Source: an uncultured bacterium
Lineage (GTDB): Bacteria; Fidelibacterota; UBA2242
Assembly (NCBI GenBank): GCA_964589175.1
Contig: CAZPRY010000010.1
Location: forward strand, 62,000 to 102,743
Reading direction: 5' to 3'
Length of the DNA: 40,744 nucleotides
In this document: positions 1 to 40,744 of the stretch, piece by piece
Layout of the letters: every line of letters begins with the position of its first letter
Position numbering within the stretch: the first letter of the stretch is position 1
The notes under the pieces: model-generated
The model's database searches: none
What the model was told of the DNA's origin: nothing
What the model saw: only the letters and a program-made list of their open reading frames with translations
Position numbers and translations under genes: made by a program

Positions 1-81
1 AAAGCGGGGTTCCGGCTTCGCCTCCAAATTAACCAGTAAACCAGTTAACGAATCAACCGGCTAATTATTTCATCTTTTAGA

Positions 82-1389
82 TCAGGGCGTGTAATAGTCG
101 ATGACCTCAAATCGGTAGTCGTTTGCCGTGCCGCTGATGGTGAAGACCTGGTAGGGTGTCATCGTATTGCCGGCCGCATCGATGTCGCAGTTGCCGGAAG
201 CGCCGCTGTAATCGACCGCTCCGCCGGCGACCAGTTGCTTCATCTGCGCCCAGCCATTTGTCGGATTAATGGCTGCGTCCCCGCTTGATTCGGCGTTACA
301 GACCGCTGAAATGCTCGTGTTAACAGCCACGCGGTAACCGTCTTCATCGGGTTCGGTGCTCTGTGCGGCCTGTTCCATGGCCAGGGCGAAAATGTAGACG
401 GCGTCATAGAACTGGGCGTTGAACGAACCGACTGCCTGTCCGTGCAATTCCATGAGTCTGTCGGCAAAATGCAGGTAAGCGGCTGAGCTGGTGTCGGGCG
501 CCGACATAACGCCGAAGTTCTTGGGGTTGCCGTTGATGGTACCGGTCAGGAGATCGAGCGAATTACTGAACAGGCTTTCGGAATGCAGGGCATCGGTGAT
601 CATGAAATAGACATTGGCAAAGTTGTGGTCGGAACTGCGCTGGCTAAGACGGGTCAGAAAATCGCCGGCGATACCGGCGTCCAGCATCGAAATAAAAATG
701 GCTTTGGGATTGCTTGCCAGCAATTGATTGATTTTATTGTCGTAGTCGGGATCGTTGGCTGTAATGTTGATTTCGGCGGAAATTGTTTGCCGGTAATACT
801 CCTTGAACCGGGCTGCGAGTCCCTCCGAGAAGTTATCGCCTTCCTGAACGGCGATCGCCACGGATTGGATATTATACTGCTCGACCAGGTGATTGAAGGC
901 CTTGGCCTGCAGGGAATCGGGCGGAACGAGACGCCGGAAATATGGCGAAATACCGGACAGGTTATCCGCCGTAGCGCTGCCTGAAATGAGCGGGTAGAGA
1001 TTATCTTCCGTCATCCAATTAATAATCCCTGCACTGGAAGATGAATAGGCAATGATAAATCCCGCCAGATGGTCGGCGCTTTCGCGGATTTGATCGGCCG
1101 CTGCCGCTGCCGCGACCGCCCGGTCGCTTCCCTCCGAACTGGCGACAATGAGTTCTATCTGATAATTATCGGCGATACCGCCGTTGGCATTGATGTCGGC
1201 GAGGGCGGTTCGGATGGCGTTTTCGCGCAGCGGGCCGTTGTCATTGTCGAGGGGCAAAATAACGCCGAGGCTGATGGTTTTATCGTTTTCGTTAGTGTTT
1301 GAGTTTTCGCATCCGCTCAGAAAGAATACAGCTATCAGTATCATCGGGGGAATGCTTCGAAGAATCCGCATATATTTTGGCCCTTTCAT
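82..1389 (-). CDS. Periplasmic substrate-binding lipoprotein, Leu/Ile/Val-binding (Peripla_BP_6-like) family, ABC-uptake-type
   Basis: Six-frame ORF 82..1416 (-). The best start is the ATG giving MKGPKYMRIL..., preceded by a strong SD (AAGGAG 5 nt upstream on the minus strand, + coords ~1395-1400). Signal peptide with lipobox (FFLSGC). Type-I periplasmic binding fold, similar in overall pattern to LivK/LivJ (GVILPLDNDNGPL..., NANGGIADNYQIELIV). No permease or ATPase partner inside the window. Confidence 0.6.
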   Translation of the reverse strand: MKGPKYMRILRSIPPMILIAVFFLSGCENSNTNENDKTISLGVILPLDNDNGPLRENAIRTALADINANGGIADNYQIELIVASSEGSDRAVAAAAAADQIRESADHLAGFIIAYSSSSAGIINWMTEDNLYPLISGSATADNLSGISPYFRRLVPPDSLQAKAFNHLVEQYNIQSVAIAVQEGDNFSEGLAARFKEYYRQTISAEINITANDPDYDNKINQLLASNPKAIFISMLDAGIAGDFLTRLSQRSSDHNFANVYFMITDALHSESLFSNSLDLLTGTINGNPKNFGVMSAPDTSSAAYLHFADRLMELHGQAVGSFNAQFYDAVYIFALAMEQAAQSTEPDEDGYRVAVNTSISAVCNAESSGDAAINPTNGWAQMKQLVAGGAVDYSGASGNCDIDAAGNTMTPYQVFTISGTANDYRFEVIDYYTP

Positions 1390-1416
1390 TTGACTCCTTT
1401 GTCTGTCGCGCGGCAA

Positions 1417-1615
1417 TCTAAAGAATTATCGGCAATGGGGAAAGGGTTTATGTCGTATTTTGTCCGGTTGGATGAGATCGAGAGTTACCGCAATATTTTG
1501 CCGCATCAGCTGCGATTAAAGCGGACAGCTACCCGACAATAATACGTTGATCCTATCGTGTTCTGTGTTAAATTAAATTGATTTATTCAGAGGAGTTTTA
1601 CTCAAAGAATATTGT
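1417..1615. promoter_or_regulatory. Divergent intergenic region between the lipoprotein gene (-) and the ABC exporter operon (+); AT-rich, likely to hold both promoters
   Basis: 199-nt AT-rich spacer separating divergently oriented genes. Contains TTGATC and TAAATT-like hexamers, but no -35/-10 pair could be assigned rigorously by eye. Confidence 0.3.
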
Positions 1616-3328
1616 GTGTTTCGAATGAATAATTTTCTAAGACGATTACAGACATCCATTATCCAGCGAATAAAAGTGCTATCGTTTCTGCGCCGGGAAA
1701 CGGGCTTCTCTTTGAAGGAAATTATCCTTCAAGGGGCTTTGGGCGGCCTCGCCAACGCGGTGATCCTGGTTATCATGACGATGGCCTTGCAGGATATTTA
1801 CGAAGAGACCGCCGATTTTCGAATTTTTCTGATGTATATCCTGGCGATGGTGATTCTGTTTATGGCGCAGCGCCGGCTCTACTTTCGGTGGGTTCATCTG
1901 CTGGAGGCGGGCGTTGATCGTACCCGCAATCACCTTGCCGGAGCGATTCTGAATAGTCGCCTGGATTTCATCGAGGGAATGGATCTGGGAGAAGTGTACA
2001 ATCGGCTTACCCAGGAGCTGAATAATATCGCGCAGTTCGGCGCTTTCCTGATCACCGGGATTCAATCCGTTTTCTTTTTACTCTTCATCGTCATATTCCT
2101 GGTGAGTTACTTTCTGCCCTCGGTGATTATTATCGGCATCATGACGCTGGCCGGGACCGTAATTTACCTGGGCATCATTCGGAGAATAAGCGAAAGATAT
2201 CAACATGTGAATGCCAAGGAGGTCGAGTATTTTGATCTTGTGCATGATATTCTGAAGGGAACGAAAGAGATTAAATATCATGCGGGTAGAAGAGAACACA
2301 TCGAGAATGATGCGGGCGAGGTATCCACCAACTTGAGAAATAAACGGATCGAGATTGGGCGACTCTATAATTTCGGTACGATCTTCGGAGCAACGTTTTT
2401 CTATGTTCTCTTCGGCGTGATTGTCTTTATCGTTCCCCTTTTCTACTCGCTACCGGCCGGGATGACGATTATTCTGGTGGCCGTTACGATTTATCTGACC
2501 AGCCCGATCAACGATCTTGTGGTCCGAATTCCAATATTCCAGAAAGTCGGGATTTCCATCGGATTCATCGAATCCCTGGAAAATCAACTGCTTAAGAATG
2601 AGGAAAAAATCATAGTCCCCGCTCCTCAAGCCGCCCGGACTCTGCAGGATTTCAGCCGAATTGAGTTGGATAAGATCTCATTTCGTTACAAGAATCATAA
2701 TAATGGCGACTATTTTTCCGTGGGCCCGCTTTCGCTGACCGTACGACGTGGTGAGATATTGTTTCTGACGGGGGGAAACGGTTGTGGTAAAACCACCCTG
2801 TTGAAGTTGATTGCGTCACTGTATACGCCCGATGAAGGGAAAATTCAGGTCGATGCAACTCAACTGAATGAAACCCATCTCTATGAGTACAGGGATCTAT
2901 TTTCCGCCGTTTTCTCTGATTTTCACCTTTTCGACAGGCTTTACGGTATCAATCTAGCGGACCAGAAGAGCTTACCGGACTATTTGGAAATAATGAAATT
3001 GACCGATAAGGTTTCGATCAAAAACGGCACTTTTTCGACTCTGGAACTCTCGACCGGCCAGCGCAAACGCCTGGCGTTGATTGTCGCTATTCTTGAGGAC
3101 AAACCGGTTTATCTTCTGGATGAATGGGCGGCTGAACAGGATCATGAATTGCGGGATTATTTTTACAAACATATGCTCGGGGATTTGCGGCGGAAAGGGA
3201 AAACTCTGGTTGTCGTGAGCCACGATGAGCGTTACTACAATTATGCGGACCGGGTTATTCAAATGGATTACGGAAAAATCAGGGAAGAAATCGCGACGAA
3301 TCATCAACAAACGCAGGAAAAGCAGTAG
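1616..3328 (+). CDS. ABC transporter, fused TMD-NBD half-transporter, SyrD/cyclic-peptide-exporter-like
   Basis: 570-aa ORF. N-terminal ~300 aa hydrophobic (about 6 TM segments). C-terminal NBD with Walker A GGNGCGKTT, signature LSTGQRKRLAL, Walker B VYLLDEWAAEQD, and H-loop VVSHDE. The LSTGQRKRLA/DEWAAEQD combination is typical of the cyclic-peptide transporter (SyrD/YojI-like) family. The ORF track starts at GTG 1616; the ATG at 1625 (MNNFLRR) is an equally plausible start. No clear SD for either. Confidence 0.85.
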   Translation: MFRMNNFLRRLQTSIIQRIKVLSFLRRETGFSLKEIILQGALGGLANAVILVIMTMALQDIYEETADFRIFLMYILAMVILFMAQRRLYFRWVHLLEAGVDRTRNHLAGAILNSRLDFIEGMDLGEVYNRLTQELNNIAQFGAFLITGIQSVFFLLFIVIFLVSYFLPSVIIIGIMTLAGTVIYLGIIRRISERYQHVNAKEVEYFDLVHDILKGTKEIKYHAGRREHIENDAGEVSTNLRNKRIEIGRLYNFGTIFGATFFYVLFGVIVFIVPLFYSLPAGMTIILVAVTIYLTSPINDLVVRIPIFQKVGISIGFIESLENQLLKNEEKIIVPAPQAARTLQDFSRIELDKISFRYKNHNNGDYFSVGPLSLTVRRGEILFLTGGNGCGKTTLLKLIASLYTPDEGKIQVDATQLNETHLYEYRDLFSAVFSDFHLFDRLYGINLADQKSLPDYLEIMKLTDKVSIKNGTFSTLELSTGQRKRLALIVAILEDKPVYLLDEWAAEQDHELRDYFYKHMLGDLRRKGKTLVVVSHDERYYNYADRVIQMDYGKIREEIATNHQQTQEKQ

Positions 3329-3330
3329 AG

Positions 3331-4959
3331 ATGCGGTTTTTTCGACTACTGAAAGAAGAGTTCGGGGAGGATTTTAATAAATATCTGACCATTTCCGTTG
3401 TGTCGGGATTGATGGTTGCCCTGATACTCGTCATCATCATGGTCGCGATGGGGGACGCCGAAGATCCATCCATTGCCCTGGGTCTTGCTTATCTCGCGGT
3501 GCTGATTACCTACGTTTTAGCGCAATATTATTTACTCAGCCAGGGCTGGCAAAAATCGGAGAGTATTTCGGATGTCATCCGCCGGCGTCTCTCGAAGAAA
3601 ATCCTGCAGGCGGATCTGGCGGGGATAGAAAACATCGGTGAAAGTGAGATTTTTGAACGACTGACTCAGGAGACCACCAATATTTCGCAGTCCGCCGTGT
3701 TCCTGATTCCGTCCTTTCAATCGGTGATTTTGCTTATCTTCATTATGATCTATTTGCTTTTTCTGTTTCCTTTAGGAGTGATTGCCCTGATAGCGTTGCT
3801 GGCGGCGGGCGGCTGGCTTTACTGGCGCCGGGCCCAGAAGATTACGCGGATTTTGAAGCACAGCAACGCCTACGAAATTCGCTTCTATCGGATTTTGAGT
3901 GATATTCTAAATGGTATTAAGGAGATAAAGCTGTTCCAGCGCCGAAAACAGGAGATTCTGAAAACCGTCGGAAAGATGTCGCACCTGCTCCGGAAAATCC
4001 ACAAGATCTGTTATCAGAGCTATTCCGAAGAGTTTATCGGTTCACAATTGTTCTTCTTTGTGCTGATCGGGGCGATTTTATTCCTGCTGCCCAGGATTGT
4101 AGAGATGGAAGTTGAAATTTCCATTAAACTGGTGACTTCGGCGTTTTTTATCATGGGGCCGGTTCTAAGCCTGGCGTTTATGATCCCGCTTTTTGAAAAG
4201 ATGAGGCTCTCTTTCGATTATATCCATGAGTTGGAGGAGCGCCTGGACGCGATCCAGGACCGGGCTTTTACGTTGGAACAGACCCAGGAAGATTTTCGGA
4301 ATTTCGGGAATATCGAAATCAGGGATACCGAATTCCATTACGTGAATCCCGGGGGCGACCGAGGGTTTCAAATCGGTCCGCTTAACCTGAAGATCACGAA
4401 GGGAGAAACTCTGTTTATTGTCGGCGGTAACGGCAGTGGCAAAACGACGATGCTAAAAATGTTGTCCTTGTTGTACTACCCAAGCAGCGGAGAAATTTTG
4501 ATAAATGAGGAGAGGATAGGAGATGCCCAGATCATTTCCTACCGGGAGATGTTTTCAGGGATATTTTCAGATTTTCATCTGTTCGCGAAGATGTATGGAT
4601 TCACACGAGAGGAGCTGGATCTCATCAAGCCTTTGCTGAAAAAAATGAAACTGGAGCAGAAAACAAACTTACGCGAAGATCGTTTTACAACGCTGAAACT
4701 TTCAACCGGGCAGCGCAAGCGCCTCGCGATGATTGTGACTTTACTCGAGGATAAACCGATCCTGATATTTGATGAATGGGCGGCCGAACAGGATGCGGAT
4801 TTCCGTGAGTATTTTTATGATACTATCTTGCCGGAGCTGAAAGAAAAAGGCAAGACAATCTTTGTTGTCACACATGATGAACGGTATCAGGGACTTGCAG
4901 ACCGGGTTGTTCAAATGGATTATGGTAAAATTTCGAAGCTTACCAGCATTCCTGCTTGA
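3331..4959 (+). CDS. ABC transporter, fused TMD-NBD half-transporter, paralog of the upstream gene (probable heterodimer partner)
   Basis: 542-aa ORF starting 3 nt after the upstream stop. Hydrophobic N-terminus. Walker A GGNGSGKTT, signature LSTGQRKRLAM, Walker B ILIFDEWAAEQD, H-loop VVTHDE. Same family as 1616..3328. Confidence 0.85.
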   Translation: MRFFRLLKEEFGEDFNKYLTISVVSGLMVALILVIIMVAMGDAEDPSIALGLAYLAVLITYVLAQYYLLSQGWQKSESISDVIRRRLSKKILQADLAGIENIGESEIFERLTQETTNISQSAVFLIPSFQSVILLIFIMIYLLFLFPLGVIALIALLAAGGWLYWRRAQKITRILKHSNAYEIRFYRILSDILNGIKEIKLFQRRKQEILKTVGKMSHLLRKIHKICYQSYSEEFIGSQLFFFVLIGAILFLLPRIVEMEVEISIKLVTSAFFIMGPVLSLAFMIPLFEKMRLSFDYIHELEERLDAIQDRAFTLEQTQEDFRNFGNIEIRDTEFHYVNPGGDRGFQIGPLNLKITKGETLFIVGGNGSGKTTMLKMLSLLYYPSSGEILINEERIGDAQIISYREMFSGIFSDFHLFAKMYGFTREELDLIKPLLKKMKLEQKTNLREDRFTTLKLSTGQRKRLAMIVTLLEDKPILIFDEWAAEQDADFREYFYDTILPELKEKGKTIFVVTHDERYQGLADRVVQMDYGKISKLTSIPA

Positions 4960-4998
4960 CTATAAAAACCAGATTCGCCAGTTTCGTTTTCGCATGAG

Positions 4999-7900
4999 AT
5001 GAGTAGAAAAGATCTACGACTTATGACGAATGAATCGACTAAGAATATCTTTCCACTGACGTCCAATCAAAAGTTGATTTGGAGCGAACAGCGGATTTAT
5101 CCGGTATCACCGCTGTACAATATTTGCACCTACATCGCCATAGACGGATTTGTCGATCCTGATTTGTTGCAGCGCGCAACTCAGATCGTGATCGATCAGA
5201 ATGATGCATTGCGTCTGCAATTTCTGGAAATCGATGACGAGCCTTATCAGCAGTTTCTTCCTCACCTTTCATACCAGCAGTCGAGTCTCGATTTCTCCGG
5301 CGAAGACGAACCCGTTCAGGCTTGTCTGGACTGGATGCAGACGCAGAATGAACGGTGTCTGGACATTAGCAGTGCTCCTCTTTTTCAGGCGGCATTATTA
5401 AAAGCTCGCCCTCAGCAGTTCTTCTGGTATTGCAAGATTCATCACCTGATCAACGACGGTTGGGGAAACCAGGTTCATATGCGGAAGATCACGGAAGCCT
5501 ACAATGCGCTGCTCCATCGAACGGATAGCTCTCCGGGCTTCCCGTACCGGGATTACATCGCAGCAGAATCGAATACTACCGATGCCAGGGATGACCGAAA
5601 AAGTATGGCTTTCTGGCGGGAGTATTTAAAACCATTGCCGCCGGCCCTTTTCAGGCAGCGCCCGGATCGGAAAAACATTAAAGCAGCCCGGACGTCCGCG
5701 CGTCAATCGCTCTCGATCTCCCGGGACCTGTATAAACGATTGTCCGATTTTGCGGCGGATCGGGAAATTTCGTTGTATCATCTATTTCTGAGCGTGATCT
5801 ATCTGATTTTCAGTCGTCTTCGCGATACCCGGGATCTAATCATCGGTCTTCCGGTTCTCAATCGCTCCGGGCAGAAGCACAAGTCGGGTTTAGGGCTGTA
5901 CACCGGAGTTTCATTGCTGAGAGTCCGACCGGGGTCCGGAGAGACCATAGCGGAAATAGTGACGTGGATACGATCGGAACTCCGCCGGATCTACCGTCAT
6001 CAGCATGTACCGTTATCAAAGATCAGATGGCGTTTATTTTCCAAAGAAGCGAACAAAGTGACCTTGTCCAGTCTGTCGGTCTCCTTTCTGGATCACCACC
6101 TGGGCCTTCGATTCGGTGAGGCTGTCGGGCAACTGAGAACGCTGTCCAACAACCATCAGCAGTTGCCGCTGACGATTTATATCCTCAAATATGATGATTC
6201 CGCAGACGCCCAGGTTGAATTCGATTATCACCTGTCCTATTTTACGCCGCAGGAAATGGCGCGAATCACCGGCCGCTTTTCGGAGACTCTCAATCTGGTT
6301 ATGGATAATTATAAAAAGCCGATCGATCAGATCGATATATTTACGCAGGAAGACAGAGAGCTGCTGGTCGGTTGTTCTGGTCCGGGGAGGTCAACGCTTC
6401 CGAAAAATGAAAGTCTTGCTGAACCGTTGAGCCAGGTGACGGAGCCAGCCAGCGGGCAGTCTGCCATCATGGTTGAGCGAGACGATCAAGCTCAGTGCGA
6501 AACGAACAGCGCCGAAACCAGATTAATCAATCTCTGGAAAAAAATCTTCATTCGAAAAAAAATCGGCAGAGACGATCATTTCTTCGAAATCGGTGGCCAC
6601 AGCCTTCTCGCGACGCGTCTCGTATCCATGATACGGACTGAATTTCAGGTTGAAATTCGATTGATAAGTATTTTCGATAATCCTGTTCTAAAGGATTTGG
6701 CCGTCCGGATTAGTTCGCTGGAAAAGGCCGCCAGGCGTTCTATACCGGTTGCAGATCAGAAAGCCTTCTATCCGGTCACTCCTCAGCAGCAAAATCTCTG
6801 GATTCTGTCCCATAAGCCGGGCGCCGGCAATATATACAATATTCCGATGGCCTTTCAGATTGGCGGAGGGATTGATAAAACCGCATTAGAGTCGGCTTTC
6901 CAGTCGATTGTTCAGAGGTACGAGATTTTACATACGGTGTTCATCGAAGAGGATGGTGTTCCATTTCAGCGCGTACTGGAAGATTATGGTTTCCATCTGA
7001 TCGAGCATGATTTGCGTCACGAAGCCGATAAAGAAGCTGCGGCGCGGCAAATTATCGAACAGTATGCCACAGAAAGATTTGATTTAGAACAGGGTCCCCT
7101 ACTAAAAGTGATTTTGCTGGAGTTGGAAAAGAACCGGCATGTACTGCTGATCAATATTCATCATATCATCATGGATGGTTGGTCTTGCGAAATATTGCTC
7201 CGTGAGCTCTCCGCGGCATATCGAAATCTGCCGCCATCGAGTACCGCTCCTTTGCTTCAATATAAAGATTATGCTGTCGGGCACGATCGTAAGCTAAGCG
7301 ATGGATCGCGGGAGACGCAACACGAGTACTGGAAAACCAAACTTAGCGGGGATTGGCTCCCGCTGGCCCTGCCGATGGATCACCCCCGACCTGCCCTTAT
7401 GACTTATCGCGGCGACCGGCTGCGACTGAATTTGCCTTCCGGTATTACCCGGGCTTTAGGCAATTTTGCCAGGACTCACGATACCAGCCCTTATATGCTC
7501 CTCACCGCCTTGGTCAAAATATTACTTTATCATTACAGCGGCCAGGACGATATCGTAGTCGGAACAGTGAATTCCGGAAGAACATCTGAAGAATGTATCG
7601 ATATCATAGGCTATTTTGTCCAGACGCTGCCATTACGGGATCAGGTAATTCCGGAAGAGCACTTTTCGCTCCTGCTCCAACGCGTGAAACAGACGATTCT
7701 CGAGGCCGACGCCAACCAGGACTATCCGTTTGAACGGATTGTTAAGGATTTGGATTTGCCGCTTGATCCTTCCCGTAATCCGCTTTTTGACGTATTTATT
7801 TCATATCAGGATAGTGAAGATTTTAAACTGGAATTGAAAGCACTAAGCGTCGAGAAATACGAGTTCGCCTATCCGATCAGCAAGTTTGACCTGAGTTTCG

Positions 7901-10900
7901 TTTTTGAGCAACGTGGCGAAGATCTTGCCCTGGATATCGAGTTCAATACGGATCTTTATCGACGTGACCGGATCGAGCGAATGGCCGGGCATCTGATTGA
8001 ACTTATTCGAAATGCGATGGCGCATTCGGATCGCCGTATTATGGATCTGTCGATCTTAAGTAAACGGGAGCGAGAGCAGATCCTGGATGAGTTTAATCAC
8101 GCTTCATCATCATCCCCGGATGACCGAACGATTGTAGAATTATTCCAGGAGCAGGTGCTAAAGTCTCCCGATCGGACCGCGGTGGAATTCGGGCAAAGCC
8201 GGATCAGTTATAGAGAATTGGATGAAGAGGCTGAAAAAGCAGCCCATCGTCTCCGCGAACAACATCGGGTTCAACCGGGAGATATTGTCGCTGTACTGCT
8301 GGAGCCATCCGAGCGATTTATCATCTCTATAATGGGAATTTTGAAAGCGGGTGCAGCCTATCTGCCGATCGATCCGATGGCTCCGACTGAGCGGGTTCGG
8401 TTCATGTTGCGTGACAGCAGCAGCGAGGTGTTAATCAGCGATGTCGCCGGTTTGCAGGAGGTCGATGCAATTCCTGATTTAATCGTCGTGGATATTGATG
8501 AAGTACGAACGAGCGAATCCCAAATCGCAAAGAACCATGAATCCCGCGCCCCAAAAGCGGGTCCCGATGATCCGGCATATATGATCTATACTTCGGGTAC
8601 GACCGGCTTCCCGAAAGGGGTGCTGATCGAGAATCGCTCTCTGGTGAATCTCATTTACGCTCAAAAACGCCAGATAGGTTTTACGCAGGACGAACGGCAT
8701 CTCTTGTTCTTTTCGATCTCATTCGACGGATCGGTTTTCAATATTTTCCTGGCCCTGCTTAGCGGCGCTTGCTTGTTGATCCCGAAAAAAGAAATTCTGC
8801 TGGAGCCGGAAAACTTTTGCCAATTCCTGGTTGATTCCGGAACAACTTCACTGATCGTAACGCCTTCTTTTTTACATCAGTTATCCCGGGAAAAATTTCC
8901 GACAATCCGGTGGATCGGTACCGGCGGCGAGCCGGTCATCGCGGAAGACGTTGCTTACTATAGTGCCCGGATGGATTACTTTAATTTTTATGGGCCGACC
9001 GAAGCCACAATCGTGGCGATCAGCTGCCGATTAACGCCGGAGAGCAGCCAACGGGATCTGATTGGAACCCCGGTAGATAACTGCGACATCTTCATACTGG
9101 ATGAATCGATGAATCTGCGGCCGGTCGGGATTGCGGGCGAGATATGTATTGGCGGTGCCGGACTGGCAAAGGGGTACCTGAACCGACCGGAACTCACGGC
9201 CGATAAGTTCGTGACAAATCCGGTTAGGACAGGGGAACTGCTCTACCGCACGGGGGACTATGGTTGCTGGTTGCCGGACGGATCGATTGAATTCTTCGGC
9301 CGCCGGGACAACCAGGTTAAAGTGCGCGGATATCGTGTTGAGTTGGATGAAATCGTGGCGACACTGCATAAGTATCCGGGCATAAAGCAGGCGGTTGTCA
9401 CGACAAAGAAATCTGATTCCGGCAACGCGCGATTATTGGCGTATGTCTCCGGGGATCAACTGGAGCAGAATTCGAAAACGGTTGCAGAAATCAGGGATTA
9501 TCTACAAAAATCGCTACCGTTTTATATGCTTCCATCTTCCATCGTTGTCGTACCCCAAATCCCGCTCACAATTAACCAAAAGGTTGATTTTAAACGGCTT
9601 TCCGGCATGGAGGTAAAGGTCCGGGGAACGATTCCCGCGGCCGATAAAGCTGTACGGAAACTATGCGAAATTTTCGGGACCGTTCTGGGGGTCGAGATTT
9701 CCGGTATCCAGCCAGCTGCCTATTTTTTTGATCTGGGCGCAACGTCATTTGATTTAATGAAAGTTCGCGGAAGAATCAGAACTGTTCTTGGCATAGAAGT
9801 TCCCATTACGGCTTTTTTCCAACATCCGTCGATCAATGAGCTGGCCGCTTATATCGCCTCCGGTCAGAAGAAAGAAAAAATTGATCCGGTCCGGGATTCC
9901 GGAACCATCCCGAAAAAGGACAAGATCGCGATTATCGGGATGGCGGGTCGCTTCCCGGGTGCTGAAAATATTACCGAATTCTGGAACAATCTTATCGAGG
10001 GCAAAGAAACCATCCATTTTTTTACAGAGGAGGAGCTGGAAAATGAGGGCCTTCCGCCTGATTTATTCCGGGCTCCGAATTATGTAAAAGCCTTTGGAAT
10101 GCTCTCCGGAGCGGACTGTTTTGATTCCCAATTTTTCTCCTATCCCGGGTCGTGGGCGGAGTCCCTGGATCCGCAGATTCGTATTTTCCACGAAGTTGTA
10201 TATGCGGCGTTGGAAGATGCCGGGGTAGCGCCCGGCGCTTTCCCGCACCGAATTGGACTCTATGCCGGCTCGAGCGATAACTATCGCTGGAGACGATTCA
10301 TTCAAGGAGCCGGTCAAACCGGGGAAAACGAGGGCTGGATCGATTATATGCTGGCAATTCGTGATTTCCTGACGACTCATGTTGCCTATAAACTAAATCT
10401 GAGGGGTCCGGCTGTTTTTGTGCAGACCGGTTGTTCTACTTCCCTATCCGCCACTCATATGGCGTGCCGGTCTCTCCAGATGGGGGAGTGCGAGCTTGCT
10501 ATTGCCGGGGGAGTGACGGTATCGCTGCCTTACGATAAGGGCTACCATTATGAGGAGGGGATAATTTTCTCTCCGGATGGACATTGCCGTGCTTTTGATG
10601 CGGAAGCATCCGGTACGGTTCCGGGCAATGGCGCCGGAGCTGTTGTTTTGAAACCGCTGGAGCAGGCCGTCCGCGACGGCGATTACATTTATGCAGTCAT
10701 TGCCGGAACTGCGATGAATAATGACGGTTCGCTGAAAGCCGGTTTCACCGCGCCGGCTGTTGAAGGGCAGGTCCAGGTGATCCGGGCGGCCCGGCAAGAA
10801 GCCGGTTGCGATGTGGAGAGTATTGGATATGTCGAAACCCATGGTACCGGAACGATATTAGGCGATCCGGTTGAGATATCCGCCCTGGAGCAGGCTTTTG

Positions 10901-13900
10901 CTTCGGAAAAGCGGCAATTCTGTGCCATTGGATCGCTGAAAACCAATCTCGGCCATCTGGATGCAGCCGCGGGGGTGGCGGGTTTGATCAAGACCGCACT
11001 GTCCTTAAACTTTGCTAAGATTCCGCCCAGCCTGCATTTTAAAACCCCCAATCCACAGATTGATTTTGAACACAGCCCGTTCTATGTGAATACGGAGTTA
11101 AAAGAGTGGCCACGACAGGGAACGAATGCCGATCCGATTCGCAGAGCGGGGGTCAGTTCTTTCGGGATTGGCGGAACCAATATGCACATGATCCTGGAAG
11201 AGGCGCCGCGACCCGAGAATATTCCAGCAGGAACGAATCCACTGCCCCGGATTCTTCCCCTTTCCGTGAAAGATCCTGACACCCTAAACAGGATACGAAC
11301 GAATCTGGTCGATTTTCTACGCAAACATCCCCATTCCCGACTCCAGGATCTATCCTATTCTTTGCAGTTCGGACGTGAAAGCCATGTATATCGCCATGCC
11401 TTTACCGTCGTGAATGTCGAAGAGGCAATCCTAAAATTGTCAGATTCGATTTCACCGGATAAAATTATCAAGACCGACATTACGAAATCTTCCAAAATCG
11501 TTTTCCTGTTTCCCGAATCCGGAACTGATTTCCTGGCGATGGGACGCGACTTATACCGGTGGTACCCGAGATTCAGACAAGAGATAGACAGCGGTAATGA
11601 GTCGCTAAGGAAGATTGCCGGCACAGATGTAAAACCCCTGCAGATTGCCTCGGATAGTTCATTTTCATTGGACCGGGATGGGGAGGACTCCGAAATCGCT
11701 CGCCTGGTGTTGGTGATTTTCGGGTACGCCCTCGGAAAACTGCTTGAAAGTTGGGGGGTGCGCCCGGATGCCGTTGCCGGCTACGGTTTGGGAGAATATA
11801 CCGCGGCTTGTTTTTCCGGGATCATGACGCTTGATGAGGCGCTACAACTGGCGCTGGAACGAAACGAACTCCTCACACTTGCACAGGATGCGTCAACTGC
11901 CCGGCCCACAAAAAGAGTACAACAATTTTCTTTACAGACGCCCCGAATTCCTCATTTGTCAGGTTTGTCGGGGGCCTGGATCACGGATCAGGAAGCCCGG
12001 GACAGCGGCTACTGGCAGAATCGATTCAGCCAGACATCTCCTTTCGCAGCAAAGCCGCAAGAGCTCCTGGCAATCGAATACGCGATTTATATCGGGTTTG
12101 GGTCAGATAATCTGTTCACGGAAGCTTTTCAGGAGCACCCGGATCGCGGGCCGGGCCAGCAGCTCATAAATCTGTTCCCAGGTTCGGATCAGGAGAAAGC
12201 GAGTCCCGCGTATCTCCTCAATCGGATTGCGGATCTTTGGTGCATGGGATCTATGATCGATTGGACGGCGGTTTATCCCGGTCCGCATCGAAAAATTCCC
12301 CTGCCCGGCTATCCGTTTCAACGAAAGAGATTTCCCGTCAAGCCGCCGGTCACTCAGCTAAATCAGAATTTCGTGTCGGAAAAACAGGAAGAGCTGGAGA
12401 ATTGGTCCTACGTGCCATCATGGGAACGTGTCCCGTTCGGGATAGATGAAGATAGTGAAACAGTCGTGATATTGCTTTTTTCGGACGGAAATCCGCTGGA
12501 ATATCAATTCCTCGAATACTTCCGGTCCAGATCACTCAAATTTATCACGGTCGGCAGCGGAGCACAATTTATACGCAGCAGCGCTGACCGATTTTACATC
12601 CGACCGACAGAACGCGACGACTATCTGGCGCTTTTCCGGCAACTGGCCGATGAAGATTTGGTGCCGGATAAGGTAGTTCATCTTCGATCATTGGATATAA
12701 GGGTCCGGGAGTCAGAAAACCTTGAGGATGCCCTGCAGAAAAGTTTCTATGGTCTCCAGCATATCGTAGCTGCCCGGACTTCCTGCGCTATTCATAATCC
12801 CGTTTCCCTGATTGTGGTTACCGAGAATCTTTTTGAGGTTCAGGGCGACGAAGAGATCGATCCAATCAAAGCACTGGTCACGGGACCTGTTCTGACGATT
12901 CCGCAGGAATATCCGGAAATTCGGATCTCTCTTATCGATATCGATCCGCTTCAAATTCGATGGAAAGGCGCGACCCGGCTACCGGCCCGCCTGCTGGCGG
13001 AAGGTAGAGATCGCCCCGGGCATGAGATTATCGCTTATCGCGGTCGCTATCGATGGAAAAGGAAATATACGCCAATTCCGTTAAAAGAAGCTTCGCCGGG
13101 CGATCTACCGCTTCGTAATAAGGGAAGCTATTTGATTACCGGAGGCTCCGGCGGGATAGGTTTCAGCATTGCGAAATACCTGGCCGGTAGCTATCAGGCG
13201 CGCCTGGCGTTGGTGGCCCGCCGGGGAGTTTCCGATGAGATGCAACAAACGCTGAAGGAACTCGGGGCAGACGTATTGGCATTTTCAGCGGATGTTGCAG
13301 ACTACCGTGAAATGCAAAAAGTCTTTAGCGCAGTGGCGGAACGATTTGGGAGGATTGACGGAGTAATACACGCTGCGGGAGTAGCGGACGGGGCGGTTAT
13401 CCAGAATCGAACCCGGGAACAATCAGAACTGGTTCTGGAACCGAAGGTGTCGGGTACTCTGAACTTGCACAGACTGCTGGAAGGCAAACAAACAGATTTC
13501 GTCCTGCTCTGTTCCTCGCTGGCATCCGTCATACCGATTATTGGTCAGTTCGCCTACTGCTCGGCAAATGCCTTCGAGGATGCGTTTGCGAACAAAATGA
13601 GTAATTCGGGCGACACTCGTTGGTGTTCGGTCAGTTGGGACAGATGGCTGGATGTTGGCATGGCCGCCCGGTTCCTGGAAGGTCATGAAGGCGGACAGAT
13701 CGGGATTCATACGGATGCCGGAATCGAAATTTTTAAACGGATTCTGAACAGGCAAGAACCCCACATCATCATATCAACTGGAAGTCTGGATCCGCAAGTT
13801 GAAAAGCTAAGAGATACGAGATCCGTTTTTTTGGAATTGAAACACAGTGCCGGGATCAGAAATACTGAATCGATTGATGGAGAGCTTCTTGCGGATACGA

Positions 13901-16900
13901 ACCATAACCGTTCGGAAGTGAAAAATATCGTTCTGAATATCTGGCGCGACATCCTGACCCTGCCGGATCTGGACGCGGATACCAACCTGTTTGATCTCGG
14001 TGTGGACTCGCTCAAGATTATGGATGCTGAATCCAGAATTCAGAAGCAGTTCCGCAAAAAGATTCCGATGGCTGAATTTTTCCGTTTACCGACCGTTCGG
14101 GACCAGACTGCCTACCTGAGCGGTTCCGAAAAAGAGGTCTCCGATTCAATCCCTCGCCAGGCGGAAACGGCTTACTATCCTGTATCTTCTGCGCAAAAGC
14201 GATTGTTTATTCTCCAACAGCTGACAGCGGATAATATTCTTTATAATCAGCCGGCTGTGTTGCGGATTGAGGGTAGTATCGAACCCGCAAGACTGGAGAG
14301 CGCATTTCGAAATCTGATTGAGACAGTTGAGGTATTTCGCAGCTCTTTTCATCTCGTCGAAGATAATCCCGTCCAGGTCATCCATCCTCTGGAAGAGATC
14401 GATTTCCATATCGAATTTTCAAGAGTGATGGGCGAGCCCATCGATGTCGATGAAATCATGGCTGACTTTTTACAGCCGTTCGATCTGTCGAAGCCTCCTT
14501 TAATCAGGGTAAAACTGCTCGAAACGCTTACGGGGATAACGTTTCTTCTGATCGATATTCACCACATAATTAGTGATGGCAGTTCCTATATTGAACTGTT
14601 CGATAGTATTGGCAAACTCTACGCCGGAGAGAAGATCACTCCCCCCAAAATACGATTCAGAGATTATGCGGTCTGGCAGCAAAACCAGAAAGCCCTACAG
14701 GAGTATTGCGAGCAGGGAAAGTACTGGCTGAATGAATTTTCCGGGGAAATACCGATTTTACAATTGCCAAACGATTTTTGTCCCGGCACCGATCCGGATT
14801 TCTGGGGTGATCACCTGGAGTGCAGCATTGGTGTCGAGGAAACCCGGGCGATTAAAGCACTGGCCCGTGAGCGCAATACGACGCTCTTCATCGTTCTTTT
14901 GGCGGCGTTTAAAATCCTGCTGGGCAAGCTCAGCGGACAGGAAGATTTGATTGTCGGGACGCCTACGGCAGGACGCCGAAGGTCGGAGTTTCAACATCTG
15001 ATCGGCATGTTTGTCGATACCCTGGCGATTCGTAGTCGGCCCCAGAAAGAAAAGACTTTTAACGAGTATCTCAGTGAAGTGCAGGAAAAGGTTCTCAAGG
15101 CGTTTGAAAATCAGGAGTACCAGTTTGAAGATCTGGTAGAGGCGCTGAACGTTACCCGCGTCTCCGGAGAGAATCCCATCTTTAATGTCATGTTCATTCT
15201 CCAGAATATGTCAAAACCGGCGTTGTCGCTCGATAATCTGAAGATCTCGGTGCATCCCTGGAAAAAGAAGCTATCCCTGTTTGATCTTACGTTGGAAGTG
15301 ATCGAAGAGGGCGCGGAACTGCGACTCGGTTTTGAATATTCAACCTGGCTTTTTCAGCGGGAGACGATCGCTCAATATGCGGATTACTACCGCGAATTAC
15401 TTCACTCCATTGTGGCGGCGCCGGACTCACCGATAGCGGAAATTCAAATGCTGCCGCCGGCGATGCGGGAGCAGATTCTCCACGACTTTAGCAATTCCGG
15501 TTCAGCATTAGCGGAAGAAAAAACGGTCATGGAGATTTTCCACGAGCAACTGCTGAAGTCTCCCGATCGGACCGCGCTGAAATTCGGACAATACCGTCTC
15601 AGTTACCGAGAACTGGATGAAGAGGCGGAGCAAGTAGCCCATCGTCTTTGCGAACAGCATCGGATTCAACCGGGAGATATCGTCGCTGTACTGCTGGAGC
15701 CATCCGAGCGATTTATCATCTCTGTACTAGGAATTTTGAAAGCGGGAGCGGCGTATCTGCCGATCGATCCGGTAACTCCGACTGAGCGGATTCGGTTCAT
15801 GTTGCGGGACAGCTGCAGTGAGGTGGTAATCAGCGATGTTGCCGGTTTGAAGAATGTCGCTGCAATTCCTGATTTAATTGTCGTGGATATTGATGAAGTC
15901 CGAAAGAAAGAATACCAAACCGCAGAGAGCCATGCGTCCCCCGCCCAAAAAGCGAGCCCGGGCGATCCGGTATATATGATCTATACTTCGGACACGACCG
16001 GCTCCCCGAAAGGGGTGCTGATCGAGAACCGCGCGCTGGCGAATCTCGTATGTGCTCAAAAACGCAGACTGGATTTTACTTCGGATGAACGGCATCTTTT
16101 ATTCTTTTCGATATCGTTTGATGGATCGGTTTTCGATATTTTCCTGCCGCTGCTCAGCGGCGCATGCCTTGTGATCCCGAAAAAGGAAGTTCTGCTGGAG
16201 CCAGAGAACTTCTGCCAATTCCTGGTTGATTCCGGAACGACTTCGCTGATCGTAACGCCTTCCTTTTTACATCAGATACCCGGAGAAAAATTCCCGAAAA
16301 TCCGGCGTATCTGCACTGCCGGCGAGCCCGTCATCGCGAAAGACGCTGCTTACTATAGCGCCCGGATGGATTATTATTGTCACTATGGACCAACCGAGAC
16401 TACGATAATGGCAACCTGCTGTAAATTATTGCCGGAGAGCCGTGAACGGAATCTGATCGGAATTCCCATAGATAACTGCGATATCTTCATATTGGATGAA
16501 TCGATGAATCTGCAGCCGATTGGGATCGCGGGCGAGATATGCGTTGGCGGCGCCGGACTGGCGAGAGGGTACCTGAACCGGCCGGAACTCACGGTTGAGA
16601 AGTTTGTGGTGAATCCGTTTAAGACCGGGGAACTGCTCTATCGCACGGGAGACTACGGTTGCTGGTTAGCGGACGGTTCGATTGAATTCCTTGGCCGGCG
16701 TGACCAGCAGGTAAAATTACAGGGATATAGGATTGAACTCGCGGAGATTGAAAGCCGCATCATGAACTACCCCGATATCGATGGGGCGGCGGTCTTGCTC
16801 AGAGCTTCGCAGGAAGATCGGCAATTGTGGGCTTATATAATCAGCCCAAATGGAAAATTTTCCCTGGATGAGATCAGAAAATATCTGAAAGAATTCCTGC

Positions 16901-19900
16901 CCGAATATATGCTCCCCACCGGCTTTTCTCTTGTTGATAATTTTCCGCTTACGGTGAACGGGAAGATCGATCGGGACGCTCTCGCCAGATTAAGCGATGG
17001 GGAAACTCAGGTACTGACAAGTGCTGATTTTCAAATGCCTCGGAATGATCATGATCGAAGGCTGGTCAAGATCTGGTCGCAACTGCTTTTAAACGAGAAA
17101 ATCGGCCTTCACGATAACTTCTTTGAGTCAGGCGGACAGAGCCTCATGGGCGTACTGTTACTAGCAGCCATTGAACAGGAGTTTCGTGTAAAACTTCGAC
17201 TTCTCGATATTTTCCGGTACCCGGTACTGGCGGATATGTCAGATTTAATCCTCTCGCGATCCCCAAATCAGGGAAAATCCATCTCCCGGCTTCCGGCCAT
17301 GGATCACTATCCGGTTTCAAATGCCCAACGCCGTCTATGGATCTTGAGTAATATCGGAGCCGAGACCGGCGCCTATGATATCGCGGGGACCCTGTTGCTC
17401 AAAGGACAACTGAATCGTGGAGCCCTCGAACGGGCAATCCAAAGAATTGTTGAGCGACACGAATCGCTGCGGACGGTTTTCATCGTAGTTAAAGGAGAAC
17501 CGCGGCAGAAAATCCTTGAAAAACCGGATTTTCATATTCGTATAAAATCGATCGGAAATTCCTTGCAGGAAGAATTCAATCGGAATCTGAAAGAGCGGTT
17601 CGACCTGCAGAAAGGACCTCTGTTCAAGGCGATCCTTTACCCGATCGCCGATGACCGGCATATTCTTTTCATAAATATGCATCACATCATCAGTGACGGT
17701 TGGTCGATCAGCGTTTTGACCAGGGAACTGGGCCAGCTGTACGAAGCATATCTTCATGGGATCAGCGATCCGCTGGCAACTCTGCAATATCAGTATAAAG
17801 ACTACACTGCCTGGCAAAACAAGATGCTGGGCAGTGATGAGTTCGCTGAACACCGGCGTTTCTGGCATACGAAACTGGCCGGTGAGTTGCCGGTTATGAA
17901 TCTGCCGATCGATATAGCCCGTCCATCGGTTCGAAGTTTTCAGGGCGATGCGGTGAGACTTATGCTCGATAAAGCGCAGACCCGCGATTTGAACCGTCTG
18001 GGCGTAAAACAGAATGTTACTCTTTTCATAATCCTGAAAGCCCTGGTCAGTGTTCTGCTGCATCGCTACAGCAATCAGGACGATCTGATTATCGGTACCA
18101 GCGTGGCGGCCCGGGAACGCAAGGAGCTATTTGATCAGATAGGATTTTTCGTCAATACACTGGCGTTGCGAACCACGATCAGCACGGAAGAGCCTTTTTC
18201 CGTATTGCTCGAACGAACCAAGATTGAGATGCTGGATGCGTATGAACATCAATTGTATCCCTTCGATTTGCTGGTCGAGGAACTGAAAATTGAACGGGAC
18301 ATCACCCGGAATCCCATATTTGATGTCATGCTGGTACTCCAGAATAACGAGCCGATGAATCTGGTTTTTGGTGGGCTGGTTTGCGAGGAGACCGATCTTG
18401 ATTATGCTTTCAGCAAATTCGATCTGACATTTAACTTCCGCGAAATGGACGGCGACCTGAAACTCAATCTGGAATATAATACGGATATTTTCCATCGTGA
18501 GCGAATTGAACGAATGGGCGGCCATTTCGAGATGTTGGTGAAGGAAGTACTCCGCGATAGCGACTGTCCGATTGGTAAATTACAGCTGCTGACCGCGTCC
18601 GAAACGCAGATGTTGCTGGGGAGATTCGGAGAGCCGGAAGTCGTTTTTCCGGTTAAAGAGACCATCGTATCAATGTTTCGACGGCAGCTGGCGCAACGCG
18701 CGGATGCGACGGCGCTGCTCTATCAAGATCGCGAAATGACCTATCGCGAACTGGACGAGCGCTCGAACGCCGTCGCAGCACGATTGAAAACAGTCGGAGC
18801 TCTCGAGTCAAATAAAATTGCCGCAGTCATTCTCGATCGTTCGGATCTGGCTGTCGCAGTATTTTTAGGTATTCTGAAAGCGGGAGCGGCCTACCTGCCG
18901 ATCGATCCGGATTATCCACCGGAACGGATTCGCTATATGCTGGCCGACAGCGCCGCTACGGTGCTGATCACCGAGGAGAAGCATTCCGGGGAAGCACGGA
19001 AAATCATTGGCGATTCGCTTTCGGTATCGGAAATTATCGAGATTGAAAAGATTGATAGCTCTCCGGAATATAAAGAGGAACATTTTAATTCCGATACCGC
19101 GGCCTACATCATCTACACCTCCGGGTCGACTGGAAAGCCCAAGGGCTGCATTATTACACATCGAAATCTTATCTCCCTCATTTTTAATGATCGCTTTCCG
19201 TATAAATTCAGTGCGGACGATGTCTGGATCTCCGCTCATTCGTTCTGCTTCGATTTTTCGGTCTGGGAGATGTACGGGGCGCTCCTTTTCGGCGGGCGTT
19301 TCGTGATTATATCGCCGGACGAAGTACGCAGAACGGATCGCTTTCTGGATTTGCTGATCGAACACCAGGTTACCGTCCTGAATCAGACCCCAGGCGCTTT
19401 TTATAATTTGATCGAGGTTGAGAAGCAGCGCGAGTCTCACGATCTGGCCGCGCATCTGCGTTACGTGATTTTCGGCGGAGACCGCCTCGATCCGCACTAT
19501 CTGAAGCCCTGGCTGAAGAACTATCCGCTCAACCGGATTTCTCTGATCAACATGTTCGGCATAACCGAAACCACCATCCATGTCACCTATGGTCCTCTGA
19601 CGGAAAAGGATATTCTCGCATCAACGGGTACGAGTCCGATTGGAAGGCCGTTACCGGATCTGAATGTCTATCTGTTCGATGAGCAGATGAACCTGGTACC
19701 CGTGGGTGTACCCGGGGAGATTTGGGTCGGTGGTCCGCAAGTCAGTCCCGGCTACCTTAACCGTCCGGATCTAAACCGGGAGCGTTTTATCACCTCGCCT
19801 TTTAAGGCAGGGGAGACGCTCTACCGCAGTGGCGATCTCGCCGGATGGAATTCGGATGGCAGCCTCGAGTATCTGGGGCGCAATGATCACCAGGTTCAAG

Positions 19901-21054
19901 TACGCGGATTTCGAATCGAACCGGCCGAGATCGAGCGCATGCTGTGCATGATTCAAACCGTTGAACAGGCCCTGGTGCTTTATCGTGAAATCCAGGCATT
20001 CGGACAGTCACGCCTGGCGTTGATTGCTTACCTGACTTCGGAAAATGACATCGACCAGCGTAAGTTGCGCCGGGAGCTCAAGGAATTCCTGCCGGATTAT
20101 ATGATTCCCGAATACTTTATCCGTCTTGGGGAATTTCCGCTTACTTCGAATGGGAAGATCGATCGCAAAGCGCTGCCGCTGCCCGGTCAAAATCCGGTCG
20201 AATCGGCATCATCCGCCCTTCCCGGCAGTGATTTGGAACGAGAAATTCTGGAGATTTGGCAAGAACTACTGGGCATCCGGGAGATCGGCGTCTATGATAA
20301 CTTTTTTGAGATCGGCGGCAGTTCGCTGCTGATTATCCAATTGCATTCCATTATTGAGGAGAAGTACCCCGGTAAAACCCGGATTACGGATCTGTTTTCG
20401 CATGCGAATATAGCAGCGCTGGCGGATTTCATTTCAGGCGCTGAAGAGGAAATGTCAAATGTAGCGGAGCCCCTGTTGTTTCCGGCGCGATATTTTGGCC
20501 GGATCCGGGGTGAACCGAGCGAGTTCCGGTTTGAGATTAAAGATGATCTCTATCAAAAGATTCGAGATCTCTGTTCGAACGGATCGATCGGATGCCTGGA
20601 TTTTTACGTAAGCGCGGTCATCTATCTTCTGTATGAAATTACGGAACAGGATCAGATCCAGCTGTTAATGAATTTGGCCGAAGCGGATGCATGGTATCTT
20701 TTCAAACTTGATCTGGCGGCGATCGATGGTGTGACCGAGTTGATTAAATTCGTGAAAGAGTCGCGGAATCGCAACGGCGATGGCACCCGGTGGGAAGATC
20801 TACAGGGACAGTATGAATTTACTGCGGATCACCACGTGGTTCCGATGATCCGCTTTAATTCCTCGAATCGCACGGCAGTACGAGGTCGACAGACAGGTGA
20901 TTTTTACCTGGAATTTTCCGAAAAGCGCGATCGACTTGAGGGTGTTTTACAGTGTGGCGATCGGTTCAATCGAAAGATGATCAGAGGTATTCTGGATCTG
21001 TATATGGAAGTCCTGCAATCGTTTTTACAAGAAATAGAACATGAAATTCGTTAA
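4999..21054 (+). CDS. Hybrid NRPS-PKS megasynthetase: C-T | C-A-T | KS-AT°(degenerate)-KR-ACP | C-A-T | C-A(Thr)-T-[C-terminal ~210-aa region]
   Basis: Uninterrupted 5351-aa ORF. Condensation HHxxxDG motifs: HHLINDGWG, HHIIMDGWS, HHIISDGSS, HHIISDGWS. Adenylation cores: YTSGTTGFPKG, YTSDTTGSPKG and YTSGSTGKPKG, plus YGPTE, YRTGD and NGK/NQK motifs. Carrier Ser motifs: GGHSL, LGATSF, LGVDSL, GGQSL, GGSSL. KS motifs: TGCSTSL, HGTGT, NLGHL. KR: GGSGGIG and YCSAN. Start uncertain (ATG 4999 or ATG 5023); no strong SD for either. Confidence 0.95.
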   Translation: MSRKDLRLMTNESTKNIFPLTSNQKLIWSEQRIYPVSPLYNICTYIAIDGFVDPDLLQRATQIVIDQNDALRLQFLEIDDEPYQQFLPHLSYQQSSLDFSGEDEPVQACLDWMQTQNERCLDISSAPLFQAALLKARPQQFFWYCKIHHLINDGWGNQVHMRKITEAYNALLHRTDSSPGFPYRDYIAAESNTTDARDDRKSMAFWREYLKPLPPALFRQRPDRKNIKAARTSARQSLSISRDLYKRLSDFAADREISLYHLFLSVIYLIFSRLRDTRDLIIGLPVLNRSGQKHKSGLGLYTGVSLLRVRPGSGETIAEIVTWIRSELRRIYRHQHVPLSKIRWRLFSKEANKVTLSSLSVSFLDHHLGLRFGEAVGQLRTLSNNHQQLPLTIYILKYDDSADAQVEFDYHLSYFTPQEMARITGRFSETLNLVMDNYKKPIDQIDIFTQEDRELLVGCSGPGRSTLPKNESLAEPLSQVTEPASGQSAIMVERDDQAQCETNSAETRLINLWKKIFIRKKIGRDDHFFEIGGHSLLATRLVSMIRTEFQVEIRLISIFDNPVLKDLAVRISSLEKAARRSIPVADQKAFYPVTPQQQNLWILSHKPGAGNIYNIPMAFQIGGGIDKTALESAFQSIVQRYEILHTVFIEEDGVPFQRVLEDYGFHLIEHDLRHEADKEAAARQIIEQYATERFDLEQGPLLKVILLELEKNRHVLLINIHHIIMDGWSCEILLRELSAAYRNLPPSSTAPLLQYKDYAVGHDRKLSDGSRETQHEYWKTKLSGDWLPLALPMDHPRPALMTYRGDRLRLNLPSGITRALGNFARTHDTSPYMLLTALVKILLYHYSGQDDIVVGTVNSGRTSEECIDIIGYFVQTLPLRDQVIPEEHFSLLLQRVKQTILEADANQDYPFERIVKDLDLPLDPSRNPLFDVFISYQDSEDFKLELKALSVEKYEFAYPISKFDLSFVFEQRGEDLALDIEFNTDLYRRDRIERMAGHLIELIRNAMAHSDRRIMDLSILSKREREQILDEFNHASSSSPDDRTIVELFQEQVLKSPDRTAVEFGQSRISYRELDEEAEKAAHRLREQHRVQPGDIVAVLLEPSERFIISIMGILKAGAAYLPIDPMAPTERVRFMLRDSSSEVLISDVAGLQEVDAIPDLIVVDIDEVRTSESQIAKNHESRAPKAGPDDPAYMIYTSGTTGFPKGVLIENRSLVNLIYAQKRQIGFTQDERHLLFFSISFDGSVFNIFLALLSGACLLIPKKEILLEPENFCQFLVDSGTTSLIVTPSFLHQLSREKFPTIRWIGTGGEPVIAEDVAYYSARMDYFNFYGPTEATIVAISCRLTPESSQRDLIGTPVDNCDIFILDESMNLRPVGIAGEICIGGAGLAKGYLNRPELTADKFVTNPVRTGELLYRTGDYGCWLPDGSIEFFGRRDNQVKVRGYRVELDEIVATLHKYPGIKQAVVTTKKSDSGNARLLAYVSGDQLEQNSKTVAEIRDYLQKSLPFYMLPSSIVVVPQIPLTINQKVDFKRLSGMEVKVRGTIPAADKAVRKLCEIFGTVLGVEISGIQPAAYFFDLGATSFDLMKVRGRIRTVLGIEVPITAFFQHPSINELAAYIASGQKKEKIDPVRDSGTIPKKDKIAIIGMAGRFPGAENITEFWNNLIEGKETIHFFTEEELENEGLPPDLFRAPNYVKAFGMLSGADCFDSQFFSYPGSWAESLDPQIRIFHEVVYAALEDAGVAPGAFPHRIGLYAGSSDNYRWRRFIQGAGQTGENEGWIDYMLAIRDFLTTHVAYKLNLRGPAVFVQTGCSTSLSATHMACRSLQMGECELAIAGGVTVSLPYDKGYHYEEGIIFSPDGHCRAFDAEASGTVPGNGAGAVVLKPLEQAVRDGDYIYAVIAGTAMNNDGSLKAGFTAPAVEGQVQVIRAARQEAGCDVESIGYVETHGTGTILGDPVEISALEQAFASEKRQFCAIGSLKTNLGHLDAAAGVAGLIKTALSLNFAKIPPSLHFKTPNPQIDFEHSPFYVNTELKEWPRQGTNADPIRRAGVSSFGIGGTNMHMILEEAPRPENIPAGTNPLPRILPLSVKDPDTLNRIRTNLVDFLRKHPHSRLQDLSYSLQFGRESHVYRHAFTVVNVEEAILKLSDSISPDKIIKTDITKSSKIVFLFPESGTDFLAMGRDLYRWYPRFRQEIDSGNESLRKIAGTDVKPLQIASDSSFSLDRDGEDSEIARLVLVIFGYALGKLLESWGVRPDAVAGYGLGEYTAACFSGIMTLDEALQLALERNELLTLAQDASTARPTKRVQQFSLQTPRIPHLSGLSGAWITDQEARDSGYWQNRFSQTSPFAAKPQELLAIEYAIYIGFGSDNLFTEAFQEHPDRGPGQQLINLFPGSDQEKASPAYLLNRIADLWCMGSMIDWTAVYPGPHRKIPLPGYPFQRKRFPVKPPVTQLNQNFVSEKQEELENWSYVPSWERVPFGIDEDSETVVILLFSDGNPLEYQFLEYFRSRSLKFITVGSGAQFIRSSADRFYIRPTERDDYLALFRQLADEDLVPDKVVHLRSLDIRVRESENLEDALQKSFYGLQHIVAARTSCAIHNPVSLIVVTENLFEVQGDEEIDPIKALVTGPVLTIPQEYPEIRISLIDIDPLQIRWKGATRLPARLLAEGRDRPGHEIIAYRGRYRWKRKYTPIPLKEASPGDLPLRNKGSYLITGGSGGIGFSIAKYLAGSYQARLALVARRGVSDEMQQTLKELGADVLAFSADVADYREMQKVFSAVAERFGRIDGVIHAAGVADGAVIQNRTREQSELVLEPKVSGTLNLHRLLEGKQTDFVLLCSSLASVIPIIGQFAYCSANAFEDAFANKMSNSGDTRWCSVSWDRWLDVGMAARFLEGHEGGQIGIHTDAGIEIFKRILNRQEPHIIISTGSLDPQVEKLRDTRSVFLELKHSAGIRNTESIDGELLADTNHNRSEVKNIVLNIWRDILTLPDLDADTNLFDLGVDSLKIMDAESRIQKQFRKKIPMAEFFRLPTVRDQTAYLSGSEKEVSDSIPRQAETAYYPVSSAQKRLFILQQLTADNILYNQPAVLRIEGSIEPARLESAFRNLIETVEVFRSSFHLVEDNPVQVIHPLEEIDFHIEFSRVMGEPIDVDEIMADFLQPFDLSKPPLIRVKLLETLTGITFLLIDIHHIISDGSSYIELFDSIGKLYAGEKITPPKIRFRDYAVWQQNQKALQEYCEQGKYWLNEFSGEIPILQLPNDFCPGTDPDFWGDHLECSIGVEETRAIKALARERNTTLFIVLLAAFKILLGKLSGQEDLIVGTPTAGRRRSEFQHLIGMFVDTLAIRSRPQKEKTFNEYLSEVQEKVLKAFENQEYQFEDLVEALNVTRVSGENPIFNVMFILQNMSKPALSLDNLKISVHPWKKKLSLFDLTLEVIEEGAELRLGFEYSTWLFQRETIAQYADYYRELLHSIVAAPDSPIAEIQMLPPAMREQILHDFSNSGSALAEEKTVMEIFHEQLLKSPDRTALKFGQYRLSYRELDEEAEQVAHRLCEQHRIQPGDIVAVLLEPSERFIISVLGILKAGAAYLPIDPVTPTERIRFMLRDSCSEVVISDVAGLKNVAAIPDLIVVDIDEVRKKEYQTAESHASPAQKASPGDPVYMIYTSDTTGSPKGVLIENRALANLVCAQKRRLDFTSDERHLLFFSISFDGSVFDIFLPLLSGACLVIPKKEVLLEPENFCQFLVDSGTTSLIVTPSFLHQIPGEKFPKIRRICTAGEPVIAKDAAYYSARMDYYCHYGPTETTIMATCCKLLPESRERNLIGIPIDNCDIFILDESMNLQPIGIAGEICVGGAGLARGYLNRPELTVEKFVVNPFKTGELLYRTGDYGCWLADGSIEFLGRRDQQVKLQGYRIELAEIESRIMNYPDIDGAAVLLRASQEDRQLWAYIISPNGKFSLDEIRKYLKEFLPEYMLPTGFSLVDNFPLTVNGKIDRDALARLSDGETQVLTSADFQMPRNDHDRRLVKIWSQLLLNEKIGLHDNFFESGGQSLMGVLLLAAIEQEFRVKLRLLDIFRYPVLADMSDLILSRSPNQGKSISRLPAMDHYPVSNAQRRLWILSNIGAETGAYDIAGTLLLKGQLNRGALERAIQRIVERHESLRTVFIVVKGEPRQKILEKPDFHIRIKSIGNSLQEEFNRNLKERFDLQKGPLFKAILYPIADDRHILFINMHHIISDGWSISVLTRELGQLYEAYLHGISDPLATLQYQYKDYTAWQNKMLGSDEFAEHRRFWHTKLAGELPVMNLPIDIARPSVRSFQGDAVRLMLDKAQTRDLNRLGVKQNVTLFIILKALVSVLLHRYSNQDDLIIGTSVAARERKELFDQIGFFVNTLALRTTISTEEPFSVLLERTKIEMLDAYEHQLYPFDLLVEELKIERDITRNPIFDVMLVLQNNEPMNLVFGGLVCEETDLDYAFSKFDLTFNFREMDGDLKLNLEYNTDIFHRERIERMGGHFEMLVKEVLRDSDCPIGKLQLLTASETQMLLGRFGEPEVVFPVKETIVSMFRRQLAQRADATALLYQDREMTYRELDERSNAVAARLKTVGALESNKIAAVILDRSDLAVAVFLGILKAGAAYLPIDPDYPPERIRYMLADSAATVLITEEKHSGEARKIIGDSLSVSEIIEIEKIDSSPEYKEEHFNSDTAAYIIYTSGSTGKPKGCIITHRNLISLIFNDRFPYKFSADDVWISAHSFCFDFSVWEMYGALLFGGRFVIISPDEVRRTDRFLDLLIEHQVTVLNQTPGAFYNLIEVEKQRESHDLAAHLRYVIFGGDRLDPHYLKPWLKNYPLNRISLINMFGITETTIHVTYGPLTEKDILASTGTSPIGRPLPDLNVYLFDEQMNLVPVGVPGEIWVGGPQVSPGYLNRPDLNRERFITSPFKAGETLYRSGDLAGWNSDGSLEYLGRNDHQVQVRGFRIEPAEIERMLCMIQTVEQALVLYREIQAFGQSRLALIAYLTSENDIDQRKLRRELKEFLPDYMIPEYFIRLGEFPLTSNGKIDRKALPLPGQNPVESASSALPGSDLEREILEIWQELLGIREIGVYDNFFEIGGSSLLIIQLHSIIEEKYPGKTRITDLFSHANIAALADFISGAEEEMSNVAEPLLFPARYFGRIRGEPSEFRFEIKDDLYQKIRDLCSNGSIGCLDFYVSAVIYLLYEITEQDQIQLLMNLAEADAWYLFKLDLAAIDGVTELIKFVKESRNRNGDGTRWEDLQGQYEFTADHHVVPMIRFNSSNRTAVRGRQTGDFYLEFSEKRDRLEGVLQCGDRFNRKMIRGILDLYMEVLQSFLQEIEHEIR
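5059..6370 (+). other. Condensation domain C1 (N-terminal, starter-type position)
   Basis: HHLINDGWG at ~5441. No adenylation domain follows before the next carrier domain. Boundaries approximate. Confidence 0.8.
6505..6725 (+). other. Carrier domain T0 (PCP)
   Basis: DDHFFEIGGHSLLATRL with GGHSL at ~6592. Confidence 0.8.
6766..8095 (+). other. Condensation domain C2
   Basis: FYPVTPQQQNLW N-terminal motif; HHIIMDGWS at ~7160. Confidence 0.85.
8125..9630 (+). other. Adenylation domain A1 (substrate not assignable; pocket residues approx D-G-F-I-G-G-F-I-V-K)
   Basis: LSYRELDEEAE (A1), LKAGAAYLPID (A2), YTSGTTGFPKG (A3), FDGS (A4), NFYGPTE (A5), GELCIGGAGLAKGY (A6), YRTGD (A7), GRRDNQVKVRGYRVELDEI (A8), NQKVD (A10 K). 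Confidence 0.85.
8140..9350 (+). repeat. Intragenic direct repeat, copy 1 (A1 adenylation core), ~90% nt identity to copy 2
   Basis: Long identical runs shared with copy 2, e.g. gagatat(t/c)gtcgctgtactgctggagccatccgagcgatttatcatctct and aattcctgatttaat(c/t)gtcgtggatattgatgaagt. Shadow ORFs 8479..8700(-) and 8988..9197(-) mirror 15874..16095(-) and 16383..16592(-), offset ~7395 nt. Confidence 0.85.
9640..9850 (+). other. Carrier domain T1 (atypical Ser motif FFDLGATSF)
   Basis: YFFDLGATSFDLMK at ~9730-9760. The usual GG(H/D)S is replaced by GATS, but the Ser is kept. Confidence 0.65.
9910..11190 (+). other. Ketosynthase KS1
   Basis: IAIIGMAGRFPGA at the start; active-site Cys in TGCSTSL (~10430); HGTGT (~10840); NLGHL (~10950); GGTNMH at the end. 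Confidence 0.9.
11497..12340 (+). other. Degenerate acyltransferase-like domain (AT°): GHSxG replaced by GYGLG, GQG motif absent, small subdomain shortened
   Basis: Lies in the cis-AT position after a ~100-aa KS-AT linker. VFLFPESGTDFLAMGRDLY stands in place of FLFPGQGSQYxGMGxxLY. AGYGLGEYTAA (codons 11779-11796) stands in place of GHSLGEYxA, with the Ser replaced by Gly at 11785-11787. Ends with the post-AT linker YPFQRKRFPV (~12311). Confidence 0.7.
12390..13760 (+). other. Ketoreductase KR1 (structural + catalytic subdomains), predicted active
   Basis: Rossmann motif TGGSGGIG (~13141); catalytic Tyr/Asn in YCSAN (~13555); K/S positions plausible. Confidence 0.8.
13900..14110 (+). other. 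ACP1
   Basis: LFDLGVDSLKIMD (~14000). Confidence 0.8.
14170..15480 (+). other. Condensation domain C3
   Basis: YYPVSSAQKRLF N-terminal motif; HHIISDGSS (~14557). Confidence 0.85.
15510..17000 (+). other. Adenylation domain A2 (recent duplicate of A1; P-loop variant TSDTTGSPKG; pocket approx D-G-F-I-C-A-H-I-M-K)
   Basis: Nearly identical to A1 through motifs A1-A8. Asp codon 15991-15993 replaces the conserved Gly of TSGTTGxPKG. YCHYGPTETTIMA stands where A1 has NFYGPTEATIVA. Confidence 0.85.
15530..16745 (+). repeat. Intragenic direct repeat, copy 2 (A2 adenylation core)
   Basis: See copy 1. Identity decays after motif A8 (A9-A10 subdomain diverged). Confidence 0.85.
17040..17250 (+). other. 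Carrier domain T2
   Basis: DNFFESGGQSLMG (~17131). Confidence 0.8.
17290..18600 (+). other. Condensation domain C4
   Basis: HYPVSNAQRRLW; HHIISDGWS (~17680). Confidence 0.85.
18670..20190 (+). other. Adenylation domain A3, predicted Thr-activating
   Basis: FDFSVWE (A4) and INMFGITETTIHV (A5). Positions 235/236/239/278/299/301/322/330/331/517 read D-F-W-N-I-G-M-I-H-K, against the published Thr code DFWNIGMVHK (9/10, conservative V->I). Confidence 0.75.
20215..20420 (+). other. Carrier domain T3
   Basis: DNFFEIGGSSLLI (~20316). Confidence 0.8.
20420..21051 (+). other. C-terminal ~210-aa region of unknown function; possible degenerate C-domain fragment or an inter-protein docking region handing over to the ORF2 KS
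   Basis: No HHxxxDG, no carrier or TE motifs. GCLDFYVSAVIYLLYEITEQDQIQLL weakly resembles the central TLFMxLLAAFxxLLxRYSGQ region of C domains. Confidence 0.3.
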
Positions 21055-24000
21055 ATGAAGAAGATAATCAAGTACGAAAACATAAATCCCGCGAAGAATC
21101 CGGAGCTTAGCGTCGAGGAGATTGACTTAAAGGATATCGCGATAATCGGTATCGGTTTACGCTTAATGGATTATACCGGCACGGAAGATCTGTGGAATGA
21201 TCTGATCACGAGTCAGGATAAGATCAGCCGGTTTCCCGAAAACCGGAAAGCCGATACCACCGCTATGTTAGTTCGTCAAGGTAAAAATAATCCCGGGATT
21301 TCGTTCAGTGAGCAAGCCTATTTGGATTCCATTGATGCGTTCGACCGGTCCTTCTTCCGCATCTCGCCGAAAGAGGCGATGTTCATCAACCCAGGGCACC
21401 GCATTTTTCTGGAAACAGCCTGGCGGGCAGTGGAGGATGCCGGATACGGTGGCGACCGGCTTAAAAATTCGAGCACAGGCGTATATCTCGGAATTGTACC
21501 GGATCGCAACTACTCTGATTTTGTGTACAGCCTTTACCCGGATCAGGCGGACAAAATTTTTGTTGGCAATGTTCCTTCCAATGCCGCCAGCCGTATCTCC
21601 TATATTTTGGACTGGCACGGACCGGCGGTGAACATCGATACTGCCTGTTCATCATCCCTGGTAGCGGTTCATCTTGCCTGTCGCGCATTGCGGAACCGGG
21701 AATGCGACGTAGCGCTGGCCGGCGGTGTGAACATCAACCTCTTGCCGGTCGCAGTATCACAGGAGATCGATATCATCTCTGCGGATGGCCGGACGCGCAC
21801 CTTTGACGAATCTTCCGATGGTACCGGCGGTGGCGAGGGCGTGCTGGCGATTTTGCTAAAACCGCTGACTTATGCCCTGCGTGATCACGACCACATCCAT
21901 GCTGTAATTAAAGGAAGCGCGGTAAACAACGATGGGGATTCAGCCGGAATGACGGTGCCCAATGCGAAGGCCCAGGCGGATGTGATCCGAACTGCCTGGA
22001 AGGACGCCGGAATTTCACCCGAGTCCATCGGTTATATCGAGGCCCATGGAACCGGTACGCGCTTGGGAGATCCGATCGAGATCGATGGGATCCAAAGGGC
22101 GTTTTCAAATTACAGCCGCAGAAAGCAGTTTATCCCGATCGGTTCGGTGAAGTCCAACTTTGGACACCTGGATGCCGCTGCCGGAATTCTGGGATTGATC
22201 AAAAGCGTCCTCTGTCTCCGCAACCGAATGATTCCCCCTATCGTGCATTTTCGGAGTCCGAATAAAAATATTCCCTTTGCCGATACCCCGGTATATCCCT
22301 GCGCGGAGTTGATGGAATGGAAAAAAGATGATCTGCCCCGCCGTTGTGGAATCAGTTCCTTCGGATTGAGCGGTACCAATTGCCATGTCATCCTCGAAGA
22401 AGCACCCGAACTTGAATCACAACCGGAAGACAGGCTGACCCGAAACCACTTGTTCACACTTTCCGCCCGTGATTCGGATGCTTTAAAGCGCTACGCGGAG
22501 CTTCTTTTTCATTTTCTGGAACAGACAGCGGATCTATCGCTTCCAGATGTCTGCTTTACACTGAATAGCGGTCGTGGTCATTATAATCATCGTATTGCGA
22601 TTGTCGTCCCGGAGATATCCGTACTTAGAAAAAAACTGCAGTTCCTGTTGGAAAAGGGACTCAGATCTGATCCCGCTCAGGGGATATTTTATCATCAATT
22701 TATGCTGGTTCCCGAAAATTCAAACGAAGAAAAGGCGAGTGCTTTCACTCAAAAATCGATACGTACGGTGAGCGCCGAGACCAGGGAACTCATTAAGCAA
22801 TTTCTCGATGAACCCAAAGAAACGCTCCTTTCCCGAATTGCCGAGAAATACGTGAATGGTGCGGATATCGATTGGGAGCATTTCTATCCCCCGGATTCTA
22901 CCCGCCGAGTTTCCCTGCCGCCCTACCCGTTCGAGAAGAAACGGTGCTGGCCGGATCTTTCTGCGACTATTGCCAAAGAGGCTACGCGATACAGCAGCCG
23001 CTACTCTGATTTCCGGCCGGCGGTTTTCCTGAAGCATTTGCTCGCGGAAAGCGAAGCGATGTCTGTTTTCTCAATCCGTCTCGATCCCGAAACTGACTGG
23101 GTTTTAAAAGAGCATCGCATTGCCGGCAAACCTACCCTGGTAGGGGCCGCCTATTTCCAGATCTTATTCGAAGCAGCCGAATATCTCGGATACAATAATG
23201 GTTTCGAAATTAATGAATTGCAGATACGCAAAACGCTGACCACAGAAAAAGCGGTTGAAATCTTATTAATCCTGCACAGGCAAAAGCAAGAGGTTCGGGC
23301 TGTCTTCCAGGAGAAGGACGAAAATTCAGGTTGGATTGACTATGCATCCGCCCGGCTTTCCAAACTGAATTCGTTGCCGGACAAGCCGGTTGATCTGGAC
23401 GAAATCAGGAATCAATATTCTTCGATGCTGGATGTAAATAAAGAAGATTTGAAGAGAGCCGCAATTGCGAGCGCCGTGCAGACCTCCGAAAGATGGCACT
23501 GTCTGAACAGAGTTTACAGCGACGGAAAGCAGAAGCTCGGGCAATTCAGCCTACCGGGCAGCTTCCGCGGCGATTTGCCTGCCTACCGCATGCATCCGGG
23601 GATGCTGGATGTGGCCATGAGTCTTAACCTGCAGACTCCCGGTTTCTTTCCGGCGGCAGGTTTCGGTCTGCGAATATACAAACCACTTCCGTCTGAAATA
23701 TACAGCCATATTCGAAAAAAGGTCTCGGATTCGGCGAAATCGCTGGAATTCTCCATCACACTGACCGACATGGAAGGAAATATTCTGGCGGATTTTGAAC
23801 GCTTTCTTTTCCTGCGAAGCGAGAGGGAATTGCCTGCAGCGGCGGCACTGGTTCGGAAAATCCGCTGGTCGGAGATTCCCGGGATCGAATATTCCGCTAC
23901 CGGAGCCAGGCCTGATTTTCTCTTGATTGGCAGGGGATCAGCATTTCAGCGATTACGTGAAAATCTTATGAAGCAGGCGCCCGGTTTTTCGGTTTTCGAT

Positions 24001-27000
24001 CTGGCGGACGAACCTGAGACGGTAACAATAGTTGCAGAGTTACAGGAGAAACGGCTCCGCTATATTCTCTTTTTATCAGATTTAGATCGAGGGACGCTGG
24101 CAATCGAGGATCTCTACCGTTTTATTCAGAAAGATCTGCTCGCTGTGTTTGATTTGGCAGGGGAACTCACCCGTAGCCCATACGGCGGTTCGCTGAATAT
24201 CATGATTGCCGGAATGAACACCTGGAACGTTTCCGGGACCGAGGCAGAGCTGAATCCCCACTTCTCGATGCTGGCTGGTTTGGGCAGCGTAATCGGAATC
24301 GAAAATCAAAATGTCAAATGCCGGTTTGTAGATCTGGATACGGCTGAATCTGCGGAAAATCTGCCGGCGAATTTCGATCTCATATTTGCTTTAGCCTATC
24401 AAAAAATCGCGATTCGGAGCGCTAAACTTTTCGCCGAAAATATTTCCCGGCGGGAAGCGGCTTCGCAAGCGGGAAAAGTGTGTGTGCCCAAAGAGCAGGG
24501 AGTGTACCTGATCACCGGCGGGCTGAGCGGTATCGGGCTCGAAATTGCCCGACATTTTTCCCGGCAGAAAAAAGTGAAGCTGGCTCTGCTGGCCCGTTCC
24601 AAATTTCCCAAACGGGAAGATTGGCCGAATATCATCCGGACCAGCGATGACGAACGGCTGCGTTCCCGGTTGCAGCTTTTAGCCGGGATCGTAGAATCCG
24701 GCAGTGAATTACTGATTCTTTCGGCGGATGTGGCGGATGCCGAACAGATCACAGCTGCCCTCGAAAAGATACATAGCAGCTTCGGCAAGATAAACGGAGT
24801 CATCCATTGCGCCGGTGTTGCCGGTGACGGTTTCATTTTCAGGAAAAGTGCCGATGCGTTCCTGGCGACGCTGGCTCCCAAGGTTCAGGGGAGCTGGTTG
24901 TTGGATCGATTGACGAGAGAAGATCATCCCGACTTTTTTCTGCTCTGTTCCGCATTGACAGCCCTGACCGGTGCACCCGGACAAAGCGACTATACGGCCG
25001 CGAACTGTTTTCTGGATGCGTTCGCCGATTTTCGGCAGAAGGCGGGGCAGACGACGGTTGCAATCAACTGGCCGGCCTGGAAAGAGACCGGTATGGCCTT
25101 CAATCATGATGTCGTGCAGGATACCCTTTTCTATGCGCTCGACACCCGCGATGCTCTCGCCGGATTATCCGGGATTTCGACGGATCACGGAACGCGCGTA
25201 ATCATCGGCGAATTGAATGGCGAACTGATCCGCTCCCTGGAGATCGATCTGCCGATTATGATTGAGGCCTATGCTACCAAATCCATTACAACCCAAGACA
25301 TCCATCCGGAAGGGGCGGCAATCGAAGAATCCGTTCCGGAAAGAACGGTTCAATTGACCGGTCGGGACGATGGCGCTTATTCAGATACCGAAAGGATCGT
25401 CGCCGGAGTTTGGGCGGATATTCTCGGATACGAAGAAATCAATGTTTTCGAAGACTACTTCGGATTGGGCGGGGATTCAATTGATGCGCTGGAAATCGGC
25501 AATGAGTTTTCGAAACGATTTGGGCTCAATCTTTCCATCGACGCGATTTATAAGAATGCTACTATTGTAGAATATGCCGCTTTCATCAACGATCAGCGTC
25601 CAGCGGCTCAAAGCGCAAAGCGCCGGCCGGCCGGAAAAGTAGTTATCTCAAAAAGCCCGAAAGCAGCTCATTATCCGGTCTCGGCATCCCAGAGGCGCCT
25701 GTACTTTTTCTACAAATTTCTGAAAGACAATACCGCCTATAATCTGCCGCTGGCGTGGAAGCTGGAAGGGAATGTAGATCCGCGGCGCCTCGAAGCCGCC
25801 TTTCAGCAGCTCATCGATCGGAATGAAATACTGCGGACCCGCTTCGATCTGTATAGAGATGAACCTGTCCAGATTGTGGAAGATCAACTGGAATTCCATA
25901 TTCCTGTGATCGACAGCAGTGAGGATCAACTGGAAGCGAGAGTGGCGCAGTTCATTCAACCTTTCGATTTAGCGGCATGTCCGCTCATCCGGGCAGAGTT
26001 ACTGAGATTCAGCGACCGGCAATCTGTTTTGCTGTTCGATATCCATCACATCATAGCGGATGCCATGTCCCTGGATATTATTATGATGGATCTGATCAAG
26101 ATTTATCATAATGAAGAACTTCGGGAGCAGACTCTGCAGTTTCGTGATTATGCGGTCTGGGAACATGACTATCTGACATCCGATCAGATGAAATCGCATC
26201 ACGATTATTGGATGAATCGCTTTTCTACGGATCCTCCGATTCTGGATTTTCCGTTGGATTTTCCAAGACCGGCGGTGAGTGAATACAGCGGGGATGTAAC
26301 CGGTTTCGAATTGGAATCCGGATTGTTCGAAAGGGTCAAAACGTTCGCCCGCGGGAAGCAGAGTACGCCATTTACGGTTCTGGTTTCCGCCCTGGTTCTG
26401 ACATTATATCGCTACACCGGTCAGGAAGATATCGTGATTGGAATCGCAGAGAACGGCAGGCATCTTTCCGAACTGGAAAAGATGATCGGCATGTTCATCA
26501 ACAATCTTCCGATCCGTAGTTTTCCCCATCCCGATCAAACGGTTGACGACTTTTTTAACGATTTGAAAAAAACTGTCATAGAGGCCTTTGAACATAAAAA
26601 TTATCCCTTTGACGAACTGGTCGAAAAGCTGAATCCCTATCGGGATACGAGCCGCAACCCGATATTTGACATCGTATTTTCTTATTTGAATTTCCACGAA
26701 ATGATAGGTGACTTTAAGACTTCTGAATTCAGTATTACTCCCTATCAAAGTCTATCTAAGAATTCTTCCAAGTATGATATTGCGATTTTCGCCACGGAAT
26801 ACCCGGATAAGGTCTTTTTCGGATTTGAGTACTATTCTGCCATTTTTCGAAAAGAATCCATTGAGCAGTTCGGACGCGTATTCAGGAACATTCTCAATCG
26901 TATGATTGCTGATCCGCAGCAGACCATCTCCGAAATCGATCTTATCGACGGACAAGAGCAGGATCGCATCTTGAGGGAGTTCAACGATGGCCGATCCGAT

Positions 27001-30000
27001 TATCCGAAAGACAAGGATGTCGCCACGCTATTTGAGGAGCAGGTTGAGTCGTGCCCGGATCGACTGGCGGTTGTCGATCAATATGGGAAACTCAGTTATC
27101 GGGAACTAAATGAGAAAGCGAACCGGATCGCAAACTACCTACTGGAGAAGAATAGGGTGGAGCCGGAGGAACCGATAGCAATTCTGATGGACAGAGGCTC
27201 TCAGATGATTGCCGCAGTCCTGGCTGTCCTGAAATCCGGCGGCGCTTATGTTCCGATGGATGCGGCATTTCCCTCAAAACGGATTGGGCATATTCTTCAG
27301 GATACGGGTTGCCGAATTATCCTGACCGATACGCAAAGCGAGCAGTCACTGGCTGCAATGGATTTAGTGGTGGAAACTCTGCTGGTTGACGAGATCGAAA
27401 GCGGGAACTCCGCCAATCCGCAGAGGGTCAGCGACGGCGAAAGCCTCGCCTACATCATGTATACGTCGGGCTCGACCGGAATCCCCAAGGGCGTTATGAT
27501 CGAACAGCACTCGATTGCGAGGCTGGTACTGAATACCAACTACATTCAAGTCAGTCCGGAGGACCGCATCCTGGAAGCAGCGACCCTGGCTTTCGATGCT
27601 TCGACATTCGAAATTTGGGCGGCCCTTTTGAACGGCGCCTGTCTCTACCCGATCCCTAAAATGTCGTTACTCGATTTTGCCGCTTTTAAGAAATTTCTCA
27701 GGAAACATCAAATCACACGGATGTGGTTGACCGCCGGATTGTTTAATCGCGTGACGGACGAAGATATTGATATCCTGGGTGGATTGCAGACGGTGTTGCT
27801 GGGCGGCGAACGGTTGTCTATGACGCATGTCAATCGCGTCCGGGAGCGCTTCCCGGATCTGGAATTGATCAATGGCTACGGTCCGACGGAGAATACTACC
27901 TTTTCGACCTGCTTCAAAATCGAGCGGAGCTATCCGGGCGACATACCCATCGGTAAACCGGTGAGCAACAGCACGATTATGATTTTAAATGAATCGAACC
28001 GACTTGCCGCAATCGGGGTGCCCGGTGAATTGTGCTGCGGCGGGGACGGGCTGGCGCGAGGATATCTGAACGATAATCAGCGCACCCTGCAAAAATTCGT
28101 AGCCAACCCGTTTCATTCTTCCGAAAGACTCTATCGCACGGGGGATCGGGCGCGCTGGCTTCCCGATGGGAACATCGAATTTCTGGGGCGTTTGGATAAA
28201 CAATTAAAAATCCGTGGATTCCGGGTTGAGCCGGGTGAGATCGAATATCGAATGAATCAACATCCGGCGATTAAGAATTCAGTTGTTATCGCCCTTGACG
28301 GATTGGACGGCAACCGTGAGCTGTGTGCCTATTTTGTTACGAAAGATGCCAAAACGCTACATTCTTCCGTAATCAGATCGTTCCTGCAAAACGATTTACC
28401 GGTTTATATGCTGCCGTCTTTATTTATTCAGTTAGAGGAATTTAACCTTACGGCGAATGGCAAGGTGGACCTCCGGGCTTTGCCGGATCCGCTGGAATTC
28501 ATTGGCGATGCCGATTCCCAGCCGCTGGAAGCACAGAACGATACGGAAAAGCAGCTCGTAAATATCTGGAAGAAAATACTCGGCAGAGGCAAAATCGGAG
28601 TTAGCGAGAGTTTCTTCGCCCTGGGCGGACACAGCCTGAAAGCGATCCAGGTATTGAACATGATCCATGAGGAGTTGGGTGTCGATATTTCGATGAAGGA
28701 ATTATTCACCGCACTTAGCATCGAAAAAATCAGTCGGTTGATCATGGAGAGAAAGGGTCAGGCCGTCTTTGAAATTCCAGCGGCACCGCCGGCTGAGTAC
28801 TATCCCGTTTCCTTCGCCCAGCAAAGACTTTGGTTTCTGCAGCATCTTCCCGGTGCGAAAACGGCCTATAATATTCTTGGCTATTTCATCGTATCTTCCG
28901 GGTTGGATTTACAGGCACTGGAGAAAGCGTTTCGTCGAATGATCGAGAGGCACGAGACCTTACGCACGGAATTTGTACAGATTGAAGGCAGTCCCCATCA
29001 GAAGATTCTTCCGGCAGTCGATTTTAAAATCGAACGGATCGATCGGGGCGCAAACTACTTCGATGATGATAAACTGCGAGAATTTATGAGGCAAGAGCTC
29101 GGCCAGGAGTTCGACTTAACGCAGGCACCGCTGCTGCGGGTTAAAACCATTCGATTGCCCGGGCGCAGCTATATGATTTTGTATACCATTAACCATATCG
29201 TATGCGATGGCTGGTCGACCAATGTCTTGCGTCAGGAGTTGGCGACCCTTTATCTGGCGTATGCGCAGGGCCGGCCGGATCCACTCAAGGCGCTTGCACT
29301 GCAGTATAAGGACTTTGCCGCCTGGCAGAAAGGGCTGGATTTTCAGAAAGAGGAGGAGTACTGGCTGAATGAGCTAAAGGGAGTTTCGCCACTGCTCGAA
29401 CTCCCCCTGGATAAAAATACGATAGCGGAAGACAGCTTCCGGGGAGCCACCGAGATTTTAGGGCTGGACGACGACCTTTACACCCGAATTCATAGTTACA
29501 GCGCTGAAAGAGGAGTGACAGTAGCCAATTTCCTGCTGGCGATCTATTTCTATTTTCTGTTTCTGATCACGAAGACGGAAGATATTTGTCTCAGTATTGC
29601 CAGCGCGAATCGCTTTCATCCGGATCTTGAAAATATCATTGGTTTCTTTATTAACCTGCTTCCGATTCGGATTCGCATCGATGACGAGATGGATTTTCCG
29701 GTCATCCTGGATCAGGTTGTCAGCAAGAGTCGCGAAGCTTTGGAACACCAAATCTATCCTTTCGATTTGTTAATCCGGAAGGTCAATCCGGAGCGCTGGT
29801 CGACAAATCACCCGCTTACGAATGTTGGATTTGAATATCAGCAATTTCACGATATGCGGGTGAATATACCGGAAGAGCCGGATGTTGCGCGCGTTTTTGA
29901 GACTCTGCTGGTGAAGGAGCCGAGAATTGATTATCTTGATTCGCTCAACGAGACCACCAAAGGCGATATGACGCTGTTTGTGATCCATAAAGATAGAACA

Positions 30001-30114
30001 ATCGACTTACAATTTGAGTACGATACGAGTAAATTTCATCGTGAAACAATCCGGGAATACCTGGAATATATCCGAAAAATAACGGAAATGGCGATGGCTA
30101 ATCCGCACGACTAA
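21055..30114 (+). CDS. Hybrid PKS-NRPS: KS-(AT-less linker)-DH-KR-ACP | C-A(Val)-T-C
   Basis: 3019-aa ORF; ATG overlaps the upstream TAA (cgtTAAATGaag). KS: DTACSSSL, HGTGT, NFGHL, followed directly by a KS-flanking linker ending YPFEKKRCW with no AT. DH: HRIAGKPTLVGAAYFQ and HPGMLDVAMS. KR: TGGLSGIG, YTAAN. ACP: LGGDSI. C: HHIIADAMS. A: YTSGSTGIPKG, FDAST, NGYGPTE. T: LGGHSL. Terminal C: NHIVCDGWS. Confidence 0.95.
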   Translation: MKKIIKYENINPAKNPELSVEEIDLKDIAIIGIGLRLMDYTGTEDLWNDLITSQDKISRFPENRKADTTAMLVRQGKNNPGISFSEQAYLDSIDAFDRSFFRISPKEAMFINPGHRIFLETAWRAVEDAGYGGDRLKNSSTGVYLGIVPDRNYSDFVYSLYPDQADKIFVGNVPSNAASRISYILDWHGPAVNIDTACSSSLVAVHLACRALRNRECDVALAGGVNINLLPVAVSQEIDIISADGRTRTFDESSDGTGGGEGVLAILLKPLTYALRDHDHIHAVIKGSAVNNDGDSAGMTVPNAKAQADVIRTAWKDAGISPESIGYIEAHGTGTRLGDPIEIDGIQRAFSNYSRRKQFIPIGSVKSNFGHLDAAAGILGLIKSVLCLRNRMIPPIVHFRSPNKNIPFADTPVYPCAELMEWKKDDLPRRCGISSFGLSGTNCHVILEEAPELESQPEDRLTRNHLFTLSARDSDALKRYAELLFHFLEQTADLSLPDVCFTLNSGRGHYNHRIAIVVPEISVLRKKLQFLLEKGLRSDPAQGIFYHQFMLVPENSNEEKASAFTQKSIRTVSAETRELIKQFLDEPKETLLSRIAEKYVNGADIDWEHFYPPDSTRRVSLPPYPFEKKRCWPDLSATIAKEATRYSSRYSDFRPAVFLKHLLAESEAMSVFSIRLDPETDWVLKEHRIAGKPTLVGAAYFQILFEAAEYLGYNNGFEINELQIRKTLTTEKAVEILLILHRQKQEVRAVFQEKDENSGWIDYASARLSKLNSLPDKPVDLDEIRNQYSSMLDVNKEDLKRAAIASAVQTSERWHCLNRVYSDGKQKLGQFSLPGSFRGDLPAYRMHPGMLDVAMSLNLQTPGFFPAAGFGLRIYKPLPSEIYSHIRKKVSDSAKSLEFSITLTDMEGNILADFERFLFLRSERELPAAAALVRKIRWSEIPGIEYSATGARPDFLLIGRGSAFQRLRENLMKQAPGFSVFDLADEPETVTIVAELQEKRLRYILFLSDLDRGTLAIEDLYRFIQKDLLAVFDLAGELTRSPYGGSLNIMIAGMNTWNVSGTEAELNPHFSMLAGLGSVIGIENQNVKCRFVDLDTAESAENLPANFDLIFALAYQKIAIRSAKLFAENISRREAASQAGKVCVPKEQGVYLITGGLSGIGLEIARHFSRQKKVKLALLARSKFPKREDWPNIIRTSDDERLRSRLQLLAGIVESGSELLILSADVADAEQITAALEKIHSSFGKINGVIHCAGVAGDGFIFRKSADAFLATLAPKVQGSWLLDRLTREDHPDFFLLCSALTALTGAPGQSDYTAANCFLDAFADFRQKAGQTTVAINWPAWKETGMAFNHDVVQDTLFYALDTRDALAGLSGISTDHGTRVIIGELNGELIRSLEIDLPIMIEAYATKSITTQDIHPEGAAIEESVPERTVQLTGRDDGAYSDTERIVAGVWADILGYEEINVFEDYFGLGGDSIDALEIGNEFSKRFGLNLSIDAIYKNATIVEYAAFINDQRPAAQSAKRRPAGKVVISKSPKAAHYPVSASQRRLYFFYKFLKDNTAYNLPLAWKLEGNVDPRRLEAAFQQLIDRNEILRTRFDLYRDEPVQIVEDQLEFHIPVIDSSEDQLEARVAQFIQPFDLAACPLIRAELLRFSDRQSVLLFDIHHIIADAMSLDIIMMDLIKIYHNEELREQTLQFRDYAVWEHDYLTSDQMKSHHDYWMNRFSTDPPILDFPLDFPRPAVSEYSGDVTGFELESGLFERVKTFARGKQSTPFTVLVSALVLTLYRYTGQEDIVIGIAENGRHLSELEKMIGMFINNLPIRSFPHPDQTVDDFFNDLKKTVIEAFEHKNYPFDELVEKLNPYRDTSRNPIFDIVFSYLNFHEMIGDFKTSEFSITPYQSLSKNSSKYDIAIFATEYPDKVFFGFEYYSAIFRKESIEQFGRVFRNILNRMIADPQQTISEIDLIDGQEQDRILREFNDGRSDYPKDKDVATLFEEQVESCPDRLAVVDQYGKLSYRELNEKANRIANYLLEKNRVEPEEPIAILMDRGSQMIAAVLAVLKSGGAYVPMDAAFPSKRIGHILQDTGCRIILTDTQSEQSLAAMDLVVETLLVDEIESGNSANPQRVSDGESLAYIMYTSGSTGIPKGVMIEQHSIARLVLNTNYIQVSPEDRILEAATLAFDASTFEIWAALLNGACLYPIPKMSLLDFAAFKKFLRKHQITRMWLTAGLFNRVTDEDIDILGGLQTVLLGGERLSMTHVNRVRERFPDLELINGYGPTENTTFSTCFKIERSYPGDIPIGKPVSNSTIMILNESNRLAAIGVPGELCCGGDGLARGYLNDNQRTLQKFVANPFHSSERLYRTGDRARWLPDGNIEFLGRLDKQLKIRGFRVEPGEIEYRMNQHPAIKNSVVIALDGLDGNRELCAYFVTKDAKTLHSSVIRSFLQNDLPVYMLPSLFIQLEEFNLTANGKVDLRALPDPLEFIGDADSQPLEAQNDTEKQLVNIWKKILGRGKIGVSESFFALGGHSLKAIQVLNMIHEELGVDISMKELFTALSIEKISRLIMERKGQAVFEIPAAPPAEYYPVSFAQQRLWFLQHLPGAKTAYNILGYFIVSSGLDLQALEKAFRRMIERHETLRTEFVQIEGSPHQKILPAVDFKIERIDRGANYFDDDKLREFMRQELGQEFDLTQAPLLRVKTIRLPGRSYMILYTINHIVCDGWSTNVLRQELATLYLAYAQGRPDPLKALALQYKDFAAWQKGLDFQKEEEYWLNELKGVSPLLELPLDKNTIAEDSFRGATEILGLDDDLYTRIHSYSAERGVTVANFLLAIYFYFLFLITKTEDICLSIASANRFHPDLENIIGFFINLLPIRIRIDDEMDFPVILDQVVSKSREALEHQIYPFDLLIRKVNPERWSTNHPLTNVGFEYQQFHDMRVNIPEEPDVARVFETLLVKEPRIDYLDSLNETTKGDMTLFVIHKDRTIDLQFEYDTSKFHRETIREYLEYIRKITEMAMANPHD
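21130..22400 (+). other. Ketosynthase KS2
   Basis: IAIIGIGLRL at start; Cys in DTACSSSL (~21640); HGTGT (~22050); NFGHL (~22160). Confidence 0.9.
22400..22960 (+). other. KS-flanking linker without AT (trans-AT-type architecture)
   Basis: About 185 aa after GTNCHVILEE, ending PPYPFEKKRCWPD (~22925), then straight into DH. No GHSxG or GQG motifs. Confidence 0.75.
22990..23840 (+). other. Dehydratase DH
   Basis: Active-site His in LKEHRIAGKPTLVGAAYFQ (~23112) and Asp in HPGMLDVAMS (~23590). Confidence 0.75.
23850..25110 (+). other. Ketoreductase KR2, predicted active
   Basis: TGGLSGIG (~24517); YTAAN (~24994). Confidence 0.8.
25380..25600 (+). other. ACP2
   Basis: DYFGLGGDSIDALE (~25470). 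Confidence 0.8.
25660..26990 (+). other. Condensation domain C5 (HHIIADAMS variant)
   Basis: HYPVSASQRRLY; HHIIADAMS (~26041), with the catalytic second His and the Asp kept. Confidence 0.8.
27010..28490 (+). other. Adenylation domain A4, predicted Val-activating
   Basis: FDASTFEIW...MW (W278), VLLGGE, INGYGPTENTTFST, NGKVD. Positions read D-A-F-W-L-G-G-T-F-K, against the published Val code DAFWIGGTFK (9/10, I->L). Confidence 0.7.
28540..28745 (+). other. Carrier domain T4
   Basis: ESFFALGGHSLKA (~28627). Confidence 0.8.
28790..30111 (+). other. Condensation domain C6 (C-terminal; NHIVCDGWS; serves the module completed by ORF3)
   Basis: YYPVSFAQQRLW; NHIVCDGWS (~29191). The first His is replaced by Asn; the catalytic second His is kept. 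Confidence 0.8.
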
Positions 30115-30129
30115 AAGGTTAGAACGAGA

Positions 30130-33100
30130 ATGAGAATTTCTGCACAGGATCTGCTTCAGAACGAACACAGCAAGAGAGAACTATCCGATTTTCTGGAACG
30201 CGTAAATCGCACGGAGACCGATTTTCCGAAGGATAAAACAGTAGTCGATCTCATATCGGAATTGGCCGGAAGCTGCCCGCAAAGGATCGCACTGGTCTTT
30301 GAAAATCAATCGCTGACCTACGCCCAACTGGAAACGAATTCGAATCGACTGGCCGAATTCCTGAGCAATCGAGAAATCGGGCCGGGCTTCGTGGTTGCGG
30401 TTCTGTTGGAGCGTTCTCTTGAGATCGTAATCGCTATGCTGGCTATATGGAAGGCTGGAGCCGTTTTCTGCCCCATGAGTACCCGCATTCCATTTGAACG
30501 CCAAAAATATATCATCAATGATACGGCGGCAGCCATGCTGATTTCTCAGCGAAAATTTACCCGGGATATCAATCGCTTGCAGTGGGAGTGCCCGAAATTG
30601 CGGAACATTCTGTGCCTGGACAGCGAGGATTTCTTCAAGGAGATCGAAGCAGGCACCTCGATAATGGACCAGGAACTCTGGGATTATATCGGCGCCGAAG
30701 CCCACGATGATATCTCTGCCGGTGGCTGGAAAAGTGCCTTTTCCGGGGAATGGCTTGGCCGCGAGGTCATGGATCAATATTCCGAAAATATCTTCCGGAA
30801 ACTGTCCCCTTATTTACATAAAGAAATGAAGATCCTGGAGATCGGGTGCTCCTCCGGGATCAGTATGTTCCGGTTAGCACCACTGGTCGGGGAGTACTAC
30901 GGAGTTGATATCTCCGCGACGATTCTGGAATATTCGCGCAAGGAAGCCGCCAGAAGAGGATGCGGAAATATCATTTTAAAACGACTGGGAGCTCACGAGA
31001 TCGATTCTTTGAGAGCGGACGGTTTCGACATCATGATCTTAAACAGCGTAGCCCAGAGTTTCAGCGGGCATAATTATTTCCGGGACACCCTGCGCAAGTC
31101 CATTGATCTGATGAAAGATAACGGTATTATTTTTCTGGGGCACATCTGGGATCAGGATGAAAAGGCAGCCCATCTGAAATCGATTGAAGACCATCTGAAT
31201 CGCAATAAAAGTACAGGCAAACAGGTCATCGCAGATCTCACTCAGGATCTGTACATATCGAGGAATTTTCTACGGGATTTGCGCTACGATCTTCCCGAAA
31301 TAGAGAGTGTTGAGTTTTCCGAGATGGATGCGGACCGGAGAGAACTTTCCTCATACAGCTTCGACGCAATCTTAAAAATCAACAAAACGGCAGCACCGGA
31401 CAGACTATTAACTGCGCAGAGAAGCCGATACCAATTTGACAATAGGGCTGTTCTTCAAAACTCCGGCGAATCATTTCGCAATCGATCCGAAGCTGGGCAG
31501 GCCGCATATCTCATCTATACTTCCGGTACCTCGGGTCAGCCGAAGGGTGTTGTCAATCTGCACCGCTCTCTGGTGAATGTCTTATTATCCGAAATTGAGG
31601 AAATATTTAAAAACTATGATGGTATTCTCAGAGTCGCGCATATCCTTTCTTTTAGTTTCGATGCTTCATTGATCGGTTTACTGGCCTCCTTTCTGAAAGG
31701 CCATACGGTTTATATCGTGGAGGATTATATCATCTATGATAGTCGATTGCTCGCAGAATATTTGATATCGAATCAAATTGAGGTCTTCAGTAGTTCGCCG
31801 GCCCTTCTGTCCGTGCTTTTTCGGGATACTGTTTTTCGAAATCAAAGTGGCGGCCTTAAACATATCATAGCCGGCGGTGAGGAGTTACCAGTATCGATGG
31901 TTCGGGATCTGTATTCGATTCAAGGATGTAGCGGAGTATCGATTACCAATGCCTACGGACCGACCGAGTGCTGTATCGAGGTAAGCCTGCAAACCATCAA
32001 TCATGAATCCTTTCAATCGTATCCGAAAATTCCGATTGGGAAACCGATTCAGAACGTCCGCATTCAGATTCTCGATTCAGAGCTACTTCCCGTGCCGGTG
32101 GGAATTCCGGGAGAGATCTGTATCGCCGGGGAAGCGCTCGGCTGGGGATATTTGAATGATGTCGAGCTGTCTCATCAAAGATTTGTGAAATCTCCGCAGG
32201 ATGGGGAGCTGCTCTACCGGACGGGTGACATTGGACGCTGGCTGAAAAGCGGGGTGCTTGAGTTTATGGGCAGGAATGACGGCCAGGTGAAAGTTCGGGG
32301 ATTTCGGGTTGAACTCGGGGAAGTCGATTCCGTAATCGAAAGCCATGAAGGAGTTCTGCGCAGTGTAACCATAGCGAAAAATCTTTGCGGGGATTACAGG
32401 GAATTACTGTCGTATATTCAGATTACCGAAGAGGACATCGATCTAAAAAGGCTGCGCGAATTCCTCAGACAGCGCTTACCGGAATATATGATCCCGAGTT
32501 ATTTTATTCCTGTCGATCGCTATCCTCTCACGCTGAACGGCAAAGTCGATAAGTCGGCGCTTCCATTGCCGGAGCCGAGTATCAATGGTGGCAACTCACG
32601 GATTTTTAAAACGAACAATCCGATTGAAGAGCGGTTACAACAGATCTGGAAAGAAATTCTGCTTCTGGAACGGGTTGCGATCAATGATAATTTCTTTGAC
32701 ATCGGGGGACATTCACTCAGCGCCGTCCAGATGATGTATAAGATCGAGACAACCTTCGGGGTCCATCTACCGCTGAGTATCCTCTTCCATGAGAGTACGA
32801 TTGAGCAGATTGCCAAACATATCCAGAAAAAAGAGGAAGCGGTTCAATATTCGCCGGTCATCGCGGTGCGCAAAAGCGGAAAACTACCCCCGCTGTTCGG
32901 CTTTCATCCGGTTGGGGGGAACATTTTGTGTTACTACGATCTCGCTCAGCAACTGCCGGGTGATTTGCCGCTGTATATGTTTCAATCGACCGGTTTACAG
33001 AAGGATCCCCCCATCCGATTGGAAACGGTTGAGCAGATGGCGGATTATTATCTGAAGCATATCAGGGAGATCCAGCCGGCGGGCCCCTATTTTTTAATGG

Positions 33101-33660
33101 GATATTCCTTCGGGGGGATGGTTGCTTTCGATATTGCCCGGAAATTATCCGCGGAAGGGGCAGAGGTCCCCTTGCTCGCAATTCTGGATTGTGGCACCAT
33201 TCATCATTCTGCTGACGAGCTGATGAAACGGGACGAGTCCGGATTCATCGCCCATCTGCTTGCAGAATATCTGGAACTCGATGAAGAGTATATGCGAACT
33301 CTGGATCGGGATGCGAGATTGGCCTATATCACAAGAGAGGCGCATCAGGCCGGCGTCGTGGATGAAGGTTTTGGGGTCGAGAACACGAAACAAATGATCA
33401 ATATTTATTCCGCCAATGGAATGGCTGCCGTGAAATATCAGCCTCAGCCGTATACGGGCAAAATTGTTTTGTTCCGCGCCGAGGAGCATTCGCGTTCATC
33501 GTTTTTAGATAACGATTGCACGACGCTCGGGTGGGAACGATATTCGGCCCAGGAGATCGAGCTCCATTTCGTGCCCGGGAAACATGATACAATGCTGATA
33601 AAGCCATACGTCGATACGCTGGCGCAAAAACTTTCGCAGATAATCCGGAGAATGACCTGA
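30130..33660 (+). CDS. Terminating NRPS: A (interrupted by a methyltransferase between motifs A2 and A3)-T-TE
   Basis: 1176-aa ORF, 15 nt after the ORF2 stop. A1 LTYAQLETNSNRLA; A2 IWKAGAVFCPM. An ~270-aa insertion then carries class-I SAM-MTase motifs: ILEIGCSSGISMF (motif I, ~30831), YGVDIS, FDIMILNSV, NGIIFLG. The A domain resumes with A3 YTSGTSGQPKG (~31516), FDAS, NAYGPTECCIEV, YRTGD, NGKVD. T: GGHSL (~32704). TE: GYSFGG (~33100). Confidence 0.95.
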   Translation: MRISAQDLLQNEHSKRELSDFLERVNRTETDFPKDKTVVDLISELAGSCPQRIALVFENQSLTYAQLETNSNRLAEFLSNREIGPGFVVAVLLERSLEIVIAMLAIWKAGAVFCPMSTRIPFERQKYIINDTAAAMLISQRKFTRDINRLQWECPKLRNILCLDSEDFFKEIEAGTSIMDQELWDYIGAEAHDDISAGGWKSAFSGEWLGREVMDQYSENIFRKLSPYLHKEMKILEIGCSSGISMFRLAPLVGEYYGVDISATILEYSRKEAARRGCGNIILKRLGAHEIDSLRADGFDIMILNSVAQSFSGHNYFRDTLRKSIDLMKDNGIIFLGHIWDQDEKAAHLKSIEDHLNRNKSTGKQVIADLTQDLYISRNFLRDLRYDLPEIESVEFSEMDADRRELSSYSFDAILKINKTAAPDRLLTAQRSRYQFDNRAVLQNSGESFRNRSEAGQAAYLIYTSGTSGQPKGVVNLHRSLVNVLLSEIEEIFKNYDGILRVAHILSFSFDASLIGLLASFLKGHTVYIVEDYIIYDSRLLAEYLISNQIEVFSSSPALLSVLFRDTVFRNQSGGLKHIIAGGEELPVSMVRDLYSIQGCSGVSITNAYGPTECCIEVSLQTINHESFQSYPKIPIGKPIQNVRIQILDSELLPVPVGIPGEICIAGEALGWGYLNDVELSHQRFVKSPQDGELLYRTGDIGRWLKSGVLEFMGRNDGQVKVRGFRVELGEVDSVIESHEGVLRSVTIAKNLCGDYRELLSYIQITEEDIDLKRLREFLRQRLPEYMIPSYFIPVDRYPLTLNGKVDKSALPLPEPSINGGNSRIFKTNNPIEERLQQIWKEILLLERVAINDNFFDIGGHSLSAVQMMYKIETTFGVHLPLSILFHESTIEQIAKHIQKKEEAVQYSPVIAVRKSGKLPPLFGFHPVGGNILCYYDLAQQLPGDLPLYMFQSTGLQKDPPIRLETVEQMADYYLKHIREIQPAGPYFLMGYSFGGMVAFDIARKLSAEGAEVPLLAILDCGTIHHSADELMKRDESGFIAHLLAEYLELDEEYMRTLDRDARLAYITREAHQAGVVDEGFGVENTKQMINIYSANGMAAVKYQPQPYTGKIVLFRAEEHSRSSFLDNDCTTLGWERYSAQEIELHFVPGKHDTMLIKPYVDTLAQKLSQIIRRMT
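30600..31450 (+). other. Methyltransferase domain embedded in A5 between core motifs A2 and A3
   Basis: Class-I SAM-binding motifs I, post-I, II and III as listed above. The placement (a2-a3) differs from the common a8-a9 N-methyltransferase insertion. Confidence 0.8.
32600..32830 (+). other. Carrier domain T5
   Basis: DNFFDIGGHSLSAV. Confidence 0.8.
32850..33657 (+). other. Thioesterase (type I, chain-releasing) domain
   Basis: GxSxG as GYSFGG. Conserved Asp/His positions are plausible (ILDCG...; HFVPGKHDTM). Confidence 0.8.
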
Positions 33661-33731
33661 ATTTTGGAGCATAATCCGGATGCGATCGGAGAGCAAGGCA
33701 ATGAAGATTAGGTATGATATAAGGAGGTGAA

Positions 33732-34013
33732 ATGGTACGGATCGGACATGTTCCGGAAATACTGGAAGTCAAGCGACATCTGGATGATTTAAAGAAAAGG
33801 CAACTGCTTCAGGAGTGGGAGCTGCCTTATGAAAACCTCTTAACGAGGTTGACGGCGGCGATCTTTTTCTTAACTCCGGTAAGTTCAGAGAAATTGCCGG
33901 AAATCTGGGAGGAACTGGAACAGCATAAGATGCTGCACTACCGGCGCAATGATGAGAAAAAACTCTCCGGACTGGAGTGGCGGGTCGAATTTAATAAAGG
34001 ATTTGAACTTTGA
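33732..34013 (+). CDS. Hypothetical small protein (93 aa), cluster-adjacent
   Basis: Strong SD: taAGGAGGtgaa immediately upstream of the ATG. No recognisable motif; not MbtH-like. Confidence 0.4.
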   Translation: MVRIGHVPEILEVKRHLDDLKKRQLLQEWELPYENLLTRLTAAIFFLTPVSSEKLPEIWEELEQHKMLHYRRNDEKKLSGLEWRVEFNKGFEL

Positions 34014-34218
34014 TATCCAAACCGGTAATTTGCCGTGATGATTTTAAAGAATTATCGGAGCAGGAGAGGTCGGATTGAACAGCTCGGATTTGGATCGAAA
34101 GCGAGTCATCGGATTGGATAACTTCCGTTAGATATTGAAGAAATTCGGGGATAAATTGATATGAAAGCAGACTGTAAATTGGTATATTAAAGAAAATTAT
34201 GTTAAGACGGAGAGTAAC

Positions 34219-35103
34219 TTGAAAGAGTCGGGTGCCATAAAAAGTATTTTTATCATAGCATATCACAAGATAAAAGCATGGTTTAAGAAAAAGTGGAATA
34301 AGTATAAATACGGAATCGTTATCACAACGCTGATTCTGTTATTTCTTATTATTTACTTCTGGAAAAATATTTTTATTTCCATACATCCCGGTTATAAAGG
34401 GGTTTTGTGGCATAGGTTTGGCGGTACGGTGCTGACGAGAGTTTACGGGGAGGGGGTCCATGCCATTCTGCCGATTGACAGGATGATCCTCTATGATATC
34501 AAAAGGCAAAACATTGACGATTCCATCAGTATTTTGACTTCGGAAGGTTTGTATATCGACCTGCAGTACTCCTTTCGTTTCCATCCCATAGCGGATTCGG
34601 TGGCGGTGATTCATCAGAGTATTGGAAGTGACTATCTCGCAAAAATTGTATTGCCGGAAGTCAGGGGAGCCGCTTTGTCCGTTATCGGTAATTATACGCC
34701 GGAGAAACTTTATAAGATGTCCACGCTTTTTATTCAGGCCAGCATCCGGCATCATTTACTAAAACAGCTATCACCATATAATATCATCATCGAGGACATC
34801 ATTATCACGAAAATTACCTTGCCGGAGACGATCAAAGCATCGATAGAGCGCAAACTCGCGGCAGAGCAGTTGTCGATGGAGTTCGATTATAAACTGATGA
34901 TCGAAGAAAAGGAACGCCAAAGGAAGGCGATAGAGGCCAGTGGTATCCGGGAATTCGAAACCGTGTCCGGGATATCGATCCTGAAATGGAAAGGGCTGGA
35001 AGTTACCTCGGAGTTGGCGAAATCCGAGAATGCCAAGATTATCATAATGGGGAACGGTGATCAGGACTTACCGATTCTGCTAAATACGGAATCCAAGCCA
35101 TGA
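34219..35103 (+). CDS. SPFH/band-7 (prohibitin/HflC-like) membrane protein
   Basis: N-terminal TM (IVITTLILLFLIIYFW), then a PHB-domain pattern (IHPGYKGVLWHRFGG...GEGVHAILP...ILTSEGLYIDLQYSFRF...) and a coiled-coil AEQ...EEKERQRKAIEA region. Confidence 0.65.
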   Translation: MKESGAIKSIFIIAYHKIKAWFKKKWNKYKYGIVITTLILLFLIIYFWKNIFISIHPGYKGVLWHRFGGTVLTRVYGEGVHAILPIDRMILYDIKRQNIDDSISILTSEGLYIDLQYSFRFHPIADSVAVIHQSIGSDYLAKIVLPEVRGAALSVIGNYTPEKLYKMSTLFIQASIRHHLLKQLSPYNIIIEDIIITKITLPETIKASIERKLAAEQLSMEFDYKLMIEEKERQRKAIEASGIREFETVSGISILKWKGLEVTSELAKSENAKIIIMGNGDQDLPILLNTESKP

Positions 35104-36065
35104 TATTCCGACGCTGCTTAATTGGGCTATTGCTGCTGGTCTGTTTCTGCCATGCGCAGGAGAATAGATCGCTTCGGCGGGTAGTGCTGAACACTTCCTG
35201 GTATCCGCAGGCCCAATTTGCCGGATACTACACGGCGGCGGAGAAAGGATTCTATGCCGAGGAAGGCCTTGAGGTAGACTTCATTTTCTCGGATGTCAAT
35301 TTCAACGTAGAGGAAAATCTGAAGAATTCCAAGGCGGACTTCGGTATCATGTGGCTGCATGAAGGTATCCGGTCCCATCATCGGAATCCGGACATCGTTC
35401 ATATCGCGCAGTTTTTCCACAATTCCTCAATTCTTCTGGTAGCGAAGAAAGAAAGAGTCAGTTCCCTGGACCAGCTGCAGGGGAAATCGGTGGGTATCTG
35501 GAAACCGTTTGTTCCGATCTTATCCGATGTGGTGTCGAAGAACGGTGCAAGAGAAGTCGAAATTGTCCCGGTTCGTGAGGGTGTCGAGCTCCTGTTGCTG
35601 GATGCTCTCGACGCGGTCCTCGTGATGCGCTATAATGAGTACATCCAACTGCTGCGCAGCGGTATGGAAGAGGACCAGTATTTTGTGGTAGAAATTGATT
35701 CGGGCGGTACGCTGCTCCCCGAGGACGGGCTGTACTGCCGCCGGGAATTTCAGAAGGCCGAGCCGAAGTTGTGCGGCGGATTCGTAAGGGCAAGTCTGCG
35801 AGGCTGGGAATATGCCATTAATAACATTGACGAGGCCGTTGGATATACTTTGAAATACATGGATCTGGAGAGGCGAAGGGCTGATATATATATCCAGAAG
35901 CAGGTGCTTGAAACCATAAAATCGAGCTATTTCCCGGAGGAAATCAATCCGGATTTTACCGTACTTAATCCGGTTGATTTCGAACGCCTGGATCAGTTTC
36001 TGTTCCGCTCCGGGATTATCGCAAAAAGAACCGACTATCGGCAATTTCAGAAGAAGAGCTTTTAA
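35100..36065 (+). CDS. NMT1/THI5-like (SsuA/TauA-type) periplasmic substrate-binding protein
   Basis: Signal peptide (LLLLVCFCHA-QE). NMT1-family N-terminal signature NTSWYPQAQFAGYYTAAEKGFY. Start overlaps the upstream stop by 4 nt. Confidence 0.55.
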   Translation: MIFRRCLIGLLLLVCFCHAQENRSLRRVVLNTSWYPQAQFAGYYTAAEKGFYAEEGLEVDFIFSDVNFNVEENLKNSKADFGIMWLHEGIRSHHRNPDIVHIAQFFHNSSILLVAKKERVSSLDQLQGKSVGIWKPFVPILSDVVSKNGAREVEIVPVREGVELLLLDALDAVLVMRYNEYIQLLRSGMEEDQYFVVEIDSGGTLLPEDGLYCRREFQKAEPKLCGGFVRASLRGWEYAINNIDEAVGYTLKYMDLERRRADIYIQKQVLETIKSSYFPEEINPDFTVLNPVDFERLDQFLFRSGIIAKRTDYRQFQKKSF

Positions 36066-36988
36066 TGGACCGAACGACGTTTAACCGAAAAGAAAAACGA
36101 ATACTGTTTGTGGCTGCAGTGATTCTGTTGCTTGTGGTTTCGGTAGGCTCCTGGCGATTGTTAACGCATCACGGAGCAAAGCGTAGTATCCGGAAAACAA
36201 TGCTGAATGTTGGAATAAATCAAAGAGAAAAAATCGAGCGATTTATCTTCTCTCTTCAGGATATACCGGATTATATTGCCTTCCCCCTGGGCAACACGCA
36301 TTTATCAGAGAGTGATTTGGGGGATTTGCTTCAGATGATCGTCAAAAATAACGATGAAATTTACGGTTCCGCCTGTGCCTTTGAGCCGTACGCATATAAG
36401 GAAGATCAATATTATTTTGCCCCGTATTACTATGGCCTGGGAGAGGAAGTCCGGCGCAACGATTTAGGTACTGAAGAATATGATTACTTTTCCTGGAATT
36501 GGTATCTTTTACCGAAACGCCTCAAGAAGGCCGTCTGGACCGAACCTTTTTTTGATGAGGGTGGCGGCGGAGTCAATATGACAACCTATGCGGTTCCCAT
36601 TTTCAAATATGATGAAAGCGACAGTACTTTTATCGGTGTGATAACAGTTGATTTGACACTTCAATGGGTCGACAAAATCATCGAATCCATTCAATATTTG
36701 AAAACCGGACAGGTTTTACTGCTATCCCGATCGGGTATAATCATAAGCACCTCCCGGGATCTTAAGGATTTGAGGTTTTGCAAGGCTGATATATTAGCAG
36801 AATCGATTGCCAGTCTCAGCTCTGCCGAAAGTGGGATGGCATTAAGAGAGCTAGGCCGGAAAATTCTGCAAAAACAAACCGGAGTGATGAATTTCCCGAT
36901 AGCGGGCGATCATAGGTTGTATGTCGGACATTTCCCTTTGCGCAGCTGTGACTGGTCGCTTGTCCTGATCTATGAGGATGAATCATAA
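36065..36988 (+). CDS. Membrane-anchored Cache-type extracytoplasmic sensor domain protein lacking any cytoplasmic output domain
   Basis: ATG overlaps the upstream TAA (TAATG). N-terminal TM (ILFVAAVILLLVVSVGSW). Cache-like features: YGSACAFEPYAYKEDQYYFAPYYY, WTEPFFDEGGGGVNMTTYAVPIF, FIGVITVDL. The ORF terminates right after the sensor fold. Confidence 0.55.
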   Translation: MDRTTFNRKEKRILFVAAVILLLVVSVGSWRLLTHHGAKRSIRKTMLNVGINQREKIERFIFSLQDIPDYIAFPLGNTHLSESDLGDLLQMIVKNNDEIYGSACAFEPYAYKEDQYYFAPYYYGLGEEVRRNDLGTEEYDYFSWNWYLLPKRLKKAVWTEPFFDEGGGGVNMTTYAVPIFKYDESDSTFIGVITVDLTLQWVDKIIESIQYLKTGQVLLLSRSGIIISTSRDLKDLRFCKADILAESIASLSSAESGMALRELGRKILQKQTGVMNFPIAGDHRLYVGHFPLRSCDWSLVLIYEDES

Positions 36989-37064
36989 GAGAATCGACGG
37001 CGACAGGTATCACAATCTTTGAAATGATTTTTATTATTATGAACACAAAAAGGCAGGGTTTCTT

Positions 37065-37235
37065 ATGTTAGTAGCAGTGTGGGTGATCTTAAGTTTTATC
37101 GTGGGAATCTTGGGCAGGAAAACTGTTTTGGGGTTCTGGGGTGCTTTCATCTTTTCTCTTTTTTTTACACCGGTTCTTGTTTTGCTGTACGTTGTGCTCG
37201 CTAAAAAAGAGAAGGAACCGAATACAGAGGAATAA
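37065..37235 (+). CDS. Possible 56-aa two-TM micro-protein (MLVAVWVILSFIVGILGRKTVLGFWGAFIFSLFFTPVLVLLYVVLAKKEKEPNTEE)
   Basis: Found by manual translation; below the 60-aa cutoff of the supplied track. Two clear hydrophobic helices and a charged C-terminus; weak SD (aggcaggg). Confidence 0.25.
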   Translation: MLVAVWVILSFIVGILGRKTVLGFWGAFIFSLFFTPVLVLLYVVLAKKEKEPNTEE

Positions 37236-37262
37236 TAAATACACGCTCACAAGGAGGTAACG

Positions 37263-37763
37263 ATGACGGAAGTTAAAACACAGGCGGCGAAGACTGTGGT
37301 TATCGATCGAGATGAAATGGCCGGGAAAGTAGTACGCAACTACATGTACTGGTCGATGGGTGCCGGTCTGATACCGGTTCCGGTTCTGGACATTGCCGTG
37401 GTCACCGGCGTTCAGCTCAAAATGCTGAGTCAGGTAGCCAAATTGTACGAAGTGCAATTTTCCGAGGTTCGCGGAAAATCCATTGTTTCTGCGCTCTTGG
37501 GTTCCATTGTGCCGAGTTCACTTTCGAAAACCTGGCTGGGGAGTCTCTTTAAGTTGGTTCCCGTGATCGGCACGTACGCCGGTTCGGTATCGATGGCCAT
37601 TTTCTCGGGTGCGGCCTGCTATGCGATCGGCAAGGTTTTTATTCAGCATTTTGCGTCCGGCGGAACTTTCCTGGATTTCGACCCCAAGAAGGTCGGGGAA
37701 AAATTCGCGGCGGAGTTTGAGGAAGGCAAAGCCAAAGCCGAGGAGATGAAAAAGGCTAAGTAA
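37263..37763 (+). CDS. DUF697/YcjF-like family protein (membrane-associated, unknown function)
   Basis: Strong SD AAGGAGGT 6 nt upstream. GLIPVPVLDIAVVTGVQLKMLSQVAKLYEV resembles the DUF697 (UPF0283) core. Hydrophobic middle, Lys/Glu-rich tail. Confidence 0.5.
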   Translation: MTEVKTQAAKTVVIDRDEMAGKVVRNYMYWSMGAGLIPVPVLDIAVVTGVQLKMLSQVAKLYEVQFSEVRGKSIVSALLGSIVPSSLSKTWLGSLFKLVPVIGTYAGSVSMAIFSGAACYAIGKVFIQHFASGGTFLDFDPKKVGEKFAAEFEEGKAKAEEMKKAK

Positions 37764-37970
37764 GTGCTGCTTTTGTTGTAGGACTTGTTTGCTGATTTCT
37801 GATATTCCCCGTCGGAATGGGTGAATCCCTCCGATGGAGTATGGTATGGAGCGTCTGTACCTGCGTCGAGATTATGTTCCGAACCATCAGGATAAGATTG
37901 GGTGCGCCTGTTTTCTGGTTCATCGGAAAAAGTTTTGGATTTACTGTCCCAGGTTGATTCTTCGCAGTTT

Positions 37971-38020
37971 AAAACCGGACGGCCCGGGTACCCGGAAGTG
38001 TCCGGTGGGTTTGCCTTTTT
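37971..38020 (+). terminator. Putative rho-independent terminator (GC-rich imperfect hairpin + T tract)
   Basis: aaaACCGGACGGCCCGGGtaCCCGGaagtGTCCGGTgggtttgccttttt. ACCGGAC and GTCCGGT are reverse complements, as are CCGGG and CCCGG. Followed by a T-rich run. Confidence 0.3.
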
Positions 38021-38104
38021 CCGGACGGGTAGTGTTCATTAACTATAAAGCATCCCGGGAATCAAACCGGCGCGCTCTGACGGTTATTAACCTATATCAT
38101 TAAA

Positions 38105-38878
38105 ATGGAGCTGTACTTGCCGGTGGCGGAGAAGAACGGAATGACATTACCGATAAGTCGAGAAGCTAATAAACGGATTCGACTGTACTGCCTACCCTAC
38201 GCGGGCGGCAATGCAAGTATTTTTCAGGCCTGGAAAAGGGACCTGGATCACCGCGTCGAACTATATCCCGTCGGACTTGCGGGGCGGGGTAGCCGTTTGG
38301 GCGAGGCGCTCAGTGCTTCGATTCAGGAGGCCGCCCAGGATGCGTTCTCCGGTCTGAGATCTGAATTTGACCGGTTCGAGTATGCGCTATTCGGTCACAG
38401 CATGGGCGCCTTAATCGCATTTGAATTGGCGAGGATCATCAGCCATTCCAATGTGAAGCAACCGGCGCATATCTTCTTCTCGGGCAGAGAGGCGCCCCAT
38501 ATTTCCGCGAACGGATCCCCAAAGTACCACCTCATGCCCGAAGATGAATTTCGAGAGGAGATCCTCAAAATGGGAGGCACTCCGCCGGAAATTTTCCAGA
38601 ACAGACAGTTGCGCGAATTGTTCGTGCCGATTTTGCGGAATGATTTTCGCATTACGGAAAACTATGCTCTCGGTGCGGGTGACGTTCGGTTCGATAATCC
38701 TATCTCGGTCTTGGTCGGCGAAGACGAGGACTACAGCCGGGAGGAGATTACGGGTTGGCGAGGGTACAGCAGCGCCGCATGCGATATCCGGAGTTTCAAA
38801 GGCGGACACTTCTTTATTAAGGACAGTGAAAAGCTGGTATTGGAAAGCATCAACTCGACTTTGCGGAATTATCTCTGA
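38105..38878 (+). CDS. Type II (editing) thioesterase
   Basis: LYCLPYAGGNASIF N-terminal motif; GHSMGA nucleophile elbow (~38397); 257 aa. The ATG at 38141 (MTLPIS..., preceded by ggagaaga) is an alternative start. Confidence 0.85.
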   Translation: MELYLPVAEKNGMTLPISREANKRIRLYCLPYAGGNASIFQAWKRDLDHRVELYPVGLAGRGSRLGEALSASIQEAAQDAFSGLRSEFDRFEYALFGHSMGALIAFELARIISHSNVKQPAHIFFSGREAPHISANGSPKYHLMPEDEFREEILKMGGTPPEIFQNRQLRELFVPILRNDFRITENYALGAGDVRFDNPISVLVGEDEDYSREEITGWRGYSSAACDIRSFKGGHFFIKDSEKLVLESINSTLRNYL

Positions 38879-38905
38879 ACTCAACAAATAAGCCGATTTC
38901 GCATC

Positions 38906-39586
38906 ATGACCAGGTTAGCTGCAGTTAAAATCGACAGGGATTATCCACGTCAGAAGTTTCTGCAACTACTGGATAGTATTTCAGTCGAGAAAAAGGAACG
39001 AATCCTGCGTTTCCGGCAGTATCCGGATGCCTTACGGGGACTGATCGGTGAGTTGCTGCTGCATTTCATGCTGGATCGGTTCGATTCCGTTGATTCAGCA
39101 GACAGATCGGTCCGAATGAATGAATTCGGCAAACCGTTTTTTGAATTTATAAAGGATGTTCATTTCAATATCTCTCATTCAGGTGACTGGGTGGTGTGCG
39201 GGATCAGCCGCCAGCCGATCGGTGTGGATGTGGAAGAGATCGGGGAAATACCGGCGGATGTGACCGGGCGATATTTCACATCCGAGGAAGTAGAACAGAT
39301 CCCGGCCGGGCGCGGCGCAGAGAGTGAAAAAAGATTTTACCAGATCTGGACGCTTAAAGAGAGTTATATCAAAATGGAAGGCCAGGGATTATCGATTCCG
39401 CTTGATTCTTTCTCCATCCAAATTTCGGAGAAAAACAGTATCGGCGTTAAAATCAGGGGAGAGGAATCGAAAAGCCATTATTTTCGCAGCTATTATCCCG
39501 ATCAAACCCATATCTTATCCGCCTGTTCTCTGCAGGAATTCAAAGATGTCGGACTGCAATTTATCGGGATCAATGAAATTATGTAA
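38906..39586 (+). CDS. 4'-phosphopantetheinyl transferase, Sfp-type
   Basis: GKPFF, FNISHSGDWVVCG, GVDVEEI, WTLKESYIKMEG; 226 aa. Confidence 0.85.
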   Translation: MTRLAAVKIDRDYPRQKFLQLLDSISVEKKERILRFRQYPDALRGLIGELLLHFMLDRFDSVDSADRSVRMNEFGKPFFEFIKDVHFNISHSGDWVVCGISRQPIGVDVEEIGEIPADVTGRYFTSEEVEQIPAGRGAESEKRFYQIWTLKESYIKMEGQGLSIPLDSFSIQISEKNSIGVKIRGEESKSHYFRSYYPDQTHILSACSLQEFKDVGLQFIGINEIM

Positions 39587-39661
39587 ACCATGGAGTTCTT
39601 CGAGATTCTCATTGCACTCCGACCAGGGATAGACTAATATGGAAACAGAAAGGATAGAAAT

Positions 39662-40690
39662 ATGAAATTCAAAGTAGTCCTTATAGTATGTTTGATTGTT
39701 TTTATGACCTTGCCTTCGATTGGACAGATCACGGCGGAATGGGAGATGCTGCCGAAATCGGACGGCGAAGATCTGAATGTTCCCTACAATAAAACTGAGA
39801 TTACGGTTAACGATTTTAAAATCAGTATTGGATTACCGGTGATATTGCGTTACAGGGAAATTGATGCCAACAAAGTCCCGACCCTTATTTTGGGGAATAG
39901 TCTTTCGTATAGCAGTAAGCATCTCAACGTGAATAATTGGCCCTCCTATTCGATAGACCAGCAGCAAAACTGGCAAATAAATTTGATCAATGAGTATGAC
40001 CATCTCATGTCTTTTGGGTATACGGGTACTTTAACGAAAATAATCAGCGCAAAATGGTCACTCACCGGGATCGCGGGATTCACGTATGCGGCGATCGATC
40101 CGAAAGTATACAGAATGCAGGATTTGGGGTATCTGGGAGGTTTCGAGGCAACGCACCAATGGGAATCCGGGTGGTCGATGGGATTCGGATTTTTTTATGG
40201 GCGACTGACGGGACAGGCGCAGTTATTACCGTTGATCGTACTGAGAAAGCAGACCCGGCGGAGCACGCTTGATATAAATGTACCCAGTCAGATCGGCTAT
40301 TGGTACCACATCAATCAAAAGGTGTCCTTGGGATTTCAGGCTCAACTGGGCGGAGACACCTATAATTTTATCGGCGTAAAAGCCGATCAATATGATGAGA
40401 ACGGGCAATTCTTATCATCCGGTAATGAGATCGGACTGGCATATTCGGCCGTTACGTTGGGACCGGAGCTACAAGTATTATTTGCGAGGAACATAACGCT
40501 GACAGTGCGAACCGGCCTGGTGGCGTCGCGACGATATCAGTATTGGGTTTCTGAGAGAAACGAGGTTTTACGATATCAGGAGAGTGCCGATTTTGAAGCC
40601 CTGACCGGACATAATTATAGCGGCGAGGCCGTTGAATTCCCGATGAAAAGCACCGGGTACATTAAAATCTCGGTCGGTTTTGGATTCTAG
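39662..40690 (+). CDS. Predicted outer-membrane beta-barrel protein (unknown family)
   Basis: N-terminal signal peptide (VVLIVCLIVFMTLPSIGQ). Alternating amphipathic beta-strand pattern. C-terminus ...ISVGFGF with a terminal Phe, typical of BAM-dependent OMPs. Confidence 0.5.
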   Translation: MKFKVVLIVCLIVFMTLPSIGQITAEWEMLPKSDGEDLNVPYNKTEITVNDFKISIGLPVILRYREIDANKVPTLILGNSLSYSSKHLNVNNWPSYSIDQQQNWQINLINEYDHLMSFGYTGTLTKIISAKWSLTGIAGFTYAAIDPKVYRMQDLGYLGGFEATHQWESGWSMGFGFFYGRLTGQAQLLPLIVLRKQTRRSTLDINVPSQIGYWYHINQKVSLGFQAQLGGDTYNFIGVKADQYDENGQFLSSGNEIGLAYSAVTLGPELQVLFARNITLTVRTGLVASRRYQYWVSERNEVLRYQESADFEALTGHNYSGEAVEFPMKSTGYIKISVGFGF

Positions 40691-40744
40691 GCGTATTTAT
40701 AGCGAATTGCAAAAATAATGTCCGATGAATGCGAAAAAAAGGTA

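Follow-up and report, generated by a model that had tools for sequence, protein, structure and literature searches.

The 40,744-nt stretch of DNA analysed here (the window) carries a real and intact gene cluster of the hybrid peptide-polyketide type from an uncultured bacterium. Its three megasynthases (M1–M3) probably form a lipoinitiated hybrid NRPS / AT-less PKS line that is built like the thalassospiramide synthetases but has its own module for each step. Judging from the encoded domains and by analogy with those synthetases, the product is most likely a depsipeptide that bears a fatty acyl group, contains a statine-type unit and a vinylogous Thr ring, and ends in an N-methylated residue, i.e., a relative of the thalassospiramide protease inhibitors rather than a new kind of molecule.

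The gene cluster

The cluster comprises seven ORFs, all on the + strand. In the ORF list they lie exactly where an earlier annotation made from the letters alone (the sequence-only reading) had placed them.

1616..3328, + strand: ABC exporter 1, a permease–ATPase fusion (TIGR01194, 318 bits, cut-off 286; Pfam ABC_membrane and ABC_tran)
3331..4959, + strand: ABC exporter 2, a permease–ATPase fusion (TIGR01194, 300 bits, cut-off 286)
4999..21054, + strand: megasynthase M1, 5351 aa (C0-T0 / C1-A1-T1 / KS1-AT remnant-KR1-T2 / C2-A2-T3 / C3-A3-T4 / half-C tail)
21055..30114, + strand: megasynthase M2, 3019 aa (KS2-DH-KR2-T5 / C4-A4-T6 / C5)
30130..33660, + strand: M3, 1176 aa (A5-T7-TE, with an MT inserted in A5 between core motifs A2 and A3)
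38105..38878, + strand: type II thioesterase, GHSMG (PF00975, 5e-38)
38906..39586, + strand: Sfp-type 4'-phosphopantetheinyl transferase (ACPS and AASDHPPT_N; AusB/HetI matches weak, below cut-off)

Both ABC proteins score above the curated cut-off of TIGR01194, the cyclic peptide export ABC transporter family. Together with the PF00975, ACPS and AASDHPPT_N matches, they bear out the exporter pair, type II TE and Sfp-type PPTase that had been proposed as flanking genes. The TEII/PPTase pair is found 4.4 kb downstream of M3, and the six genes in between are without evident biosynthetic link. As the start of M1, gene callers choose the ATG at 5023. The megasynthase genes had also been described as translationally coupled, which is plausible, with the TAA of M1 directly followed by the ATG of M2; strict adjacency applies only to this junction, a 15-nt spacer being present between M2 and M3. 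The 28.6 kb of coding sequence of M1–M3 run in three unbroken frames. Over the stretches covered by other contigs (M3, M1 up to codon 3,300, and the TEII/PPTase pair), all the independent metagenome assemblies compared were near-identical and had intact frames. No AT gene was found within the window or 5 kb downstream.

Domain organization and catalytic motifs

Pfam and an in-window phmmer search gave the same 6 C, 5 A, 2 KS, 1 DH, 2 KR, 8 carrier and 1 TE domains that the sequence-only reading had counted, plus 1 MT. With E-values as low as 1e-224, chance is excluded as an explanation of the domain matches. The resulting strings are C-T-C-A-T-KS-(AT remnant)-KR-T-C-A-T-C-A-T-(half C) for M1, KS-DH-KR-T-C-A-T-C for M2 and A(MT inserted)-T-TE for M3, with the following components.

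5044..6366, + strand: C0, starter-type condensation domain (HHLINDG), N-terminal; best PDB match RzmA starter C
6523..6705, + strand: T0, carrier of the A-less first module (GGHS)
6763..9855, + strand: module 1, C1-A1-T1; A1 code DGFIGGFIVK
9919..11040, + strand: KS1 (TGCSTS, HGTGT, NLGH), from Pfam and motifs
11500..12438, + strand: degenerate, shortened AT remnant; GHS changed to GYG, catalytic His motif lost
12469..13647, + strand: KR1, structural and catalytic subdomains; Rossmann GGSGGIG, Tyr/Ser/Lys present
13921..14133, + strand: T2, ACP of PKS module 2, from domain search and motif
14170..17262, + strand: module 3, C2-A2-T3; A2 code DGFICAHIMK, A2 70% identical to A1
17305..20433, + strand: module 4, C3-A3-T4; A3 code DFWNIGMIHK (Thr)
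20443..21051, + strand: half-C tail of M1, 205 aa, from hhalign
21130..25587, + strand: PKS module 5, KS2 (DTACSS)-DH (EHRIAGKPTLVG, HPGMLD)-KR2-T5, without AT
25663..28743, + strand: module 6, C4-A4-T6; A4 code DAFWLGGTFK (Val)
28798..30111, + strand: C5 (NHIVCDG), C domain of the split last module, from domain search and motif
30577..31449, + strand: methyltransferase inside A5 (motif I ILEIGCSSG; Pfam Methyltransf_31/12/25/11)
32890..33600, + strand: TE (GYSFG), same class as the TEs behind KS-DH-KR modules

Every carrier has its serine, and both KS domains keep the Cys-His-His triad; Tyr/Ser/Lys in the KRs, His and Asp in the DH, GYSFG in the TE and motif I in the MT are likewise in place. 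Stachelhaus extraction gave DAISIGAIEK for A5. By comparison with published Stachelhaus codes, those of A3 and A4 are for Thr and Val, in agreement with the substrates proposed before. Domain order, intact motifs and A codes likewise uphold the colinear module reading that had been put forward, from the first amino acid through the methylated last residue to the TE.

Three features of M1 had been overlooked: the dead AT remnant, the half-C end and the aberrant P-loop of A2. The AT-like stretch, aligned with two functional trans-ATs, lacks the catalytic Ser and His and covers only positions 1–121 of the 319-position Pfam profile. The half-C tail matches columns 221–429 of the C-domain alignment in hhalign (probability 94%, E 1e-7); it is the C-terminal lobe of a condensation domain with the catalytic lobe missing, and comparable tails are found in four Bacillota/Acetivibrio loci, each of them also with a KS-first gene further along. 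The P-loop of A2 reads YTSDTTGSPKG, with Asp in place of Gly (Asp codon 15991–15993), a replacement found only in A2 among the 201 A3 motifs examined. A2 may therefore lack activity, which would make the position-3 residue uncertain.

Proposed biosynthesis

In the route that we propose, C0 would use acyl-CoA or acyl-ACP as the donor to place a fatty acyl group on an amino acid on T0, a carrier charged in trans by a neighbouring A domain. C1-A1-T1 would add amino acid 1, and KS1-KR1-T2 would perform one malonyl extension and ketone reduction giving a gamma-amino-beta-hydroxy (statine-type) unit, with the malonyl unit supplied by an AT whose gene lies elsewhere, probably FabD of fatty-acid synthesis. 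Amino acid 2 (C2-A2-T3) and Thr (C3-A3-T4) would follow, and KS2-DH-KR2-T5 would turn Thr into 4-amino-5-hydroxy-hex-2-enoate (vinylogous Thr). Once Val had been added by C4-A4-T6, C5 and the separate protein A5(MT)-T7-TE would join the N-methylated last residue, and the TE would release the product by forming an ester between the carboxyl of the last residue and the hydroxyl derived from Thr. Export would be by the two TIGR01194 proteins, while all eight carriers would be primed by the PPTase and, when misloaded, cleared by the type II TE. We infer N- (rather than O- or C-) methylation, macrolactonisation with its ring size, and a protease-inhibiting activity.

Starter, release and alternative readings

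The sequence-only reading had put an unspecified starter on T0 and had missed that the first module is an A-less C-T with a starter-type C domain; from its features and by analogy, this module is better read as lipoinitiating. C0 stands apart from the other five C domains (21–23% identity to C1–C5), and its best PDB match is the RzmA starter C (RzmA-Cs; 7c1h/7c1k/7c1p, E 4e-42, the next match being at 8e-31). Upstream of it there are only ABC genes. The gap between C0 and T0 is ~50 aa, so that no A domain fits, and T0 is closest in sequence to T3, which makes A2 or A1 its likely loader. Charging of A-less C-T starter modules by the A domain of another module has been shown experimentally, Ttm A2 loading T1 and Ttc A3 loading T1a (bioRxiv 10.1101/560987). 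We infer a fatty acyl starter and in-trans loading of T0 here. It is very unlikely that T0 receives instead, as first supposed, a non-lipidated small starter from an enzyme encoded elsewhere. Such a reading would suit the fact that no starter A domain, acyl ligase or ACP is encoded within the window; however, an N-terminal C before T0 requires a donor, the closest solved relative of C0 is a lipoinitiating domain, and the Ttm precedent is the fatty acylation of a trans-loaded amino acid (bioRxiv 10.1101/560987). Somewhat unlikely, and compatible with the lipoinitiated line that we favour, is a non-colinear operation yielding congeners of various length, a matter solely of the way in which the line is operated. 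Ttc and Ttm use module skipping, pass-back and trans loading (bioRxiv 10.1101/560987), and the A-less module, the possibly dead A2 and the paralogous A1 and A2 of the window would be in keeping with this. However, the Ser-C2(OH)-Val linker of Ttc and Ttm arises only via pass-back (bioRxiv 10.1101/560987), whereas the window has a dedicated NRPS-PKS(KR) pair for its statine-type unit, making iteration unnecessary; and since its line is one module longer than Ttc, long products would need no pass-back.

With the same backbone, the TE might hydrolyse the chain to a linear lipopeptide acid or close a larger ring via another hydroxyl, e.g., the statine-type beta-hydroxyl, a second one that the domain order would supply. 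Sequence cannot reveal TE chemistry, but we consider both outcomes unlikely in view of the company that the M3 TE keeps. It scored 149–223 bits (32–40% identity, ~270 aa) against eight of eight TEs located behind a KS-DH-KR module, and also against two TEs with the upstream DNA cut off, versus at most 65 bits against all 27 TEs without such a module in front (25 from pure-NRPS A(MT)-T-TE proteins, the other two from loci with the KS on the opposite strand). All eight same-class loci, including Oceanibaculum, have Ser/Thr-KS-DH-KR exactly two amino-acid modules before the TE, although this class could reflect ancestry of the hybrid clusters and not release chemistry. A 12-membered ring is borne by all thalassospiramides (PMC4350077). 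That the cluster is decaying or silent, and makes no product, we regard as highly doubtful. The dead AT, the lost A domain, the half C domain and the mutated A2 P-loop would point that way, as would the undetectable product in some strains with thalassospiramide clusters. Yet the three megasynthase frames are unbroken with all other catalytic residues intact, the stretches covered by other assemblies are free of frameshifts, and AT-less and A-less modules work in Ttc and Ttm (bioRxiv 10.1101/560987).

Comparison with known systems

The nearest relative of the PKS part is an uncharacterised metagenomic locus (L004; JGI 3300038831, P0190), with identities of 56% for KS, 50% for KR, 42% for C4, 34% for DH and 40% for TE. 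Its A(Thr)-T / KS-DH-KR-T is followed, as in the window, by two amino-acid modules and a TE; unlike the window, the locus lacks an MT, has an unsplit last module, carries genes for a discrete AT and for an MbtH protein, and differs in its A codes. A DH with EHxxxGxPTLVG and HPxxLD is common to the window, L004, three Chlorobiaceae loci and a Nitrospirillum locus (L086). Closest to the M3 A core, the MT and C5 are A(MT)-T-TE proteins that stand alone in pure NRPS clusters, e.g., of Candidatus Parabeggiatoa, Thiomargarita, Opitutaceae and Acanthopleuribacter (48–50% identity to the MT, ~42% to C5). In these loci the preceding gene has a C domain at its end, which makes the C / A(MT)-T-TE split a common one within the family; unlike M3, these proteins have a TE of another class (≤65 bits to the M3 TE) and no PKS modules before. 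The ring of the syrbactins (syringolin SylC/SylD, glidobactin GlbF/GlbC), a covalent proteasome warhead, is also built by an NRPS module and then KS-KR-DH, but it is a macrolactam closed via a Lys-derived amine, and the lines are cis-AT, much shorter, and not known to have a statine-type unit or A(MT)-T-TE protein. Their 12-membered ring with an alpha,beta-unsaturated amide has been noted (PMC4350077).

The sequence-only reading could match the domain order to no characterised pathway known to it, and would have given way to a close homologue of the same order in a known cluster. In fact the order is nearly identical in the thalassospiramide Ttc line of Thalassospira sp. CNJ-328, C-A-T-KS-AT-T / C-A-T-C-A-T-KS-DH-KR-T-T-C-A-T-C / A(MT)-T-TE (bioRxiv 10.1101/560987), but the sequences are distant. 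It differs from Ttc in four points: the added N-terminal C-T, which equals the A-less starter module of Ttm (Tistrella mobilis), a KR and a dead AT in the first PKS module, where Ttc has an active AT and no KR, and only one carrier behind KR2 instead of the tandem pair of Ttc. The starter C domain is shared with Ttc and Ttm, and the NRPS module followed by a PKS module giving a statine-type unit with Ttc module 1a/1b. Ttc, Ttm and the Oceanibaculum pacificum locus (L041) have in common with the window a hydroxy-amino-acid module ahead of an AT-less KS-DH-KR-T, then a Val module, and a last module divided into C and A(MT)-T-TE, the MT lying between motifs A2 and A3. In TtcC, with the four domains A(MT)-T-TE, the MT lies on the N-terminal side of A6 and has been shown experimentally to N-methylate (bioRxiv 10.1101/560987), and the window MT sits in the same place. 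Ttc and Ttm operate without a cluster-encoded AT (bioRxiv 10.1101/560987); the window and Ttc both lack an AT gene and have a PPTase gene (TtcD in Ttc), and the TE class and DH subtype are likewise those of Ttc, Ttm and L041.

The end of the window line, Thr / KS-DH-KR / Val / C / A(MT)-T-TE, is the part that in the thalassospiramides builds the 12-membered unsaturated ring, a covalent warhead against calpain (PMC4350077). L041 ends in A(Ser)-T-KS-DH-KR-T-C-A(Val-like)-T-C / A-MT-A-T-TE, a type of end also found in two other Rhodospirillales loci, and the window has this string with Thr for Ser and a Val code identical to that of locus L024. Oceanibaculum is a genus reported to make thalassospiramides. 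Unlike Ttc, Ttm and L041, which use Ser, the window has Thr, other protein break points, the extra half-C tail and an uncultured, probably non-proteobacterial source; its A5 code contrasts with DGxDxGxVxK in thalassospiramide-type loci, and two to three substrates differ in all. Identity per domain is 24–47% to L041 and 24–48% across seven thalassospiramide-type loci (KS 45–48%, DH 24–29%, C 27–34%, A 36–42%, MT 33–40%). For most domains these loci are less similar than unrelated clusters, and the best outside homologues reach only 39–40%. With such low relatedness, the logic shared with the thalassospiramide synthetases may be the result of convergence or mosaic assembly and not of descent.

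Gene organization of the cluster

Judged from its domain order, the cluster is a new variant that is thalassospiramide-like in its logic and in its terminal cassette but not orthologous in sequence to the known lines. It is carried by three megasynthase genes (M1, M2 and M3) in DNA with a G+C content of about 50% across the whole window.

Features of the cluster (positions in the window)
1616-3328 and 3331-4959, two ABC half-transporter fusions, co-directional with the megasynthases
4999-21054, M1, 5351 aa (a second ATG, at 5023, is the start in the gene calls of the public assemblies)
21055-30114, M2, 3019 aa
30130-33660, M3, 1176 aa
38105-38878, thioesterase of 257 aa, fitting a type II thioesterase (TEII)
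38906-39586, phosphopantetheinyl transferase (PPTase), a two-domain protein (AASDHPPT_N and ACPS) fitting the Sfp type

The ATG of M2 comes immediately after the stop codon of M1, and the spacer between M2 and M3 is 15 nt long. Both transporters passed the curated cut-off of TIGR01194 (318 and 300 bits, cut-off 286.2), a family of cyclic peptide export that includes SyrD-like proteins, while the PPTase scored below the NCBIfam equivalog cut-offs (AusB, HetI). A Pfam and ORF scan of the window and the 5 kb downstream found no gene for an acyltransferase (AT), MbtH protein, acyl ligase or free ACP; a 93-aa ORF 3' of M3 was considered as an MbtH candidate and rejected for lack of any Pfam match. 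Promoter and terminator scans gave background level only.

Between M3 and the TEII/PPTase pair (33732-37763) there are six genes with no evident biosynthetic link, i.e., the 93-aa ORF without family, a Band7/SPFH protein, an NMT1-like binding protein, a dCache sensor domain protein, a 56-aa membrane ORF and a DUF697 protein, which are syntenic wherever other assemblies span this interval. Past the window end (L007 5845-7551; L092) lie a sugar phosphorylase, for which the closest named relatives come from Marinimicrobia MAGs (61-67%), cobW, a B12-binding protein, SASA and a SusC-like TonB receptor. These neighbours hint weakly at an uncultured organism of the FCB group, possibly Marinimicrobia-like.

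Domain order and catalytic motifs

Domains were assigned with Pfam and with phmmer, using in-window domains as queries.

Domain order of the megasynthases
M1: C0-T0 / C1-A1-T1 / KS1-[AT-like]-KR1-T2 / C2-A2-T3 / C3-A3-T4 / 205-aa tail
M2: KS2-DH-KR2-T5 / C4-A4-T6 / C5
M3: A5, interrupted by a methyltransferase (MT) between core motifs A2 and A3, then T7 and TE

The cluster described by the sequence-only reading is confirmed, its module reading agrees well with the domain order and motifs, and its counts (6 C, 5 A, 2 KS, 1 DH, 2 KR, 8 carrier and 1 TE domains) are correct. What it overlooked is the absence of an A domain from module 0, a dead AT, the half-C nature of the M1 tail and a change in the P-loop of A2. 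The condensation motif is HHxxxD in five domains and NHxxxDG in C5, Cys-His-His is kept by KS1 and KS2, the Rossmann motif and the Tyr/Ser/Lys residues are kept by KR1 and KR2, and the DH carries the motifs EHRIAGKPTLVG and HPGMLD. The serine is present in all eight carriers, and the TE has GYSFG.

Module 0 has no A domain, since the gap between C0 and T0 is only about 50 residues. C0, at the N-terminus, is a putative starter-type condensation domain with the solved starter C domain RzmA-Cs as its best structural match (E 4e-42). Among the eight carriers, T0 (6523-6705) and T3 (17050-17262) are the most alike pair (43% identity), a faint hint that A2 may serve T3 plus the A-less T0; the outlier is T1, the carrier that feeds a KS.

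Neither KS module has a functional in-line AT, as in trans-AT (AT-less) modular PKSs. In the first of them (module 2, with KS1) a shortened AT-like stretch (11500-12438) matches the first third of the AT profile only, reads GYGLGE against the GHSLGE of active ATs and has lost the catalytic His motif. On this alignment it is a dead remnant with both catalytic Ser and His gone, and a functional in-line AT was rejected. The remnant suggests descent of module 2 from a cis-AT module like module 1b of Ttc, the thalassospiramide line of Thalassospira sp. CNJ-328. The second (module 5, with KS2) retains the KS-AT linker subdomains alone. The other trans-AT trait, a discrete AT in the cluster, is lacking; neither the window nor the 5 kb downstream contains an Acyl_transf_1 ORF. 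The related loci L004 (an uncharacterised metagenomic cluster, JGI 3300038831) and L005 differ in encoding one, whereas ttc and ttm (the latter from Tistrella mobilis) are like the window in this respect.

The 205-aa tail of M1 (20443-21051) corresponds to the C-terminal lobe of a condensation domain, the HHxxxDG lobe being missing (hhalign probability 94%, E 1e-7). This assignment comes from profile-profile comparison; a PDB sequence search with the tail found no match, and its single-sequence AlphaFold model was uninformative (pLDDT 35). Half-C tails of this kind may act as docking platforms at NRPS-to-PKS protein junctions. Like tails were seen after A-T in four Bacillota/Acetivibrio loci (L067, L033, L030, L038), each having a KS-first gene further along after a gap of 1.5-4 kb.

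Substrates of the adenylation domains

Specificity codes were read at ten positions after alignment to the Phe-activating domain of GrsA, with anchors that reproduce DAWTIAAICK.

Specificity codes of the adenylation domains
A1: DGFIGGFIVK
A2: DGFICAHIMK
A3: DFWNIGMIHK, Thr (one conservative change against the canonical code)
A4: DAFWLGGTFK, Val
A5: DAISIGAIEK

The calls of Thr for A3 and Val for A4 follow the published codes. A2 is 70% identical to A1 and has the P-loop YTSDTTGSPKG, in which codon 15991-15993 is GAC where GGC is expected; Gly occupies this position in 200 of 200 other A3 motifs from the window and the fetched loci. For the last A domain, the code of the window contrasts with DGVDVGAVSK in Oceanibaculum pacificum (L041), DGHDLGQVAK in L024 and DGHDIGQVCK in Nitrospirillum (L086), and thalassospiramides end in N-methyl-tyrosine. 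In total, the substrates differ from those of the thalassospiramide line at two to three positions.

Related loci in genomes and metagenomes

Searching genome contigs with M3 alone gave no relative. When an alignment of A(MT)-T-TE proteins was used to scan 185,579 species genomes, 78 loci were obtained, and we annotated them with HMMs of the window's own domains. The order A-T-KS-DH-KR-T-C-A-T-C / A-MT-A-T-TE was found in Oceanibaculum pacificum MCCC 1A02656 (the genus is reported in a review as a thalassospiramide producer), Rhodospirillaceae bacterium Z3-40 and Nitrospirillum. The same string, with the gene order permuted, was present in four Chlorobiaceae MAGs (L031, L034, L051, L087) as T-A(Val)-C-A(Ser) / A(MT)-T-TE / C-T-KS-DH-KR-T-C-A-T-C; a literature search found no report of thalassospiramide-type clusters in green sulfur bacteria. 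In these loci the Ser code DVWHFSLVDK is found in the A domain preceding the KS, and the next A is Val-like. The Val code of L024 is identical to that of the window, which has Thr where these loci have Ser.

The best homologue of M3 outside its own population among 5.8 billion proteins has 39% identity, and the best full-length match of the PKS part of M2 (P0190, from L004) has 40%; therefore, there is no close homologue in the collections searched. By domain-by-domain BLAST, L004 is nearest to the KS, KR, DH and C4 of the window (56, 50, 34 and 42%), and pure-NRPS A(MT)-T-TE systems hold the closest relatives of C5, the MT and the A core. L004 (contig Ga0400019_35112) has the order ...A(Thr)-T / KS-DH-KR-T-C-A-T / C-A-T-TE / discrete AT / MbtH, with the same predicted ring size as the window and no MT.

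The TE matches, with 149-223 bits, all eight TEs located behind KS-DH-KR (L004, three Rhodospirillales and four Chlorobiaceae) and two more with truncated upstream DNA; for L041, L024 and L086 the match is full length, with 150-170 bits and 32-35% identity. Against the TEs without a preceding KS-DH-KR it gave 65 bits or less in 27 cases out of 27, of which 25 are from pure-NRPS A(MT)-T-TE proteins. An unusual DH motif, HxxxGxPTLVG, is common to the window, L004, Nitrospirillum and three Chlorobiaceae loci (all but L034). Our reading of the distribution of TE class and DH motif is that these loci have a ring-forming cassette in common, attached to upstream parts that are unrelated.

Exact copies of M3 occur in metagenome assemblies from JGI, ENA and Logan. 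M2 has no exact protein record, and two metagenome scans for the A2 codon gave either no match or an unrelated NRPS. The contigs of independent assemblies that we compared show 99.9-100% identity to the window and no frameshifts, with 9 synonymous and 12 non-synonymous differences, a near-clonal population in which a selection test is therefore uninformative.

Proposed biosynthesis

The route that we favour as probable is thalassospiramide-like and lipoinitiated, ending in a terminal 12-membered lactone. C0 would fatty-acylate an amino acid loaded in trans on T0, modules 1 and 2 would produce a statine-type unit, and module 3 would add a residue akin to the one from module 1 (supplied by A1, should A2 be inactive). 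Modules 4 and 5 would form a vinylogous Thr, module 6 would add Val, and C5 together with M3 would add an N-methylated residue. The TE would then close the lactone through the Thr-derived hydroxyl, the 12-membered depsipeptide ring being predicted from module order and TE class only. Malonyl units would have to be supplied by an AT whose gene lies elsewhere, which is also the case in ttc and ttm, and the ABC pair would export the product. By analogy with thalassospiramides, nanomolar covalent calpain inhibitors in which the 12-membered unsaturated ring is the warhead (PMC4350077), the unsaturated ring would inhibit cysteine or threonine proteases covalently. The sequence itself establishes the domain order, the motifs, the Thr and Val codes, the dead AT, the A-less module 0 and the TE class, whereas the acyl starter, loading in trans, N-methylation, ring closure and activity are predictions.

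The alternatives touch different points of this route. Release of a linear product, or closure through another hydroxyl, would concern a TE that falls with those behind KS-DH-KR, and we consider it improbable. To the non-lipid starter of the sequence-only reading, weighed with a C0 that best matches RzmA-Cs and a window that encodes no acyl ligase, we give little credence. There is a similarly slim chance that the cluster is silent and decaying, putting the A2 P-loop and the AT remnant on one side and the frameshift-free contigs and conserved carrier serines on the other. That the line runs non-colinearly, by module skipping or pass-back, is given more weight, though less than even chances, and is compatible with the lipoinitiated lactone route; the extra modules of the window, one for each unit, would make pass-back unnecessary.

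The lactone route predicts analogues in which Thr gives a methyl-substituted ring and the residues at the first, third and last places differ, and it would carry this chemistry past the marine Rhodospirillales into bacteria that are uncultured. Metagenomes commonly contain large orphan NRPS-PKS clusters, and this one reveals no new enzyme type or pathway; the main points of note are its colinear layout, the cross-phylum ring-forming cassette and the absence of a close homologue.

Relation to known pathways

The syrbactin, pepstatin/statine, didemnin and barnesin pathways were rejected as the closest system, each sharing one feature (ring, statine unit or vinylogous residue) and not the whole order. 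The syrbactin line is short and cis-AT, its macrolactam ring being closed via a Lys-type amine, whereas the window has eight modules, no functional cis-AT and no Lys-type module at the ring position.

Ttc has the order C1a-A1a-T1a-KS1b-AT1b-T1b / C2-A2-T2-C3-A3-T3-KS4-DH4-KR4-T4a-T4b-C5-A5-T5-C6 / A6(MT)-T-TE plus the PPTase TtcD, and Ttm has the same order minus module 1b, modules 1 and 5 being A-less (bioRxiv 10.1101/560987). In these lines no AT is encoded in the cluster, C1 is a starter C, T1 is charged by the A domain of another module, and the MT, on the N-terminal side of A6, N-methylates (bioRxiv 10.1101/560987). Their products have the structure fatty acyl - aa - (aa-C2-OH) - Val - (Ser-C2-ene) - Val - NMe-Tyr, with an ester linking the terminal carboxyl to the Ser-derived hydroxyl.

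The claim of the sequence-only reading that its domain order matched no known pathway was thus wrong, the window following Ttc domain for domain apart from a few differences. It adds an N-terminal C-T, as in the Ttm starter; its first PKS module has a KR, absent in Ttc (no KR1b), and a dead AT where AT1b is active; one carrier follows KR2 instead of two; and the protein break points lie elsewhere. Before KS-DH-KR-T the thalassospiramide line has Ser and the window Thr (A3), with catalytic residues intact. Both continue with a Val module and a split C / A(MT)-T-TE; in the window C5 ends M2 and the MT lies between core motifs A2 and A3 of its A domain, and TtcC is described in the same way. The window has a putative starter C, the AT-less KS-DH-KR-T after a hydroxy-amino-acid module, the Val plus split last module and the TE class of the thalassospiramide type. 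At the sequence level the orthology test failed: among about 80 loci, those of the thalassospiramide type rank 9th-18th for KS and, for C, A and MT, 28th-79th, and the best 120 matches of M3, like those of M2's PKS part, include no Thalassospira or Tistrella protein.

To make the longer thalassospiramide congeners Ttc and Ttm need pass-back, and they are the textbook example of assembly lines sending chains backwards (bioRxiv 10.1101/560987). We tentatively suggest, as a possibility short of even chances, that the window is the fully colinear natural counterpart of that line in an uncultured non-proteobacterial bacterium, perhaps Marinimicrobia-like and of the FCB group, and that, with the Chlorobiaceae loci and L004, it reveals a portable warhead cassette. 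This cassette (Ser/Thr module, AT-less KS-DH-KR with special DH, two amino-acid modules and dedicated TE class) might have spread across phyla, fused to varied N-terminal halves, and the pass-back of Ttc and Ttm might be a secondary economy derived from such a colinear line. With a separate module per unit, the window offers a natural comparison for what makes Ttc and Ttm iterate.

Follow-up and report, generated by a model that had tools for sequence, protein, structure and literature searches.

How is the first carrier domain charged in a peptide assembly line whose first module has no adenylation (A) domain of its own? The question is raised by the window, the whole stretch of 40,744 nucleotides (40.7 kb) analysed here, in which the giant gene ORF1 begins with a full-length condensation domain (C1), a 52-residue linker and a carrier domain (T0). 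A second condensation domain (C2) comes next, and only then the first A domain (A1). Features of the locus are collected in Table 1. In public gene calls ORF1 starts at Met9 (window position 5023, 5343 aa) and not at 4999, which leaves the domains unaffected.

Table 1. Features of the locus, with positions in the window and residue numbers of the ORF1 protein
Feature	Position	Residues (aa)	Strand	Match or remark
Two tandem cyclic-peptide export ABC transporters	1616..4959		+	TIGR01194 above cut-off, both proteins
ORF1, NRPS-PKS megasynthase	4999..21054	5351 aa counted from 4999	+	
C1, full-length condensation domain, classified as starter-type	5044..6366	16-456	+	Pfam E 9.3e-67
Catalytic motif HHLINDG of C1	5440..5460	148-154	+	aligns to HHIMMDG of RzmA-Cs
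C1-T0 linker, 52 residues	6367..6522	457-508	+	no domain, no A remnant
T0, PCP-type carrier domain	6523..6702	509-568	+	Pfam PP-binding E 2.9e-11
C2, condensation domain resembling LCL-type elongation domains, HHIIMDG	6763..8085	589-1029	+	PDB TycC 2JGP 5.9e-76
A1, first adenylation domain	8143..9582	1049-1528	+	code DGFIGGFIVK (unassigned); A10 motif NQKVDF
A2, paralogue of A1 (70% aa identity)	15514..17013		+	P-loop TSDTTGSPKG
A3	18649..20208		+	code DFWNIGMIHK (Thr-type)
ORF2, KS-DH-KR-ACP-C5-A4(Val code)-T6-C6	21055..30114		+	
ORF3, terminal module: A5 with embedded methyltransferase, T7, TE	30130..33660		+	
Type II thioesterase (TEII)	38105..38878		+	Pfam; PDB ClbQ 5UGZ, RedJ, RifR, SrfTEII
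Sfp-type phosphopantetheinyl transferase	38906..39586		+	predicted to make T0 and other carriers holo

A sequence-only reading of this DNA had described an N-terminal C-T pair without A domain, the first A domain appearing after the second C domain, and both Pfam and tblastn bear this out. In the Pfam scan, aa 441-600 gave no AMP-binding match even at E <= 10. With two of the window's own A domains as queries, tblastn found exactly five A domains in the window, the earliest starting at 8116, and no A-domain signal in any frame of 4999-8116. A cryptic A domain between 5059 and 6505, which that reading had considered, and an A remnant anywhere from C1 to T0 are ruled out by the Pfam scan at E <= 10 together with six-frame tblastn. 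The motif of C1 is as it had been given, and the Pfam Condensation match covers profile positions 3-455 of 456, so that the catalytic features are intact and do not point to a vestigial relic. The phosphopantetheine-attachment serine of T0 is S535, at 6601-6603 (GGHSL). The A-less C-T start at the head of this giant peptide synthetase is thereby confirmed.

The classification of C1 as starter or LCL, proposed earlier as a check, comes out in favour of the starter-like behaviour supposed then. Four independent sequence-based tests classify C1 as a starter-type (acyl-donor) condensation domain. Its best PDB match is the lipoinitiation domain RzmA-Cs (7C1H, 4.1e-42), with LCL domains at about 1e-17, and its top NCBIfam matches are the acyl/aryl-donor C domains of MxcG, PvdL and EntF. 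The log-odds of an N-terminal versus an internal C profile amount to +128 bits for C1 and to -35 to -85 bits for C2-C6 (-59 bits for C2). When HMMER matches to C1 were rescored locally domain by domain, 17 of the best 20 relatives outside its own protein were located at residues about 2-50 of giant NRPSs, and each of these 17 gave a better score against C1 than against C2. Identity is about 21% between C1 and C2-C6, and 28-39% within C2-C6. It is the first domain of the line's first synthetase, and ORF1 lies directly after the exporter genes.

C1 and RzmA-Cs, the starter domain of rhizomide, align over the whole domain and share the HHxxxDG motif and N-terminal position; CdaPS1-C1, another structurally characterised starter condensation domain, was grouped with RzmA-Cs for the comparison. 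RzmA-Cs N-acylates the amino acid on the first carrier with acyl-CoA as donor, and starter C domains accept acyl-CoA or acyl-ACP directly (PMC7804268). The chain-length gate R148 of RzmA is Asn in C1, and Y138, Q136 and Q36 are Ile, Cys and Cys; these changes suggest that the acyl pocket of C1 may be roomier than that of RzmA. Because C1 is intact and starter-type and no cryptic A domain accompanies it, N-acylation of the T0-bound unit, put forward by the sequence-only reading, is the chemistry to be expected. C1 is followed by T, whereas in RzmA and downstream of all 17 N-terminal relatives an A domain comes after the starter C. Among 5.8 billion proteins, a word search for close relatives of C1-T0 gave six matches of at most 36% identity, none with C-T architecture, and a scan of GTDB genomes gave only matches at 20-35% identity. 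In an exhaustive HMMER search giant multi-C NRPSs dominated, and the sole close match was the window's own protein.

The domain order of ORF1 is C1-T0-C2-A1-T1-KS-AT0-KR-ACP-C3-A2-T3-C4-A3-T4, followed by a weakly C-like tail. AT0 has GYGLG in place of GHSxG, and the PKS part of ORF2 is of the trans-AT type, lacks an AT and has its highest similarity to trans-AT PKSs. The A(MT)-T-TE module of ORF3 is common to many unrelated clusters, and ORF3 homologues were dropped as a route to the same cluster family, the module being shared too widely. In the P-loop of A2 an Asp codon (15991-15993) stands where every one of 738 other A domains has Gly. A2 is probably impaired by this change, and the line therefore probably relies on sharing of A domains for T3 too.

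Gene calls and tblastn agree with the earlier statement that the window holds no free-standing A domain, FAAL, acyl-CoA ligase or MbtH-like gene. The search of the flank suggested along with it extended the result: stand-alone A, A-T, FAAL and MbtH genes are absent from the window and from 11 kb downstream (about 52 kb), and tblastn of the overlapping 11-kb downstream locus returned only the A domain of ORF3.

That T0 necessarily depends on a free-standing enzyme acting in trans is not supported as stated: this view overlooked the five in-line A domains, and loading by such domains is reported for TtmA. TtmA of Tistrella mobilis starts with C1-T1-C2-A2-T2, A1 missing, and its authors consider that T1 is loaded by A2 and A3, a conclusion drawn from product patterns and Ttc mutagenesis and not from a direct loading assay (bioRxiv 10.1101/560987). 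In the Ttc line of Thalassospira, knock-out of A1a kept the Ser-first products, and knock-out of A3 or T1a abolished all products (bioRxiv 10.1101/560987). Thalassospiramide is the only case in which experiments have been used to argue that an in-line A domain charges a carrier upstream of it (bioRxiv 10.1101/560987). Other A-less C-T modules are module 9 of SyrE with SyrB1 and those of WS9326A, viomycin and yersiniabactin HMWP1/2, and in locillomycin (T-C-T-C-A-T-C) a carrier without cognate A domain is likewise charged from elsewhere (PMC7539972, PMC8949500). In none of these does the A-less module come first: it is internal or terminal, and the A domain that charges it lies upstream or stands alone. 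The A-less module of the window is the very first, and any in-line donor must therefore be downstream.

The likeness to the thalassospiramide lines extends beyond the start, at which TtmA and the window share an N-terminal starter C followed by T, the missing A1, and then C2-A2-T2. Like the window with its 11 kb downstream, the TtmA cluster has no stand-alone A domain. Thalassospiramide is a lipopeptide of a hybrid NRPS/trans-AT-PKS line that uses acyltransferase activity of primary metabolism and in which carriers are also served by in-line A domains from outside their own module (bioRxiv 10.1101/560987; PMC5577590); the line of the window has the same hybrid build and would work alike. In both, the AT of the PKS modules is dead or missing and the cluster lacks a trans-AT gene; a KS-DH-KR follows the module for a hydroxy amino acid, one module is for Val, and the terminal module is split as C / A(MT)-T-TE. 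Unlike TtmA, the window follows its A-less module with an additional C-A-T-KS-AT0-KR-ACP module. It further differs from thalassospiramide in having Thr, not Ser, before the DH-containing PKS module, a single ACP, and a second "missing" A domain that is mutated rather than absent, and its source is an uncultured organism with DNA of about 49% GC, not a member of Rhodospirillaceae. No Thalassospira or Tistrella proteins were among the named matches in the homologue searches, including that with ORF2, which as a link to Ttc/Ttm gave generic trans-AT PKSs only. The cluster resembles thalassospiramide-type trans-AT NRPS-PKS clusters, the likeness being architectural only.

We favour, with about even confidence, the reading that an in-line A domain loads T0 and that C1 then N-acylates the amino acid. 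A1 is the nearest candidate loader, and A3 is an alternative candidate by analogy with A3(Ser) of Ttc.

T0 could instead be loaded in trans, before N-acylation by C1, by a free-standing A-T didomain whose gene is elsewhere in the genome, the amino acid being handed over directly or through the TEII of the cluster as an aminoacyl shuttle; we consider this possible, but rather unlikely. LgnB, LgnA and LgnD of legonmycin work in this manner, and the same has been proposed for WS9326A. LgnD (Streptomyces legonmycin/legonindolizidine) shares with the window exactly the C1-T1-C2-A2-T2 start, the first T without cognate A and a TEII in the cluster. Its C1 N-acylates the T1-bound amino acid using acyl-CoA, and biochemistry shows that T1 receives Thr from LgnB via LgnA (PMC8748450). 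This A-T plus TEII solution recurs, since an NRPS on a Streptomyces plasmid, with C-T-C at its N-terminus, has genes for an A-T protein, a TEII and an MbtH directly upstream. The TEII of the window, located within the cluster, is 31% identical to the TEII of a Streptomyces C-T-C cluster. A gene elsewhere would also agree with the coverage, which comprises the window and 11 kb downstream. To the left, every contig stops about 0.3-0.8 kb past window position 1, inside a CRISPR-like array.

Against loading by a separate A-T protein, the A-T gene is in-cluster in the characterised and plasmid cases (Lgn has the dedicated didomain LgnB together with a specialised Thr-shuttling TEII), whereas the 40.7-kb window and the 11 kb downstream hold none. 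The left end of the cluster is marked by the exporters, which adjoin ORF1 upstream and beyond which lies an unrelated binding-protein gene; a metagenome scan with this upstream binding protein returned only unrelated contexts. The TEII is nearest to editing enzymes (Table 1), and four unrelated genes lie between it and the synthetase genes; its role is presumed to be editing, and a shuttle role is also possible. Finally, C2 of LgnD is a dehydrating C* domain, whereas C2 of the window looks like an ordinary LCL domain, although the C* class has no diagnostic motif.

Should T0 carry a fatty acyl starter in place of an amino acid, C2 would perform lipoinitiation onto T1, and the loader would be a FAAL, an acyl-ACP synthetase, or C1 acting as an acyl-CoA:carrier acyltransferase. 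This would suit a module without A domain, and some lines do place acyl-carrier loading modules before C, for example FAAL-T-C in PvdL, but the properties of T0 and C2 make it very improbable. T0 stands after C1, in the position of an acceptor. By its sequence it is an ordinary PCP, nearest to T3 and T6 (44-46% identity), both of which feed LCL domains, and only 22-28% identical to the two PKS ACPs. C2 matches the acyl-accepting C domain of PvdL at about 1e-41, far more weakly than TycC, and RzmA-Cs is absent among its PDB matches at E <= 1e-20. There is no FAAL or acyl ligase in the window, and an amino acid is what the first T bears in the two C-T-C-A-T starts that have been characterised. 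The FAAL that the sequence-only reading had offered as a loader is not expected, because T0 is PCP-type, feeding an LCL domain, and starter C domains use acyl-CoA or acyl-ACP directly.

It is equally hard to believe that module 2 is the effective start and C1-T0 a relic, either vestigial or skipped as a rule, even if module skipping is documented for the thalassospiramide lines (bioRxiv 10.1101/560987). C1 matches the Pfam profile over its full length, its HHxxxDG motif is intact, and T0 retains its serine. C1 is the only starter-type C domain of the line and C2 requires a carrier-bound donor, so that initiation would be impossible without C1-T0. In Ttm/Ttc, all products are lost when C1 or T1a is inactivated (bioRxiv 10.1101/560987). 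The same gene order is found in at least six independent metagenome assemblies, and the Pfam order Condensation, PP-binding, Condensation, AMP-binding was seen on contigs from six different ENA samples, which are 99.88-99.99% identical to the window. Six assemblies are free of frameshifts and stops; the strain variants carry a single substitution in the C1-T0 stretch, A170G, too little for selection on it to be measurable.

There is a negligible probability that the A domain is missing only through an artefact of assembly or annotation, whether a repeat that collapsed or a domain that is cryptic: internal repeats do exist in NRPS genes (A1 and A2 have 84% nucleotide identity over 1188 bp), but the junction is identical in six independent assemblies, whose agreement leads us to reject an assembly artefact, the C1-T0 linker is in frame, and 4999-8116 contains no A-like sequence in any frame and no weak Pfam match.

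Returning to in-line loading, from the domain order and the identities of C1, T0 and C2 we infer a loading A domain, an acyl donor and a product. C1-T0 would be a functional lipoinitiation module whose own A domain was lost or never present. T0 would be made holo by phosphopantetheinylation and then aminoacylated by an A domain of the same line, either the adjacent A1 or, by analogy with thalassospiramide, A3(Thr). C1 would take a fatty acyl group from acyl-CoA or acyl-ACP and attach it to the amino acid on T0, at its amino group, and C2 would join the acyl-aminoacyl group of T0 to the A1-loaded residue on T1. The remaining trans-AT NRPS-PKS line may then yield a thalassospiramide-like lipodepsipeptide, closed by the TE, with a statine-type unit, a vinylogous Thr, Val and an N-methyl residue as putative units. 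An extension of this scheme, in which A1 alone serves three carriers of one polypeptide, namely T0, T1 and T3 (the last behind A2, whose P-loop would be dead), is conceivable but doubtful. If it were so, the line would present a natural intermediate in the progressive loss of A domains of thalassospiramide-type lines, and such a stage would have been found in a lineage unrelated to the known producers.

The layout itself is already known from the thalassospiramide and legonmycin pathways, and the window is an uncommon new example of it, not a new kind. For annotation pipelines it means that an A-less first module need not indicate a missing gene. The cluster, from an uncultured organism, may be the source of a lipodepsipeptide that resembles thalassospiramide and possibly inhibits proteases. 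If in-line loading is true, the compact C-T-C-A-T fragment would let the way in which a carrier reaches an A domain not its own be studied structurally. The line would also be a second case, phylogenetically independent, in which a starter module has its carrier charged by an A domain further downstream, and would support the view that sharing of A domains is a general way of shrinking assembly lines and not a peculiarity of Rhodospirillaceae.

ORF1, the first synthetase gene of the cluster, opens with a complete condensation domain followed directly by a carrier domain, as the sequence-only reading had held. In Pfam scans the condensation domain, C1, occupies residues 16-456 (E = 9.3e-67), spanning positions 3-455 of the 456 in the Condensation model, with its HHLINDG motif at residues 148-154; the carrier, T0, is a PP-binding domain at residues 509-568 (E = 2.9e-11) with its serine within GGHSL. 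Only 52 residues separate the two, with no AMP-binding match between them even at E <= 10. When the window's own adenylation domains A1 and A3 were used as tblastn queries, exactly five adenylation domains were detected, the first from 8116, and none in any frame of 4999-8116, so that neither search revealed the cryptic domain against which that reading had cautioned. In the public annotation ORF1 begins at Met9 (5023), a difference that touches neither domain. The junction is real, because contigs from six ENA samples (ERZ27248885, -895, -897, -920, -922 and -937), 99.88-99.99% identical to the window, share its Pfam order and carry a single substitution (A170G) within C1-T0. At the far end of the window, two compared contigs (L027 and L029, otherwise 99.7-99.9% identical) diverge completely after 40699 and two others (L028 and L030) match it to the end, which indicates a strain-variable junction at 40700-40744.

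The biosynthetic cluster is compact and lies on one strand. According to Pfam scans and motif searches, the domain order is C1-T0-C2-A1-T1-KS-AT0-KR-ACP-C3-A2-T3-C4-A3-T4 plus a weakly C-like tail in ORF1, KS-DH-KR-ACP-C5-A4-T6-C6 in ORF2, and A5 with an embedded methyltransferase, T7 and TE in ORF3.

Genes of the biosynthetic cluster (window positions)
Feature	Position	Strand	Remark
ABC exporters, two in tandem	1616-3328 and 3331-4959	+	both above curated cut-off of TIGR01194, 'cyclic peptide export ABC transporter'
Synthetase gene ORF1	4999-21054	+	
Synthetase gene ORF2	21055-30114	+	
Synthetase gene ORF3	30130-33660	+	
Type II thioesterase (TEII)	38105-38878	+	after four unrelated genes downstream of the synthetases
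Sfp-type phosphopantetheinyl transferase	38906-39586	+	next after the TEII

The ORF1 tail (20446-21051, residues about 5150-5351, some 200 residues after T4) has a faint likeness to the middle part of a condensation domain (Pfam E = 0.15); at this NRPS-to-KS junction between proteins it may serve for docking or be a remnant. C6, the last condensation domain (28786-30111, ORF2 residues 2578-3019), reads NHIVCDG in place of HHxxxDG, having lost the first histidine and retained the second, catalytic one. The ORF3 methyltransferase (residues about 230-353) is inserted early in the adenylation domain, ahead of the P-loop (about residue 487). A large family of similar A(MT)-T-TE proteins, free-standing, about 1130-1230 residues long and with 35-40% identity, is spread over MAGs from many phyla (among the hosts are Parabeggiatoa, Colwellia, Omnitrophota, Opitutaceae and Acanthopleuribacter), in otherwise different clusters.

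Four independent tests on sequence identify C1 as a starter-type condensation domain, in agreement with the starter-like behaviour previously proposed for it. By far its best match of solved structure is the rhizomide lipoinitiation domain RzmA-Cs (7C1H; 4.1e-42, residues 17-448 aligned), followed by condensation domains of varied donor types (ObiF1, PvdL, Txo2, EntF), with classical LCL domains at about 1e-17. Its top NCBIfam matches are the N-terminal C domain of MxcG, the post-FAAL C domain of PvdL, and EntF. When 150 giant NRPSs from an exhaustive search were rescored per domain against C1 and C2, 17 of the 20 best C1 matches outside its own protein were N-terminal in their proteins (residues about 2-50), and all 17 scored better with C1 than with C2. 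Finally, profiles built from 83 N-terminal and 120 internal C domains of these NRPSs gave C1 373 and 245 bits, respectively (+128), against differences of -35 to -85 for C2-C6. Identity between C1 and C2-C6 is only about 21%, against 28-39% among the latter. C2 classes as an ordinary LCL domain (best structure TycC 2JGP, 5.9e-76; RzmA-Cs is absent from its matches at E <= 1e-20), and T0 is nearest to T3 and T6 (44-46%), both of which feed LCL domains, and distant from the two PKS ACPs (22-28%). Given these identities, T0 would hold an amino acid, C1 would N-acylate it from a fatty acyl thioester, and C2 would hand the acyl-aminoacyl unit onward. The RzmA residues said to gate acyl-chain length, R148, Y138, Q136 and Q36 (PMC7804268), correspond in the structure-hit alignment to Asn, Ile, Cys and Cys of C1, which suggests a roomier acyl pocket.

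The AT of the first PKS module, AT0 (about 11500-12500, ORF1 residues 2168-2500), is degenerate, with GYGLG for GHSxG (11779-11793) and a profile match limited to positions 1-121 of 319. As the ORF2 PKS module contains no AT and the window no trans-AT gene, malonyl loading must be provided from elsewhere; the PKS parts are closest to trans-AT PKSs. Specificity codes, read off a GrsA ruler and anchored on core motifs, are approximate: A3 (DFWNIGMIHK) is Thr-type and precedes KS-DH-KR, A4 (DAFWLGGTFK) follows in a Val-type module, and A1 and A2 differ at 4 of 10 positions (DGFIGGFIVK vs DGFICAHIMK).

A1 and A2 (8140-9320 and 15535-16716) are paralogues with 70% amino acid and, over 1188 bp, 84% nucleotide identity, indicative of recent duplication. 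The A2 P-loop, TSDTTGSPKG (15985-16014, ORF1 residues 3663-3672), carries Asp (codon 15991-15993) where all 738 P-loops from 155 other large NRPSs have Gly; the Asp is read in the window, with which the public representative protein agrees exactly. A2 is thus probably impaired in ATP binding, and T3 may for this reason also depend on another adenylation domain. The engineered inactivating mutation G631D of the thalassospiramide synthetase TtcA lies 341 residues ahead of its A10 lysine K972 (bioRxiv 10.1101/560987); since this spacing is 324-344 residues in the window's adenylation domains, G631 is probably a P-loop glycine too. The A1 A10 motif (9574-9591, ORF1 residues 1526-1531) is NQKVDF, where NGK(I/V)DR is usual, with the catalytic Lys kept; a non-Gly residue precedes this Lys in 10 of 661 A10 motifs, a count that covers the 15 commonest variants.

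Candidate routes for loading T0 are offered by two characterised systems that share the C-T-C-A-T start, legonmycin LgnD (PMC8748450) and thalassospiramide TtmA of Tistrella (bioRxiv 10.1101/560987). TtmA lacks A1 and needs no accessory enzyme; according to its authors' conclusion, T1 is served by A2 and A3 of the line itself. In Ttc, the sister line of Thalassospira, Ser-first products survive an A1a knock-out, and A3 or T1a knock-outs abolish everything (bioRxiv 10.1101/560987). Several unusual traits of the thalassospiramide layout recur in the present cluster, a likeness of architecture: the starter C at the start, a dead AT in the first PKS module with none in the second and no trans-AT gene in the window, KS-DH-KR after a Thr-type A domain, then a Val-type module, and a terminal split between C and A(MT)-T-TE.

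It was correctly noted before that the window encodes no trans loader: it holds only the five in-line adenylation domains, and no free-standing A domain, A-T didomain, FAAL, acyl-CoA ligase or MbtH-like protein. Neither does the next 11 kb downstream, available from a 54-kb contig, which encodes an amylase, SASA-family proteins, a B12-binding protein, CobW, a URO-D-family protein and an AraC regulator. To the left of the cluster, every contig stops 0.2-0.8 kb past the binding-protein gene in a CRISPR-like array (L037 11314-12109, about 30-830 bp past window position 1, in opposite strand orientation) with at least 7 copies of the 31-nt repeat GTTTCAATTCCACTACTGGTCTGATTTATAC at 65-68-nt spacing, up to where the contig stops. 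A unit of about 116 nt, in three tandem copies, precedes it, and all assemblies probably break here because of array and tandem repeats. The further claim that an external loader is obligatory is not supported, given the in-line loading of T1 reported for TtmA. Because of the thalassospiramide-like layout, the probably impaired A2 and the lack of a stand-alone loader in the sequence covered, we rank first, at about even probability, loading of T0 by an in-line domain, either A1 as neighbour or, by analogy, A3.

Loading by an external A-T protein, either alone or helped by a TEII shuttle, ranks second and is clearly less likely. It has a precedent in LgnD, whose T1 receives Thr from the separate LgnB through the TEII LgnA before C1 adds isovaleryl-CoA (PMC8748450). 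A Streptomyces sp. NBC_00503 plasmid (NZ_CP107856.1, locus 2896-27033) likewise encodes an NRPS opening with contiguous C-T-C-A-T, with genes for an 890-residue A-T protein, TEII, MbtH and type II FAS/PKS-like proteins directly upstream, a Lgn/WS9326A-like layout common to several related Streptomyces plasmids. The TEII of the present cluster, however, resembles the editing enzymes ClbQ, RedJ, RifR and SrfTEII, which is not decisive. A vestigial C1-T0 is unlikely, as neither domain is damaged, no other C domain of the line is starter-type and C2 needs a carrier-bound donor; strain variation in C1-T0 (one substitution) is too low for measuring selection. A role of T0 as acyl carrier is at odds with its PCP-like sequence, with its place behind C1 and with C2 being an LCL domain.

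Modules without adenylation domains are generally well known (SyrE, WS9326A, viomycin, yersiniabactin, locillomycin); in our biased sample of giant NRPSs, T directly follows 24 of 825 C domains. In first position, behind a starter C, such modules are less common: 98 proteins of that biased sample start with C-A-T-C and at most one other with C-T, and an A domain follows in all 17 N-terminal matches among the 20 best per-domain relatives of C1. TtmA and LgnD nevertheless already provide documented cases whose mechanism has been investigated. The collections searched hold no close homologue of C1-T0 (best 25-36% identity), the nearest per-domain relative of C1 being the N-terminal C domain of a Desulfopila NRPS/PKS. 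Coming from an uncultured source, the cluster may be an independent example of a downstream adenylation domain being lent to an upstream carrier. If A2 is impaired, four intact adenylation domains would serve six aminoacyl carriers, and adenylation-domain sharing would be a general property of this assembly line.

Follow-up and report, generated by a model that had tools for sequence, protein, structure and literature searches.

Probable old exchange of an adenylation core between two modules of a hybrid NRPS/PKS gene in an uncultured bacterium

The assembly line and its repeated A-core

The window, that is, the whole stretch of 40,744 nucleotides analysed here, contains three plus-strand ORFs of an assembly line that appears, from its domain content, to be a hybrid NRPS/trans-AT-like PKS. 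The Pfam domains of ORF1 follow the order C-T-C-A1-T-KS-(inactive AT remnant)-KR-ACP-C-A2-T-C-A3-T, and the public protein P0122 is identical to ORF1 from the second Met onward. The A4 domain of ORF2 has a Val-like code (DAFWLGGTFK), and a methyltransferase interrupts the A5 domain of ORF3. Across ORF1 to ORF3 there are six peptidyl carriers and five A domains. One C-T module has no A domain, and therefore a non-cognate A domain must load some carrier. A1 and A2 both lie inside Pfam AMP-binding domains of ORF1, and significant AMP-binding and AMP-binding_C matches (PF00501 and PF13193; aa 1049-1394 and 1455-1528 in A1, equivalent in A2) assign them to the NRPS adenylation domains of the ANL superfamily. 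Both keep D235 and K517, the positions given for alpha-amino-acid substrates in PMC11253843. Their closest solved structures are LgrA, TycA, and GrsA. The features below are given in window coordinates.

4999..21054, + strand: ORF1, hybrid NRPS/PKS of 5351 aa (from the ORF list and Pfam domains)
6763..8085, + strand: C domain upstream of A1, aa 589-1029, outside the repeat, 32.6% aa identity to the C domain upstream of A2
8143..9327, + strand: copy 1, A-core of A1, ORF1 aa 1049-1443, motifs A1 to the start of A8
9328..9603, + strand: A-sub of A1 (rest of motif A8 to A10), native and apparently unexchanged, 42.5% aa identity to that of A2
14170..15498, + strand: C domain upstream of A2, aa 3058-3500, outside the repeat
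15538..16722, + strand: copy 2, A-core of A2, ORF1 aa 3514-3908
16723..16986, + strand: A-sub of A2, native
21055..30114, + strand: ORF2, KS-DH-KR-ACP-C-A4-T-C, assembly-line context
30130..33660, + strand: ORF3, A5-T-TE, end of the assembly line

The term A-core denotes the large N-terminal lobe of an adenylation domain, in which motifs A1 to A7 are located together with the hinge and all but one of the ten specificity residues. Motif A8 begins with the GRxD hinge, which separates the A-core from the A-sub (PMC11253843). In ORF1, two A-cores form a direct repeat on the plus strand, offset by exactly 7395 nt (2465 codons), and their 1185-nt alignment is in frame with zero indels. The original prediction had placed this repeat at 8140-9350 and 15530-16745, and these coordinates were essentially right, but the block covers the A-core only and not the whole A domain, with its 3' end inside motif A8, just past the GRxD hinge. 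The identity of the copies, assumed to be about 90% at the nucleotide level, was 83.8% (79.0% for amino acids), and the supposedly long identical runs amounted to one of 42 nt, the longest, and one further run of 26 nt. The edges of the block are sharp, with the identity transition taking place within about 30 nt. Moreover, pS rises from 0.34 within the block to a saturated value of about 0.8 in the flanks, and the similarity, far above what chance would give, thus indicates common DNA ancestry and not convergence.

The comparison of the A1 and A2 modules revealed amino acid identities of 32.6% for C, 79.0% for the A-core, 42.5% for A-sub, and 20.3% for T. For the remaining A-core pairs in the window, identity is 33-40%, and the A-sub of A2 is nearer to that of A3 (48.3%) than to that of A1. 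The C, A-sub, and T domains of the two modules thus look like ordinary old paralogues at background identity. Since only the A-core is similar, the pattern argues for an intragenic A-core exchange and not for the module duplication initially put forward. What held of that proposal is the common ancestry of the two adenylation segments, recent relative to the rest of their modules. A test for a mosaic or a second breakpoint along the block was not significant (max-chi-square p = 0.15).

The exchange is old relative to the present population, even though it had been described as recent. The dS between the copies is 0.45, and their raw divergence of 16.2% is about 60 times the 0.27% found between co-occurring haplotypes. 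The copies appear to have diverged since then mostly under purifying selection (dN/dS 0.26, with a windowed maximum of 0.71). The relative-rate test was symmetric, with the outgroup consensus kept by A1 at 13 columns and by A2 at 9.

We infer that one A-core was probably copied over another within ORF1 by non-reciprocal recombination, in an old event, with no statistical sign of later selection focused on the pocket. Such a gene conversion between two long-diverged modules of the same gene, one acting as donor and the other as recipient, would have had its breakpoints in conserved sequence, at the A-domain start (about 8140) and inside motif A8 (about 9325). Because of these breakpoints, each module would have retained its own C domain, C-A linker, A-sub lobe, and carrier domain. 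Right after the exchange, a single alpha-amino acid should have been the substrate of both modules. Later, the copies would have diverged along the whole block, mostly under purifying selection, until four of the nine core pocket residues differed, as they do now.

Catalytic motifs and present variation of A2

The catalytic motifs of A1 are all kept, with canonical motifs A3, A5, and A8. Three residues of A2 are unusual, at the following sites.

15991..15993, + strand: P-loop codon of A2, GAC (Asp3665), where A1 has GGT (Gly1200)
16378..16383, + strand: A2 codons 3794-3795, motif A5 and pocket position 322
16720..16722, + strand: A2 codon 3908, where Gln replaces the conserved Arg of KIRG in motif A8, at the block's 3' edge

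Motif A3 of A2 reads YTSDTTGSPKG, with Asp at the invariant P-loop Gly; the other A domains carried Gly at this site in 120 of 120 and 833 of 833 cases, and Asp in none of 953. This Gly is part of the lining of the pyrophosphate pocket in other ANL enzymes, whose activity is severely inhibited when it is mutated (PMC6122825). Additionally, motif A5 (NxYGPTE) reads CHYGPTE in A2, with Cys in place of an Asn present in 754 of 838 motifs (about 90%), and motif A8 reads GRRDQQVKLQG, with Gln in place of an Arg present in 764 of 810 (about 94%). A literature search on inactive A domains and P-loop variants gave no relevant match.

Differences between the copies are also found within the population, where the DNA of A2 in other haplotypes was retrieved by anchoring on ORF2 variants reached through a protein cluster. 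A2 has 9.3 SNPs per kb, compared with 3.0 per kb across ORF1 to ORF3, and its non-synonymous polymorphisms exceed expectation (7 observed, 1.9 expected, p = 0.003). Two of them fall in the pocket shell: F3707L (PheA 234) and H3795L (Stachelhaus position 322). At position 322, the window has His and haplotypes L067 and L068 have Leu (SNP at 16382), which gives the code DGFICALIMK; with A1 as outgroup, the His of the window is the derived allele. A1 has a single SNP (8505), whose variant is the A2 base, and zero amino acid polymorphism. A2 is the copy that is evolving fast at present.

Given the P-loop Asp and the unusual A5 and A8 residues, A2 may adenylate poorly or have altered behaviour. With its polymorphism also considered, it may be impaired or still diversifying. 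The main alternative is that A2 is impaired or decaying under relaxed constraint, with its carrier skipped or loaded by another A domain. Besides the three substitutions at sites where A1 keeps the conserved residue, the non-synonymous excess of A2, absent from A1, is in line with such a decay, as is the module without an A domain, which already needs non-cognate loading of a carrier. However, the long-term dN/dS and the symmetric relative rates argue against it, and so do the intact reading frame, D235, K517, and remaining motifs of A2. The three unusual residues are, furthermore, fixed in all four haplotypes, and the N:S ratio of A2 polymorphisms (7:4) does not differ significantly from that of the rest of the cluster (39:35, p = 0.36). 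Overall, we regard decay of A2 as possible but fairly unlikely. A stronger version, with A2 as an adenylation-dead structural scaffold, the active A1 loading T1, T2, and the A-less T0, and the A-core copy with its burst of polymorphism (residue 322 included) recording the functional release of a duplicated core in a natural population, seems improbable.

Specificity pocket and further alternatives

In PheA/GrsA numbering, A1 has the pocket code DGFIGGFIVK and A2 in the window has DGFICAHIMK, as originally read, and the peptide stretches quoted for both domains were also correct. The GrsA reference used for this numbering gives DAWTIAAICK at the ten canonical positions. The two codes differ at four of nine core positions (299, 301, 322, and 331), so A1 and A2 may well select different substrates. 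The nearest codes among 120 homologues match those of A1 or A2 at no more than five of nine positions; consequently, no substrate was assigned to either domain. Literature searches on the two specificity codes and on the sample accessions gave no match.

The original prediction went further and took these differences as the mark of a recent duplication, after which positive selection on the pocket would have diversified substrate choice. The proportion of changed core positions (four of nine, compared with 21% overall), the non-synonymous excess of A2 with two changes in the pocket shell, and the derived His322 are all consistent with this. However, the statement that the copies differ precisely at the stretches lining the pocket did not hold: the 83 amino acid differences are distributed throughout the block, and among 15-aa bins they are densest in a surface loop ahead of motif A3 (8 of 15) and in the stretch that follows it (7 of 15). 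Neither the nine code positions (4/9, against 79/386 elsewhere, p = 0.097, a test with little power at nine sites) nor a 34-residue shell, presumably the list of NRPSpredictor2/antiSMASH usage (10/34, against 73/361, p = 0.15), were significantly enriched for differences, so that the claimed clustering was not confirmed. Likewise, pN/pS is 0.31 in the shell and 0.32 elsewhere in the block, and pN of the A4-A5 specificity segment is below that of the rest (0.094 and 0.112). Divergence was thus nearly uniform with no excess at the pocket, essentially the outcome that the original prediction had itself named as speaking against it. The windowed dN/dS of at most 0.71 likewise gave no sign of diversifying selection on the pocket. 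The overall dN/dS, a dS that is not recent, and the N:S ratio of A2 also count against this explanation, which we consider unlikely. The four differences in nine remain a weak trend (p about 0.10), counted against an exchange without pocket selection.

Ongoing concerted evolution, in which repeated conversion keeps the A-cores alike and the pocket segments, maintained by selection, escape it, is a more doubtful explanation. Seven of the 11 A2 SNP sites coincide with positions of A1/A2 difference (p = 5e-4), five variant alleles match the A1 base, the sole A1 SNP is the A2 base, and the pocket shell has a slightly raised pS (0.50 compared with 0.32, permutation p = 0.06). On the other hand, no contiguous conversion tract was seen in the A2 variants: at 16298-16382, just three SNP sites change and 14 other A1/A2 differences persist. 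The 5/4/2 pattern of alleles is expected from point mutations in two haplotype lineages when A1 is the outgroup, and synonymous heterogeneity along the block was not significant (p = 0.15). With 16% divergence and no identical run beyond 42 nt, the copies are also a poor substrate for conversion. The same applies to the view of the repeats as a substrate for homologous recombination: no deletion variant between the copies was present among three full-length haplotypes.

Duplication of a whole C-A-T module, with C and A-sub-T later replaced or diverged beyond recognition, is even less probable. Module duplication did happen at some time, as the modules of the window are all distant paralogues. 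However, here it would need two or more additional exchanges whose breakpoints coincide exactly with the edges of the A-core, and the flanking sequence shows background identity, saturated synonymous sites, and a transition within about 30 nt. The observed picture could also arise from an ancient whole-module duplication in which C and A-sub-T were later replaced, but more events would be needed.

Finally, a misassembled repeat that created or altered one copy can be practically dismissed, even for a metagenome source from which some samples yield short contigs only: three independent metagenome assemblies (contigs named k141, from several samples), collinear with the window, give a gene of the same length (5343 aa), a fourth contig spans A2, at least five contigs cover the A1 junctions at 99.9-100% identity, and no exact run between the copies exceeds 42 nt. 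Since four independent assemblies confirm both copies, the collapse that had been feared at this repeat is excluded.

Relatives, known exchanges and significance

Nonribosomal peptides acquire new residues in nature mainly through the swapping of A-cores between modules, a process that also guides NRPS engineering. Outside the locus, no protein more than 43% identical to the A-core was found, besides itself, among about 5.8 billion proteins; one of the searches ranked hits by a summed multi-domain score that could hide a single-domain relative at 50-70%, which another search would show. The best outside A-cores were 41-43% identical in a genome-representative scan and two protein searches, and neither the scan nor the protein searches found an orthologous cluster in other species. 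A metagenome scan with the common 42-nt run gave 0 matches, and in a search with the KS of ORF2 alone the relatives were at most 57% identical.

In the natural exchange units of Baunach et al. 2021 (PMC8097286), the swap comprises the A-core between conserved motifs A1 and A8 and leaves the native C-A linker, A-sub, and A-sub/T interface in place. Similarly, the tract described here is a near-full A-core between motifs A1 and A8, and neither the upstream C domain (32.6%, with saturated 5' pS) nor A-sub (42.5%) and T (20.3%) seem to have been co-transferred. Unlike those units, the exchange is deduced only from paralogues within one gene, and the event is old (dS 0.45). According to the studies cited in PMC8097286 (Fewer 2007; Tooming-Klunderud 2008), intragenomic A-domain recombination took place in mcyB/mcyC of microcystin synthetase. 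As in our case, an A-domain segment was copied between modules of the same cluster, and two positions therefore use related A domains. As far as that account goes, the mcy event is recent, strain-polymorphic, and tied to microcystin-RR, whereas here every haplotype carries the exchange. In wolG1 A2 (wollamide/desotamide), recombination was also intragenomic and within A-domain boundaries (Booth et al. 2022, PMC9205934). There, as here, pocket and P-loop were replaced together and the C-A interface was kept. However, the wolG1 donor lies in a different cluster and the change from Orn to Gly was shown biochemically, whereas here both copies are in one ORF and are read from sequence. The hormaomycin-type A domains and engineered subdomain swaps (Crusemann 2013; Kries 2015), as cited in PMC8097286, also involve highly similar paralogues with different specificity residues, the kind of pattern to which the original prediction pointed. 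In that description, the variable part is a discrete A4-A5 pocket subdomain, whereas pN at our locus is 0.094 in this segment and 0.112 in the rest.

The locus is thus a clean example of A-core exchange in the hybrid NRPS/PKS of an uncultured organism with no close public relative. Since its boundaries fit the published rules, it is an added data point and not a new principle. The new points concern A2 alone, namely, the P-loop Asp, the non-synonymous hot spot, and the His/Leu variation at residue 322. A2 could matter more, as a natural case in which a fixed P-loop Asp in an otherwise intact A domain is accompanied by ongoing amino acid polymorphism, including at a specificity position. Such a case would exemplify a P-loop variant that is tolerated, or else an A domain whose function is being lost or changed after duplication.

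Extent of the repeat within the gene cluster

The repeat belongs to a gene cluster of the hybrid NRPS/PKS type, encoded on the + strand of the window. Its main genes are as follows:

1616-3328 and 3331-4959, +, two ABC exporter genes
4999-21054, +, ORF1 (5351 aa), C-T-C-A1-T-KS-(AT remnant)-KR-ACP-C-A2-T-C-A3-T
21055-30114, +, ORF2, KS-DH-KR-ACP-C-A4-T-C
30130-33660, +, ORF3, A5(MT)-T-TE

Downstream of ORF3 lie genes encoding a type II thioesterase and a PPTase. The ATG of ORF2 comes directly after the TAA of ORF1 in the same frame (21052-21057), a single in-frame stop parting the two megasynthase genes. Another direct repeat, of 135 nt and 76% identity (3031-3165 versus 4683-4817), joins the ATPase regions of the adjacent exporter genes, which look like ordinary paralogues. 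The first module of ORF1 (4999-6705) is a C-T unit devoid of an A domain; its C domain shares 20 to 23% identity with the other C domains (starter-like) and keeps an intact HHxxxDG motif, and its T domain is closest to the carrier after A2 (43%). Since there are six peptidyl carriers and five A domains, either one A domain must serve two carriers or the extra carrier is charged in trans by an A domain encoded outside the window. The AT after the first KS (11500-11877) covers only the first 121 of 319 profile positions and reads GYGLGEY at the active-site GHSxG, features that mark it as a truncated, inactive remnant. The KS of ORF2 is not accompanied by any AT, and the window contains no gene for a trans-AT. 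In the A5 domain of ORF3, the methyltransferase insertion (30817-31188) sits between motifs A2 and A3, a rarer site than the usual A8-A9, and the A3 domain core (18673-19905) carries an atypical A5 motif, NMFGITE in place of NxYGPTE.

A mechanical repeat search recovered the direct repeat where the original prediction had placed it; the copies are offset by exactly 7395 nt (2465 codons). The ungapped identity profile describes a sharp-edged block, rising from 40 to 55% in the upstream C domain to 73 to 92% between ~8120 and ~9340 and then falling to background. The two copies (8143-9327 and 15538-16722) are 83.8% identical in nucleotides, with longest identical runs of 42 and 26 nt, and are therefore more diverged than the approximately 90% with long identical runs first proposed. 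In the protein alignment, ORF1 residues 1049-1443 and 3514-3908 pair without an indel, 83 of 395 residues differing. The 5' edge falls at the very start of the Pfam AMP-binding match, past the C-A linker, and the 3' edge falls inside motif A8 (GRRDxQVK), just beyond the GRxD hinge that divides the A-core from the A-sub (PMC11253843).

Table. Protein identity between the A1 and A2 modules.
Upstream C domains: 32.6%
A-core: 79.0%
A-sub: 42.5%
T domain: 20.3%

Only the A-core is alike. The remaining A-core pairs within the window are 33 to 40% identical, and the A-sub of A2 is nearer to that of A3 (48.3%) than to that of A1. Synonymous divergence (pS) is 0.34 within the block and ~0.8 (saturated) in the adjoining windows; thus, the similarity reflects shared DNA ancestry rather than selection for alike proteins. 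Searches of one genome per species and of 5.8 billion proteins returned no A-core relative above 41 to 43% identity, and among 1.8 billion cluster representatives the sole match above that level was the protein itself. Most parsimoniously, non-reciprocal recombination between two modules that were old by then overwrote one A-core with the other, and neither an entire A domain nor a module was duplicated. A-core exchange dominates natural NRPS diversification; the core is swapped between conserved motifs A1 to A8, often nearly whole, while the native C-A linker, A-sub, and A-sub/T interface are retained (Baunach et al. 2021, PMC8097286). The block described here is the same exchange unit, and intragenomic examples of A-domain exchange include mcyB/mcyC (PMC8097286) and wolG1 (PMC9205934). 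The repeat is a real yet ordinary feature of NRPS evolution: an A-core exchange within one gene that is old and has textbook boundaries.

Age and integrity of the repeat

The raw divergence between the two copies (16.2%) is ~60 times that of co-occurring haplotypes (0.27%). Consequently, the exchange can be called recent, as originally suggested, only relative to the other modules and not relative to the population. Across the block, the Nei-Gojobori estimates were dS 0.447 and dN 0.116 (dN/dS 0.26). Along the block, synonymous differences showed no significant heterogeneity in a max-chi-square permutation test (p = 0.15), and amino acid differences were only marginally over-dispersed (p = 0.046).

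Assembly collapse, raised as a concern for such a repeat, is excluded in practice. Contigs that are identical or nearly so are present in several metagenome assemblies from ENA, JGI, and Logan. At least six samples yield contigs collinear with window positions 1-14959 (99.88 to 100% identity), which span A1 and both its junctions. The gene is called at the same length (5343 aa) in three assemblies, A2 is covered by two further loci, and the longest stretch shared exactly by the two copies is 42 nt. No deletion or chimeric variants were seen among the assemblies and haplotypes compared. At 16% divergence, the pair would also be a poor substrate for homologous recombination, given its dependence on RecA and mismatch repair. 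The short-read assemblies of five samples do break within 600 nt at the end of ORF2 (~29270-29860; starts of contigs L052 to L056 and end of L057), in its last C domain and not at the repeat.

Specificity pockets of A1 and A2

Pocket codes were read via the GrsA reference, which gives DAWTIAAICK at the ten canonical positions (positions according to PMC11253843). The codes first assigned to A1 (DGFIGGFIVK) and to the window allele of A2 (DGFICAHIMK) proved correct; those of A3 and A4 are DFWNIGMIHK (Thr-like) and DAFWLGGTFK (Val-like). D235 and K517 in both A1 and A2 point to alpha-amino acids as substrates, and neither pocket is charged. Neither code appears in the searchable literature, and the codes of the nearest homologues have at most 5 of 9 positions in common with them.

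The proposed clustering of substitutions at the pocket is unsupported, and the tests that the original prediction put forward do not bear out its picture of recent divergence focused there. Differences between A1 and A2 affect 4/9 core code positions versus 79/386 elsewhere (Fisher p = 0.097), and 10/34 residues of the 8-Å shell versus 73/361 outside it (p = 0.15). The pN/pS ratio is 0.31 for shell codons (pN 0.154, pS 0.50) and 0.32 for the others (pN 0.103, pS 0.32), pN in the A4-A5 segment is lower than in the rest of the block (0.094 versus 0.112), and the densest clusters of differences occupy the loop ahead of motif A3 and the stretch just after it, not the pocket. Divergence is essentially uniform without pocket enrichment, the very pattern that the original prediction had set against its own proposal. 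The substrates of A1 and A2 could still differ, since four code changes suffice in principle.

Aberrant catalytic residues and ongoing variation in A2

Compared with 120 distant A domains, A1 and A2 are about equally derived overall, keeping the outgroup consensus at 13 and 9 well-conserved columns, respectively. A2 alone departs at three near-invariant catalytic positions. Its P-loop Gly is replaced by Asp (YTSDTTG; 15991-15993), a position that is Gly in 120/120 and 833/833 other A domains (non-Gly in 0/953). The Asn of motif A5 is Cys (16378-16380; Asn in 754/838 motifs, ~90%), and the Arg of motif A8 is Gln (16720-16722; Arg in 764/810, ~94%). All three replacements are fixed in 4/4 haplotypes. 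In other ANL enzymes, the P-loop Gly forms part of the lining of the pyrophosphate pocket, and mutants at this position are severely impaired in activity (PMC6122825). These residues suggest that the adenylation step of A2 may be impaired or unusual.

Population variation was drawn from other haplotypes of this cluster (proteins P0271 and P0274, loci L067 and L068). The A2 core (15538-16722) is a polymorphism hot spot, with 11 SNP sites, or 9.3/kb versus 3.0/kb across ORF1-3 (Poisson p = 0.001), and the A1 core has one, which is synonymous. This single site (8505, A>C, in L061) matches the paralogous A2 base, which on its own gives too little to build an interpretation on. Within a single-contig comparison, A1 had 0 SNPs and A2 had 8 (Fisher p = 0.008). 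Non-synonymous sites in A2 are in excess (7 observed versus 1.9 expected, p = 0.003) and synonymous ones not significantly so (4 versus 1.6, p = 0.08); the resulting N:S of 7:4 is no different from the 39:35 found elsewhere in the cluster. Among the variants are F3707L, at PheA position 234, and H3795L, at Stachelhaus position 322; the A2 code of the other haplotypes is DGFICALIMK. With A1 as outgroup, the His322 of the window is a very recent derived allele.

Seven of the 11 A2 SNP sites fall on A1/A2 differences. A gene-conversion tract can be ruled out, because the A1 base is matched by the variant allele at five sites, by the window allele at four, and by neither at two, and because 14/17 paralogue differences persist between three clustered SNPs; this shows point mutations on both haplotype lineages. 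The unexpected point of interest is A2 itself, where an aberrant P-loop is found together with ongoing amino acid turnover, a combination that may mean either that this copy is impaired or has been released, or that its specificity is still drifting.

Follow-up and report, generated by a model that had tools for sequence, protein, structure and literature searches.

The first polyketide synthase (PKS) module of the hybrid NRPS-PKS megasynthase encoded in the 40,744-nucleotide stretch of bacterial DNA analysed here (the window) carries an apparently dead acyltransferase (AT) homologue, AT°, and the second module has no AT core, so that neither module has a functional integrated AT. We consider it likely (a probability of about 0.72) that AT° is a pseudo-AT derived from a GYS-type cis-AT, that its role is most likely structural, and that both modules are loaded in trans from outside the cluster. 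We infer that loading occurs in trans, which enzyme carries it out and that the remnant has a structural role, the last of these from conservation and the predicted fold.

Organization of the two PKS modules

ORF1 has the domain order C-T-C-A-T-KS-LD-AT°-KR-ACP-C-A-T-C-A-T, with no match in Pfam for its C-terminal region, and contains module 1 (KS-LD-AT°-KR-ACP). Module 2 (KS-LD-DH-KR-ACP) is encoded by ORF2. The features other than AT° are listed below with the evidence for each.

4999..21054, + strand: ORF1, hybrid NRPS-PKS megasynthase of 5351 aa (ORF list, translation, Pfam, domain map)
9919..11040, + strand: KS1, aa 1641-2014 (PF00109/PF02801; Cys of GCSTS, His of HGTGT and His of NLGH present)
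11047..11451, + strand: KS-to-AT linker domain LD, aa 2017-2151 (Pfam KAsynt_C_assoc, CurL-like_PKS_C, RhiE-like_linker)
13123..13647, + strand: KR1, aa 2709-2883 (PF08659; Rossmann motif GGSGGIG)
13930..14118, + strand: ACP1, aa 2978-3040 (Pfam PP-binding; LGVDSL phosphopantetheine site)
21130..22251, + strand: KS2 of ORF2, aa 26-399 (Pfam; Cys of DTACSSS, His of HGTGT and His of NFGH present; PDB matches)
22258..22944, + strand: linker domain flanking the ORF2 KS, plus post-AT-like wrap-back linker, aa 402-630 (Pfam: linker families followed by PS-DH)
25477..25479, + strand: Ser codon of ACP2, ORF2 aa 1475 (motif search, LGGDSI; PP-binding found in two stretches of ORF2)
38105-38878, + strand: type II thioesterase, an accessory cluster gene and not an AT (Pfam)
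38906-39586, + strand: Sfp-type PPTase, likewise an accessory gene and not an AT (Pfam)

The best PDB matches of KS1 were trans-AT or NRPS-accepting KSs (7ZMA, 4WKY, ClbI, 4OQJ, ClbC). Its bit scores, taken against solved structures only, were 498 for 4WKY, 471 for ClbI, 467 for 4OQJ, 466 for ClbC, 319 for CurL and at most 295 for DEBS, and it is ∼58% identical to the KSs of functional cis-AT didomains. For KS2, again against solved structures only, we obtained 415 bits with 7ZMC, 411 with PksL, 398 with CurL and 362 with DEBS, the cis-AT CurL nearly equalling the trans-AT KSs (406-415 bits). In ORF2 the KS is followed by a linker domain, a wrap-back linker and then the next domain, whereas module 1 of ORF1 keeps ∼270 residues of AT core. 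An AT HMM that we built from eight full-length ATs matched ORF2 at aa 587-630 only (profile positions 309-352, the post-AT-linker part), which shows that there is no AT core, and the trans-AT KS structure 7ZMA aligned without a break to the ORF2 KS, its linker domain and the segment SLPPYPFEKKRCW. The earlier note's description of the ORF2 module as AT-less with a trans-AT-type KS flank is therefore upheld.

The acyltransferase homologue of module 1

The stretch at 11497-12339 (ORF1 aa 2167-2447) encodes a homologue of PKS acyltransferases. It scored 63.1 bits against PF00698 (Acyl_transf_1; cut-off 32.7, E=3.9e-17), but over profile positions 1-121 of 319 only, and its best PDB match by phmmer was ZmaA-AT (4QBU, E=1.6e-35), in agreement with the earlier proposal of an AT homologue in the cis-AT position after the KS-AT linker. 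Its parts are as follows.

11497..11883, + strand: N-terminal part of AT°, large subdomain, aa 2167-2295 (PF00698 1-121, AT HMM 1-129, ZmaA 91-222)
11509..11532, + strand: degenerate oxyanion-hole motif FPESGTDF (alignment; HMM-aligned motif PESGTDF)
11779..11793, + strand: nucleophile-elbow motif GYGLG, ggc tac ggt ttg gga (DNA read; aligned to GYSFG of ZmaA and GHSxG of the eight ATs)
11782-11784, + strand: Tyr codon (DNA read)
11785-11787, + strand: Gly codon ggt at the Ser position (DNA read)
11884..11910, + strand: nine-residue connector, aa 2296-2304, in place of the small subdomain and the HAFH/YASH motif (AT HMM coordinates, residue count, lower pLDDT there)
11911..12339, + strand: C-terminal large subdomain and post-AT linker ending in LPGYPFQRKRFPV, aa 2305-2447 (AT HMM 213-353, ZmaA 312-443)

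The alignment of AT° with ZmaA fell into two pieces, covering ZmaA residues 91-222 and 312-443 and leaving residues 223-311 unmatched. With the AT HMM, aa 2167-2295 aligned to positions 1-129 and aa 2305-2445 to positions 213-353, so that 9 residues of AT° occupy the place of 83 profile positions; the small-subdomain region of the functional ATs in the same set typically has 79-87 residues. The small ferredoxin-like subdomain, which forms the second wall of the active-site cleft, is absent, and with profile positions 130-212 the catalytic His (HAFH at 197-200) has no counterpart. An earlier description of this subdomain as shortened was right as to the loss but understated it, since next to nothing of the subdomain is left and the catalytic His has been lost as well. 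Only the post-AT linker and the large subdomain, of the alpha/beta-hydrolase type, are retained in AT°.

The motifs that remain within the large subdomain are degenerate. Both the DNA read and the alignments to the eight ATs and ZmaA place Gly where the nucleophile Ser of GHSxG/GYSxG would stand, confirming the replacement reported for codons 11782-11787, and ESGTD stands opposite GQGxQ (FPESGTDF opposite FxGQGxQY), as the earlier note had also read it. The carboxylate-binding Arg ∼25 residues past the nucleophile is kept: the R of ALERNELL occupies an invariant column of the eight-AT alignment and pairs with the R of VVKRGQLM in ZmaA. Within the GYGLG motif the Ser-to-Gly replacement alone would be inactivating, and AGT to GGT would be a single transition. 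In contrast, the Tyr in place of His, which had been counted as part of the inactivation, has to be discounted, since the active ATs of ZmaA and ZmaF natively carry GYSFG and GYSLG (PMC4207774). Because of these native motifs, and because ZmaA-AT is its closest solved relative, AT° is, as far as its sequence can tell, the descendant of a GYS-type, ZmaA-like cis-AT.

Since AT° lacks the nucleophile Ser, the catalytic His, the small subdomain and the oxyanion Gln, we conclude from its primary structure that it cannot be expected to act as a transacylase, in line with the inactivation that had been claimed for it. That it might still be an acyltransferase using non-canonical catalytic residues is hardly credible to us: its score above the PF00698 gathering threshold and the retained Arg would be compatible with such an enzyme, but the elbow holds Gly rather than Ser, Cys or Thr, half of the active-site cleft has gone together with the catalytic His, and the oxyanion position no longer holds Gln.

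The AF2 model of LD, AT° and the linker has a mean pLDDT of 79.8 (228 residues reach 90 or more) and shows a short loop after helix 262-279 where the small subdomain would be. Its top fold matches were ZmaA-AT, SpnD-AT structures and KS-AT didomains. The ratio of AT° identity to KS identity, 0.60 vs 0.67±0.08 in functional didomains, indicates no unusual divergence of the remnant when set against its KS.

Sequence integrity

The AT° state is not an assembly artefact, since six loci from five metagenome assemblies agree with the window across AT°, including the GYGLG codons. The only differences from the window are two SNPs elsewhere in the domain, both nonsynonymous and too few for dN/dS. The 16-kb ORF1 is intact in five assemblies.

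These data bear on the possibility that module 1 is decaying and is skipped or non-elongating, with the dead AT as one symptom. We judge this highly unlikely. The dead AT itself and the nonsynonymous nature of both SNPs would fit such a decay, but the intact ORF, the complete Cys-His-His set of KS1, the KR1 Rossmann motif and the ACP1 Ser all speak against it, as does the competent KS, with Cys-His-His, found in 40 of 45 degenerate-AT modules elsewhere.

Search for an acyltransferase and proposed loading in trans

Our search for an AT gene covered the window and the 10 kb downstream of it; the contigs carrying the locus all end just upstream of the window. PF00698 had no match in any other ORF of the window, in agreement with the earlier remark that no discrete AT is encoded there, and none among the genes called in the 10 kb downstream. 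Because the AT of module 1 appears dead and module 2 has none, loading by an enzyme encoded elsewhere would be expected. Both modules look otherwise competent by their motifs, and since both KSs have Cys-His-His, both carrier Ser motifs are present and KR1 has its Rossmann motif, they would elongate with malonyl units loaded in trans. ACP1 and ACP2 would be malonylated by an AT encoded outside the cluster, which may be FabD, the housekeeping enzyme, or a discrete trans-AT from another part of the genome. AT° itself would most likely be retained as architecture, keeping the KS-LD-...-KR connection in the arrangement that a cis-AT module has. Its strand-turn-helix elbow, GxGxGEYxAAC, is preserved, as is the post-AT linker, predicted to wrap back onto LD and KS. 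Loading of this kind is known: the ACP of the AT-less PipC is loaded by FabD (PMC12828459), and FabD1 stands in for the missing AT in FK228 biosynthesis (PMC12994790). A trans-AT can complement cis-ATs in which the Ser was changed to Ala by engineering (PMC6943886).

A discrete AT would be unneeded if ACP1 and ACP2 malonylated themselves from malonyl-CoA, which we regard as very improbable. Although the PipC ACP does self-acylate at concentrations of at least 25 µM, FabD catalysis was measured in the same study after correction for the self-acylation background (PMC12828459), and no FK228 was made in E. coli without added AT and PPTase genes (PMC12994790). The features of ACP1 and ACP2 that we examined gave no pointer to self-loading. 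We also considered a cassette for ACP-linked extender units, because the ancestry of AT° is ZmaA-like, and rejected it, as no carrier protein, dehydrogenase or FkbH-like gene is present among the window ORFs.

Comparison with known systems

The closest solved relative of AT° is ZmaA-AT of the zwittermicin PKS (4QBU), a hydroxymalonyl-ACP-specific AT of the GYS type, both by sequence and by predicted fold (Foldseek E=5e-24). The two have in common the Tyr for His before the nucleophile (GYSFG vs GYGLG), the KS-AT linker and the post-AT linker. ZmaA is active and has Ser192, residues A226-I292 as its small subdomain, and His297 in its catalytic-His motif GAAH (G294 to H297) (PMC4207774), whereas AT° has Gly at the first of these and no equivalent of residues 223-311.

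PipC (pseudotetraivprolide) and DepB/DepC (FK228) belong to NRPS-PKS hybrids without a functional AT in the cluster, the extender being supplied from elsewhere (PMC12828459, PMC12994790). The window is alike except that its loader is presumed, and module 2 shares the KS-LD build of AT-less modules of this type. PipC has by description a docking/linker domain only and no AT-like core, in contrast to module 1, which retains ∼270 residues of the AT large subdomain. The trans-AT KS-LD units (the 7ZMA bimodule, PksL, PksJ and 'AT-less polyketide synthase' structures) likewise resemble module 2, whose KS2, LD and wrap-back linker can be aligned with 7ZMA from end to end. Canonical trans-AT clusters carry genes for their discrete AT(s), and in them no AT core follows the KS; neither is true of module 1.

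The pepstatin cluster contains, by a Leu-activating NRPS, pepC, a PKS gene whose AT is described as truncated, for a statine-type unit (PMC12081711). Its likeness to the window is by description only, and its authors draw PepC as a cis-AT KS-AT-ACP without specifying the missing parts (PMC12081711). Engineered AT-null modules (Ser to Ala) supplied with the disorazole trans-AT demonstrate that elongation can still proceed in a cis-AT module whose own AT is dead (PMC6943886), but these are artificial point mutants with the full AT fold, whereas the loss in the window is natural and includes a deletion of ∼75-90 residues. The arrangement of the two modules has precedents, and we describe it as well documented but ordinary.

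Degenerate acyltransferases in other megasynthases

Scans of genome and metagenome contigs with the AT° peptide returned only distant and mostly full-length ATs (25-40% identity). A word-indexed protein search, run with AT° alone and then with a profile of 14 remnants, gave short fragments only, which were used as input for structure prediction. Little was found on degenerate AT domains in the open-access literature. As our sample we took the 150 best database relatives, with 426 AT-like units between them, and found the Ser absent in 36 of the units and the small subdomain absent as well in 27 of those 36, frequencies that are biased upward because the relatives were retrieved with the dead AT as query. 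Degenerate ATs built like AT° recur in many unrelated megasynthases, and the alignment of 14 remnants showed conservation of the elbow and its helix, a YW motif and the LPxYPF linker but not of the catalytic residues. Kitasatospora loci picked up as candidate truncated PepC-like ATs by a tblastn match ending at residue 150 were dismissed when the translation of one of them (L011) revealed an ordinary GHSLG AT in which the small subdomain is present.

A single origin of the remnants was rejected, since the nearest neighbours of dead ATs were mostly functional ATs when large-subdomain columns were compared with the motif columns masked, in an analysis that is crude in its use of identity distances on a biased sample. 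Three grades of AT loss can be distinguished: a full-length but dead AT in a Flavobacteriaceae locus (L019), the subdomain-deleted AT of module 1, and the fully excised AT of ORF2. This series makes plausible the earlier view of the window as a snapshot of a cis-AT module turning into one served in trans. The fleeting nature of the state fares less well: because remnants recur, their KSs are mostly kept, AT° shows no unusual divergence when compared with its KS and its fold is confidently predicted, AT° resembles a stable structural end state more than a passing intermediate.

The same observations can be read as signs of a functional pseudoenzyme that serves module 1 as the docking site for FabD or a trans-AT, or as a means of positioning ACP1, as in the idea of an 'AT docking domain'. 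The retained large subdomain with its good predicted fold, the unexceptional divergence of AT° relative to KS1, the Arg of ALERNELL equivalent to Arg117 of FabD and the occurrence of remnants of like build in many assembly lines are all consistent with docking. We nevertheless find it unlikely. Module 2 of the same assembly line has no AT core, so that a docking remnant would not be required for trans loading here, and the remnants do not form one clade and have poorly conserved surfaces. As far as is known, the ACP is directly recognised by the trans-ATs examined to date (DSZS AT, KirCII), which also counts against a docking role. We therefore prefer retention of AT° as architecture.

A broader and rather doubtful proposal is that large-subdomain-only pseudo-ATs may be a widespread, largely unremarked third state of the PKS module between cis-AT and trans-AT, which would have arisen repeatedly and been kept as a needed brace or as a landing site for the loader. 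If true, the window would be a natural test case, with a remnant module beside an AT-less module and no AT gene nearby. The features of such a state would be a Ser replaced, usually by Gly, excision of the small subdomain and catalytic His, and conservation of the elbow helix and wrap-back linker.

For genome mining, a dead domain that scores above the Pfam AT threshold will lead automated tools to report a false cis-AT module with an equally false extender specificity, while on the trans-loading view the choice of the true extender would lie with an enzyme outside the cluster. To PKS engineers, natural remnants indicate which parts of an AT, namely the small subdomain and catalytic His, can be removed with the module presumably still functional, and they bear on designs that swap a cis-AT for a trans-AT. 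With respect to evolution, the window and the Flavobacteriaceae locus together display point-mutated, subdomain-deleted and fully excised grades of the AT.

Organization of the gene cluster

The window carries a hybrid NRPS-PKS gene cluster on the forward strand with two PKS modules, KS1-LD-AT°-KR1-ACP1 in ORF1 (module 1) and KS2-LD-DH-KR-ACP2 in ORF2 (module 2), where LD is the KS-to-AT linker domain and AT° the acyltransferase-like domain considered here.

Genes of the cluster (domain orders of ORF1 and ORF2 from Pfam)
1616-4959, + strand: two ABC transporter genes
4999-21054, + strand: ORF1, 5351 aa, C-T-C-A-T-KS-LD-AT°-KR-ACP-C-A-T-C-A-T
21055-30114, + strand: ORF2, 3019 aa, KS-LD-DH-KR-ACP-C-A-T-C
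30130-33660, + strand: ORF3, A with embedded methyltransferase, T, TE
38105-38878, + strand: type II thioesterase gene
38906-39586, + strand: Sfp-type PPTase gene

Between ORF3 and the type II thioesterase and PPTase genes lie four genes foreign to assembly-line chemistry (34219-37763: SPFH/Band 7, NMT1/THI5-like binding protein, dCache sensor fragment and DUF697). The first two domains of ORF1 are a condensation and a carrier domain (FFEIGGHSLL; 4999-6750, aa 1-~580); its first module is A-less, with no adenylation domain ahead of the first full C-A-T module. Its C-terminal ~250 aa (~20300-21051), past the last carrier domain and directly next to KS2 of ORF2, gave no Pfam match and could be a degenerate condensation-like or docking region. 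We also noted an internal direct repeat of ~1.18 kb in ORF1 (8139-9321 and 15535-16716, 84% nucleotide identity), both copies of which span adenylation-domain cores, a pattern that points to recent A-domain duplication or recombination within the assembly line. The window's final 45 bases (40700-40744) are wholly unlike L024, a database contig that runs on into an alpha-amylase gene, and several other contigs stop exactly at 40744; the 3' end may therefore mark a break in the assembly or a rearrangement between strains.

The AT-like domain of module 1

AT° spans 11497-12339 (ORF1 aa 2167-2447), a region that the earlier note had called an inactivated AT. Its homology to ATs was borne out by the Pfam Acyl_transf_1 profile (PF00698; 63 bits, E=3.9e-17, well over threshold), the alignment being confined to profile positions 1-121 of 319. 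Among solved structures the top match was the ZmaA acyltransferase (4QBU; E=1.6e-35), in two blocks: the first, through the helix past the nucleophile elbow, corresponds to ZmaA 91-222 and the remainder to ZmaA 312-443, with only 13 AT° residues opposite ZmaA 223-311. Since the small subdomain of ZmaA is A226-I292 and its catalytic-His motif G294-AA-H297 (PMC4207774), both are absent from AT°. An AT HMM built from eight full-length ATs likewise gave two blocks, one of ORF1 aa 2167-2295 on positions 1-129 and one of aa 2305-2445 on positions 213-353, leaving nine residues in place of the 83 positions that carry the small subdomain and HAFH. The small subdomain had been described as shortened; it is in fact essentially absent.

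The DNA at 11779-11793 reads ggc tac ggt ttg gga (G-Y-G-L-G), the codon coordinates reported earlier being exact, and in the alignment FPESGTDF stands opposite the FxGQGxQY oxyanion motif, degenerate as had been proposed. Inactivation had been ascribed to both His->Tyr and Ser->Gly, and only the latter stands. ZmaA (GYSFG) and ZmaF (GYSLG) are active ATs using ACP-linked extender units (PMC4207774), and functional GYSxG ATs are present among the database relatives too. Because Tyr is native to these enzymes, AT° descends from a GYS-type AT, and Ser->Gly is the sole inactivating change within the motif, Tyr for His being no lesion. Of the six defining features of an acyltransferase that sequence can test, AT° misses four, and it should not be annotated as an acyltransferase despite passing the Pfam threshold. 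The malonyl-carboxylate-binding Arg of FabD-type enzymes is retained (ALERNELL); non-canonical catalysis by this domain is less likely than its being inert.

Five independent metagenome assemblies provided six loci over which the AT° sequence was identical, bar two adjacent nonsynonymous SNPs in YWQNRF (Q2340R and N2341S, window 12017 and 12020), which are common to database loci L030 and L031 and are the sole AT° polymorphisms among these assemblies. The GYGLG motif is therefore not an assembly error. An AlphaFold2 model of LD, AT° and post-AT linker (ORF1 aa 2017-2487; mean pLDDT 79.8, 228 residues at 90 or above) kept the strand-turn-helix elbow around GYGLG, with lower confidence at the deletion junction, and its top structural matches were ZmaA-AT, SpnD-AT and KS-AT didomains. 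As modelled, AT° looks like a folded large subdomain with its linkers still attached, not random coil.

Module 2 and the loading of the ACPs

The ORF2 match to the AT HMM was limited to aa 587-630, the post-AT-linker part, and the KS-LD-'SLPPYPFEKKRCW' stretch gave an unbroken alignment to both KS-LD units of the trans-AT bimodule 7ZMA; module 2 thus has no AT core, in agreement with the earlier note. Its statement that the window encodes no discrete AT also held: the Pfam search found no PF00698 match in the remaining ORFs, and contigs from other samples showed no AT gene in the 10 kb beyond the 3' end (alpha-amylase, SASA, B12-binding, CobW and URO-D domains, an AraC regulator and a SusC-like TonB receptor). 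A host from the Bacteroidota is suggested by the SusC-like gene together with DUF6268. On the upstream side every contig ends inside a periplasmic-binding-protein gene.

The Cys-His-His triads of KS1 (GCSTS, HGTGT, NLGH) and KS2 (DTACSSS, HGTGT, NFGH) are intact, the KR1 Rossmann motif is present, and the phosphopantetheine Ser is retained in ACP1 (LGVDSL) and ACP2 (LGGDSI). Both modules consequently look like elongating modules in need of malonyl-ACP, and skipping of module 1 is the less likely outcome. Most likely, AT° would be a catalytically inert, architectural piece of module 1, and ACP1 and ACP2 would be malonylated by an enzyme encoded elsewhere. AT° might instead be a docking platform for the loader; we consider this less likely, since module 2 manages without an AT core, which counters an obligatory docking role. 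Self-malonylation of the ACPs is likewise less likely than loading from outside the cluster. Service of AT-less hybrids by FabD is already established: FabD loads the ACP of AT-less PipC in pseudotetraivprolide biosynthesis (PMC12828459), and FabD1 replaces the missing AT in the FK228 pathway (PMC12994790). A trans-AT also rescues engineered Ser->Ala cis-AT modules (PMC6943886), and work on pepstatin biosynthesis speaks of a 'truncated AT domain' in PepC (PMC12081711). The cluster would act like an AT-less hybrid NRPS-PKS, but it does not fully qualify as a trans-AT PKS: it contains no discrete AT, module 1 keeps an AT core, and its KSs gave mixed signals as to clade, KS2 scoring 415 bits against 7ZMC and 398 against cis-AT CurL, and KS1, at 498 bits against 4WKY and 319 against CurL, being about 58% identical to KSs of functional cis-AT didomains.

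Distribution of degenerate ATs

HMMER, run exhaustively over 1.84 billion representative proteins, recovered the source protein and thousands of ATs, and 426 complete AT-like units were delimited in the 150 best-scoring proteins. Ser was missing from 36 of these units, the small-subdomain region was under 50 residues in 31, and 27 had both features; the query being itself a dead AT, the sample is biased and these counts are no population frequencies. The elbow motifs of degenerate ATs included GYGLG (two further cases), GYGIG, GYGVG, GVGVG, GFGIG, GSGIG and GQGAG; Gly takes the Ser position in the majority of degenerate ATs and in every one of 14 aligned remnants, and their setting was modules of the KS-LD-AT°-KR-ACP type. 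A Cys-His-His KS was kept in 40/45 degenerate-AT modules, as against 360/382 functional-AT modules. Conserved columns of the 14-remnant alignment comprised the elbow and next helix (GxGxGEYxAAC), a YW motif and the LPxYPF wrap-back linker, which fits structural retention. The remnants did not form one cluster, and the nearest neighbours of the window AT° were functional ATs (33-37% identity), which points to repeated, independent AT loss. The AT/KS identity ratio was 0.60 for the window AT° and 0.67±0.08 in 382 functional didomains; AT° is just mildly more diverged than its KS predicts. The observation in the earlier note was accurate, and most of its interpretation holds, the exceptions being the role given to His->Tyr and the framing as an evolutionary 'snapshot'. 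A systematic census of recurrent large-subdomain-only pseudo-ATs may be worthwhile.

A functional cis-AT often lay elsewhere on the same polypeptide as a degenerate AT (representative proteins P0014, P0099, P0021, P0070 and others), the degenerate AT often being in the protein's first or last module, which raises the question of whether the neighbouring cis-AT loads such modules in trans.

Locus L019 (Flavobacteriaceae bacterium M23B6Z8, CP176050.1), a second case from the Bacteroidota, has an NRPS-PKS gene of the order KS-LD-AT-ACP-C-A-T... with a full-length dead AT (L019:10001-11047) that keeps the small subdomain. Its catalytic motifs are GYGFG, FSGKKAIY (a degenerate GQG) and PHSMYT (HAFH to HSMY), and no AT gene was found within 10 kb on each side. 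L019, module 1 and module 2 form a graded series of point-mutated, subdomain-deleted and fully excised ATs. A luciferase-like monooxygenase gene lies just upstream of the L019 KS-LD-AT-ACP module.
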